Virus record (IMG/VR): IMGVR_UViG_3300044806_000197
Coordinates: 1-37,685 of that record
DNA: 37,685 nt
Strand: one strand, 5' to 3'
From: a virus
Lineage: Duplodnaviria > Caudoviricetes
In this document: piece by piece, positions 1-37,685 of the stretch
Layout: each line of letters opens with the position of its first letter
Position numbering within the stretch: the first letter of the stretch is position 1
Made by a program: the position numbers and the translations under genes
The notes under the pieces: generated by a model
Seen by the model: the letters and a program-made list of their open reading frames with translations, nothing else
What the model was told of the DNA's origin: nothing
Databases searched by the model: none

Positions 1-195
1 ATCTGGCTGGCAACTGACGAGAACAACCTGCTGAGTCAAGGCCCTACTACTTGCCTTTTCTACGGAGCAAAGCCGAAACTGATTGATGGATACTGGAAAC
101 AAAAACGCTTAGGGCGCTGGCCAATACCCAACCCGATAAAACAAAAGCGGGGAGCGATTGTTGAGGTGGTTATTAAACCCCGCGCCCGGACCTGA
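1..195 (+). CDS. 3' part of a 66-aa hypothetical protein spanning the origin (starts at ATG 37672)
   Basis: MKIWLATDENNLL...IKPRART* is open across the join; ATG overlaps the NinG-like stop (ATGA). Confidence 0.7.
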   Translation: MWLATDENNLLSQGPTTCLFYGAKPKLIDGYWKQKRLGRWPIPNPIKQKRGAIVEVVIKPRART

Positions 196-315
196 AAGCA
201 TTACAGGTCAAACCCGATAACTCCAAGATAAAAGTTGACCTTGCTAACCAGTAGTGCAGATTGGTCGCGCTGCGGTGAGTTTGTCGCTCGCCACAGCGCT
301 AACAAAATCAATACT

Positions 316-876
316 ATGAATACTGAGATTGCTTCTGACAGAATAAGCCCCGTCATATCATTGGTCAATTTAGATTCTGACCAAACCTGTAAGTTTTACA
401 AAATGATAGATCGGCGACCACATCCAAAAGGATGTTGGGTTTGGTCAGGATACAAAAACAGACAAGGATATGGGTATCTAAGAGTAGGTGGAATAGTAGA
501 AAGAGCGCACCGCATTTCTTGGATTATCCACAATGGATTAATTACAGACGGCGGAGTTTTCGTATGTCATAAATGCGACAATCCTTCATGTGTAAATCCA
601 GACCATCTATGGTTAGGGACACCGGAAGATAATGTCATGGATATGATTTCAAAAGGAAGGAATCACAAATTCAAAAATGAACCCCACATGTGCTGTGAAG
701 GGCATCGTGATTCAAAATTAACAAATAATCAGGTTCTTGAAATACGGGCGCTTTACTCTCTCGGTGGAATTACCCAAAGAAACCTTGCGAGCATATTCGG
801 AGTAAGTGGACCTATGATCTGCAAGATTGTGAACCGAAGACGTTGGAAGTATTTAGAAGCCCCGCCCCTAGCCTGA
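316..876 (+). CDS. HNH homing endonuclease with C-terminal HTH-like DNA-binding domain
   Basis: CWVWSG..GYG..RAHRISW..VCHKCDNPSCVNPDHLWLGTPEDNVMDM, then SKLTNNQVLEIR..TQRNLASIFGVS; start moved to ATG 316. Confidence 0.9.
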   Translation: MNTEIASDRISPVISLVNLDSDQTCKFYKMIDRRPHPKGCWVWSGYKNRQGYGYLRVGGIVERAHRISWIIHNGLITDGGVFVCHKCDNPSCVNPDHLWLGTPEDNVMDMISKGRNHKFKNEPHMCCEGHRDSKLTNNQVLEIRALYSLGGITQRNLASIFGVSGPMICKIVNRRRWKYLEAPPLA

Positions 877-926
877 GAAATCAGGCCAAACACAACGCAT
901 AACCAGTGCGCCGGGGTGGGGAGAAA

Positions 927-1115
927 TTAAGGTTGGTCAGTCTTCTCTAATAGCTTAGATATTTTCTGAACCGGCCAGAACGAGTCGCAAGCCTGTTCAT
1001 CTTCCAATCGGTTGAAATCAGAATAGGGCTGACGTGGACTGACCGGAGCGGTCCAGCGCCAGCATTGTTTACGGGATGGACACTTTGAGTCTATGCACTT
1101 TGAGATGTCTGACAT
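927..1115 (-). CDS. Small Cys-rich phage hypothetical protein
   Basis: MSDISKC..CP..C.R...CDSFWP pattern; last gene of leftward arm. Confidence 0.7.
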   Translation of the reverse strand: MSDISKCIDSKCPSRKQCWRWTAPVSPRQPYSDFNRLEDEQACDSFWPVQKISKLLEKTDQP

Positions 1116-1161
1116 ATCGGTTAAATGAGATAAACGGACTTTATCTGGTAAACATCATAAA

Positions 1162-1269
1162 TTATTCAGGTTCGTCGATGTAACCACACTCAGGACAAGC
1201 CCACCACAGGCCAGACCAAATCATCCCGCACCCGCACCAGTCGCAGAGGATGAGGCCGGCTAGGTTCAT
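1162..1269 (-). CDS. 35-aa zinc-ribbon microprotein (not in ORF track)
   Basis: MNLAGLILCDWCGCGMIWSGLWWACPECGYIDEPE*; two CxxC; ATGA-coupled to the upstream gene. Confidence 0.55.
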   Translation of the reverse strand: MNLAGLILCDWCGCGMIWSGLWWACPECGYIDEPE

Positions 1270-1508
1270 TTGAGCTTGTAGTGAGGCACGGCACGGATAC
1301 CGCAGGCGCGTTCGAGCAGGAAATCTTTCCGCTCTGCGCCGACAAGTTTAAGGTAGTGCGTAACTTGGTGATCGCTTTTCTTGGTGGACGCCATCATTTG
1401 CTTGACGGTAAACCATCCAGGCGGGACTACTTCAACCGACTTGCGGCGATGCGACCAAACCTGCTCCGCTAGCTTGGCTGCGATGGCGTTCAGTTCCTTT
1501 GGCGTCAT
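1266..1508 (-). CDS. Hypothetical protein, possible winged-helix
   Basis: PPGWFTVKQM...HYKLK; coupled to neighbours. Confidence 0.65.
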   Translation of the reverse strand: MTPKELNAIAAKLAEQVWSHRRKSVEVVPPGWFTVKQMMASTKKSDHQVTHYLKLVGAERKDFLLERACGIRAVPHYKLK

Positions 1509-1693
1509 GGTCTTCCATTCCTCCTATTCCACCACGCCGCTGCTCGGGATTTGCGCTTGTATGTTGGAGATGAAATGTTGCATTTCTCACACGATATGGT
1601 TGCCTCACGTATCGGCCACACATAGGCTGCTACTGTCGGATGCCTGCCGCAGAATGGGCATTTCATAACCTTGATCATACCGGTAGCCTCCAT
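1505..1693 (-). CDS. Lar-family (restriction alleviation-like) zinc-binding protein
   Basis: KCPFCG...ISCEKC...AAAWWNRR signature. Confidence 0.75.
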   Translation of the reverse strand: MEATGMIKVMKCPFCGRHPTVAAYVWPIREATISCEKCNISSPTYKRKSRAAAWWNRRNGRP

Positions 1694-2403
1694 TCAATCA
1701 ATCCCTGCGACTGAACGTGAAGCCATACCACCGTGCGCGAATCAGTGTATTCACCCCAGGCGAACCCTTGAGACCAAGCATAGGTGGATTTGCGGGCCTT
1801 GGCATAGCCCGCCTTTGCGGGATCCATCAAACACCCAACCGCAACTCCGACCGGAGCATCGCTCCGCCGGCCTGTGGCCATCTGTGCCCGATGACTGTGA
1901 GCGTGGATGACGTTGCCGTGAAGCTCGGCATGGTCTCGGGCTGCGTTCTCGGTGTAGATCGTGCCGTGCATGAGCTTGTAGTTGCCTAGGGTGTAAGCCT
2001 GCCGGAATGAATAGTCCAACACCAAACATTTCATCTTTGAACAGGCCTGTTTGATTTCGTGAACAATCTTGGAAGCGCAACAGGAGATGATTGCGTTAGG
2101 GTGCTTACTAAGTGTCGTCAGACGGTCTTCATGGTTGCCAAACAGTAACAGATTCGGTCGTAGCTTTTGGATGAAGTCCAACCCGGAAGCAACGTCTGGG
2201 TCAATCGGCTCGGCTTCATCCTTTGTTCCTTTCGCACCAGATCGGAAAGCTGTGGTATCAAATGCATCCCCGAGGTGCGCGGTAAAGTCTGGTTTGAATA
2301 CTTCCTTGAACTTGAGAACGGCTTCCGCTGCCCTTGGGTCAATCATGCCGCCATGAGAACAGCCCACGGCGAGAAACTTACGCCACCGCTTCCCGATGTT
2401 CAT
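1675..2403 (-). CDS. Calcineurin-like metallophosphoesterase
   Basis: Motifs GCSHG (variant DxH), HLGDAFD, GNHE, MHG, AHSHR. Confidence 0.85.
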   Translation of the reverse strand: MNIGKRWRKFLAVGCSHGGMIDPRAAEAVLKFKEVFKPDFTAHLGDAFDTTAFRSGAKGTKDEAEPIDPDVASGLDFIQKLRPNLLLFGNHEDRLTTLSKHPNAIISCCASKIVHEIKQACSKMKCLVLDYSFRQAYTLGNYKLMHGTIYTENAARDHAELHGNVIHAHSHRAQMATGRRSDAPVGVAVGCLMDPAKAGYAKARKSTYAWSQGFAWGEYTDSRTVVWLHVQSQGLIEWRLPV

Positions 2404-2412
2404 AGGATTAGT

Positions 2413-2589
2413 TCAGACTTTCTTGGTGCGCCGATTAGCGCGTTTAGCTGGCTTGAATTTTACTTTCCACCCGCAGGCTTCAAATAGGCTGGTCATGGTA
2501 TCGCGGACGTTAATCGGGCCTCCAATCATAACTACCGTGTTGGTGCGCGGCGTGAACTTGTAATGGCCTACCTGTGGCTCTCCGCTCAT
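2413..2589 (-). CDS. 58-aa hypothetical protein (not in ORF track)
   Basis: MSGEPQVGHYKFTP...RRTKKV*; fills gap in operon. Confidence 0.45.
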   Translation of the reverse strand: MSGEPQVGHYKFTPRTNTVVMIGGPINVRDTMTSLFEACGWKVKFKPAKRANRRTKKV

Positions 2590-2707
2590 CAGTCCCCTCC
2601 TTCCAGCCTCAATCCAAGTTTCTGCATTGCTTTAGTCCATCGCAGAAAGAAAAGCAGGCTGCTAAACTCAGTGCGCTGACTCTCGTAAATTATGCTCTGC
2701 GCCCAGC

Positions 2708-2872
2708 TCACTTCAAATAAGACTCGTAAGGCTTCTCGGCCAGATCAAACACCTTGGCCCAATCTTCCTTGGTGATGACTTCCTTGCTGAACAGTTCGGT
2801 AATGGCCCTAGCCACGGGTGGACCGAACTTCACAAGGGCTTCCAGAATCAGGGCAGCTATGGTTGCGTTCAT
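2708..2872 (-). CDS. 54-aa amphipathic protein (not in ORF track)
   Basis: MNATIAALILEALVKFGPPVARAITELF...YESYLK*; ATGA-coupled to the lipoprotein gene. Confidence 0.65.
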   Translation of the reverse strand: MNATIAALILEALVKFGPPVARAITELFSKEVITKEDWAKVFDLAEKPYESYLK

Positions 2873-3231
2873 TTTAGTAGGTTGATAAGGGTGATCAGAT
2901 CGGCGCTGGCGGCTTCTACGGCTGCGAGGGCGGTGTTGAGGCTTGATTCACCTTCCGGCGTCGTGGTGGCAGTCGTGGTTGCGGCACGGGCTATTCTCAT
3001 TGTCCTCTGGTAATGTTCGTATGCGGCCCGGACCTTGACTTGCTCATCCGGCGTGATCAAACCCGCCCGGTATGCGTCCCCATAGACAAGCATGGTCGCG
3101 TCCACGGCATGGGCCAGCGTTCCGATGGTGCGATACGCGCCCTGCTCCGGGGTCTTGCACGATGTTGCGAACAGCGCGAGCAGGCAGCTTAGAACTACCG
3201 CTTGGACGATGGATGATGTTTTAAGTCTCAT
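2869..3231 (-). CDS. Lipoprotein, possible spanin-like lysis accessory
   Basis: Signal peptide with lipobox (LLALFATS-C) and helical mature part; spanin role is inference. Confidence 0.65.
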   Translation of the reverse strand: MRLKTSSIVQAVVLSCLLALFATSCKTPEQGAYRTIGTLAHAVDATMLVYGDAYRAGLITPDEQVKVRAAYEHYQRTMRIARAATTTATTTPEGESSLNTALAAVEAASADLITLINLLK

Positions 3232-3251
3232 AATGATTCATGGATGGGTTT

Positions 3252-3443
3252 TTATGATGTGGGAGGTGTGGGTTTAGGAGCGTTAGTTCCTAGCCAGATA
3301 GCTCTCAAGATGCCCTTTAGACCTCCGCCCTGCATAATTGCATAGATTGATCGTGTGACATACGGTGAGAGCATAACGGTCAACATGAGGTAGGGTCGGT
3401 ATTTCTCAGGAACGAATCCTAGAAGTTTATCAATTTCATTCAT
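3252..3443 (-). CDS. Small membrane-associated protein (holin candidate)
   Basis: MNEIDKLL..YLMLTVMLSPY..GGGLKGILRAIWLG; start moved to ATG 3443. Confidence 0.5.
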   Translation of the reverse strand: MNEIDKLLGFVPEKYRPYLMLTVMLSPYVTRSIYAIMQGGGLKGILRAIWLGTNAPKPTPPTS

Positions 3444-3518
3444 AACTTTCCTTTCAATCTGCGCTTCTCTCTCCGTCTCCAGATCGACAACAGCCACTTT
3501 ACCTTGGCCTCCAAACGT

Positions 3519-3764
3519 CTAATCTTCCGCTTCACAAATACCGTTTTTGTTTTTGGGGCAGTTCTGCAAGGCGCGCTCGATGTTTTGAAGCCTATCGTCC
3601 ATGCGCTGGAACTTAGCAGACATCCACCATACAAGTCCAGATATAAATACCACGACCCCAACCGCAGCTTCGACGCTGATCGTGCTTCCGTCTAATGAAG
3701 CCGCGGCGAACATTGATACCGTTGTCACCGCCCCGACCGTTATCCCAGCGAGTCCGTCAATCAT
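3519..3764 (-). CDS. Membrane protein (holin candidate)
   Basis: Hydrophobic segments (AAVGVVVFISGLVWWM) followed by a charged coiled tail. Confidence 0.55.
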   Translation of the reverse strand: MIDGLAGITVGAVTTVSMFAAASLDGSTISVEAAVGVVVFISGLVWWMSAKFQRMDDRLQNIERALQNCPKNKNGICEAED

Positions 3765-3944
3765 TTTCACGCCTTCAAGTTGGTTGTTTCCCGTTCTGAA
3801 AGTTTCCCACACTCAATCCACGCTTGTTTCACCACCCCCCCCATTCCATCACATACTCGCCCGCGCTTCGGATCAGCAACAACGGCGTCTGAGCCGCTAT
3901 GACCACAAGCAGAAACACGAACTGGCGAAGGGTGCAAACGGTTT

Positions 3945-5390
3945 TCACAATCCAAACCTCACCGTCGTCGCATTCACGCGGGTTGCGTTGATGGTTGCGC
4001 CGGGATTGCCGCCACCACCACCGCCTCCGTATTCATACGCCCCAATGTCCCAAGTGCTGCCCCGACTCACGCCTAAAATGTCCGTGGTGAAAACCGAACT
4101 GGGATAATCGGTGCCTGTCCCAAGTGTTCCACCACCGGGCGTCGGAGCGTAAACATTCCCAATGGTGTAACCCTGACTGGTTGCTGTTGCCGGAGATTGA
4201 ATTAGCGAGAAGCCCTCCGTGATTGTAACGGTGTTGTTTGTTGTTGCGTCACTAAGTCCAGCTCCGTTTCCGATGACGTGATTGTTGAACGCGACAAGCT
4301 CTGTCAGTCTATTGCCTGCGCCTCGGTTCACAATATGTATGCCACCCCAGTTATCACCATAATTGACAATGGTATTGTTAAAGCAAAACACCGTTCCTCC
4401 AGTGGCGTCATTCGTGCCGCCGTAGGGGTCAATCTCAATCGCCCGCTGGTCAGACATGACCCCATAAAACACATTGTTGTAAACGTAAACCGTGCGGAAG
4501 CAAGGATTGGGGTAGGCCATGTTCGCCCCGCCGTAAATGTCGCGGAATGTCGAATTGCGAATGTAGCCCACCAAATTCGTGAACAGCGATGGCTGTAAAT
4601 AGACACCATTCAAATGGTAGGTGAGGTCAAAGCTAGTAAAGGGATAGGAGATGTTCCACATGGCGTTGGAGTTGTAATCCAAGCAGAACAACACGGCACT
4701 CGAATTGTCATGGATGCGACTGTTTTGCACGGTGCCGACGCGCCGAATCGCCACCCCGTTCCAGCGGTTCGTATTGGCGGAATTTTCAATCTCGCAATCC
4801 GTCACCAGTGAAGTCGCTTCTTCATCGTTGCCATAGCTGAAAAAGATTCCCCCGTGGGCATCATCCGTGGCAATCGCTTCATCCAGTCTCCAACTGTGAA
4901 TATAACAGTTGGAAATGGTCAAATAGCTGGCGGTGCCGCCCGCGATGAGGCCCGCCCCGAAATTTGCAGAACTTGTGTGGCGCTTAATTTCCAGCCCGTC
5001 CAGGATGAGGTTGCCGCTCACCGACGCCAAATTAATCAAGGCCGCATTGGTGATATATTCACCATCGAACACCGGGCGAGTCCACGCGCCGCCGCTATAC
5101 CAATTATTTGTCATGCCGTAATAGTCGCGGTTGCCAGAAGTGCCGGTGGCGGCCAGGGTGAGCGGAAACGCAGCCTTCGGCCAAGTCACTCCGCCTTTGA
5201 AAATGAAACGATCGCCCGCCGCGTGCGAATAACTCCCCGTCCAGCCGTTCATGTATGGATGCCGCTGCCACGCCGCACCCGTGCTGGTGCCCGCATTGGC
5301 GTCCGCCCCGCCGCTGTAATCAATGTAATACGTCGCGGCATAAGCGCCAGTTACCAGCAGGTAGAGCAGAATAGAAGCGTTTCGTATCAT
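3945..5390 (-). CDS. Signal-peptide protein with right-handed beta-helix (pectin-lyase-like) and C-terminal DIGAYEY motif
   Basis: MIRNASILLYLLVTGAYA-ATYYID..G.DANAGTS..AAW; repeats such as NSRIHDN, YNNVFY, FNNTIVN; TDILGVSRGSTWDIGAYEY resembles choice-of-anchor Q. Confidence 0.8.
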   Translation of the reverse strand: MIRNASILLYLLVTGAYAATYYIDYSGGADANAGTSTGAAWQRHPYMNGWTGSYSHAAGDRFIFKGGVTWPKAAFPLTLAATGTSGNRDYYGMTNNWYSGGAWTRPVFDGEYITNAALINLASVSGNLILDGLEIKRHTSSANFGAGLIAGGTASYLTISNCYIHSWRLDEAIATDDAHGGIFFSYGNDEEATSLVTDCEIENSANTNRWNGVAIRRVGTVQNSRIHDNSSAVLFCLDYNSNAMWNISYPFTSFDLTYHLNGVYLQPSLFTNLVGYIRNSTFRDIYGGANMAYPNPCFRTVYVYNNVFYGVMSDQRAIEIDPYGGTNDATGGTVFCFNNTIVNYGDNWGGIHIVNRGAGNRLTELVAFNNHVIGNGAGLSDATTNNTVTITEGFSLIQSPATATSQGYTIGNVYAPTPGGGTLGTGTDYPSSVFTTDILGVSRGSTWDIGAYEYGGGGGGGNPGATINATRVNATTVRFGL

Positions 5391-6148
5391 TGTGGGTCAG
5401 CGTAAATTGCCGCAACCGAACCAGAATAATCTCCGGCATACACTCGGAAATCGTCCAACCTGCCGTTGTAGAATAAATCGTTCGATGCTCGTGCGCCGAC
5501 ATATAAAACATATGTTGCGAATGTTCTTGCCACACCCTTGGTATCAGTTCCTAGCGTTAGCGTCTGCTCGCTGCCATCTAGCCACGCCCTCACGTCACCA
5601 TTTGCGGATGAGTTGTCCAGCAAGACTAGGTAGTGATGCCATGCTCCTGTTGCTGGAATCGTCATGGCTTCAATCCTGTTGCCGGATGCGTTGTCCATGA
5701 GCCGAAGGTTAAGCACTCCCGCATCAATAAAGGCAGCGAAGCCATCTGGATTTGAGTTTACACTTTCGCTCGACTCAAAAATTATCTGCGTCCCAGCCGT
5801 GCTGTCCAGATAAAGCCAAAAGCTGACGGTCAGCTTGTTCGTCCCAAATGCAACCGTGTTGGTCGTCGCGGAGTCGTGGCTTGTGCCGTTAAAATCCAGT
5901 GCCCCGCCGCTGCCGCTCTTTCCTGTCACCCAACTTGCATCCGTAGTGCCGCCGTGCGTGGTGTCCGTGGCCGATGATGCCAGCGCCGTGCCGCTGCCCT
6001 CGTTTAATTTCCACCAGAGCAAATCGGGAGTCGGACTCGACGCCACCGCCTCCACCCTCCGACTCGCACCAATCAACGCCGGGCGCACCCCTTGGCCGAA
6101 ACAGTCAAGCGTCAGTAACAGTCCTAGAATCAGTGGGAAGGTTTTCAT
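5387..6148 (-). CDS. Signal-peptide protein with LamG / concanavalin A-like domain
   Basis: MKTFPLILGLLLTLDCFG-Q; WWKLNEGSG, GALDFNG, TVSFW, WHHY, WLDG, FYNGRLDDFRVY. Confidence 0.85.
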   Translation of the reverse strand: MKTFPLILGLLLTLDCFGQGVRPALIGASRRVEAVASSPTPDLLWWKLNEGSGTALASSATDTTHGGTTDASWVTGKSGSGGALDFNGTSHDSATTNTVAFGTNKLTVSFWLYLDSTAGTQIIFESSESVNSNPDGFAAFIDAGVLNLRLMDNASGNRIEAMTIPATGAWHHYLVLLDNSSANGDVRAWLDGSEQTLTLGTDTKGVARTFATYVLYVGARASNDLFYNGRLDDFRVYAGDYSGSVAAIYADPQ

Positions 6149-9100
6149 TTGCTCCAAGAAAAGATCATGTTGGTGTAAGTTCCACCGCCCGGTTTCCATA
6201 TCAGGCTGATGGTCGTCAGTGTGCCGTTGGTGAACGTGCGAGAGTCAAGGTGGTCGCTGGTATAAATGTTTGGGTGATTGGTGAATGTCACATCACCCGT
6301 CGCAAGCACCGTTAGTTCTGCGTATTGCTTGGCTGTATTGGGTGGGTCGCCATCAACAACGATGCCGGGTATTCCGCCAGTGACCGTGCCGAGCGAAATG
6401 TCGTAATTGTTGTTCATCGTAATATCGGTGTTGATGGTGTAAGCGTTTGTCCCTACTGCTAGGCCATATACAGTTAAGCTATCCATCTGCACGTCGCCAA
6501 TAACGAGCGTTCCGCTCCTGTTGTTTGTCACAATGTCGCTACCTGTGGCCGTCACAATTTCCGCAATCGTATCCCACTCCGTGTCGCGTGTGATGGTGGA
6601 TGCAATGCGGGCGTCGGCTACTGTGCCCACCGTGATCGCACTGCCGTTCAAGTTGTTCGTCGCGTGGGCGAGTTGAGCAGTAGTGACATCTCCTGCACTT
6701 GCTGTTACCCACTTTAAGCGATTCCCAGTGCGACTCATCACCATCCCATCCGATGCCGTAGCGTTGTTGGTGGCTAAAGTGGGATTACCCGTGTGCAATT
6801 CTATCGCAGGCCCACCAAACCCGACTGCGGATATTACTGGAATGGAGAATGTAATTGCTTCGTCAGTGCTCTGCCAATCGTCACCATCGTAACGGGCTAT
6901 TTCAGTGCCCGTGCTTTCATTGTAAAGAAACCCGGAAGGACCAACGTAAATGTCTTTATTGGTCAGATTGTTTGGAATCCGAGCTTCCTCAAGTGTTCCC
7001 GACGAGAAGAACGCCGTTGCGCTGTCGCCGGTTTGGGCCTGACCTGCGTTGGCTGCGTAGGTGATCGTGATGTCATCCGGGATGCGAGCATCTGCGATGT
7101 TTCCGACAAGGTTGGTCGCGTTCAGATTCGTGGCCAAACCAGCATCCCAATTTGTCACGGCGACAAAGTTCGTCACATACATCGTTGTGACATTCACGGT
7201 TGCCGCACTCAGCGTTCCTGTCGTGCTGATGTAACTCGCATTGGTGATGCCAAAATTGTTCATGTTCAAGTCGTTGGTTGCGGGGTTTTGCATACCCGTT
7301 CCGCCGCCACCCAACTGAGTGAAGTAGTTCGTCACGTCATCCCATGAATTGATTACGTTCGCACCCAAAGCAAAGTTGCTGGCCTTGACTGTGCCCGTGC
7401 CGTTCGTCATTCCAGACAGCAACGTGAACAACGCCGCTTGATTGGTCTGTTGAGCCGTGATCGCCAAGATGCCGGTTGCATTGGTCAAAGGCGCATTCAC
7501 AATCAGCATTTGAGCTTGGTTCGTTTGCTGCGCGGTGATCGCTCGGATGTTCGTCGCATTGGTGAGGTCAGTTACGTTCGTCACTTGAGAATAGGGTATG
7601 GCCGTCTGGCCAATGACAATCTTCACCAGTCCAGCGTTGTTCGAGCTACCCGCCAGCGAAATGTATGCGCCTGAGTTGACCTGCAAGTTTGTTGAAGCCG
7701 TGGAAAGGTTGACGTTGTTCGTCCCGATGGTCGTAACGGCATTGGTCGCACTCCCGCCCGCGCCAAGCGCCAGATCGTCCACCTTCTGAGCAACCTCTTG
7801 GATGGTATCGTCCCCGGTCGTGAGGTTTCCGTTAAACCCGGAGGCGTCCAAAGTGAGTGACCCGCCCGGTCCAGTGAATCCGGTGGCGGTGACTGTGCCT
7901 ACCACATCAACCGCAGTCAATGGATCAAGTGTTCCCACTCCCAATCGGCCTTGGGTAAGAATTGTTCCGTTAGTTGTTACTCTGAAATTATCATTCGTTC
8001 CAACGGTCAAAAGCGTCCCGACGTATGGAGTCAGATCACCTATCGACAGCGTACCGTTCCGCATCAAGACGTTCTGGGTTTCATGGTATCCCTCAAAAAC
8101 CGGAAGATAATTTGTGCCATTCCCGTTGAACAAACCCCAATATGGTGCAGACTCGTCCCAAATATCGAGTTTTACTCCATAGCCAGTATTAGCCCGCACA
8201 CCAACACCGCCCGAGAAGTGAGTCGGCGCATCGTTTGACCACGCTGTTTTAATCAAATCCACTTCGCTCGATGACACTGTGCTTACTAAAGCGGGGAGAT
8301 TTACTGAACCAAAACCCATGGCCGGGATGGATGAGTTGTTGAGAACAAGGCGAGTTGGGTTGTTTGAAATCAGCAGCGACCATCCTTGCATGTTTGTTCC
8401 AAAAGTATCATCAACCCGCGAATTGAGCAGTGAAAGATTGTCGCCACCAATAACAGTGATTGCATTCAATGAGTTGCTTTTGGGCAAGACATAGATTTGA
8501 GCCGTTGAGTGGAATGTGTTGGTAAATACGATTCCATCCAAAGTGTTTTGCTCGCACCCTCCAACAAAATCAGAATCGTAAAGATCAAGATAATATCCGT
8601 TGGCATTGGCATCCGACGCCATTCCTGAAAGACTGGAATAAATCCAAGACCCGCGCATCCCGTATCCACCGCTGCCACGAAAATAACAGGAGCGCAACGT
8701 CGCTGCATTGTTGGGCCAGATTGCCCACAGCCCATCGGAAACACTGTTGATGATGTAGCAGTCCTCAAGAACGGCATTGATAGTGAAAGCCATAACGATC
8801 CCGCGATACGCATTGAACGTGGTTAAGCCTTTCAACACTGGGGTAATGGCGTTCGTTCCAACCAAATCGAATGCTGCGGTATTTGATCCGCCAAAAGTGC
8901 TATAAGTAACGATTAGGTTTTCAAAGCCGAAGAAGTTGTCGATTCCAGTCAGAACTTCGACAATTCGGAATGTGCTGTTTGTTCCGGTATTCCAGATCAT
9001 CACCGAGCCATGAGAGTCGCCCCGGACTTGTGTGCCGTTCTTCACCAGCAGTGTATCACTGACAGCGTATTTTCCGGGCGGGAAATACACCAGAGAGCCT

Positions 9101-9717
9101 ACCGGCAATGATTCATAACCATCACCGACCGGAACGCTATCTAATGCATTCTGAATCGCAACCGTATCATCCAACCCATCATCGGGAATCGCCCCCCAAA
9201 ACCGCACATTGCTCTTGTCCCAAACATTGCTCGCACTCACCAGCGAACCATTCGTCAGGCCGAACGAGTTCAGGTTGCCGTCCGCCGTGAGGGGGAAGCC
9301 GCTGCCGGAGCCGCCATTTGTAATACCAGCCAGCAAAGCATCAACTTGGGTTGAAGTATAAAAGCTAGTGTTGTAGTTCGTGGAATTGATCAAGCCAGCC
9401 ACATCTAAAACCGCGTTGGTGTCAAATACTCCAAATGGAAAACTCCGTCCAGGACTTCCAGCTACGTCCAACCGATAAGACCCGGCCAAGACATTCGAGA
9501 AGTAAGCAATCCCGGAAGTGTCTGTGATCTTCGCAACCGAATCTCCAGCAATCAGCCACGGCGAAGCCACAACCGGGCCGGCAGTCGTCAAGGTAAGCCG
9601 CACCTGGCGCTTTTGGCTTGGCTCGCTGGTGAAGTTACGAGAATTGACTCGTAACGTCGTGGCGGTGGCATTCATCGACAGCAATAGGCAACCTAGCAGG
9701 GTAAGGATAGTTTTCAT
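6145..9717 (-). CDS. 1190-aa tail fibre / tailspike-like protein with signal peptide and pectate-lyase-3-type beta-helix
   Basis: MKTILTLLGCLLLSMNATA; NVRFWGAIPDDGLDDTVAIQNALD..VYFPPGKY; fibre-type repeats (IADARIP, LEEARIP, VADARIA; RLGVGT.DP). Confidence 0.8.
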   Translation of the reverse strand: MKTILTLLGCLLLSMNATATTLRVNSRNFTSEPSQKRQVRLTLTTAGPVVASPWLIAGDSVAKITDTSGIAYFSNVLAGSYRLDVAGSPGRSFPFGVFDTNAVLDVAGLINSTNYNTSFYTSTQVDALLAGITNGGSGSGFPLTADGNLNSFGLTNGSLVSASNVWDKSNVRFWGAIPDDGLDDTVAIQNALDSVPVGDGYESLPVGSLVYFPPGKYAVSDTLLVKNGTQVRGDSHGSVMIWNTGTNSTFRIVEVLTGIDNFFGFENLIVTYSTFGGSNTAAFDLVGTNAITPVLKGLTTFNAYRGIVMAFTINAVLEDCYIINSVSDGLWAIWPNNAATLRSCYFRGSGGYGMRGSWIYSSLSGMASDANANGYYLDLYDSDFVGGCEQNTLDGIVFTNTFHSTAQIYVLPKSNSLNAITVIGGDNLSLLNSRVDDTFGTNMQGWSLLISNNPTRLVLNNSSIPAMGFGSVNLPALVSTVSSSEVDLIKTAWSNDAPTHFSGGVGVRANTGYGVKLDIWDESAPYWGLFNGNGTNYLPVFEGYHETQNVLMRNGTLSIGDLTPYVGTLLTVGTNDNFRVTTNGTILTQGRLGVGTLDPLTAVDVVGTVTATGFTGPGGSLTLDASGFNGNLTTGDDTIQEVAQKVDDLALGAGGSATNAVTTIGTNNVNLSTASTNLQVNSGAYISLAGSSNNAGLVKIVIGQTAIPYSQVTNVTDLTNATNIRAITAQQTNQAQMLIVNAPLTNATGILAITAQQTNQAALFTLLSGMTNGTGTVKASNFALGANVINSWDDVTNYFTQLGGGGTGMQNPATNDLNMNNFGITNASYISTTGTLSAATVNVTTMYVTNFVAVTNWDAGLATNLNATNLVGNIADARIPDDITITYAANAGQAQTGDSATAFFSSGTLEEARIPNNLTNKDIYVGPSGFLYNESTGTEIARYDGDDWQSTDEAITFSIPVISAVGFGGPAIELHTGNPTLATNNATASDGMVMSRTGNRLKWVTASAGDVTTAQLAHATNNLNGSAITVGTVADARIASTITRDTEWDTIAEIVTATGSDIVTNNRSGTLVIGDVQMDSLTVYGLAVGTNAYTINTDITMNNNYDISLGTVTGGIPGIVVDGDPPNTAKQYAELTVLATGDVTFTNHPNIYTSDHLDSRTFTNGTLTTISLIWKPGGGTYTNMIFSWSK

Positions 9718-10130
9718 GTAGTTGGGGCGGATGTGGTCAGTTCGTCGGTTGCAAATGTGAAAGCATGTTGAACAGTTACGCCGCGCACGACTGGCGCATA
9801 GGATACTATCACGGCATTGGGATAGTAATGCACGGTTGCATTTTGTTCAACCTTTAGATGCTTCTTGACCGTGAAATTGTTCCGCAACGTATAGATCGAA
9901 GACAGGGCTAGGGCGGTGGTTGAATAGGGGATTGATACAACGATCTGTAGCTGCACCCCAATGTTCCCCCGGATTGCCTTGAAGGTATTAGCCCCGCCCG
10001 CCAGAGGCTCGATTTGATTCAGTGGTTGAAACGCTGGCGCGAACAGTTCAAACAGTCCGGTGCGGTCTGATTCGTCGCCCAAAACGGTATAGCTAGGGCT
10101 GGCTGCGGGAGTGGCATAGCTGACTTTCAT
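9714..10130 (-). CDS. Putative minor tail protein
   Basis: 138 aa, beta-rich, between tail tube and fibre; function from position only. Confidence 0.5.
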   Translation of the reverse strand: MKVSYATPAASPSYTVLGDESDRTGLFELFAPAFQPLNQIEPLAGGANTFKAIRGNIGVQLQIVVSIPYSTTALALSSIYTLRNNFTVKKHLKVEQNATVHYYPNAVIVSYAPVVRGVTVQHAFTFATDELTTSAPTT

Positions 10131-10136
10131 TTATGA

Positions 10137-11138
10137 TCATGCGAACACCGCGAGCGCGCCCGCGACCCCCGCCGTGAAGCGTTTGGTAGATACGAATTGC
10201 AACTCGCCATTCCGCAAATTCTCATGGCCAAACCTGAACCCAGGCGAACGGATCACAGGCTTGTTCAGGGTCACAGGCACACTTGAATCACTTGGGTCAA
10301 CAATGGTCAGACTGTGCGTAGCCTGTTGCGCGGTCTGTAATGAACCCTGCGCCCACGATGCTCCATTGTCCCCGCCGATGCCGAGTAGATTGATGATCTG
10401 GCTCATGGTTGGTCCGGTTGGAACACAAGATGCCACGATCTCCATTCCGACAAGCTCAAAGTCCACGGTCAATCCCTGAATCTGTCGCTCTCTCCATTGC
10501 GGGTTAAAGCTGACAGTCCAGCCACCCTCTGGCCAAATCTCTGTGAAGCCAGTCTGTGCCCCGAGCGCGCCCTTGTAACGTCGTTGCAGGTAGGAAGGAA
10601 CACCAAGGAACGCCAGACCCGCATCGGCCTGGGCCTCGGCCACGTCGAGCAATGAATTAGCCAGACCAAGATTGATGTCTGCTGATGTTGTCTTGCAGAT
10701 GCCTGTGATGGTGCATTGCCCGAAGATCGGCTTGTCGGCTGAGAAGGTAAGCGAAGGCGGACTGGTGATGATCGCGTTATTGATCGTCACCAACTCGCCA
10801 TTGCTTGACCAGATTTGCAAGGTCAACTCACTCCCACCGCTGCCAAGATATTGTGTCCCGTAAAAACCATTTGTGAAGATGGATGGAATCAAAGCTGTCA
10901 TGGAATTGACCCTCGACACCGCAGCAGGCCCTGCACTTACAACCGCGTGCGGTGTGAAGCTCACCGTCACCTTGGGATTGATTATGAGCCTGTCCACTGC
11001 CGGCCCATGGAATGAGGACATAACATCCACCGCGCCGTCATCTATCTGTAACGAAATATCGTCAGGGGTGTAATAGGTGATCGAGTTATAGACCAGCTTG
11101 GCCGGCCCTTTGACGATGAGTGAGCGTGTGAGTCCCAT
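10137..11138 (-). CDS. Putative major tail (tube) protein
   Basis: 333 aa, beta-rich, N-terminal IVKGPAKLVY motif, follows neck genes. Confidence 0.6.
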   Translation of the reverse strand: MGLTRSLIVKGPAKLVYNSITYYTPDDISLQIDDGAVDVMSSFHGPAVDRLIINPKVTVSFTPHAVVSAGPAAVSRVNSMTALIPSIFTNGFYGTQYLGSGGSELTLQIWSSNGELVTINNAIITSPPSLTFSADKPIFGQCTITGICKTTSADINLGLANSLLDVAEAQADAGLAFLGVPSYLQRRYKGALGAQTGFTEIWPEGGWTVSFNPQWRERQIQGLTVDFELVGMEIVASCVPTGPTMSQIINLLGIGGDNGASWAQGSLQTAQQATHSLTIVDPSDSSVPVTLNKPVIRSPGFRFGHENLRNGELQFVSTKRFTAGVAGALAVFA

Positions 11139-11142
11139 ATTT

Positions 11143-11880
11143 TTATGTGGTTGTGGCTTGGATCATGTGCGACGGGGTTGACCCGTCCAGATAAGCGGCG
11201 GCGTTGATGACCGTCCCAACATCCACCGTGAAGCTGCCAGAATACAATACCGCGACTGGATTGCTTCGGCCTGGGAAGCTCTCGTCTAGGGTGTAGTATA
11301 TCTGCGCTCCTGAAGTCAGGCAAGTCAAGGTGATCACGCCGCTGTTCTCGGATATGACCGGCTGTTGCACCTTGACCGTCTGCGACCGCGATAAACGCAG
11401 CCGAAATTTGACCCGATAACCGTCAAGCGGTTGAAAGTCTTTGGCCGGGGACATAGCCTGACGGTCACAGAATATCTGACCAAACCCTTCCCACTGTTGC
11501 CAGTGCAGAGCATCCATGATGATCTGACAGATTTGATCGGCGGGAAGTCCAGTCCCTTCGCTGGGGGAATTGTTAGTGATCCTATCCTCTAGGACAAGAA
11601 GCTCGATTGTAATGTCACCCTCAGGGCCGGGAAGGTTTGGATGACCTACTTCAAATCCAGGCTTCTCTACAATGATGCCCGCGCCTACGCGCCCGCTGCG
11701 TGGGGTGATGTAAGCTAGAACCTCGGCGGCTAAAGTCTCATCGGGTAGCCGTGACTCGTCAGCTAAGAGCCTGTCCCGCGTAACGATGTTCACGTTGTCG
11801 AGCGCGTTGTAGCTGCTCAGATAATGCGCGACGAAGTTCTGAAACTTTACAAAGTCGGTGATCATTGGCCACCTCCCCAA
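11143..11880 (-). CDS. Putative tail terminator with C-terminal Fn3-associated / chitobiase C-terminal-like Ig domain
   Basis: Position; C-terminus ITLTCLTSGAQIYYTLDESFP..LYSGSFTV..TVINAAAY. Confidence 0.65.
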   Translation of the reverse strand: MGRWPMITDFVKFQNFVAHYLSSYNALDNVNIVTRDRLLADESRLPDETLAAEVLAYITPRSGRVGAGIIVEKPGFEVGHPNLPGPEGDITIELLVLEDRITNNSPSEGTGLPADQICQIIMDALHWQQWEGFGQIFCDRQAMSPAKDFQPLDGYRVKFRLRLSRSQTVKVQQPVISENSGVITLTCLTSGAQIYYTLDESFPGRSNPVAVLYSGSFTVDVGTVINAAAYLDGSTPSHMIQATTT

Positions 11881-12461
11881 TAGTTCACGATGGCTTCTGA
11901 GATTCCCTTTCCAACGTCATCAATCTTTTCAGCTATGCCGGTTCGGAATGGTGCTCGTTCGGGCATGACTATCTCGAATCGCTTCCCGCCTGCGTATGGG
12001 ACATTCAAGAACCGCTTGTGTTTGAGTTCGCCTTTCTTGTTCACCTTTTTACTAGCGAACCTGGCCACTCCTTTTAGCAGATTGCCTTTCGCATCAGTCC
12101 GGAGATGAACACTCCCGGCCAACTGCAAGCGTTTGATCGTGCCGCCGTATTCGTGGATACGGGCATACTTCACGTTACTGCCAATGTGCGATTCAACAGT
12201 GGTAGCAGTTCCTTCCGTTGTGGCATAAACAGAATTTGCTAGGCGACTCGTTACCCTTCCGAGTTCGTGGTTGGATGGGTCGGACGGGTGAGGCTGCGCG
12301 TTCAGATGTTGCGTTATGATGTGAGTCCTCAACCCGTCGTCACCAAGCATTTGATTATTCATCTCCTTGGTAATCGCCCGCATGAGCGCAGGCTGATTAC
12401 CCAGCCGCATCAAGAGCGCGGTGGCTTCGTTGCTGATTTTGACTTGAACGGCAACGCTCAT
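11862..12461 (-). CDS. Virion morphogenesis / tail completion protein (Mu gpG / HK97 gp10-like)
   Basis: TSRLANS..IGSNVKYARIHEYGG..MPERAPF. Confidence 0.8.
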   Translation of the reverse strand: MSVAVQVKISNEATALLMRLGNQPALMRAITKEMNNQMLGDDGLRTHIITQHLNAQPHPSDPSNHELGRVTSRLANSVYATTEGTATTVESHIGSNVKYARIHEYGGTIKRLQLAGSVHLRTDAKGNLLKGVARFASKKVNKKGELKHKRFLNVPYAGGKRFEIVMPERAPFRTGIAEKIDDVGKGISEAIVNYWGGGQ

Positions 12462-13084
12462 ACCATTTGATACCGCTGATACCGACGCAGGATGTCTGTC
12501 ACTTGGGGCAGGAGTTTGATTTCAGACAGTGAGCCTGTAACGAACTGAGACGCCCCACCAGTCGTCACAATGTCCTTACCAGTCTTGTCCACCGCCGACC
12601 ACGTTGCACGGCATTGCAAGAACCAGGCATGTTGAATATCGTATGGCAAGGCCGTTGCACCGACTGGTAATGAATCACTGCTTTCCTCTGTCTCGTCAAA
12701 CCAATAACCGCCCGTGTAAGTGAAGCGAAGCTGACAATACGCTTCGGCCACTAACGAACCCCAATAGATCAAGCCGCTGTCCTCGTTTAGATTCTGAATC
12801 AATCCGGTCTGCGTAACCCAGCCACTTGTCGTATCGGTCTTGAGTTCCACGGTCGAAACTGACTCAATCGGGTAGCGTTCGGCGTAAACCTGAATCCGGT
12901 CTGCGGTGCAAACTAATATCTCGTCTTCCACCCTTGAAAGTTTGCGGTCGCAGTAGCCATCGAAAGCCAAAGCCACACCACGCCCGATGCTTAGTAGTGA
13001 GGCATCGTAACGGGTCCCAGCGCGGAGTGCATCGGCCAATAACTGCGCTTTTAGGACGGCAAGACTTCCAAGGCCGGCGTTCAT
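12458..13084 (-). CDS. Head-tail connector (adaptor) protein
   Basis: LKAQL..FDGYCDRK..YPIESVS..FTYTGGY..LPYDIQHA..ILRRYQR; position after capsid. Confidence 0.75.
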   Translation of the reverse strand: MNAGLGSLAVLKAQLLADALRAGTRYDASLLSIGRGVALAFDGYCDRKLSRVEDEILVCTADRIQVYAERYPIESVSTVELKTDTTSGWVTQTGLIQNLNEDSGLIYWGSLVAEAYCQLRFTYTGGYWFDETEESSDSLPVGATALPYDIQHAWFLQCRATWSAVDKTGKDIVTTGGASQFVTGSLSEIKLLPQVTDILRRYQRYQMV

Positions 13085-13266
13085 TTCTTTTTACCGCGCA
13101 CAATTCGATCTTCGGGTTCAGGCGCTTCTTTGGGCCACACCTCGGCTACGGTGCAAAAGCCAGCTAGAGCTTCAGCCCGTTCCGGTGTGACGATCAATGA
13201 CTCACCCTGCACGATATAGATGCGCTGGGTTCGGTCGGCGGTAATTTTTACAGTGGGTTCACTCAT
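13081..13266 (-). CDS. Hypothetical protein
   Basis: 61 aa, ATGA-coupled on both sides. Confidence 0.6.
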   Translation of the reverse strand: MSEPTVKITADRTQRIYIVQGESLIVTPERAEALAGFCTVAEVWPKEAPEPEDRIVRGKKK

Positions 13267-14756
13267 TTGTATTCTCCGGTTATGTTCCTAATCAATCCGT
13301 TGGTTGTCGTCAAAGTTGCTGAAACGGGCGCTCCCTTCGCTGCCTGCCAGATGCCCGCCGAGTTCTGTGCTGTCACGCTGGCCGCCCCGACAATGAACGT
13401 TCCCGTATTACCCGCGAGATAAACGGAGTCACCAGCGACCAACGTGACGCCGTTAGCGCCTGAATTGGTGACACTCAGCATCTCGTAATTAGCAGGCGTG
13501 ACCGTCACAGTTCCAGAAAAGCAAGCTGGCTCGGCTGTTACGGGAAAGATGTAAACCGTATCCGCTGCGGCAATCGAAGTCGCCACGTCGCAGATGAATG
13601 ACTTGTCCAGAGCGTTAGCAGCAAAGGTCGTGGTCAAGGCTGTCGCGCTGGCCTCGTAAAGAACCTGGCCCGGATAAACCGCAACCCCAAATGTATGGCC
13701 CAAGGTGATGCTCTTGGTTGATTCTACCGTGTTCGTTGAAACAAGTTTGTTCTGCCAAGGGCTTTGGCCTGTCGGGTTCACAACGATATTTGTTCCGTCG
13801 CCCATCGCAGTGAGTGCATCGAGTAGGATGGTTGAGTCCCCTGCCTTGACCGGCTTTACCAAGGTGCGAGCGCCAGAGATAACCGTCACACGATCCCCAA
13901 CCGCAGTCGCAAACCCTGGCGCGACGGTCAAGGTGATGTTCGTGGTAGAAACCCCGGAAGTATCAATGATTCGCACCGCCGACAGTCCTCTGGTAGTTGA
14001 GATTAAAACAATGTCCGCCGCATCGAATCCGTTCGTTGTGGCCACGCACAGACTTAGACCGTCGTATGCGGTTATGTCCGCAATCGTGGTTGTGTTTGTC
14101 TTGGTGTAATAAACCGAGTCGCCAATCGCAGCCGGAGTCTCGGCCAAGTCTCTCAATGAATAACGGAAACGGTCTGCCGTCGCCACGCTGGACACGGTGT
14201 TCGTCAGAAGCCCTTTACCTCCCTGATTCAGAACCACAATGTCGCTACCTGCCAATCCAGTAACGCTGTCCACGAACAGAACCGTAGCCGAATCACTCGC
14301 AACGGCTTGCACCGTGTAAGGAACGGTCAATCTTTCCCGCACCTTATCCCCAACGGCAAGATTCGTCCCAATCACGTTCTGCACGGTGATGGTCTTGTTC
14401 GTCTGGTAAACATTCGTCTGCACAGTCGCTGCCCCTACCGCTCCCGCCGCGCCTTGAACCAGCAGAACATCATTGCTGGAGAACGTCACCCCCGTCTTGG
14501 CAAAGACCAGGTTGCTTGACGTGGACGTGGCCGATTTCAGCAATGGCAATCGAGTCGTGCCGGATTTGAGCGTCAGCTTGTCCGCTCCCTGAGAGCCGGT
14601 AAGATCGTAAGATACAATCCGATTGTTGTAGGCTTCCGAGCCTGAGAAATACACGACTGGATTATTTGTGCCAGTGCTGGATTGATTGACAAGGCCCGGC
14701 TGTGCCGATACGCTGACGGCCACCAAGAGGGCCAGACTTAGAAGCAGGTTTTTCAT
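13263..14756 (-). CDS. 497-aa Thr/Val-rich beta protein with signal peptide; candidate capsid decoration or head fibre
   Basis: MKNLLLSLALLVAVSVSA-Q; repeated (AV/AI/VA)GD.V.. units; directly after the capsid gene. Confidence 0.65.
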   Translation of the reverse strand: MKNLLLSLALLVAVSVSAQPGLVNQSSTGTNNPVVYFSGSEAYNNRIVSYDLTGSQGADKLTLKSGTTRLPLLKSATSTSSNLVFAKTGVTFSSNDVLLVQGAAGAVGAATVQTNVYQTNKTITVQNVIGTNLAVGDKVRERLTVPYTVQAVASDSATVLFVDSVTGLAGSDIVVLNQGGKGLLTNTVSSVATADRFRYSLRDLAETPAAIGDSVYYTKTNTTTIADITAYDGLSLCVATTNGFDAADIVLISTTRGLSAVRIIDTSGVSTTNITLTVAPGFATAVGDRVTVISGARTLVKPVKAGDSTILLDALTAMGDGTNIVVNPTGQSPWQNKLVSTNTVESTKSITLGHTFGVAVYPGQVLYEASATALTTTFAANALDKSFICDVATSIAAADTVYIFPVTAEPACFSGTVTVTPANYEMLSVTNSGANGVTLVAGDSVYLAGNTGTFIVGAASVTAQNSAGIWQAAKGAPVSATLTTTNGLIRNITGEYK

Positions 14757-14781
14757 ATTAGAAATTCAGAAAGTAAAGTTT

Positions 14782-14815
14782 CAACAAAGGGGTGGGACAT
14801 TATGCGTCCCACCCC
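14782..14815 (-). terminator. Probable intrinsic terminator / attenuator after the major capsid gene
   Basis: Minus strand GGGGTGGGAC-GCATAAT-GTCCCACCCC then TTTGTTG; perfect 10-bp stem, weak U tract. Confidence 0.6.
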
Positions 14816-14832
14816 ATACCAACCCATACCGA

Positions 14833-16155
14833 TTAACCGAGGGTCAACACCGTGAGCGGCTTGAAGCCAGCCGGGTTGCCTGTGGGAACGCGGGTCTTGA
14901 TGCCAGCCCGCATGATGGTGCGGAAGCCAATCTGGTTTTCCGCGAACTTGATGTGCTCGCTCTGTGCAAGCTCAATGTCAGAACGGATACCAACGACTTG
15001 CGACATCGGATCACCGAAGACCGCAACCTTCGCGCCCGTGCTGTCCGTGGACGGGGCCGCCGTCACCGGCACAACCGGATAACCGAAGATGCTGCCGATG
15101 GTCGAGGACGGGGTTTCCAGAGCAGTCTGGAAGATCGGACGCCCGTTGCTGTCCACGATGAGCGCGACCTTAGCCCGAATCTGCGGGTGCATCCACCATT
15201 TGCAGGCCCGCTTGAGGACGCCAACCGATACGGTGGTGAGACACTTTTCCCAATCCGCCAGGGTGGTGGTTGCCACCGTAGTATGACCTGTCGCCGTGCT
15301 CGCCAATCCAGTGTGAACCGAGGCCACAAGCTGGAAGATACCGTATTGACCAGCATCCGTCGCATCTGCCGTGCCGTCGCCGTTGAACGCCGTCTCATCG
15401 AGCAACTGAGCAACCGACATGGCCAAGTCACGAACGATGACCGAGGACATATCAATCGTGCTGTCCGCCAACTGTTCGCGTGAAGCGTAGAGGATCACGC
15501 CCAGGGTCTGAATGGCCAATGTAACCGCCGAGCCAGTGTAATCAGCAGCGGCAATCGCCGTGCCTTCCGTAGCCGCAGCACCAGCGCCATACCAAGCCGC
15601 TGCCGGGCGAGCCGAGATAAGCGGTAGGCTGTTCGTGCGAGCACCAACCCGCATCACGTTCAGGGTGTTGTAGTCGCCGTATTCCGCGAGCACAGAATAC
15701 ATTTCGGTCATGTATTCGGTTGGGATGAGAGCCGAACCGAGCGAGCTGTCCACGCCGGTCAAAGCCTTTTCCAAGTGTTCCGGCAACTTCGCGTTCGGAA
15801 AAGCCAAGCGGCGAGCCAGACCGTTGAAGAAATTCCGTTTCTCCGGGTCACTGAGGAAGCGTTCGACGGGATCGCCAAACGACAAACGCGCTTCCCGGCG
15901 CGTGAGTGCATCAAGAGACGCCAAACTTTTTGTGATGGCCTTCACTTCCGAATCCAGACCATTCGCCGTGTTCTTCAGCTTGGTCAGGTCTTCCATACCC
16001 GCTTTGATTTCCTTGGGCCAACGGGATTGATCGGCAATGATCTGTTCCGCAGGGGTCAGGCTCTTGAGCGTGGCGATTTCTTTCTGGGCGGCTTCGAGTC
16101 CGCCGAGCACGGTGTTCTGGAAATCCAGTTCCGTCATGGGTTCATTCAATTTCAT
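14833..16155 (-). CDS. Major capsid protein, HK97 fold
   Basis: Coiled-coil delta domain; LIPTEY, SREQLADS, FNGDGT, WWMHP, DSNGRPIF, IFGYPVV, VFGD, FAENQIGFR. Confidence 0.95.
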   Translation of the reverse strand: MKLNEPMTELDFQNTVLGGLEAAQKEIATLKSLTPAEQIIADQSRWPKEIKAGMEDLTKLKNTANGLDSEVKAITKSLASLDALTRREARLSFGDPVERFLSDPEKRNFFNGLARRLAFPNAKLPEHLEKALTGVDSSLGSALIPTEYMTEMYSVLAEYGDYNTLNVMRVGARTNSLPLISARPAAAWYGAGAAATEGTAIAAADYTGSAVTLAIQTLGVILYASREQLADSTIDMSSVIVRDLAMSVAQLLDETAFNGDGTADATDAGQYGIFQLVASVHTGLASTATGHTTVATTTLADWEKCLTTVSVGVLKRACKWWMHPQIRAKVALIVDSNGRPIFQTALETPSSTIGSIFGYPVVPVTAAPSTDSTGAKVAVFGDPMSQVVGIRSDIELAQSEHIKFAENQIGFRTIMRAGIKTRVPTGNPAGFKPLTVLTLG

Positions 16156-16835
16156 ATTGTTTTGATAGTTCGTTGCAGTTTTTCAAGGAAGACCACTCGC
16201 TGACGGGCGCGTTGTTCATTGGCTTGCTCGCCCTGGATGGCCGATGAACCGCTGTTGCGTTTGGCATACTCCCCTGAAATCAAATCAAGGTCCGCGTCAC
16301 TCAAGACCCCGGCCTTGTAGCTCTTGGCCAGTGCGTTTGGGTTCGCGCCAATGACCACGGCTGAAAGTTCAATCTGCTCTTGCTCGGTGTAGATCGCCCG
16401 CACCGGAGCGTTGTCGGGCATCCCCATGTCCTTCAGATTCTCATTGAAAGACTTGGGGTCTGAGTGCGGGGTTAATGTCTTGATCGGCCAGAATCCAACT
16501 GACACAGCTTTTAGATAGCCCGCCTCGGTCATCTTCCAACCAAGCTGGGCCACCTTGTTCTCAGCCACGTCAATCGCCCACTTGACCGTCTCCACGAGTT
16601 GCTTTCCAACAACCCGGAAGTCTATAACCTTGCCAAGCATGTTCTCAATCCGGCTGTATTCGTGAGAGTCAACAAATGGGGCGTTCTTGGCGAAGTGGTT
16701 GAAGCGCCAGCCATTGGCCCGTATCACTTCGTGGTAAGAGTCCAAGGTTTCATCGGAGGCGACGTATTCCACCAGCCCTTGCTTGGAATCCAGCACCCTG
16801 ATTTCAGGGTGTATGGTGCGAATGAGTTTTTGCAT
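16152..16835 (-). CDS. Prohead protease (HK97 type)
   Basis: ASDETLDSYHEVI..GW, SH, GYLKAVSVGF, ELSAVVIGANPNAL; start moved to MQKLIR. Confidence 0.9.
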   Translation of the reverse strand: MQKLIRTIHPEIRVLDSKQGLVEYVASDETLDSYHEVIRANGWRFNHFAKNAPFVDSHEYSRIENMLGKVIDFRVVGKQLVETVKWAIDVAENKVAQLGWKMTEAGYLKAVSVGFWPIKTLTPHSDPKSFNENLKDMGMPDNAPVRAIYTEQEQIELSAVVIGANPNALAKSYKAGVLSDADLDLISGEYAKRNSGSSAIQGEQANEQRARQRVVFLEKLQRTIKTI

Positions 16836-16903
16836 ATCAGAGCCTAGTACATTCAATGTCTAACACATTGGACACGTTATGTCCAACGCTAGATAGAAAA
16901 ATA

Positions 16904-19078
16904 TCAAACATCGGTTGCGACCTTGGTTGCGACACATAGGCAAAAGCAGTTGATGACATTCCACGGCTGGCCGTTCACGTCACTTGGATGCCGGATGTAA
17001 TCAACTTCGCCCGTGTCTGGATTCTCCACGATGAACTTGTCTTGAAATGGTATTGTCTCGCCCTCCATCGCTTGGTGCGCCGGCCTGACGTTGTTGTTGC
17101 GACTGGTCAACCAGCGTTTTCCGCTGACCCCTACTTGTTCCATTGCGGCGTGGTTTGCTGCGCCATAGGCTGCGCTTGTCTCGGTCTGTGCTATCACGCG
17201 GGCGCGACCCTTGGAGATGTCGTTAAACTCAGACCTGACCCGCTTGGCGATGTCCGCCATGCTATCACCTTCCGTGATGCCTTCCTGTATTGCACCGGAT
17301 ACCTGCTTGAATATGTCGGTTGGGACGTTTGAGAGCTTATTTTCACGATCACTGAAGAACGCGAGCGCCTTTGGGTTGGGCATTGTCCACGGGTCTTGGA
17401 TGCCAAGCGAGGCCAGGACCTGCTCGCCACCAGCTTGCAGCGCGTCGGCTGCGACCGCCTTCATCGCGGAATTGAATGACGACGTGAAATTGTTCAGATC
17501 GAACATGTAATGGTCGGCCATGGCCTTGCCAGCAATGCCCTTCGCAGCGGACGCAATCAACTTGCCCAACACCGTGCGCCTGGCTTCCATCAAAACCCGG
17601 TTGAATTTGGATTCGTAAGCCCGGAGCGTGGCTCGGCGCGGTGCCATCATGGTCTTCCATAGTCGGGTATCCTTTGAGTCGGTTGCTTTGATTTCCAGAT
17701 CGTTCCAGTCAACAGAACACGAACAAGGCGCGGACACTGGTCGGCTAAGTTTCCGCCTCTTGAACGCTTCCTCGACAATCTGAGCCGGGGTCGGCGGGGT
17801 CTGGTCTTCACTCAGTGCCGGGTCTTGCGTCGAGTCTGCTAAAGGGTCATAGGGTGATGCACTGAACGGCATAAACCCAACATCGCTCCCGGCGTATTGT
17901 GGCAAGTCCAGATTCAGGTAGTCACTCACTTCATCCATCGGCATGCCCGTGTTCCAGAGCTTGATCGCAGCATCAATCCGTTCCCGTCTGACTTGTTGCA
18001 TTGTGGAATGATCATCCCAATCAAGCTCGCCTTTGACGGGTTGGTTGATGATCTTCTCGGAGATTCGAGACAAGGTTGCGGTGATCTTGCACCCTAACGG
18101 TTTGCAAGTTTCCTCAATAAGAATGTATCGGTCACTTGCTGCCCCAACTGAGTAGGACGCGACTGGATCAAAGAAGCTAGGCGGGACACCAAACGCAACA
18201 GCAATCTCTTGCCTGGCTGCGGTGCGCTGGGCCACGAACGCCGCATCCACGGCCCGCACCTTAGGGTCTTCAATCGTGATGTCTCCTGTCAGGAACACGG
18301 GCCGGAAGATGCCACGTTGCTGCGCTGCCCGCTTCTCTCGCAACTGCGAAATGATTTGCTCTCGTTGTCTCTGGTCAAGTAAGCCCTGCTTGGCCACAAC
18401 AAACACCCCTTGATCGCCATTAGCCTCTGCCGTGTTCTTGGCATATACGCCAGCGGCGTAATCCCCCTCAGCCGCAATCATGGCCGCTTGTAACGGGGCA
18501 AGCCCTCGATAGTCGTTATACGGATTGAACAGCTTCATCTGGTGAACCTGCTCAAGTGGGAAGTTGTGTTTCATCCCTGCCCCGTCTGTCAGTTCCCAAC
18601 CCATCAAGCGGATACCAGACACCAAGGGCCGCATCCTATCGGGTCTGGCTATGATTAACGGAGTGAACCCGCCAAACTCAGCCACCTCGGGGAATGGGAC
18701 TGACCAGGTATCGTCGCGTAACAGGAACGCTTCACCGGATAGTTGAAGCCACTTGGCGCAGATTTCCAGAAAGTCAGATTGGGATATGCGTGTCCCGTCC
18801 ACGTTCAAGGCCGGCGCTCGCCAAAACTCGTCAAGCTGCGGGTTCTCGATTTCTTCATCCTTCATGTCCAACCAACACAACTCAACCGCAGAGATTGGCC
18901 CGGCCACCTTATTGATCGCAGCATAAACCCAAGCGCTGTTTGCGTATGGATTCTCTAGTCCGTTAGGCTGTCCTTCGATGGACGGGATATGATCGAACCA
19001 AGCGGCGGGCAGTCCAGTCCCCTTGATAGCATGGGACACAGCTTGTCTTACCCTAAGCAAAAAAGAGGGAGGCTTCAT
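16904..19078 (-). CDS. Portal protein fused to a Mu gpF-like head morphogenesis domain
   Basis: VYAAINKVA, LSGEAF, RPDRM, RGLAPL, EIAVAFGVPP; C-terminal RARVIAQTET..KRWLT..VRPAH..INCFC. Confidence 0.9.
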   Translation of the reverse strand: MKPPSFLLRVRQAVSHAIKGTGLPAAWFDHIPSIEGQPNGLENPYANSAWVYAAINKVAGPISAVELCWLDMKDEEIENPQLDEFWRAPALNVDGTRISQSDFLEICAKWLQLSGEAFLLRDDTWSVPFPEVAEFGGFTPLIIARPDRMRPLVSGIRLMGWELTDGAGMKHNFPLEQVHQMKLFNPYNDYRGLAPLQAAMIAAEGDYAAGVYAKNTAEANGDQGVFVVAKQGLLDQRQREQIISQLREKRAAQQRGIFRPVFLTGDITIEDPKVRAVDAAFVAQRTAARQEIAVAFGVPPSFFDPVASYSVGAASDRYILIEETCKPLGCKITATLSRISEKIINQPVKGELDWDDHSTMQQVRRERIDAAIKLWNTGMPMDEVSDYLNLDLPQYAGSDVGFMPFSASPYDPLADSTQDPALSEDQTPPTPAQIVEEAFKRRKLSRPVSAPCSCSVDWNDLEIKATDSKDTRLWKTMMAPRRATLRAYESKFNRVLMEARRTVLGKLIASAAKGIAGKAMADHYMFDLNNFTSSFNSAMKAVAADALQAGGEQVLASLGIQDPWTMPNPKALAFFSDRENKLSNVPTDIFKQVSGAIQEGITEGDSMADIAKRVRSEFNDISKGRARVIAQTETSAAYGAANHAAMEQVGVSGKRWLTSRNNNVRPAHQAMEGETIPFQDKFIVENPDTGEVDYIRHPSDVNGQPWNVINCFCLCVATKVATDV

Positions 19079-20316
19079 ATTAGCTCACACGTAGGGGCAT
19101 TATGAATCGTCAGCATCTTCATGCCTGAAGTAGCAGCGTCAACGATGTCATCATGTGCACCATCGGGGAAAGATGCCAACTCGTCAAGAAATACTTTATT
19201 CCAGTCCCCTCTAACGATAGCGAACTTGCCTTGCTCGGCTCTGGCCAGTAGTGGAAGGGCACGATTGATCTTGTCAGTGCTGACTTGGATTGGGAAGAAA
19301 GCGTAGCCAGATAGCATAGGGTCAGCGAGTAGGGTCTGAAGCATACCGACCTGAGCCGCTACCACCTCAATACCAGCCCTAACGTCTGGCCCGTCCAGTC
19401 TTGCGGTATGAGCTATCAATCTGACCACGGCTGGCCATTCCATCCGCCCGTGAATCAAATCTGCTAGGATCACTGTCCCATCGTCAGCAATGCCCACTCT
19501 AGCCCCGGCTGTAAAGTCGCTTGTGGTCTTGACCGTAAAGGCCAAGTCCCAGGCCCGCACCCATTGAATACCGGTCGGTTCAGAATCGAGGATACGAACA
19601 TCCTCCCGCTTGAACAGTGCCCCGGCCAACTGGACAAACTCGGCGTCTATTTCTTGGCGGGCCACAAGTGCAGGCATGTCCAGCTTTAGAGCCTCGATCT
19701 CATCTGGTTCAATGGTTGGGTTGTCTTTGGTTGAGAAGTGGAATGAGGCCCAATCCTTTTCCCCATCCCGGCCACGATTGAACAGGGTATTGAAGAAGTT
19801 GTATCCCTTAGGGGTGGAGATGAACCATGCATCACCCTTCCTGTCCATGAGTGAAGGTCTGACGCATTGCTCCCATATCTCTTGAATCTTCTGGACGTGG
19901 GCCGCTTCATCAAATACCACGAAGTCAATTCCTTCCCCTCGTAGAGAGTCTGGTTCTTCTGCTGACCTGAATTGAAGCCAAGCCCCGCCAATGGCTGAGA
20001 AGTCGAACTGCCGACGCTGTAAGTGCATGGTCACGCCTGGAATCTGCTGGGCTAGGCTGACGCATGTATTCCAACCTGATTGGAACGAATCAGATGCGTA
20101 GGACGGAGCAAGCCAGCGACACTTCAAACCGCGACTTGCCCGGATGAAAGCCTCACTGACCCCGAGGATGCCTTTTCCGAATCTTCTTCCCGCCGCAATA
20201 ACTTTGAACCTAGCTCCGCCTTCCAAGACAGATATCTGGGCGGGGTGTAAGCGCGGAAGTCCTATCAGCCTAATTCCAGTTGCTATGTTGTGGTCGTTGG
20301 CGTATGCTTTACGCAT
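19075..20316 (-). CDS. terL: Terminase large subunit
   Basis: HPAQ, Walker A AAGRRFGK, LRGEG..VVFDEAA, ISTPKG, RQEIDAEF, RAWDLA, FPDGAHDDIVDA; start moved to ATG 20316. Confidence 0.93.
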   Translation of the reverse strand: MRKAYANDHNIATGIRLIGLPRLHPAQISVLEGGARFKVIAAGRRFGKGILGVSEAFIRASRGLKCRWLAPSYASDSFQSGWNTCVSLAQQIPGVTMHLQRRQFDFSAIGGAWLQFRSAEEPDSLRGEGIDFVVFDEAAHVQKIQEIWEQCVRPSLMDRKGDAWFISTPKGYNFFNTLFNRGRDGEKDWASFHFSTKDNPTIEPDEIEALKLDMPALVARQEIDAEFVQLAGALFKREDVRILDSEPTGIQWVRAWDLAFTVKTTSDFTAGARVGIADDGTVILADLIHGRMEWPAVVRLIAHTARLDGPDVRAGIEVVAAQVGMLQTLLADPMLSGYAFFPIQVSTDKINRALPLLARAEQGKFAIVRGDWNKVFLDELASFPDGAHDDIVDAATSGMKMLTIHNAPTCELI

Positions 20317-20911
20317 GATAATTAGAACATGCCAGCAATGCAAAAAAGGGTATTCAACATTTCCGTCTATACGTAAGCACTTCTGTTCTAGGGAGTGCTG
20401 CCACGAATCGAAAAAGCGCGGAAGTATTATTCCATGTGAGCAATGCAAGAAGCCAATTTACAGTCGCCCGCACCACTCTAAAAAGTTCTGCTCTAAAAGC
20501 TGTGCCATAACGGCTAGAAACCTGACTGACAAGAACCCCGCTTTTCACAGAGATATTTCTGGAAGCCTTAACCCAATGTTTGGGAAAGGTAGGTTTGGGA
20601 TTGCCAATCCGATGTTTGGGAAAAAAGGAGAAAAGTGTCACCACTGGAAAGGTGGAACAAGGAAAAGGCCTGACGGGTATGTCAGAATCGTTGCTCCCGA
20701 CAGTCATCCCAGCCCGTCCGAAATCAAGCGCGGAACGAAATACATTCTTGAACATCGCCTTGTAATGGAAAAGAAGATTGGTCGCTATTTGACCAAGGAA
20801 GAGGTTGTTCATCATATTGATTCCAATCCGTCTAACAACTCTCCTGATAACTTAATGCTGTTCGCAAACAGCGCAGAGCATACAAAACACCACAACGTGA
20901 AAGTCATTTAA
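20315..20911 (+). CDS. HNH endonuclease with Zn-binding and NUMOD3-like repeats, antisense within the packaging operon
   Basis: 2x CxxC...FCSxxC, 2x NPMFGK, HWKGG, EHRLVME..EVVHHIDSNPSNNSPDNL. Confidence 0.88.
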   Translation: MIIRTCQQCKKGYSTFPSIRKHFCSRECCHESKKRGSIIPCEQCKKPIYSRPHHSKKFCSKSCAITARNLTDKNPAFHRDISGSLNPMFGKGRFGIANPMFGKKGEKCHHWKGGTRKRPDGYVRIVAPDSHPSPSEIKRGTKYILEHRLVMEKKIGRYLTKEEVVHHIDSNPSNNSPDNLMLFANSAEHTKHHNVKVI

Positions 20912-21257
20912 TCAGTTCGTGGGCGTGTTTCAGGATTACCATCGGTGCACCATCCACCCCGCTTATCTCGTGCGTCTCGATTGGTTTGCCAAAGCCATAT
21001 TGCAACAAAATCTTAGGATCGTCCTTAGCTAAGCGCCTAACGATCACGTCCAGTTGTGAGCGCACCTTGTCTTTGTTGCCGGTCTTGAGATTGTATTCCT
21101 CGGCTTGAGGGTGTTCGCTGGCTAGGAAGTCGCGCAGATACTTACCAAAGCTGAACATGGCGGCGGGTCGGCCTTTGGGGTTGCCTGAGACGCCTGGCTT
21201 GAACTTGGTAGCCCCTCCCTGTCGTTTCCTGTTGGCAGGTTGTGCAGGTTCATTCAT
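20904..21257 (-). CDS. terS: Terminase small subunit (DUF5681-like)
   Basis: FKPGVSGNPKGRP N-terminal motif; GKPIETHEISGVDGAP C-terminus. Confidence 0.75.
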   Translation of the reverse strand: MNEPAQPANRKRQGGATKFKPGVSGNPKGRPAAMFSFGKYLRDFLASEHPQAEEYNLKTGNKDKVRSQLDVIVRRLAKDDPKILLQYGFGKPIETHEISGVDGAPMVILKHAHELIK

Positions 21258-21367
21258 AAACCACCAAACGATCTTGCTATGTTGGCTGAGTGAACCTCAT
21301 AGAGTATCCAACCACCAACGAAGCAAAGCACCACTACAAACCAAGGGATTATGCGATTGTATTTCAA
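21254..21367 (-). CDS. 37-aa single-pass membrane peptide (not in ORF track)
   Basis: TTG start, KYNRIIPWFVVVLCFVGGWILYEV...; stop overlaps the terS ATG. Confidence 0.45.
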   Translation of the reverse strand: MKYNRIIPWFVVVLCFVGGWILYEVHSANIARSFGGL

Positions 21368-21369
21368 GA

Positions 21370-21807
21370 TCAGTTCCTTGGGTATGTCTTGGTCACGCCA
21401 TACGTCCATGCGTTTGTGATTTCGTTTGTGACGCTGGACACGATCTGGAACGGCTTGAGATAGGCAATGCCGTCTCCTGCCGAGAGGTTGGTAAAGAGCG
21501 AGAACGGGTTTGTGCCGTTCACTGTGCCGGCCAAGGTGAACGTCGCAGCCGTGTCAAAGTTCGTTGCGTCCGCGCTGGCCTTGAATGTGAATGTGAGCGT
21601 GTTGGTTGAGATGTTCGTGCCTTGGCCGGTGGCAACGATGGAAAAGGTTTTGTAGCGTGTCAGGTCTAGGTAGTTCGTGCCGATATACGTGCTCGTGGAT
21701 GATGCGGCGATGGTGTTCGTGAAGAACAGATTCGTTGAGCGGGTGTAGGACTGCGCCAATGCCGCGAAGCTGGCCAGCATAATTGCAAGACTAAGAAAGT
21801 ATTTCAT
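21370..21807 (-). CDS. 145-aa signal-peptide beta-sandwich protein, very Thr-Asn rich
   Basis: MKYFLSLAIMLASFAALA-Q; start moved to ATG 21807. Confidence 0.75.
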   Translation of the reverse strand: MKYFLSLAIMLASFAALAQSYTRSTNLFFTNTIAASSTSTYIGTNYLDLTRYKTFSIVATGQGTNISTNTLTFTFKASADATNFDTAATFTLAGTVNGTNPFSLFTNLSAGDGIAYLKPFQIVSSVTNEITNAWTYGVTKTYPRN

Positions 21808-22162
21808 AAGGATATGTGGTGTTGAGTTGTTCCTGCCGCTCCTGACAGCCGCAGGTTCGGCCAAAGGTTGCGCGATACCATGCCCGATAAGCGTCTCCGC
21901 CGATAGGCCCAATGATGCGCGCCGTGGTGTCACCGATGCCAGTCTCGCCTAAAACGCGGAGCAAAGCAAGCCGCTGTGCCCAGTCCGGCCATTTGTTGAG
22001 GGGTTGAGGCCCGCGATACTTGGCACAGAGCGATGCCCAAACTGCACGACTAACGAGCAGCATGTCACCGACGACCCTGCCCGATGCCATCACGTCATCG
22101 AGATACCCAGGCGGGCGATAGCTAGCCTTGGCTTGTAGGGCGGATATTGGGATTTGCTTCAT
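21791..22162 (-). CDS. Hypothetical protein with C-terminal CGC motif
   Basis: RPPGYLDDV..TGIGDT.ARII..TCGCQERQEQLN. Confidence 0.7.
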   Translation of the reverse strand: MKQIPISALQAKASYRPPGYLDDVMASGRVVGDMLLVSRAVWASLCAKYRGPQPLNKWPDWAQRLALLRVLGETGIGDTTARIIGPIGGDAYRAWYRATFGRTCGCQERQEQLNTTYPYEILS

Positions 22163-23385
22163 GGTGTCACGCAGTCAAGTGGGATGGTTTGAAGCAGAAC
22201 CGAGGTAACGTAGGGGTTTAGGAAGTCGGAATAGGCGACATACATTTGGTTGAAACCGCACTCCACCAGACGGGCCGAACCTGCTACGTGATGCTCATAT
22301 CCACTATCAATGACGGCGAGATAAGAAAGGAAGTCAGAGCCAGCGTAACCCTGCATTGCCAGAATGTTAAGGCATAAATCGGAGTGAGTGTAATAGTAAA
22401 CCTTGGAATGAACCGCCCAAATGTAGTTTGCCTTGTCGCTGAGCATCCCCGAAAAGGCCAAGCCAACGGAAAGCAACCCACCCCAAGGGCAGTTTGCATT
22501 GATCAGTTCGCGAGGCAAACCATCTTCAACGACGGCATACGGATCGGTTGAACCCACCGGGAAACTTGACAGGGTTGGATCGGGAATAACTAACTCAAAA
22601 CCCGCCGTGTCGTCTCCTGTGTAAGTCCATCCGTCATGCTGCCATATTTCGCCCGCCGCGAATGTGAACGCCGCACCGTTGAATTGGGTTGGCAGGGTGA
22701 ACAAGTCGAGCAATGAAAGCGCCAAGACCTGGCAATCCCCATCCGTGTGCGGCTTAGAGTAAGTGAAAGTCTCACGATAGATGAAGTCACGAATCAAACC
22801 GCCGCCCAAGTCTTGGGAGACGCCAAGAATTTCAAAGAAATATCCATCCTCTGTAACGGTCAATGTGCGCTTGTGGAAGGTGAAATTTCCCATGTAGGTT
22901 GGGCTTCCAAGCGCCGGAGCGTAACCTGCATCAGGACTGCCAGATTCACTGACGTAGGTTGTCGGGATTGGGGTATCGCCCGGTTCAACCATCGTGCGGC
23001 TAGCACTGTTAATAACTCCTTCACTGGTGCTTGTTCCTTCCTCTAGAAAGATCGCGCCAGTTTTCTTTTCCAGTTCATACCAGCTTGAATCGGTTCGTAG
23101 GTATCCATCAACTGTGCTTTGCTCAATAACCCAATCGGCGCGAAGATAACGGGTTGAGTTTCCTACCTGTGAAACTACTCCGGTATTGGCAGCGGTGATT
23201 CCATGCGTCAAGTATCCGCCCAACACCAATCCGGTGTAATCGAGTGGCGGTTCGAACTCCTCAACGCCTTCGTCGAGCGTGAAATTGAGCGGTTCAAATC
23301 CTTGGTGACGAAGTTTTACAAAGGCGGTGACGGTGGAGTCCCCTGTCACCGGCGCGCAGCAACAGTTTATGAACGCACCGCTCAT
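22159..23385 (-). CDS. Acidic putative tail-tip protein with N-terminal CCC
   Basis: MSGAFINCCC; 408 aa; ATGA-coupled. Confidence 0.6.
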   Translation of the reverse strand: MSGAFINCCCAPVTGDSTVTAFVKLRHQGFEPLNFTLDEGVEEFEPPLDYTGLVLGGYLTHGITAANTGVVSQVGNSTRYLRADWVIEQSTVDGYLRTDSSWYELEKKTGAIFLEEGTSTSEGVINSASRTMVEPGDTPIPTTYVSESGSPDAGYAPALGSPTYMGNFTFHKRTLTVTEDGYFFEILGVSQDLGGGLIRDFIYRETFTYSKPHTDGDCQVLALSLLDLFTLPTQFNGAAFTFAAGEIWQHDGWTYTGDDTAGFELVIPDPTLSSFPVGSTDPYAVVEDGLPRELINANCPWGGLLSVGLAFSGMLSDKANYIWAVHSKVYYYTHSDLCLNILAMQGYAGSDFLSYLAVIDSGYEHHVAGSARLVECGFNQMYVAYSDFLNPYVTSVLLQTIPLDCVTP

Positions 23386-23666
23386 GTTTCCGGGTCTGTT
23401 GTCAGAGCAGTTGTAACCCAGGGCGAGCGGAGCATGAAGCAGTAGCGCGGATCTCCCGTGGCTGGATCGCATCCGATGGTTTCTCTGATTTCCAACTCCT
23501 GCCCCATGGATGTTCCCGGGCTGGCCGGGTTTGCGCCGGGGTCTTCACCCAGCTTGAGCGTGACGCTGCCCCAACTGGTAACGGCTGCGCCCGTGGTATC
23601 GTCAACCACTTCCAAGACGATCTGCTTATTGGTTGCGTCGAGCCGGGCTTTTACGATATTGGCCAT
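23382..23666 (-). CDS. Hypothetical (tail-associated) protein
   Basis: 94 aa, coupled within the operon. Confidence 0.6.
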   Translation of the reverse strand: MANIVKARLDATNKQIVLEVVDDTTGAAVTSWGSVTLKLGEDPGANPASPGTSMGQELEIRETIGCDPATGDPRYCFMLRSPWVTTALTTDPET

Positions 23667-23669
23667 AAA

Positions 23670-25514
23670 TCACGCGCTGGCGAACACGGCAAACTCTGCG
23701 CTTCCTCCGCTGCCGTGGCTGGTGTTCTCTGCCGGGGTCCTGCCGTTCAAGTCAACCGCCGTCCCTCCGGTGACGTAGTTGGCCGTCTCCCGAAGTAATG
23801 GATTGAACCACTCAAACCGAGGGCGGCTGTATTGCATCAATTCAAACATCTGCGCGGCGGAATTGCCTTGTGGCGGTCCAAAGCTGACTTCGGTATGTCC
23901 ATTTCCGTAATGCTTCACAATTGACTGTAGCTGCGCTTTCATCGTCGCCCAGGCTGTCAGACCCCCGGATAGGTTCAGGACGTTCCCAAAGCTAACCAAG
24001 GTCGTTGGCTCAGCCTCCACGCGAACGTCTTGACCCTCGTATTGCAGGGTGGCAAGACTGGTGTAAACATCCTTGGCAATACCATTGAGGAACGTGCCGA
24101 CTCCTGCCGTGATGGAAACCAAGCCGGGAACATCTTCACCGGGTATGACCGATGCTAAGGTTGAGTATGTTGTCGTGGTCGCGTCGGTGATCTGAATCTT
24201 TACCGCAATTTCCTCATCAACTTTCTTCGTGGTTCTGAGCGCGGTGACGCTACCCGTTGCCGCCGCTGCCGTGGTGTAAACCTCATAGCTTGCCTTGCCG
24301 ATGATCGTTACCTCTTTGACCGTCATGCCTGTCCAGCTTGGGAGCGGGCCTTCCTTCAACTCGCGGGGATAGGTTGCAAGGCTTACAGTTGCCCCGGCTT
24401 GGTCTTTGACCGTCACCGTTCCGGCTGCGATAGCCAGACTACCCGCTCTTACCTTGTCACTGGCCAGCTTTGGACTCTTGAGCTTCCACCAATCCAGCCG
24501 GGTTGCGTCGGTAGCGTGTGTGGCATCAACCGTCTCCGTAACCACATCCGCGCTTACTGAAATGGTTTGCTGGCCCTGCAAGTCTATGAATTGAGTCAGG
24601 ACGTCGAGGCCGTAGTCTGGATCGCTGGCATGACCTTGCCCATTTGGCCCGTATTTGTCCGCAAGATACACAACCCAATTCTGCCCGGTGTCGCTGCCGG
24701 TGATCTTATACCATATGACCACGGCCCGAGGCTTCAAGTCGTCACGGGCCACGATGTCAAGCGAGACGTGGTTTGTCCCGTTGTGCAATACCATGGTGAC
24801 AGGGCTGGCCTCCTGTTGGGCGCGGGTCTTGAAGTTGAAGGTTGGGGTTGGGACAGCCGCAACGTCGGTTGTGTAATCCACAACTAGATTCACGTCAGGG
24901 CTTAACTCCAAGCACTTCTTGATTACTGCCGCGCACATGACCTGTCGGCATTGGTAGCTTGGAAGGTCTAAGGTTATTCCGCTGGTGTCTCCGATTATGA
25001 ACGGTTGATCCATCCCCTGAGCCGCAAACGCATCAATGACGAACTGAAGAACGGCGGCGATCTGTTCCCCGCTGTTGTAGGTGGACAGAACCCCGGCGTT
25101 TAGCCATGTGAACAGCATCAACTCAGGAACAGCTTTGAGCATCAACGCCGAACCATCCACGTTGCGGGACTGAAAGAATTGCTGATAAGGAGTCGTCTCT
25201 AGGAAGTGCCAAGCATCTGCAAATGAATACCTCACCCCGAAGGCTGAACCGGAAGATGAAACCAAGTGTTGCATCCGGTAGCCAATGAAGTCCACTTGAC
25301 CACTGGCCCAGGTTGTTCCGCTTCCGGTCCTTCCGCTCCGAATAATGACCTTGCCACGGTAAGGAAATACTGCCGCGTCTGTGATTACGTCACCAAGGCG
25401 AACCGCTGAGAAGACAGACGTTGCTAGGTTGCGAAGTTGAAGCGTGGCTGAATCAAAAGCAAACCCCCACGCGGCTAAATCCTTTTCGACGGTGTTGTAT
25501 TCGAGGGTGATCAT
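23670..25514 (-). CDS. Putative tail-tip hub / central baseplate protein
   Basis: 614 aa after the tape-measure candidate; C-terminal QLQSIVKHYGNGHTEVSFGPP is typical of hub proteins. Confidence 0.6.
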   Translation of the reverse strand: MITLEYNTVEKDLAAWGFAFDSATLQLRNLATSVFSAVRLGDVITDAAVFPYRGKVIIRSGRTGSGTTWASGQVDFIGYRMQHLVSSSGSAFGVRYSFADAWHFLETTPYQQFFQSRNVDGSALMLKAVPELMLFTWLNAGVLSTYNSGEQIAAVLQFVIDAFAAQGMDQPFIIGDTSGITLDLPSYQCRQVMCAAVIKKCLELSPDVNLVVDYTTDVAAVPTPTFNFKTRAQQEASPVTMVLHNGTNHVSLDIVARDDLKPRAVVIWYKITGSDTGQNWVVYLADKYGPNGQGHASDPDYGLDVLTQFIDLQGQQTISVSADVVTETVDATHATDATRLDWWKLKSPKLASDKVRAGSLAIAAGTVTVKDQAGATVSLATYPRELKEGPLPSWTGMTVKEVTIIGKASYEVYTTAAAATGSVTALRTTKKVDEEIAVKIQITDATTTTYSTLASVIPGEDVPGLVSITAGVGTFLNGIAKDVYTSLATLQYEGQDVRVEAEPTTLVSFGNVLNLSGGLTAWATMKAQLQSIVKHYGNGHTEVSFGPPQGNSAAQMFELMQYSRPRFEWFNPLLRETANYVTGGTAVDLNGRTPAENTSHGSGGSAEFAVFASA

Positions 25515-26776
25515 GGACGCTGCGACTTGTTTTGCAGTTCAGCCTTTAGCTTGGCCAACTCTTCCGGGGTAACAATACCATCCTTGAAGATTGCAACCAA
25601 CAATTTGCGAAACGCCTCACGCTCTGAAACTTTTATGAACCGAATGATCTGCTCGAAGTCTTGACTGTCTTGAGCAGTTGCCGCGTGGCCCTCGCTCCAG
25701 GCCTTTGCCGCCGCTCCTGCACCGGGCATTAACACGCTGCGCGCCGGGCCGAATCCTCCTTCTGAAAGCTGACCCCTGATTCCGCGCCGCCGTTCTTCGT
25801 CGGAAGATGCAACCCCACCCTGCAAGGCCAAGATGCGGGCATTGTTGGACGTGAATAATCCTTTGCTGATTCCAGCCGCTTGATCTAAGTCGCCTTGTCG
25901 GTTTGCCCAACGGCCAAGAGTTGCGCCGCCACCGCTTATGACTTGCTCGTTGGCGTCGAAAGCTGACTGTGCGGCGGCTGTTCTACGAGCCAACGCAAGC
26001 TCAATAGTCTTGGGTGACATCATGTTGAACGTCCCTAAGATTGCATCGCTAGTGGTTGGGCTTGCGGCGTCATCAATTGCTTTTCGCAACGCCTCTCGCT
26101 TGCTCTGTGCGTCCTTCACCCGGTCTTGGGTGGACAAGGCGTTCGGATCGTAGCGGTTCAGCGCGGCCGCTTCCGCTGCCGCATTAGCCGCGTTCTCCAA
26201 CCGTGCCGCCTCGCTTCGGCGCTGACTCAATTCATCTTCCGGGCCGGTAAAAGATTTACCTTGGAATGGATCGTTTTCTTTCCGGGAAGCGTCCATATCG
26301 CGAAGATAGTTTGCCATATCTTGCGCGATGCCTTGGGTTCGGGTTCGCATATCGTCCAAACTAGCCAAGTCTAAACCGCGCAACTTACCTGCCATTTCTT
26401 CGATCTTATCGTTTAGAGTCTTGAAGTGTCCTACAACCGTCCCTATACCCACGGCAAGCGCTGTTACACCAAGCGCCGGAAGGCTGAACGCACCCATCGC
26501 AAGCTGCCCAAGTGAACCAAATTGACTAGCGAGCAATCCCATCGCACGTCGCAATCCTTCAATCCGTCCATGACCCTTTTTCCCGGCGTCTTCAAGCCTT
26601 TTTCCGAACCCCTCCGCTTGGCGTTGAGCCGCTGCAATCTGCTTGTCAAGGTCGCCTGTGCTGACCCCGGTTGCGATGGCTTGTCGCTTGAGTTCTTTGA
26701 GAGCCGATACAGATTCGGTTGCACCGTCAAGTTCAGCCTGTAGTCGGATAAGGATATCGAAATTTGAATCGGCCAT
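25511..26776 (-). CDS. Putative tape measure protein (short)
   Basis: FDILIRLQAELDGA N-terminus, Ala/Gln-rich helical body, hydrophobic LPALGVTALAVGIGTVV segment. Confidence 0.65.
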   Translation of the reverse strand: MADSNFDILIRLQAELDGATESVSALKELKRQAIATGVSTGDLDKQIAAAQRQAEGFGKRLEDAGKKGHGRIEGLRRAMGLLASQFGSLGQLAMGAFSLPALGVTALAVGIGTVVGHFKTLNDKIEEMAGKLRGLDLASLDDMRTRTQGIAQDMANYLRDMDASRKENDPFQGKSFTGPEDELSQRRSEAARLENAANAAAEAAALNRYDPNALSTQDRVKDAQSKREALRKAIDDAASPTTSDAILGTFNMMSPKTIELALARRTAAAQSAFDANEQVISGGGATLGRWANRQGDLDQAAGISKGLFTSNNARILALQGGVASSDEERRRGIRGQLSEGGFGPARSVLMPGAGAAAKAWSEGHAATAQDSQDFEQIIRFIKVSEREAFRKLLVAIFKDGIVTPEELAKLKAELQNKSQRP

Positions 26777-26815
26777 AGTGCCTTTCAACCTTGCTCAATT
26801 AGGCTGTTCTGTCAA

Positions 26816-27010
26816 TCATTGATGCGCGTTCCTACGTTTCCTGGTCTGCTCGCACAGTTCCCGCTCCTTCATGACCCGTTCCCTCATCAGTTCCAAGACC
26901 ACCATTGCCCCGGTCTCGACCGCGGCTTGGATGATTGCTAGGTCAGTGGTGCGGTGATTTGTCTTTAGGTTCATGGCTTCGGATTGGAGACGGGCTTTGA
27001 GGGTGTTCAT
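26816..27010 (-). CDS. Hypothetical protein
   Basis: MNTLKARL...; start may be 27010 or 27019. Confidence 0.55.
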   Translation of the reverse strand: MNTLKARLQSEAMNLKTNHRTTDLAIIQAAVETGAMVVLELMRERVMKERELCEQTRKRRNAHQ

Positions 27011-27020
27011 GGGTTGCATA

Positions 27021-27078
27021 TGCTAACTGTCAGTGCAACGAACCAGCGCGGCGCCGGTCGCTGACTTCTGCGTTAGGT
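27021..27078 (+). mobile_element. attC site 1 (58 nt)
   Basis: TGCTAAC ... AGT(G)CAACGA(A)C / GTCGCTGACT ... GTTAGGT; imperfect R''. Confidence 0.75.
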
Positions 27079-27299
27079 GCTCCAATAGCCGCCTTGAGTT
27101 TGTGCCAGGCTTCCATGTGTTGAGCGGACGGCCTTGAGTTCTCGAAGTATTCGCGGGCGATGTCGTGTCGGACGTAGCGCACGCCAGCCCCATTGTCGGC
27201 CAGTCCATACACATCGTGCGGCATGTTGCTGCCCACATCGAGCACCACTGCGTCCGGCCAGTTTCTTCCATCTGGCCATGCCTTTGTTTTCAGTTTCAT
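27030..27299 (-). CDS. Cassette gene 1, hypothetical; C-terminus encoded by attC1
   Basis: MKLKTKAWPDGRNWPD...APNAEVSDRRRAGSLH*. Confidence 0.65.
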   Translation of the reverse strand: MKLKTKAWPDGRNWPDAVVLDVGSNMPHDVYGLADNGAGVRYVRHDIAREYFENSRPSAQHMEAWHKLKAAIGAPNAEVSDRRRAGSLH

Positions 27300-27312
27300 A
27301 GATTTTATTCGC

Positions 27313-27422
27313 ACCTAACCACGCGCTGCTGCGAACCCCGCGCAACGCCCTCGGATCAATCGGTAACGTCTTGCCCGCTCGGCAGCCCCGGTGTGCGGGG
27401 TCGCAGAGCTTGGTCGTTAAGC
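27313..27422 (+). mobile_element. attC site 2 (110 nt)
   Basis: R'' ACCTAAC, GCT(G)CTGCGA(A)CCCCGC / GCGGGGTCGCAGAGC, R' GTTAAGC. Confidence 0.88.
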
Positions 27423-27641
27423 ACTTTTCGGCTTTTGAGCGTATTCGAGTTTGGCGATGTGCTTTTCCATTGCGAACACCACGTCAGGCGCGAAGCCTTG
27501 AGTGTGTTGCGCGGGTGCTGTGTGCAGGACGCACATAAAGCTGTCCATGACCTCTACTTTGGCGGACAGTATTTCGTTTTTCCGGCGCAGTTGAGTTATC
27601 TCGCGCTGGGCTTCTTTGAGTGTTTCGAGTAGTTCGGACAT
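27417..27641 (-). CDS. Cassette gene 2, coiled-coil hypothetical protein
   Basis: 74 aa exactly filling the space between attC2 and attC3; stop lies in the R' box. Confidence 0.7.
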   Translation of the reverse strand: MSELLETLKEAQREITQLRRKNEILSAKVEVMDSFMCVLHTAPAQHTQGFAPDVVFAMEKHIAKLEYAQKPKSA

Positions 27642-27645
27642 ACGT

Positions 27646-27769
27646 GCTTAACAATTCGATGCAGAGAACAGCCGCCCCGCTGGGCAGTTCTCACGCATCA
27701 GGTTTTTGGATGTTGGCAGGGCTTTCAAAGTTTGTCTCCGGCGGCTGTCTCTGATCTCAGTCGTTACAC
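27646..27769 (+). mobile_element. attC site 3 (124 nt)
   Basis: R'' GCTTAAC, GAT(G)CAGAGA(A)CAGCCGCC / GGCGGCTGTCTCTGATC, R' GTTACAC. Confidence 0.85.
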
Positions 27770-27906
27770 GCCTGTTGCATCGCTTGAAATACATCAGCCA
27801 CTGCCCGCGCTCCGTTCCCGATCAAGTCCTGACCAACACTGGGGCGAAGCTGTTTAAGGGCCGCATCCTTGGCTGTTAAAACGTTTGATTTTGTGGTTGT
27901 GGTCAT
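27757..27906 (-). CDS. 49-aa hypothetical protein ending inside attC3 (not in ORF track)
   Basis: MTTTTKSNVLTAK...MQQACND*; ATGA-coupled to the replication gene. Confidence 0.5.
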   Translation of the reverse strand: MTTTTKSNVLTAKDAALKQLRPSVGQDLIGNGARAVADVFQAMQQACND

Positions 27907-28754
27907 AGTGCGCCCGCTAGTTTGGTTTGTAGTTCCTTAATCTCGCCTCGAAGTGCCCGATACTGCTCACGATAAGCCGGATCATCCCAGGTCGTGCTAA
28001 GAGCATCGGTTGTGGAGTGTTCGTTCCTGAGTTGGTCCGCAAGTTTCTGTTTCTGTTCCATGACGGTCTTTAGGTTGAATACGGATGGGGTGGTTACTGC
28101 CGTTCCGTTCTTTTGGGCCGAGTAAGCATTGAGCTTCCAATTAGCCATTGCCCCCGGCCAAGACTTCATCGGATTCTTCCCGACCCGCCAGCCATTCGAT
28201 TCGTAGTAGTTGAAGAACTTCTCGGCCTCCAAGTCGGAAAGGCCGATCTTCGCGGCTTGGAGTTTGATTGCTTCAATTGAAGGCTTTTGAAAGCGCGGGA
28301 GCGAAGCGACCTTCTTCTTTTCCTCTTTTCTATTCTTCTCTCCTCTCTTCTCTTCTCCTCTCCTCTCCTCTCCTCTTACCGTAGAAACTTCCGAGACACT
28401 AGCTAGTCTCTCGCTAGTCTTTTTGTAATATCCTCTGTCTAAACCTTTTGCATAATCGCTTTGCATCTTGTCCCAGCCTGGTATTACAAGCGATTGGTCA
28501 CTGATTGTGATATACCCCGCATGTTGCAGCAACCCCAGGCACTGGTTGAAAATGCCTGGCGAGATATTCAGCTTGCGAGAAAAGCCCAACAGTCGGAAGT
28601 CTTTAGTGTCCCACGAGAGACTAGCTAGTCTGTTCTTAGATGCTTCCGAGAGTATGAGAAGCCAGACGCTGGCGGCGAGAGGCTGTTCTGACAGGCAGTA
28701 TTGCATCCCGGCTGAATCGAGGTTGTCGTTGTAGAATTTGAACCAGTCAGCCAT
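27903..28754 (-). CDS. Replication initiator / replisome organiser
   Basis: MADWFKFY N-terminal domain, EERRGEEKRGE linker, FQKPS..AEKFFNYYESNGWRVGKNPMKSW C-terminal domain. Confidence 0.8.
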   Translation of the reverse strand: MADWFKFYNDNLDSAGMQYCLSEQPLAASVWLLILSEASKNRLASLSWDTKDFRLLGFSRKLNISPGIFNQCLGLLQHAGYITISDQSLVIPGWDKMQSDYAKGLDRGYYKKTSERLASVSEVSTVRGEERRGEEKRGEKNRKEEKKKVASLPRFQKPSIEAIKLQAAKIGLSDLEAEKFFNYYESNGWRVGKNPMKSWPGAMANWKLNAYSAQKNGTAVTTPSVFNLKTVMEQKQKLADQLRNEHSTTDALSTTWDDPAYREQYRALRGEIKELQTKLAGAL

Positions 28755-28769
28755 ATCATTCCCAAACAC

Positions 28770-28858
28770 TCAGTTCCGCAGCTTCGCCGGTGAGAGTCCG
28801 ATCCAAACGCGCTAGAGGGTAGCGTCTGGCAGGAAGGTCGCCAAAGCTGCGGAACTGA
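28770..28858 (-). promoter_or_regulatory. Structured 5' leader of the replication gene
   Basis: Perfect 15-bp inverted repeat TCAGTTCCGCAGCTT / AAGCTGCGGAACTGA enclosing an inner hairpin. Confidence 0.6.
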
Positions 28859-29084
28859 ATCTTCGTTGAGTAGTGCATTATCGTTACGAGCCTCTCACGA
28901 CCCGGCCCTTTCGAGCACCGCCACCCTACACCATCCCACCGCACGGCGCAAATCTATTTTTGGGCCGGGGCGGGACAGGGTGGGACACGTCATGTCCTAC
29001 CGCTTATTTGGAATTGTTCTAAATCCAGATAACCTTAGCAGATTTATGTTGAGAATTAGAATAGATTGAATCTGCAAAACTGGC

Positions 29085-29112
29085 TTGACGAATAAATGTT
29101 AACCCGTATAGT
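29085..29112 (+). promoter_or_regulatory. Sigma70-type promoter of the rightward arm
   Basis: TTGACG-N16-TATAGT with AT-rich upstream sequence. Confidence 0.6.
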
Positions 29113-29143
29113 GGTGCGTAGGTAAGAACAGAACAGAAACAAT

Positions 29144-29377
29144 ATGAACCTCTCAAATCTGATCAAAGGTAAAGACCGATTCCCGCTTGAAGCCGGCCTC
29201 GCCATGCAAGCCACGCAACTCCAAGGTTGGGCCAAGAAACTAACCCCGGAAGCCATGGCCCTAGTTCAAGAGGAAGCCTGCCTCCAGAACCAGACCTTGC
29301 CTGACGATGCGACCGGATATGACGTGTGGCGCGGGGACAGTATAACGCTGTTCGTTGTGGAAATGGATTTGAAATAG
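29144..29377 (+). CDS. Hypothetical protein
   Basis: 77 aa, first gene after the promoter. Confidence 0.65.
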   Translation: MNLSNLIKGKDRFPLEAGLAMQATQLQGWAKKLTPEAMALVQEEACLQNQTLPDDATGYDVWRGDSITLFVVEMDLK

Positions 29378-29406
29378 ACGGTAAACAAAAACCACAAAAC
29401 AAAATT

Positions 29407-30048
29407 ATGACATTCAAAGAACTGCAAGACAAGATTTGGACACAAATCGAAACCGACTGGCATCAACACAAAAACGGAGGTGGATGGGTGAATAAATCGG
29501 CTAAGGTTGATGAGTCTGCCTTTGTTGGTGATGGCGCGATTGTATGGGGAATAGTTTCCGGGAACGCTCGGGTTTACGGGGACGCTTGGGTTTACGGGGA
29601 CGCTTGGGTTTCCGGGAACGCTCGGGTTTACGGGGACGCTTGGGTTTACGGGAACGCTCAGGTTTACGGGGACGCTCAGGTTTACGGGAACGCTCAGGTT
29701 TACGGGAACGCTCAGGTTTACGGGGACGCTCAGGTTTACGGGGACGCTCAGGTTTACGGGAACGCTCAGGTTTACGGGGACGCTTGGGTTTCCGGGAACG
29801 CTTGGGTTTACGGGAACGCTCGGGTTTACGGGGACGCTTGGGTTAAACCTGTCTTGTTCCTGTTAGACTCTCGCGGCCACGGATGCACAAATTGCAAGCA
29901 CGGATGGCTCAAGATCGGTTGCGAGGAACACACCTTCAAAGATTGGACTGATAGGTTTCCTGCCATTGCTCGGAAGCACAACCTAACCGAATCCGAGGAA
30001 GTCGAGTATCGCGCCATCGTTGAACTGTTCTGCAAGATTGGAAAGTAA
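29407..30048 (+). CDS. Hexapeptide-repeat (left-handed beta-helix) protein
   Basis: 16x G[ND]A[RWQ]V[YSK]; C-terminal LKIGCEEHT..DW; start moved to ATG 29407. Confidence 0.85.
   Translation: MTFKELQDKIWTQIETDWHQHKNGGGWVNKSAKVDESAFVGDGAIVWGIVSGNARVYGDAWVYGDAWVSGNARVYGDAWVYGNAQVYGDAQVYGNAQVYGNAQVYGDAQVYGDAQVYGNAQVYGDAWVSGNAWVYGNARVYGDAWVKPVLFLLDSRGHGCTNCKHGWLKIGCEEHTFKDWTDRFPAIARKHNLTESEEVEYRAIVELFCKIGK
29560..29847 (+). repeat. 16 x 18-bp tandem repeat
   Basis: GGG RAC GCT (CGG/TGG/CAG) GTT T(A/C)C units read directly; last unit ends AAA. Confidence 0.95.
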
Positions 30049-30050
30049 AA

Positions 30051-30452
30051 ATGAAAACACCATCAGAAAAAAGCGCCGCCATGAAACTGTGGCTGGCCAA
30101 CCTCCGCGCTCACCCAGAACTCGGCCAGTGCCGATGTGGTCGGGTCGGGTTTAGATTCAAGGCCGGGGACAGGTCAAGCCCGGTCTGTAAACGCTGCGAC
30201 GAAATCGAGAACTACAGTTACCATCTGAAACAGCTTTCCACGAAGCGCGTGAATGTGAAATGGAATGAGCCGACACAACGGATGATTGATTACATGGACG
30301 TGCCCAAGTGGGTCATTGAGGCGGCATACTCAAATGCGGAAATGTTGCTGATGAAGATCGAGTCTTGGATTGACGACAATGGGACGGAGTTGGTGGTGCA
30401 TGGTCATGGGGAGTATCATCTGCCGTTGAACCAGATGGGAGTTGCGGCATGA
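30051..30452 (+). CDS. Hypothetical protein with Zn-finger (CxCG..CxxC)
   Basis: CRCG, CKRC. Confidence 0.65.
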   Translation: MKTPSEKSAAMKLWLANLRAHPELGQCRCGRVGFRFKAGDRSSPVCKRCDEIENYSYHLKQLSTKRVNVKWNEPTQRMIDYMDVPKWVIEAAYSNAEMLLMKIESWIDDNGTELVVHGHGEYHLPLNQMGVAA

Positions 30453-30628
30453 AATCAGAAGCTCAAAAACTGGAACAAAAGATTGCCGGGCTGCTGGCCA
30501 TGCGGAACGAAATAGGGAGGCAGATTTTGTGTCTGGAATGTGAGATTAGCTCAATCCAATACCTGATTGATTGTGACATGGCCCGGCTCAGTGAAATCAA
30601 ATATAGGCCTGAACAAACCAAGGAATGA
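30449..30628 (+). CDS. 59-aa hypothetical protein (not in ORF track)
   Basis: MKSEAQKLEQKIAG...; ATGA-coupled. Confidence 0.55.
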   Translation: MKSEAQKLEQKIAGLLAMRNEIGRQILCLECEISSIQYLIDCDMARLSEIKYRPEQTKE

Positions 30629-30629
30629 T

Positions 30630-31226
30630 ATGAGCGATACACCACGAACAGACGCGCAATACAAGGAATACGCCCGACGCGACAATGATGTGAAGTGCGT
30701 TGATATAGAGTTCGCCCGCACCCTTGAGCGGGATTTGCATGCAATGCGCGTATGGGGTTCGCGCCGTGATGAGGAAATGCAACACCAAGCCAAGCTCGCA
30801 ATGGAGGCGCGTGGTGAGCGGGACCAACTCAAGTCGGACAACGAAAACCTGCGAAAGCTCGTCGGATGGACAGACGGCAAGCTCGACGTGGAAGAATTGC
30901 TGAACGAGCGCGACCAACTCCGCGCCGAGGTTGAACTATTCAAATCCCAACTCGCAAAATCAAATCGTGATTGTCTGGATGCCCGTGCAGAGGCGCGGGA
31001 TTCAACGGCAACCGATAATTCCATCAAGCTGCTTGAACTGCTAAAAACAACATCGCAATCCTGCGACCAGTGGCGAGCGGTAGCGGAGCAGTTGGCTTTT
31101 GCGGGAGCAACTATTTACGGACACCAGCAAGCAATCAGTTCCGAAGAAACCAGATGGGGTTTGGCTGTGTATGAACAATGGAGAGAGGTGTTCGCCGCCT
31201 ACGAAAAACTGAACGAGAAAGGTTAG
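30630..31226 (+). CDS. Coiled-coil hypothetical protein
   Basis: MSDTPRTDA..FARTLERDL..ERDQL repeats. Confidence 0.75.
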   Translation: MSDTPRTDAQYKEYARRDNDVKCVDIEFARTLERDLHAMRVWGSRRDEEMQHQAKLAMEARGERDQLKSDNENLRKLVGWTDGKLDVEELLNERDQLRAEVELFKSQLAKSNRDCLDARAEARDSTATDNSIKLLELLKTTSQSCDQWRAVAEQLAFAGATIYGHQQAISSEETRWGLAVYEQWREVFAAYEKLNEKG

Positions 31227-31228
31227 CG

Positions 31229-31450
31229 ATGAGCGAAAAATGCAATAAACACCACGACCACTGGCACCGAGGCTGCAAAGCGTGCGAGGCTGAAGCCACC
31301 TGGGCGGACTTCCGTAAGGTGAAAGATGACCGCGACCAATGGCGAGCGGTGGCGGATTCACTTGCTCAGGAATTGACTGACAATCTAGCTCCAAGTCTTC
31401 CGTCAACAGGTTTAGCTGACTACGAAAAACTTAAATCCGGTTCAAAATAG
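31229..31450 (+). CDS. Hypothetical protein
   Basis: MSEKCNKH..CKAC..RDQWRAVA. Confidence 0.65.
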   Translation: MSEKCNKHHDHWHRGCKACEAEATWADFRKVKDDRDQWRAVADSLAQELTDNLAPSLPSTGLADYEKLKSGSK

Positions 31451-31452
31451 AT

Positions 31453-31481
31453 TTGACATATCACCATTAACTCATTAACAT
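31453..31481 (+). promoter_or_regulatory. Sigma70-type promoter, probably giving a leaderless mRNA
   Basis: TTGACA-N17-TAACAT, 8 nt before ATG 31490. Confidence 0.65.
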
Positions 31482-31489
31482 ACCCTCAC

Positions 31490-31714
31490 ATGAAAGAACC
31501 GCATTTAGTCCTCGTAAAGACTTTTGAAATAGATCACGCAAAGACCGGCGCATTGGTGCGCAAGTATCGTCAGAGTTTTGGCCTGACACAAGCCCAGGTC
31601 GCAGCCCGGTTGGGCATGGCCTATGAAACGATCATCTCCGATCTGGAGCGGGGGGCGCGGGTCTGGACAAGCGAGAAGCTGGTCCGGGTCGTGAGCGCGA
31701 TTGAGGGGAAATAA
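31490..31714 (+). CDS. XRE-family HTH regulator
   Basis: VRKYRQSFGLTQAQVAARLG....ISDLERG. Confidence 0.9.
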   Translation: MKEPHLVLVKTFEIDHAKTGALVRKYRQSFGLTQAQVAARLGMAYETIISDLERGARVWTSEKLVRVVSAIEGK

Positions 31715-31723
31715 TTTTAGCTT

Positions 31724-31841
31724 TGGCGGCAGCATGAACGACTATGCACAACTAGGAGTGATGTTAGTGGACATGCGTCCGATAAGTCCAGTGTCGCACA
31801 TTGGAGCGTCGAAAGATTCGGGTTCGACTCCCGACCGCCAT
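31724..31841 (+). ncRNA. tRNA-like structured RNA with expanded central region
   Basis: TGGCGG/CCGCCA closing stem, GCAT/ATGC D-like arm, TCGGG-TTCGACT-CCCGA T arm. Confidence 0.6.
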
Positions 31842-31878
31842 TCAATTTTCAGTTAAACAAAAACAACAGAACAAAACT

Positions 31879-32328
31879 ATGAACATAAACCAAATCAGTC
31901 AGTCCAGATTCCTTAAGAAGGAGGACTTCCCAAAGCCCGTACTCGTCACGATTGAAGCTGACGTTTACATTGATACCATCCCCGGCTTCGACGGTGAACC
32001 GGACAAGGAAAAGGCCGTGGTCAAGTTCGTTGAATACGAAAAGCCCATGACCTTGAACACCACGAACGCGCAACTCATCGCCATGGCATTGGGGTCAGAC
32101 GAGACTGAGGAATGGATCGGCAAGCAGATCGTGGTTTACAACGACCCGACCGTGGCCATGAAGGGCAAGCTCGTTGGTGGCTTGCGTGTCCGGGCCAGCA
32201 AAGCCCCGCAGCAACTTCCGCGTCCCGTCCCAGGTCAAGCCGTGACAGGCAAGCTCCGGCCCGGTGCGGCGCCGCAGACTGCCCAACCCGCGGCGGGTCC
32301 GATTGATGAGGAAGACATGCCGTTCTGA
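31879..32328 (+). CDS. Putative single-stranded DNA-binding protein
   Basis: SRFLKKEDF..LNTTN..WIGKQI..GLRVR core, Pro/Gln linker, acidic IDEEDMPF tail. Confidence 0.7.
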   Translation: MNINQISQSRFLKKEDFPKPVLVTIEADVYIDTIPGFDGEPDKEKAVVKFVEYEKPMTLNTTNAQLIAMALGSDETEEWIGKQIVVYNDPTVAMKGKLVGGLRVRASKAPQQLPRPVPGQAVTGKLRPGAAPQTAQPAAGPIDEEDMPF

Positions 32329-32417
32329 TCTAACCAAAAACAAACTCGGCGGCTTAACACCGGCCGAGGGGCGCGACTCGGAAGCTAACGCGCAAACTCA
32401 AAACGAAAGGTAAAACT

Positions 32418-32603
32418 ATGCCAGACATTGAAAAAATAGCAGAAATCCTATACACGGAATACTGCGCCAAGGTTGGAGGCAAAGCCTTCAATGGTGATCC
32501 ATTACCGGATTGGGCAGCGTTTAGCTCTGACCCAAATAAACAAAAGCAGAGCTTTGGTTGGCTTGCGGTGGCTGTAAAAGCCTGCGAGGTCTGTAGTCGG
32601 TGA
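32418..32603 (+). CDS. Hypothetical protein
   Basis: YCAKVGGKAFNGDPLPDW. Confidence 0.7.
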   Translation: MPDIEKIAEILYTEYCAKVGGKAFNGDPLPDWAAFSSDPNKQKQSFGWLAVAVKACEVCSR

Positions 32604-32782
32604 ACCTCAAAGACCTAAAAGCCCGTGTCAAGACTGAGAAACACCACAACACCTCCCCGGTCCAGATCGGGGAGGTATCCGACCGGGAGGCAATCTGTAT
32701 CCGGTGCGGCGAGTTTGGGGTGTTGGTCTGGAACGGAGAGTTTTGGTTGTGTCTGAAATGTTCGGGAATAAAAAGGCCATAA
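32600..32782 (+). CDS. Zn-ribbon hypothetical protein
   Basis: CIRCG..WLCLKC; GTGA-coupled. Confidence 0.55.
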   Translation: MNLKDLKARVKTEKHHNTSPVQIGEVSDREAICIRCGEFGVLVWNGEFWLCLKCSGIKRP

Positions 32783-32787
32783 TAATT

Positions 32788-33108
32788 ATGTGGACACGCG
32801 AAGAAGCATTTTTGGTAATTGAAAAACTTGAGCCTAAACTAGCAGATGTCGGGACTCATGTAGCATTGGCCGGGTCAGTTGCCTGCCGTGGAGAATCAGA
32901 CAAAGACTTGGACTTGATCATCTACCCACACACCAAGTCAATGTTTGTGGATTTCAATTTTGAGCCTGCAAAGCTGGTTTTGAAAGAGTTCTTCAATGCG
33001 CTTGAGATTAAAGACTGTAGCGGAATAAGCCAAATCAGAGACGACAAGAAAGTGTCATGGCTCAAAACCCCAAAAGGGAAACGTGTTGACTTCTTTTTCC
33101 TGCAATGA
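32788..33108 (+). CDS. Minimal Pol-beta-superfamily nucleotidyltransferase
   Basis: LAGS......KDLDLII...RVDFF catalytic pattern. Confidence 0.7.
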   Translation: MWTREEAFLVIEKLEPKLADVGTHVALAGSVACRGESDKDLDLIIYPHTKSMFVDFNFEPAKLVLKEFFNALEIKDCSGISQIRDDKKVSWLKTPKGKRVDFFFLQ

Positions 33109-33728
33109 AAGAGCGACCAATCCTATTCAAAGGAGAGATGGTTCGCGCCATCCTCGACGGGCGCAAGACGCAGACAAGGCGGATGGTTTATCCACAGCCG
33201 CAGGAAACCTTGCAAGCCAGACCATATTGGCATGTTGGAGGATTTAGAACTGCCAGAGGATGCACAAATCCGTTGCGATTCAAATATGGCAAAGCGGGAG
33301 ATCGTCTTTGGGTTAAGGAAACATGGAAACCGCATTGTGAGGGCGAAATCAGCCCGGAGTTTCCGCTTGGGACATGCGTTAAGTATCGCGCAGATGGGAA
33401 GTGCATCAAGCCTGAGAGCTGGACTAATGAGCAAGGCCGATGGTGCGAGTCCCAAGAGGAATCAAAAGTTTGGAAACCCTCTATCTTCATGCCGCGCTGG
33501 GCCAGCCGTATCACGCTCGAAATCGTGAACGTGAGGGTTGAGAGGTTGCAGGCAATCAATGATTTTGACGCATTCCAAGAAGGCGCGAAGTCAGAATGCG
33601 GAACCGTCACCGGCCCGGCTTGTATGAGCTTTATACAAGGATACAAAACACTTTGGGAATCCATCAACGGCGCAGACTCGTGGGCTAAGAATCCTTGGGT
33701 GTGGGTAATTGAATTTAAGAAGCTATGA
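33105..33728 (+). CDS. ASCH/PUA-like phage protein
   Basis: MKERPILF..MVRAILDGRKTQTRR, WKPSIFMPRWASRITLEI..VRVERLQ, NPWVWVIEF. Confidence 0.85.
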   Translation: MKERPILFKGEMVRAILDGRKTQTRRMVYPQPQETLQARPYWHVGGFRTARGCTNPLRFKYGKAGDRLWVKETWKPHCEGEISPEFPLGTCVKYRADGKCIKPESWTNEQGRWCESQEESKVWKPSIFMPRWASRITLEIVNVRVERLQAINDFDAFQEGAKSECGTVTGPACMSFIQGYKTLWESINGADSWAKNPWVWVIEFKKL

Positions 33729-34108
33729 AGATAAACCTGCCCCCTCAACCCATCTCAGACTGGCAAGACGTGGCCGACCTGCAACGGAGGCTGTCAGAGT
33801 CCTGTGACCGGATTAACCAGATGGCGAATGATGTTGGCATGGCCAAGCATATTGACACCTTCGACGGGGACCGGCGCAAGCAAGCTCTGGCAAGGGCCAT
33901 GGCTGCGTCTTTGGCAGGTGGGGAGAGTGCGGCCAAGGCAGAAGCGATTGCACGGGCCAGCGAGCTTTACGCGAAGGAACTGGCCGTGCTTGCCCGCGAG
34001 CATGGTGTGGCAATGCAGACGATAGCAGAGTTTGAGGCTGTGAAGCTGGCTTGGGAAACGGCGCGCTCAATCCTAGCAATGCAGAGAGAAACAGCTAAGA
34101 TGTTATGA
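33725..34108 (+). CDS. Helical hypothetical protein
   Basis: 127 aa, coupled. Confidence 0.7.
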   Translation: MKINLPPQPISDWQDVADLQRRLSESCDRINQMANDVGMAKHIDTFDGDRRKQALARAMAASLAGGESAAKAEAIARASELYAKELAVLAREHGVAMQTIAEFEAVKLAWETARSILAMQRETAKML

Positions 34109-34284
34109 CATCACAACAAAAAATAGAAATGAGTCTGCGCGGTGGACTGATAGTGAAGCAAGCTGCCGACCTGATAAACTGTGAAGACTCGTATGTTATC
34201 AGGCTTGTAATACGAGCAGTTGAAGAACAGTTGAATGAGATGGAAGAAAAGTCGCGTGAATTCCAAAACTCCAAACCAAAATGA
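34105..34284 (+). CDS. 59-aa hypothetical protein (not in ORF track)
   Basis: MTSQQKIEM...; ATGA overlaps at both ends. Confidence 0.55.
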   Translation: MTSQQKIEMSLRGGLIVKQAADLINCEDSYVIRLVIRAVEEQLNEMEEKSREFQNSKPK

Positions 34285-34529
34285 CCTTCGCCTACCATTG
34301 CCCAACCTGCTCCACCGAACTGCTATACGAGTTCATCCCCGGAGAGCCAGTCAAGTTCACCTTGAACCACGACTCACCAGAGTTTTCAAATCCCGGTTCA
34401 TCCGATGAATACTATGGGCCGGAGCGGTGCGAGCACTGTGACGAGGTGGTGGATATGGATGATGTGATTGAGCAGGCTTTGGATCGGTGGAATCAGGAAG
34501 TTGCAGAACATGATCAAGACAGAGATTGA
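34281..34529 (+). CDS. Acidic Zn-ribbon protein
   Basis: CPTC...CEHC. Confidence 0.65.
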   Translation: MTFAYHCPTCSTELLYEFIPGEPVKFTLNHDSPEFSNPGSSDEYYGPERCEHCDEVVDMDDVIEQALDRWNQEVAEHDQDRD

Positions 34530-34533
34530 ATTT

Positions 34534-34719
34534 ATGACACAAGACCAACAAACAATACTTATCATCAAAGGAGCAATATCAGAGCTTCCAGCAGAACAGG
34601 CCGAGGCATGTAACGAACTGGCTGATCACATTCGACGAGTGTGCAAAGTGGCAGGCGAACCAGTTGGAACAATGGCTCTCGCACTGGTCGGTGCGGAGAT
34701 GCAATCGCGATTCACATAA
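34534..34719 (+). CDS. Hypothetical protein
   Basis: MTQDQQTILIIKGAISELP...ALALVGAEMQ. Confidence 0.65.
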   Translation: MTQDQQTILIIKGAISELPAEQAEACNELADHIRRVCKVAGEPVGTMALALVGAEMQSRFT

Positions 34720-34803
34720 CCTCATGATCACCTTCACCATAGGATTCTTTTGCGGAACGGCTTTTATGATGGTCGCCTGGGCGGCTATGAACCCGGAGAA
34801 GTA

Positions 34804-35007
34804 ATGACTAAAACCGATGAATCGAAACGAAAACACGGGCGGAAATTGCGCTCCATTGGAATTGTTAACCATCAGCCGATATGGAGACTCAAAGACTCTG
34901 ATGGTAATAGCTGGCAAGGTTCGAGAGAAAGCATTTTTGCGGAAGTCGCAATGGCGATGGACGATGGCATAAAACGAATCACCGTGACCCGACTCGGTGC
35001 TAGCTAA
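34804..35007 (+). CDS. Hypothetical protein
   Basis: MTKTDESKRK... Confidence 0.55.
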   Translation: MTKTDESKRKHGRKLRSIGIVNHQPIWRLKDSDGNSWQGSRESIFAEVAMAMDDGIKRITVTRLGAS

Positions 35008-35021
35008 CAAAAACACACACC

Positions 35022-35747
35022 ATGAACCTAATCCAAGAAAAAATCAGTCTGCCGGAGGTTTACAATCCACCAGTCGAATCAGTCCAGCTTGCGTGGCAGT
35101 TGTTGTCAGAGTCAAAAACTATTCAGCTAGTAAATGATTCATTCAGCCAATCACTCGCCATCAATGCCGGTTCTGCCATCCGCAAGCACGTAAAGGAAGT
35201 TGAATCAGCCAGACAGGAACTGACCGCCCCACTCCTAGAAGCCCAGCGCAAGCTCAAGAAACTGGCCGATGATCACGTTGCCCCGCTCAATCTGGAACTG
35301 GCCCGAGTCCAAAAGCTGGTTGTCCAATTCCAACTTCAAGAGGCTGAGCGTGTCGAGCGGGAACGCCAAGCCCAAATCAAAGCCTATGAGGAAGCTGAAC
35401 GAGTCCGCCAGGAGGCTGTCCTTGCCGCCCAGAAGGCCGCTGAGAAGGTCAATACAGAACGGCAGCTAGATCGAGCCATCCAGAAGGAACAAGCGGCGCT
35501 AGAGGCAAGCCAAGCCGTCCAGACCGTCCTTGCCGCCCCGCTCCCGACCGTGAATCGGGCTACGGGTGCGAGTCTGAGGAAGGTTTTGCGATACGAGGTT
35601 CTGGACATCAGGAAGGTTTACGCGGCCAGACCAGAACTTTGTGTTATTGAGATCAAGAAAAGCGCGGTTCAGGCAACTTGCGTGCCGGAAATGCACGTTC
35701 CGGGACTGAAACTGTGGTGGGAAACAGCGGCTTCAATTCGAGGCTAA
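35022..35747 (+). CDS. Coiled-coil phage protein
   Basis: KEVESARQELTAPLL, long coiled coil, C-terminal YEVLDI..VPGLKLW. Confidence 0.75.
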   Translation: MNLIQEKISLPEVYNPPVESVQLAWQLLSESKTIQLVNDSFSQSLAINAGSAIRKHVKEVESARQELTAPLLEAQRKLKKLADDHVAPLNLELARVQKLVVQFQLQEAERVERERQAQIKAYEEAERVRQEAVLAAQKAAEKVNTERQLDRAIQKEQAALEASQAVQTVLAAPLPTVNRATGASLRKVLRYEVLDIRKVYAARPELCVIEIKKSAVQATCVPEMHVPGLKLWWETAASIRG

Positions 35748-35779
35748 TTTAATAGGTTGAAAATAAATTAAAATAGTTC

Positions 35780-35807
35780 TTGCAAACCCAAGCGATTCGG
35801 TTATGTT
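35780..35807 (+). promoter_or_regulatory. Candidate promoter containing an imperfect palindrome
   Basis: TTGCAA-N16-TATGTT after an AT-rich tract; AACCCAAGCGATTCGGTT overlaps the spacer; ATG 6 nt downstream. Confidence 0.45.
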
Positions 35808-35813
35808 TTAGAC

Positions 35814-36038
35814 ATGAAAACGAACCTATTCATGAGCTACCCGAACGAAACTCTCTACGTAACCGCTCGCGCCACTGCGTCATGCTCGGAGTTCAAAGCT
35901 GGTGAATTTGTCAGCGTGAAATTCTTCCACCGGGGAGACGGCGGCGAGGCGTGGTATCTCATTAACCGAACTGAGAATGGACCCACCACAAACGAGGTGG
36001 CGTATCCGAAAAGTCAACTAACAGAGTTTTGCTTGTGA
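35814..36038 (+). CDS. Hypothetical protein
   Basis: 74 aa, SH3-like composition. Confidence 0.65.
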   Translation: MKTNLFMSYPNETLYVTARATASCSEFKAGEFVSVKFFHRGDGGEAWYLINRTENGPTTNEVAYPKSQLTEFCL

Positions 36039-36250
36039 GCGATAAATTTACATATCGCGTAGAGTTTGAAAACGGAGGAAAGTTTTCAGACGGATTGCGA
36101 TGCGAGTGCGACCAGGCGCTGGCTTATGCAGCATACCAGAGAATGCGCGGATGCAGAAAAACAAAAGTGTGGCGTCAATACAAGTATCGTGACGAACTTG
36201 GAGCAACGGTAACAAATGAAACACTTATCGAAGAATGGCCTTTTAAATGA
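36035..36250 (+). CDS. Hypothetical protein
   Basis: GTGA-coupled ORF. Confidence 0.55.
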   Translation: MSDKFTYRVEFENGGKFSDGLRCECDQALAYAAYQRMRGCRKTKVWRQYKYRDELGATVTNETLIEEWPFK

Positions 36251-36444
36251 AATCTGAAAACGAAAGCGAATTGCTTAATCACCCCATAATTTTTGCGATG
36301 CTCGACGATATAAGCCAAGCAGCTCAACGGCTAGGACGGCTCGGAGGTATTTCTAAATCGCAATCTAAGGTTGCTGCGGCAAAGGCCAACGGCAAACTTG
36401 GAGGCCGTCCGAATAAGCAGAAGCGCGTTTTCGGACGAGGATAA
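36247..36444 (+). CDS. Small basic putative DNA-binding protein
   Basis: AAQRLGRLGG..KS..K.AAAKANGKLGGRP. Confidence 0.65.
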   Translation: MKSENESELLNHPIIFAMLDDISQAAQRLGRLGGISKSQSKVAAAKANGKLGGRPNKQKRVFGRG

Positions 36445-36448
36445 CGAT

Positions 36449-36640
36449 ATGGAATCACATGAACAAGACTATGACGATTTGGACGATTGCTGCCCGATGT
36501 GCGGAGATGATGGTGTCGTGATGCTGTCTGAGTGTGGACCGTCCGAGTGGGGCGAGGATTGTTTCTGTGAAGAAGACCGCATAGTGTCGTGTCCTGAATG
36601 CTTCAAACGCAAACAATATGCGGCTATTAAATCACCATGA
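36449..36640 (+). CDS. Acidic Cys-rich protein
   Basis: CPMCG...CPEC. Confidence 0.6.
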   Translation: MESHEQDYDDLDDCCPMCGDDGVVMLSECGPSEWGEDCFCEEDRIVSCPECFKRKQYAAIKSP

Positions 36641-36873
36641 GAAACACCTTTGGCCAGACCTGGCGCTTGCTTAAACACTTCCAGTCCAATCCGAATCAGG
36701 ACCTGCCAGCCTATGAACTGCACAAGGTTGGGGCGGGTCACGAATATGGCTGGTGCGCTTCAATCACACGGCGTATTTCTGATTTGAGGAAAATGGGGCT
36801 GAACGTGATTGTAAGTCGGGATGAGCGGGACAGTCAGGGACAGAGACAGACTTGGTATAGATACACGCCATGA
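36637..36873 (+). CDS. Winged-helix DNA-binding protein
   Basis: LLKHF..AYEL..TRRISDLRKMG.NV..YRY. Confidence 0.7.
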   Translation: MRNTFGQTWRLLKHFQSNPNQDLPAYELHKVGAGHEYGWCASITRRISDLRKMGLNVIVSRDERDSQGQRQTWYRYTP

Positions 36874-37052
36874 AAACTACAAAACAGGTTCGTTCGCTAG
36901 CTAAAGAGTTGTGGCTAGTTGGTTACACCGAAAAGTTGCGAGTCAATAAAAGTAAATTGTTGATTAACTTTGAGGATAACTTGAATCATGAAAACAAAAT
37001 GGCATGGCTTGCTATTGCAAAACACGTCATCAATATGAATCGTAACAAATAA
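36870..37052 (+). CDS. Hypothetical protein
   Basis: 60 aa, AT-rich, coupled. Confidence 0.55.
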   Translation: MKTTKQVRSLAKELWLVGYTEKLRVNKSKLLINFEDNLNHENKMAWLAIAKHVINMNRNK

Positions 37053-37267
37053 TGAACCCAACCCCAAAATCCCGCGAGGAACTGACCTTTGAGGTTGAGC
37101 AACTGGAACACGAAGCCGAGTCCATCACCCGGCTGTTGCGGGACCTGACCGATCATCTGGGACGGATTCTGGATGCGAAGGCGGTCCTGAGAAATGAACT
37201 GGATTCGAGTTATGAACCGAACGATAAGGCTCACAGATCGTCAGTTGGTGAGACGCAAACCAAATAA
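37052..37267 (+). CDS. Coiled-coil hypothetical protein
   Basis: 71 aa. Confidence 0.6.
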   Translation: MNPTPKSREELTFEVEQLEHEAESITRLLRDLTDHLGRILDAKAVLRNELDSSYEPNDKAHRSSVGETQTK

Positions 37268-37273
37268 TGACTT

Positions 37274-37675
37274 ATGAGTGAGACACAAACCAAGCCCAAA
37301 TCCAAACCCAAAACTTGGAACGCGGCCAAGGCCAAGCGAAAACTTGATAAGTTGTGGTCGCAGATCATACACAAGCGGGACAAGTCCTGCACCTTTTGTG
37401 GTCGTGACCACGGCAAGATGGATGCGAACCACATTATGTCACGCCGTCACAATGCGACAAGGTGGGATGTTCGGAATGGGAATCTGCTCTGTTTCAACTG
37501 TCACAGACGCTTCCATGACGATCCGCCGTGGGGTGCTATGCGGGCCGAGTTGTTAGTTGGTGAGGAACTATACCGCGAGTTTCAAGTGGTCTCAACTGGA
37601 ATCAAACCCTTTGACCGGGTAGTGTATGAAGTGACTTTGGTAGAACTGAATCGCATTAGTAAGGAACTGGTATGA
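37274..37675 (+). CDS. NinG/Rap-like HNH nuclease
   Basis: KLDKLWS..IHKRD..CTFCG..DANHIMSR..ATRWD..N...LCFNCH. Confidence 0.8.
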   Translation: MSETQTKPKSKPKTWNAAKAKRKLDKLWSQIIHKRDKSCTFCGRDHGKMDANHIMSRRHNATRWDVRNGNLLCFNCHRRFHDDPPWGAMRAELLVGEELYREFQVVSTGIKPFDRVVYEVTLVELNRISKELV

Positions 37676-37677
37676 AA

Positions 37678-37685
37678 ATCTGGCT
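37678..37685. repeat. Terminal overlap ATCTGGCT, identical to 1-8 (circular or terminally redundant assembly)
   Basis: Exact 8-nt match of the two ends; joining them gives an uninterrupted ORF. Confidence 0.85.

Follow-up and report, generated by a model that had tools for sequence, protein, structure and literature searches.

We propose that five late accessory proteins of a tailed phage are exported, processed, possibly modified at Thr-Asn (TN) dipeptides and then added to finished particles near lysis, and we put the probability of this reading at about two in three. The window, meaning the whole 37,685-nt stretch analysed, is an HK97-type, probably long-tailed phage (Caudoviricetes) as judged from its protein families: capsid, protease, portal and terminase matches (PF05065, PF04860, PF03237/PF17289, phrog_10, phrog_2) revealed the head module, and no sheath was matched among the 55 proteins scanned. 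Among the tail genes, only the neck gene had a family match (PF05069, phrog_26), and tube, distal tail, hub and tape measure are positional names. The related prophages fell within one Verrucomicrobiota order, and the host is likely a member of the Verrucomicrobia. Searches by tblastn with the capsid, jelly roll or fibre found no cultured relative, and the accessible part of the one paper found on a cultured Verrucomicrobia phage, P8625, reports no signal peptides (PMC4642752). The relevant features are as follows.

2869..3231, minus strand: 120-aa predicted lipoprotein (lipobox Cys) in the lysis-slot region, a putative sixth exported product
3945..5390, minus strand: 481-aa right-handed beta-helix, Pel9A/polysaccharide-lyase-like (feature and structure neighbours PF13229/PF22842), Sec-type leader at about 5337-5390
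5387..6148, minus strand: 253-aa LamG/ConA-like lectin domain protein (PF13385, E 3e-16; length from the ATG at 6148), leader at about 6095-6148, predicted Gln at +1
6145..9717, minus strand: 1190-aa fibre-like protein with 36 TN, leader at about 9661-9717, conserved N-terminal beta domain at 9316-9654
9714..10130, minus strand: 138-aa leaderless gene in the distal-tail slot, named by position (no family match), lacking TN; its stop overlaps the fibre start
10137..13084, minus strand: leaderless tail tube slot (333 aa), terminator slot (245 aa), neck/tail completion (199 aa) and adaptor slot (208 aa)
13081..13266, minus strand: 61-aa small head-region protein
13263..14756, minus strand: 497-aa all-beta repeat protein after the capsid gene, leader at about 14703-14756, predicted Gln at +1, 12 TN
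14789..14815, minus strand: terminator-like hairpin (11 bp, 8 GC) between the capsid and 497-aa genes, from a consensus scan only
14833..20448, minus strand: leaderless HK97-type head module (major capsid, protease, portal fused to MuF, terminase large subunit)
21370..21807, minus strand: 145-aa single jelly roll, cement/decoration-like, leader at about 21754-21807, predicted Gln at +1, 10 TN

We take the 61-aa protein to be akin to lambda FI-type proteins, a label without Pfam support; a small domain like it is fused ahead of the leader in some homologues. The lipoprotein, the TN motif, the Gln at +1 and the host group were absent from the first-pass annotation.

That annotation had placed the five N-termini at 5390, 6148, 9717, 14756 and 21807 on the minus strand, where we found them. 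Leaders were called with our own heuristic (basic n-region, hydrophobic run, small-x-small site), which was written after the five had been seen and is not SignalP. It flagged 6 of the 56 window ORFs, namely the five and the lipoprotein, and none of the core head and tail proteins. False positives amounted to 30 of 2205 ORFs (1.4%) in shuffled window DNA, and none of the 17 structural proteins of phage phi14:2 was flagged. Among the core-gene slots of relatives, 7 of 211 were flagged; five of these flags came from internal ATGs, one of them counted twice, and another from a capsid protein whose N-terminus is truly hydrophobic. Both the heuristic and the alignment columns displayed Sec/signal peptidase I (SPI) features, with a basic n-region, a hydrophobic h-region and small residues at -3 and -1; Gln was predicted at +1 in three of the five proteins. 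The genes had been described as mostly translationally coupled. This holds tightly for the three whose starts overlap the upstream stop as ATGA (9717, 6148 and 5390), but the 497-aa gene begins 76 nt past the capsid stop, behind the hairpin. In-frame stops lie three codons (5390) and four codons (14756) upstream of the starts. Alternative ATGs at codon 15 of the fibre gene and codon 10 of the 145-aa gene were unconserved in homologues. A promoter scan of the window stayed at chance level (15 vs 13.4).

Homologues in relatives keep the leaders, a comparison the first-pass annotation had already singled out, and this applies to the 497-aa, 145-aa and fibre families alike. The leader of the 497-aa protein was kept in 7 of 7 homologues down to 27-28% identity, one of them N-truncated and one with the leader internal after a fused domain; all 14 matches to the fibre N-domain have a hydrophobic leader ahead of it. 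Leaders diverge faster than mature parts: across 13 close homologues of the 145-aa protein, all flagged by the heuristic (4 of 17 were skipped by the site pattern), leader identity was 32% and mature identity 67%. In the top 150 members of that family, Ala occupied -3 in 73% and -1 in 89%, and Gln occupied +1 in 91% (A-x-A|Q). Moreover, a profile of the mature part alone gave 43 matches in the fetched loci, duplicates included, and a hydrophobic leader preceded every one. In relative L003, the gene in the post-fibre (LamG) slot bears a twin-arginine (Tat-type) leader. Together, the conservation, the A-x-A|Q sites, the Sec/Tat swap and a secretome-type TN motif strongly support the prediction that the leaders behave as real export signals.

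The TN motif was counted 66 times in the five leader proteins against 26.4 expected, and 5 times against about 13 in 18 leaderless window proteins. The excess resides in the fibre, the 497-aa protein and the 145-aa protein; the other two are not enriched, the 481-aa beta-helix having 6 against 4.4 expected. Relatives displayed the same division, with 387 TN against 142.5 in 39 leader genes and 160 against 181 in 211 core-gene slots. In the host order, 53 leader proteins held 262 against 110 (228 of the 262 from 2 of 11 genomes) and 167 cytoplasmic proteins held 103 against 105, whereas 26 leader proteins from other genomes of the phylum held 16 against 21. TN was the top dipeptide of the sampled host-order secreted proteins, unlike in other Verrucomicrobiota. 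Pro followed TN twice against 14.7 expected, and this avoidance, together with the secretome enrichment, suggests a periplasmic modification. The classical N-x-S/T sequon showed no significant excess in the window proteins or in host leader proteins (201 vs 194), which rules it out as the source of the composition. Bacteroidota O-glycosylation uses the motif D-(S/T)-(A/I/L/V/M/T); the D-(S/T) motif was likewise ruled out by its count in host-order leader proteins (77 vs 82.6). Of 101 order genomes, which are incomplete, only 3 had a classical N-oligosaccharyltransferase (PF02516, STT3 family) above the cut-off, and a PglB-type enzyme was therefore rejected as the usual host transferase. Glutaminyl cyclase PF05096 passed in 4 of 81 order genomes. 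A literature search outside subscription journals, with one query flooded by unrelated matches, found no paper on the TN motif. Our best guess, held at somewhat under even odds, is N-glycosylation on the Asn.

Export and addition to the virion could also be real with TN being a structural preference of this lineage's extracellular beta proteins, an account that we regard as possible though doubtful. Many TN lie in predicted strands, the Asn being in loops for 4 of 12 in the 497-aa model and 7 of 10 in the 145-aa model; no candidate transferase was found; and structure alone could explain the three TN positions conserved at 77-91% in the jelly-roll family. Nevertheless, the excess spans unrelated folds, Pro is avoided at +1, and the excess is absent from the leader proteins of other Verrucomicrobiota, of phi10:1 and of relative L029 (jelly roll 1 vs 2.0; tail-slot genes 0-2).

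Sec-routed phage proteins include the coat proteins of filamentous phages, SAR and secreted endolysins, spanins, T4 RI and lambda Lom. These are membrane-assembled inovirus coats or lysis and envelope proteins, unlike the outer parts of a tailed virion that is built in the cytoplasm, and no paper on exported tailed-phage virion parts was found in a literature search outside subscription journals. For the proteins described here, the structural role proposed by the first-pass annotation is supported indirectly, by a cement-like jelly roll next to unrelated capsid genes, by the fibre slot and by MS/MS-annotated proteins of phage phi10:1. The export part of that reading drew strong comparative support; display on the cell surface stays an alternative.

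The 145-aa model (pLDDT 83) is a single jelly roll lacking a Pfam match, and its fold matches were middling and non-specific, the best being PBSX XepA (Z 9.7). Like the BPP-1 cement protein Bbp16 (PDB 3j4u chain H, PF21190), it is a single jelly roll of about 125 residues encoded near the capsid gene; it differs in its leader, conserved TN sites and basic C-terminal KPxR tail, and the similarity is weak (VIA Z 7.3; profile E 1.4 to PF21190; Atlas neighbour at 0.90, with the family on 21% of members). In relatives the jelly-roll gene usually lies directly after the capsid gene, and in 8 of 12 fetched prophage loci a capsid gene of another family, recognised by PHROG, precedes it by one or two genes. 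The post-capsid gene was absent from 7 of 31 dereplicated relatives, and the capsid tree (without L040, a fragment) required at least four forced changes of it, not clustered relative to shuffles; given this repeated gain and loss, it was rejected as a clade marker. Foldseek with the 497-aa model (pLDDT 82.6) returned no convincing match (TM <= 0.21).

Long proteins occupy the fibre slot after the distal-tail-slot gene in the relatives, with a common N-terminal domain and variable C-termini. Residues 170-356 of the window fibre match a pectate-lyase-like beta-helix (PF12708, E 3e-12), its N-domain family gave weak CarboxypepD_reg matches in 2 of 12, and sequence searches matched neither the fibre nor the distal-tail-slot protein to a solved structure. 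In lambda, according to the accessible part of the source, the small N-terminal beta domain of Stf collars the tube/distal-tail junction and Stf is a dispensable adsorption aid (PMC12617516). Both fibres have a small N-terminal beta domain, without significant homology (hhalign E 0.065 over 41 columns); unlike the window fibre, Stf has no leader (the L130 translation begins inside the domain).

Cellulophaga phages phi10:1 (gp091-gp095, KC821618) and phi18:3 (gp087, KC821620) resemble the window phage in being HK97-type with leader-bearing fibre-block genes and a leaderless core. In phi10:1, gp091-094, annotated as structural from MS/MS of virion preparations, which can include co-purifying proteins, all bear leaders with Gln at +1, and a leader-bearing pectate lyase follows. 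Unlike the window phage, phi10:1 has a Bacteroidota host, no TN excess and no post-capsid leader-bearing jelly roll that we saw; its proteins are not homologous to the five (best E 0.05), and the record notes shown are silent on leaders.

It is less likely that the proteins are exported but never join virions, instead working, like lambda Lom, at the infected cell or in the medium, where they might mask receptors, exclude superinfection, or degrade capsule or matrix and so free progeny. Such action, unlikely overall, would concern above all the beta-helix and LamG proteins, which look like secreted bacterial proteins. Lambda lom, too, sits in the tail region, between J and stf. The accessible parts of three papers describe SPI leaders exposing Gln, in genes of P. 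gingivalis prophages and under the Bacteroidetes Q-rule (PMC10367356, PMC5837995, PMC10653852); the prophage genes have no assigned function and are read as host-envelope modifiers (PMC10367356). The window genes differ in being fibre- and cement-like and in carrying TN, and Verrucomicrobia are mentioned 0 times in the accessible text of PMC5837995 and PMC10653852. Against cell-surface action, the jelly roll tracks unrelated capsid families and has few cellular copies (17 of 351 order genomes, 0 of 400 other genomes of the phylum), the long proteins keep the fibre slot with its shared N-terminal domain, phi10:1 offers a precedent, and none of the five has a visible C-terminal membrane anchor, although a released enzyme would need none.

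Far less probable is a tether, whereby the leaders would hold assembly at the inner membrane face until a phage or cytoplasmic protease removed them, the mature parts never crossing. Signal peptides are likewise predicted on the capsid proteins of P. gingivalis phages, according to the accessible part of PMC10367356. The capsid protein itself has a long hydrophobic N-terminus in 6 of 31 relatives, and the hydrophobic segment is internal, after a fused small domain, in 15 of the top 150 jelly-roll homologues. Yet signal-anchor-like leaders behind a short cytoplasmic domain remain cleavable by signal peptidase, and a periplasmic location is indicated by the SPI-typical A-x-A|Q sites, the Tat-type swap and a TN motif specific to the secretome. 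That the N-termini are hydrophobic by chance, or that starts were miscalled, might be argued from the home-made heuristic and the internal ATGs in two leaders, but is scarcely credible against the low shuffle rate, the ATGA coupling and conservation in dozens of relatives.

In the preferred reading of late addition, the five proteins would be exported to the host periplasm by their Sec-type leaders while core head and tail proteins stay leaderless. Signal peptidase I would cut the leaders, pyroglutamate would form at Gln+1 in three of the five, and a host enzyme may modify TN in the periplasm. Lysis would then breach the inner membrane and let the mature parts join finished particles. Such a late step is plausible, since known phages attach decoration proteins and side fibres last and can do without them (T4 Hoc/Soc, lambda Stf). 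Incorporation is more probable for the jelly roll, the 497-aa protein and the fibre; the LamG and beta-helix proteins, for which it is less probable, would attach to the end of the fibre or work unattached. More speculatively, and less likely than not, these phages may route capsid cement and fibres through the periplasm, where an undescribed host system other than PglB would glycosylate TN, yielding virions with a glycan coat that are completed outside the cytoplasm.

The accepted view is that tailed-phage particles are assembled entirely in the cytoplasm. If true, our reading would describe a two-compartment assembly route for a widespread tailed-phage group, one of the five proteins alone comprising 2,029 clusters at 50% identity, with outer parts delivered via Sec. 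It would account for fibres of this kind being overlooked or wrongly annotated as secreted host enzymes, and it would open periplasmic chemistry to phages. Verrucomicrobiota of this kind are abundant in soil and peat; the TN motif points separately to an undescribed modification of their secreted proteins, and phage genes may thereby expose a new bacterial protein-glycosylation pathway with a TN sequon unlike N-x-S/T.

Sec-type leaders were present on the five genes to which the first-pass annotation had assigned them, encoding a 145-aa jelly roll, a 497-aa post-capsid protein, a 1190-aa fibre-like protein, a 253-aa LamG protein and a 481-aa beta-helix. Our heuristic (basic n-region, hydrophobic run, small-x-small site) flagged these five and one lipoprotein among 56 ORFs of the 37.7-kb window. 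In controls, it flagged 30 of 2205 ORFs from shuffled DNA, 0/17 structural proteins of phi14:2 and 7/211 core-gene slots in 31 dereplicated relatives, the last mostly internal ATGs. Three of the five leader genes share an ATGA start/stop overlap with the preceding gene, and in-frame stops lie shortly upstream of two; that the leaders are an artefact is scarcely credible.

Family searches identified an HK97-type head module on the minus strand (terminase, portal-MuF fusion, protease and capsid), accompanied by the following:
Tail part of the window, minus strand: neck, then by position the tube, distal-tail, hub and tape-measure genes.
Gene order is permuted at 21791-26788, where the jelly roll and terminase are preceded by the tape-measure and hub slots and by 94-aa, 437-aa and Cys-bearing 123-aa genes. 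Because the ends share 8 bases (37672-37685 and 1-8) and join into an open frame, the genome may be circularly permuted and near complete, despite a CheckV completeness estimate of 45%. Neither an integrase nor an endolysin was recognised among 55 window proteins scanned. Small membrane-type ORFs and a lipoprotein form a lysis-slot cluster at 2708-3812, adjoining a metallophosphoesterase (1675-2403). No cultured phage matched the window capsid, jelly roll or fibre; related capsids occur in 43 viral loci, in two genomes titled Verrucomicrobiae/Verrucomicrobiota, and in 16/351 genomes (E <= 1e-40) of the Verrucomicrobiota order holding related prophages, which we take to be Limisphaerales (Pedosphaerales), as against 0/400 other genomes drawn from the phylum (E <= 1e-60). 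Prophage L142 of this order encodes a hub 46% identical to that of the window and shares its tail-end block, with the jelly roll as last gene.

The check proposed with the first-pass annotation, namely whether homologues keep the leaders, came out in its favour: the leader was retained in 7/7 homologues of the 497-aa protein, down to 27-28% identity, and a hydrophobic segment stands ahead of the fibre N-domain in 14/14 matches. For the 145-aa protein, 13 close homologues showed 32% identity in the leader versus 67% in the mature part. Among the best 150 of 2,029 jelly-roll clusters, a set biased by a profile that contained the leader, Ala occupied -3 in 73% and -1 in 89%, and Gln +1 in 91%; the heuristic flagged 116 of the 132 short members, and most of the other 16 were N-truncated or carried a leader visible by eye. 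With a profile of the mature part only, which removes the leader-derived bias, all 43 matches in the fetched loci (duplicates included) were preceded by a hydrophobic segment. A flagged gene was among the next few after the distal-tail-slot gene in 13 of the 18 relatives having that gene, and the post-fibre gene of locus L003 bears a twin-arginine leader instead. Of 31 dereplicated loci, 23 have the leader-bearing post-capsid gene, 7 lack it and in 1 it is cut off; mapped on the capsid tree, the gene was gained or lost repeatedly, as expected for an accessory part. By these comparisons, the leaders behave like export signals. The preference for Gln at +1 is reminiscent of the Q-rule of Bacteroidetes, described in a paper whose consulted text does not mention Verrucomicrobia (PMC5837995).

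A small head-region protein is fused in frame before the leader in P0008, P0036, P0050 and 13 others, and in loci L009, L017, L045, L048, L050 and L059; a single polypeptide would thus supply both a jelly roll for export and a membrane-anchored piece on the cytoplasmic side. The fibre ORF at L004:17274-20117 starts with what we take to be a cold-shock-like domain; its fibre N-domain, of the usual type, comes after this and after an internal segment that resembles a leader.

The 145-aa protein was modelled as a single jelly roll, with XepA as top structural match (Z 9.7) and BPP-1 cement at Z 7.3, the latter in weak agreement with profile search (E 1.4) and Atlas. Its gene is uncommon in hosts (17/351 host-order genomes, 0/400 others in the phylum) and lies one to two genes downstream of capsid genes of other PHROG families in 8/12 further fetched loci. 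The 497-aa protein was modelled as an all-beta repeat protein, for which structure searches returned no convincing match, and a terminator-like hairpin between the capsid gene and its own suggests a copy number below that of capsid. The 1190-aa protein has fibre architecture, with a common N-domain and a variable middle bearing a pectate-lyase-like helix; likeness of the N-domain to the lambda Stf collar domain, as given in the consulted portion of PMC12617516, was not significant. The other two leader proteins are a Pel9A-like beta-helix (481 aa) and a LamG domain (253 aa). We consider it unlikely that the exported proteins serve outside the virion, whether at the cell surface or in the medium.

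Counts of the dipeptide Thr-Asn (TN) in the mature parts of the five window proteins total 66, where 26.4 would be expected. The excess is due mainly to the fibre, the 497-aa protein and the 145-aa protein (36 vs 14, 12 vs 4.2 and 10 vs 2.7, respectively), and is not significant in either the beta-helix or the LamG protein; 18 window proteins without leaders contain 5 TN versus ~13 expected. Leader genes of relatives (n=39) contain 387 TN versus 142.5 expected, and core genes of relatives 160 versus 181. TN also ranks first among the enriched dipeptides in soluble host-order proteins with leaders (262 vs 110; 53 proteins, 11 genomes), 228 of the 262 coming from two genomes, and is neutral in cytoplasmic ones (103 vs 105; n=167, after removal of 14 ORFs that began beyond the fetched stretch, 73 TN lying in two of these). 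Elsewhere in the phylum no enrichment was found (16 vs 21; 26 leader proteins, 10 other genomes). Enrichment in secreted proteins (host loci L064-L083 and L126-L127) is a host feature of interest by itself. Pro is depleted after TN (2 vs 14.7 expected in 36 phage proteins chosen for at least three TN; 5 vs 8.9 in host genome G001), and known sequons likewise disfavour Pro after Asn. N-x-S/T motifs were not enriched in window or host leader proteins, nor were D-S/T motifs in the latter, and STT3 exceeded the cut-off in 3/101 host-order genomes. Since the TN excess tracks leader proteins of phages and host order, and Pro is depleted after it, we infer that TN may be the site of some modification of secreted proteins; many TN lie within predicted strands, and a structural preference is a possible alternative. 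Leaders occur without TN excess in locus L029 (4131-11549), probably of another host lineage, where the jelly-roll gene and three genes in tail slots carry them, so export and TN are separable.

Hydrophobic capsid N-termini in 6/31 relatives, and the 15/150 jelly rolls (best 150 of 2,029 clusters) in which the leader is internal, behind a fused small domain, would favour leaders that tether proteins to the membrane without export, which we nonetheless regard as quite improbable. The window capsid has no hydrophobic N-terminal segment. In the six relatives (L003:9830, L009, L012, L034, L042 and L045:9830; 31 dereplicated), major capsid ORFs open on basic residues, and a long hydrophobic segment or hairpin then precedes the scaffold region, an arrangement that suggests membrane-tethered prohead assembly there.

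The leader phenomenon is real and widespread. In our literature search, neither the TN motif nor the export of tailed-virion parts was the subject of any paper found; the nearest published case, in the consulted text of PMC10367356, concerns functionally unassigned Q-rule genes of P. gingivalis prophages. In Cellulophaga phage phi10:1, leaders occur on gp091-094, annotated as structural from MS/MS, and on the next gene, a pectate lyase (5/13 genes examined); phi18:3 has one on gp087 (1/8, gp085-086 being outside or cut by the stretch). Their leader proteins are not homologous to those of the window, and these cultured phages thus offer a precedent for the route rather than proof for the window phage. 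With a probability of roughly two in three, the core head and tail would assemble in the cytoplasm, while accessory parts would be secreted, likely via Sec (or Tat), trimmed of their leaders, possibly modified at TN, and pooled in the periplasm, to bind particles once the inner membrane opens.

What the first reader, a model, noticed from the sequence alone, without database searches (positions are those of the whole stretch)
27013..27769. Integron cassette array (three attC sites, no integrase) inside a phage operon, with genes reversed
Seen: three imperfect palindromes of 58, 110 and 124 nt with AAC...GTT ends, and L boxes carrying the same two unpaired bases (top-strand G and A). The cassette rule holds over 9 bp twice: GTTAGGTGC (27072) is the reverse complement of GCACCTAAC (27311), and GTTAAGCAC (27416) of GTGCTTAAC (27644). 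Established: this cross-complementarity results from IntI inserting circular cassettes. Both genes are antisense to the attC top strand but sense to the phage operon; one ends in an R' box and the other reads through attC1. No tyrosine recombinase is visible. Inference: the phage borrows host IntI to gain and shuffle small genes, that is, a phage-adapted pool of reversed cassettes.
Basis: partly seen in the sequence, partly recalled or inferred. Interest (0 to 1): 0.87.

Follow-up and report, generated by a model that had tools for sequence, protein, structure and literature searches.

The report
Phage integron array with reversed genes
This phage carries two small genes packaged as integron-type cassettes that also turn up, bounded at the same points, in other genomes, and they face the opposite way to bacterial cassette genes, which likely lets phages swap accessory genes with an integron enzyme that this genome fragment does not encode.

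Summary
Confirmed. The three hairpins are real attC sites. A model trained only on bacterial integron attC sites ranks them first to third in the whole contig, at the stated coordinates, and sets their polarity. Both cassettes are mobile units: cassette B reappears in other contigs with homology starting at the left G|TT crossover and ending in the right R' box, and cassette A has relatives in other arrays. The genes are reversed, as in related phage arrays (family hits 25 of 75 on the bottom strand, 0 of 75 on the top). Host-phylum chromosomal arrays are canonical. Phage attC sites also carry a stop codon in one fixed frame (215 of 221). Corrections: the contig is about 45% complete; 9 of 49 related viral records encode their own IntI, placed just past an attI-like site; so 'borrows host IntI' is unproven, and IntI from another phage fits equally well. 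A weak attI-like site lies at 26806. No excision was seen. Phage CALINs are published (Qi 2023); the reversed layout was not found in my searches. This scan has found it before on other DNA.

The parts
26790..26812 (+). Weak attI-like candidate, putative crossover G|TT at 26806/26807. It is the first AAC on the bottom strand after the orf67 stop and lies 29 nt before the next ATG, where intI starts in phage integrons.
   Evidence: Rank 10 of 1447 AAC sites, 3.0 bits, with a profile from 39 array-end sites. 14 of 16 identical to the array end in L077. Against: its R' matches the attC1 R'' at only 3 of 7 positions.
26816..27019 (-). orf67 (a database record starts it at the second ATG, 64 aa). 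Lies between the attI-like site and attC1 but is not a clean cassette.
   Evidence: Pieces of a variant in run X1 change flank at 26816 and 27012, not at the crossovers.
27021..27078 (+). attC1, 58 nt, spacers 4 and 5; left end likely altered. Holds the stop codon of ORF A.
   Evidence: Near-identical sites in runs X4 and X6 match from 27030 onward and have a normal 5-nt spacer.
27073..27416 (+). Cassette A (344 bp, includes attC2)
   Evidence: 9-nt end complementarity. A relative in phage L068 has its own complementary ends. A variant in run X1 abuts an attI-like sequence exactly at 27072.
27030..27299 (-). ORF A, 89 aa, unknown function. Reversed; crosses the crossover with AAC in frame and stops 42 nt inside attC1.
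   Evidence: (3 homologues, 77-88% identity). No family hit.
27313..27422 (+). attC2, 110 nt, canonical 5/6 spacers
   Evidence: Similar sites with other flanks in L050 and in runs X1, X3, X6.
27417..27763 (+). Cassette B (347 bp, includes attC3)
   Evidence: Homology to L001 (96% over 344 nt) and L002 (88% over 350 nt) starts at the left GTT and ends in the attC3 R' box.
27417..27641 (-). ORF B, 74 aa, unknown function. Reversed; its stop codon is the TAA of the R' box.
   Evidence: (11 proteins listed, 59-96% identity). No family over cut-off.
27646..27769 (+). attC3, 124 nt, canonical 5/6 spacers; arms resemble attC sites beside intI in a Verrucomicrobiae MAG (L105)
27757..27906 (-). orf49, the phage gene that leads into the array. 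Crosses the attC3 crossover with AAC in frame and stops 6 nt later.
27903..28769 (-). Replication initiator-like gene upstream in the same leftward gene run
   Evidence: Weak PHROG hits to replication initiation and DnaD-like families. Its C-terminal relative also precedes the array in L068.

Best explanation
This is a short array of integron gene cassettes in a tailed phage, with the genes on the attC bottom strand and no integrase in the contig, likely derived from a phage form of the integron and likely rearranged by an IntI supplied in trans. Shown by sequence: the attC anatomy and polarity; cassettes A and B occur elsewhere with boundaries at the crossovers; each attC travels with the body on its left; related phage arrays share the reversed layout; where a phage has intI, it starts just past an attI-like site and points the same way as the cassette genes. 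Inferred: a phage early transcript runs along the bottom strand through the array towards attI and, in the full form, on into intI. Only reversed genes would be read, and the newest cassette would be last rather than first. The attC bottom strand supplies a stop in the AAC frame, so a gene that runs across the crossover would end cleanly whichever attC follows it after a reshuffle. IntI would excise cassettes by attC x attC recombination on the folded bottom strand and insert circles at attI or another attC, as for known integrons (PMC5027507, PMC2727003). A reversed cassette inserted normally into a host integron would face its promoter and stay silent, which would keep the phage and host pools apart. 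Here intI is missing from its usual place, so the enzyme would come from a co-infecting or resident IntI-bearing phage or from the host's own integron; the data do not choose between them. The host is likely a member of Verrucomicrobiota.
For: Sites; covariation in 105 viral sites, 12 of 13 stem pairs with double changes (alignment fitted to the model). Mobility; cassette B body is 237 nt in the window, L001, L002, L005 and L011 with different neighbours. Reversed rule, cassettes with 7/7 end match: viral 90 reversed, 14 canonical, 66 unclear of 170; bacterial intI-adjacent 6, 40 and 11 of 57; by locus 37 of 47 viral reversed versus 13 of 14 bacterial canonical. Independent check on 75 of 82 viral cassettes of 300 nt or more: PHROG hits 25 of 75 on the bottom strand, 0 of 75 on the top. 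Frame lock: 57 of 58 read-through ORFs have AAC in frame; a stop lies inside the attC in that frame in 215 of 221 non-redundant viral sites versus 129 and 126 in the other frames; bacterial 49, 50, 41 of 83. Phage integrons: IntI-like gene in 9 of 49 viral records, 3 of 17 near-complete ones; L002 has cassette B, an attI-like site and intI over the TIGR02249 cut-off; attI-like ends in 9 of the 14 near-complete IntI-less records. A host-side enzyme is available: IntI in 39 of 151 genomes of the likely host phylum.
Against: No recombination or expression data. The contig is about 45% complete. attC1 is atypical, and the orf67 segment breaks the cassette rule (3 of 7). The attI-like site is weak. 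Bottom strands fold better than top strands only for attC1. The array order is the same in the runs that hold this phage, three of which may be its source. No close relative with an empty or reordered site was found. Viral loci were picked by attC patterns designed on phage-type sites and include related phages, so counts are not independent; longest-ORF calls left 66 of 170 viral cassettes unclear and called 14 canonical. The bacterial control is small (14 loci). Viral IntIs are not one clade: the tree needs 6 label changes, at least 3 forced by supported branches.
Confidence: 0.6

Rival explanations
1. Frozen relic. The cassettes were placed by IntI in an ancestor that had intI; the gene was lost and the array no longer moves. 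The genes are now ordinary phage accessory genes.
For: attC1's left end is altered and the first segment breaks the cassette rule. The attI-like site is weak. Same order in all runs that hold the phage.
Against: attC2 and attC3 are intact with 9-nt end matches. Cassette B and its attC are 96% identical to a copy in an unrelated array, and 198 nt of cassette A are identical in a run from another study that holds little else of the region, both pointing to recent exchange. 14 of 17 near-complete related records lack intI yet keep arrays.
Confidence: 0.2
2. The phage encodes its own IntI in the unsequenced half of its genome, so this is a complete phage integron split across the assembly gap.
For: The contig is linear and about 45% complete. 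9 of 49 related records have IntI-like genes.
Against: In the 13 intI genes inspected, the gene starts just past the array end (9 by matched cassette end, 4 by eye). That position here holds a 425-aa gene with no recombinase hit.
Confidence: 0.12
3. The units spread by homologous or illegitimate recombination between similar attC repeats during phage co-infection, with no integrase involved.
For: attC arms of this family are similar across phages. Phage mosaicism is common (own knowledge).
Against: Left boundaries fall at the G|TT even where the left neighbour is a dissimilar attC, an attI-like site or no att site. 170 of 220 viral inter-attC bodies have 7/7 end complementarity, the mark of insertion from a circle.
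Confidence: 0.05
4. The genes are not really reversed: the sites recombine on the other strand, so the functional polarity is the opposite of the assigned one.
For: Top strands of attC2 and attC3 fold slightly better than bottom strands.
Against: The bacteria-trained model picks the minus strand for all three sites. attC3, not attC2, travels with gene B. Unpaired bases and the G after AAC sit where canonical bottom strands have them (PMC2727003 passages).
Confidence: 0.02
5. Chance hairpins or terminators.
For: Folding energies are not exceptional.
Against: Model ranks; 0 of 100 shuffles match the two-arm pattern, which was drawn from attC2 and attC3 themselves; exact boundaries in other genomes.
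Confidence: 0.01

Closest known systems
CALINs and integrons in phage genomes (Qi et al. 2023, PMC9892861; read parts 1-4 of 7 of the text, and term-searched its one held supplement)
   Same: Two or more attC sites without intI in a phage. Their phage attC bottom strands recombined with IntI1 (5 of 6 sites). Methyltransferase cargo is also common in the related arrays here (11 of 25 annotated cassettes).
   Different: The text describes typical cassette structure for TJE1 and PH101 and divergent attC sites in one phage. It does not describe genes reversed against attC, a frame-fixed stop inside attC, a retained attI, or phage IntI co-oriented with the cargo. Its figures and Supplementary File S1 were not seen and could show gene directions.
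Canonical integrons: intI, attI, Pc, attC cassette array (PMC5027507, PMC4889954, PMC2727003; passages read)
   Same: attC anatomy, bottom-strand polarity, G|TT crossover, end complementarity. In relatives with intI, the gene lies beyond attI on the bottom strand as usual.
   Different: Cassette genes point towards attI and intI instead of away. Expression would come from a phage operon at the far end, not from Pc. No intI in this contig.
SALINs and attG insertions (bioRxiv 10.1101/2022.09.11.507474; passages read)
   Same: Small attC clusters far from intI can arise by IntI acting in trans at non-att sites.
   Different: Related phage arrays end in an attI-like site (41 of 61 viral array ends have a matched cassette end, nearly all at a non-attC site), so they look like trimmed integrons rather than stray insertions.
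Inverted-integrase integrons (as defined in a methods passage of PMC13323075)
   Same: intI and cassette genes end up on the same strand.
   Different: There intI is flipped to the attC strand. Here intI keeps its usual side and the cassette genes are flipped.

Membership tests
attC site | R''-L''...L'-R' inverted boxes with conserved AAC/GTT and an unpaired central spacer | tested here: met
   attC1 has a 4-nt spacer, rare among viral sites (3 of 202).
attC site | Extrahelical bases on the L'' arm of the bottom strand | tested here: met
   C and T in all three. C in place of G costs little in published assays (PMC2727003); it is also the usual base in the bacterial control (24 of 29).
attC site | Match to an attC covariance model | tested here: met
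   Own models from bacterial sites. The IntegronFinder model itself was not available.
attC site | Bottom-strand recombination by IntI | not testable with these tools
   Needs an assay.
Gene cassette | Unit bounded by G|TT crossovers, complementary ends, found in other contexts | tested here: met
   Cassettes A and B. Not met for the orf67 segment.
Canonical gene cassette | ORF on the top strand, ending at its own attC | tested here: not met
   Both conserved ORFs are on the bottom strand.
CALIN | At least two attC sites | tested here: met
   Three sites.
CALIN | No intI nearby | tested here: met
   No PF00589 match in the contig, which extends 9.9 kb and 27 kb from the array; the genome is incomplete.
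Complete integron | intI gene beside the array | tested here: not met
Complete integron | attI site | tested here: inconclusive
   Weak candidate at 26806.
Complete integron | Pc promoter driving the top strand | tested here: inconclusive
   A sigma-70 scan of 25400-29500 found 4 weak sites, none next to the attI candidate; chance level 2.1.

The most novel reading that the evidence does not exclude
Phages of Verrucomicrobiota run their own integron system. Reversed cassettes, attC hairpins that double as coded gene ends, and phage-specific IntI clades form a shared gene pool that phages can read but host integrons cannot. Most phages keep only attI and the array and use IntI as a public good from the minority that encode it. 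This locus would be an active, integrase-free client of that system.
Probability: 0.4. Interest if true: 0.85.

Novelty: new variant of a known kind. Interest (0 to 1): 0.66.

Why it matters
Integrons are treated as bacterial devices whose cassette direction is fixed so that Pc can express them. A phage form with systematically reversed cargo shows that the same recombination sites can be rewired to a different promoter logic and can take on a coding role. It offers a site-specific route for the small-gene mosaicism of phage early regions, including methyltransferases that are likely anti-restriction. It also makes testable predictions: which IntI acts on these sites, whether reversed cassettes are silent in host integrons, and how new cassettes are made. 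This particular locus is a modest example (two genes of unknown function), but its cassette boundaries are unusually well documented by relatives.

Tried and rejected
Close relatives of the phage: single-protein scans of viral contigs with ORF A, ORF B and the 425-aa gene found nothing; no match among annotated phages. So no empty-site or reordered strain could be compared. Reads: only assembled contigs were available. No joint showing excision, a circle or the empty site in the 5 runs laid (X1, X3, X4, X5, X6); contigs drop rare variants, so this shows nothing. No RNA holder listed. Two joints inside attC2 come from other attC sites with different loops, not from deletions. Cassette B was not found in 401 genomes of the likely host order (no positive control). 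None of 34 cross-locus cassette homologies involved the 57 bacterial cassettes; weak, because bacterial cassettes are diverse. One narrow attC pattern found nothing. A MAFFT alignment of 26 bacterial attC sites of all lengths misaligned one arm and was dropped; 16 short sites were used instead. L107 was kept out of model training because a window-derived pattern had found it. Function of ORFs A and B: no usable Pfam, PHROG, NCBIfam or Atlas hit. Folding stability did not separate the strands. Entry frame at R'' shows no bias across viral cassettes, so a general coupled-translation rule at the gene start was not supported. The idea that all viral IntIs are one clade was rejected. Passages of PMC8618304 and of 10.64898/2026.09.14.751636 held nothing relevant.

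Full report
Setting. The window is a whole 37,685-base virus record, linear, about 45% complete by CheckV. It encodes terminase, portal, major capsid and neck proteins on the minus strand and small early-type genes on the plus strand. The array lies in the minus-strand run, between a replication initiator-like gene with a 49-aa ORF and a 425-aa gene. No tyrosine recombinase was found in the contig. Runs that hold the region are freshwater metagenomes; three may be its source.

The sites. A structural scan found the three sites as the best of 6 candidates in the window and as the only ones under stricter rules. For a test that does not lean on the window, I took DNA beside intI genes in bacterial genomes, built a covariance model from 16 short attC bottom strands and searched the whole contig. 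The three sites were the top 3 of 24 hits, at exact coordinates, on the minus strand (22.3, 20.8, 18.3 bits; next 12.9). A model from 87 bacterial sites gave 40.1, 31.7 and 21.1 bits. E-values from these models are rough. Against: folding energies are ordinary, and only attC1 folds better on its bottom strand. attC1 has a 4-nt spacer, and near-identical sites in other contigs match it only from 27030 onward, so its left end is likely altered.

The cassettes move. ORF B has 11 listed homologues, and its alignment fetched 10 metagenome loci and 2 viral loci. In L001 and L002, DNA homology starts at the GTT at 27416 and ends in the attC3 R' box, with unrelated sequence on both sides (96% and 88%). 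attC3 travels with gene B and attC2 does not, which confirms the polarity. The body is 237 nt in the window, L001, L002, L005 and L011. Not every homologue is a clear cassette: L006 and L012 show no attC. ORF A has 3 homologues. A 61% relative in phage L068 sits in an array downstream of a similar initiator gene and has its own 9-nt complementary ends. In run X1, a variant of cassette A abuts an attI-like sequence exactly at 27072, and sites like attC1-3 are followed by other sequence at or within a few bases of the GTT in several contigs. These contigs may come from other phages; they show mobility of the units, not rearrangement in this phage.

Reversed genes are the rule in related phages. 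Two attC patterns fetched 72 viral loci. With model hits, and counting only cassettes whose ends match 7 of 7, longest-ORF calls gave 90 reversed, 14 canonical and 66 unclear of 170 viral cassettes, against 6, 40 and 11 of 57 bacterial ones. For 300 nt or more the counts were 47/9/26 and 0/37/6. By locus, 37 of 47 viral loci were mostly reversed (8 ties, 2 canonical) and 13 of 14 bacterial loci were canonical. As an independent check I scanned the longest ORF of each strand for the first 75 of 82 long viral cassettes against PHROGs: 25 hits on the bottom strand (11 DNA methyltransferases, 4 PAPS reductase-like, 1 HNH, 1 repressor, 1 RNA ligase, 7 unknown) and none on the top. The viral loci were selected by phage-type patterns and include related phages, so these are not independent counts.

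The hairpins carry a coding signal. Of 90 reversed ORFs, 58 run across the crossover, 57 of them with AAC in frame; 15 stop on the TAA of the R' box and 17 stop earlier. After dropping pattern-matched sites and clustering at 80%, 215 of 221 viral attC bottom strands hold a stop in the AAC frame, against 129 and 126 in the other frames. Bacterial sites show no bias (49, 50, 41 of 83; 18, 22, 14 of the 34 long ones). The window fits: orf49 and ORF A cross with AAC in frame and stop 6 and 42 nt inside, and ORF B stops on the TAA. I infer that this lets a gene end cleanly whichever attC follows it. No frame bias was seen at the gene start.

Where the integrase is. Of 49 viral records searched whole, 9 have an IntI-like gene (5 over the TIGR02249 cut-off); among 17 records at least 90% complete, 3 do. 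L002, a contig with a Mu Gam-like gene, carries cassette B in an array that ends at an attI-like site 29 nt before an intact intI pointing the same way as the cassette genes. The same layout was seen for 13 intI genes inspected (9 by a matched cassette end, 4 by eye). In a tree of 55 IntIs (rows under 230 aligned residues or with a stop left out), L002 groups at 100/100 with three viral IntIs, one on a Mu-like contig binned in a MAG (L097) and one in a Verrucomicrobiae MAG beside non-phage-looking genes (L106), apart from the sampled chromosomal IntIs. Other viral IntIs fall elsewhere, so there is more than one origin or an unresolved tree. Nine of the 14 near-complete IntI-less records keep an attI-like end. 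In the window, the first bottom-strand AAC after orf67 ranks 10 of 1447 with an array-end profile and lies 29 nt before the next ATG. It scores weakly, its R' does not match attC1's R'', and an orf67 variant changes flank at other points, so it stays a candidate. The usual intI slot holds another gene, which makes an intI in the missing half less likely. IntI occurs in 39 of 151 genomes of the likely host phylum, so the host could also supply it. Host assignment is inference: a cassette B protein named from a Verrucomicrobiota MAG, 4 of 6 genome hits to an attC2 pattern in MAGs of that phylum (at least three of the six loci look phage-like), and attC3-like arms in L105.

Mechanism. Shown: anatomy, polarity, unit boundaries, family-wide reversal, stop-frame bias, and the array-attI-intI order in relatives. 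Taken from published work: bottom-strand recombination and its link to cassette direction (PMC5027507 and PMC2727003, passages), IntI acting on distant CALINs as a proposal (PMC4889954, passages), and IntI1 recombining phage attC sites (PMC9892861). Inferred: transcription from the phage operon along the bottom strand, action of an IntI in trans, silence of reversed cassettes in host integrons, and present-day activity. No excision was observed.

Novelty. Phage CALINs are published (17 in 10,705 genomes, PMC9892861; text parts 1-4 of 7 read, one supplement term-searched; figures and File S1 not seen). Eight literature searches returned no paper on reversed phage cassettes, but the library lacks most subscription papers, and bioRxiv supplements were closed. 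This scan has noted the same layout before on other DNA (62 notes matched; more). Those notes gave me the leads on frame locking and phage-encoded IntI, which I then tested; they are not independent support. Verdict: a real feature, a new variant of a known kind, interest 0.66.

Noticed in passing
L001:464-480: Cassette B's stop codon is followed directly by the next gene's ATG, with neither an attC nor an attI-like motif: either an attC lost cleanly between two cassettes or an insertion at a non-att site.
   Followed up: partly
L067 (array ends at three places): The same attI-like sequence occurs three times within one viral array, as if the attI region were duplicated or carried along during rearrangement.
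   Followed up: no
L106:8900-10041 (G003:C69): An IntI of the phage-type clade with an attI-like site sits in a Verrucomicrobiae MAG beside large genes that do not look like phage genes; no attC hit in the 10 kb fetched. A possible host-resident source of this enzyme.
   Followed up: partly
L107 (G002:C5) and L002: Both IntI-bearing arrays lie beside Mu Gam-like genes, and L107 also has a Mu-type transposition gene, so transposable phages may be carriers of the full integron. The L107 contig is binned in a Polyangiaceae MAG, perhaps wrongly.
   Followed up: partly
L068:2499-2825 and many viral loci: Some cassette genes appear to start inside the loop of their own attC and read out through L'' and R''. 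The window's genes do not; they start 8-20 nt after R'', in frame behind its TAA/TAG.
   Followed up: partly
window 27648-27698 (-): A 16-codon ATG ORF inside attC3 ends on the TAA of R'', 6 nt before the ATG of gene B; it could deliver ribosomes to gene B.
   Followed up: no
L016:4944-6095 and L020:1140-2009: Reversed-type arrays in MAG contigs lie next to tyrosine recombinase genes that were not typed as IntI or not.
   Followed up: no
window 29326-30048 (+): 240-aa protein with seven YdcK beta-solenoid repeat matches at the start of the rightward gene run.
   Followed up: no
window 5387-9717 (-): A 1190-aa protein with a pectate lyase-like domain and a 270-aa LamG/ConA-like protein, likely receptor-binding or depolymerase tail parts.
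   Followed up: no
window 22159-26788 (-): A second block of large, unannotated genes (437, 614 and 425 aa) lies upstream of the terminase, between it and the array, an unusual place if they are tail genes.
   Followed up: no
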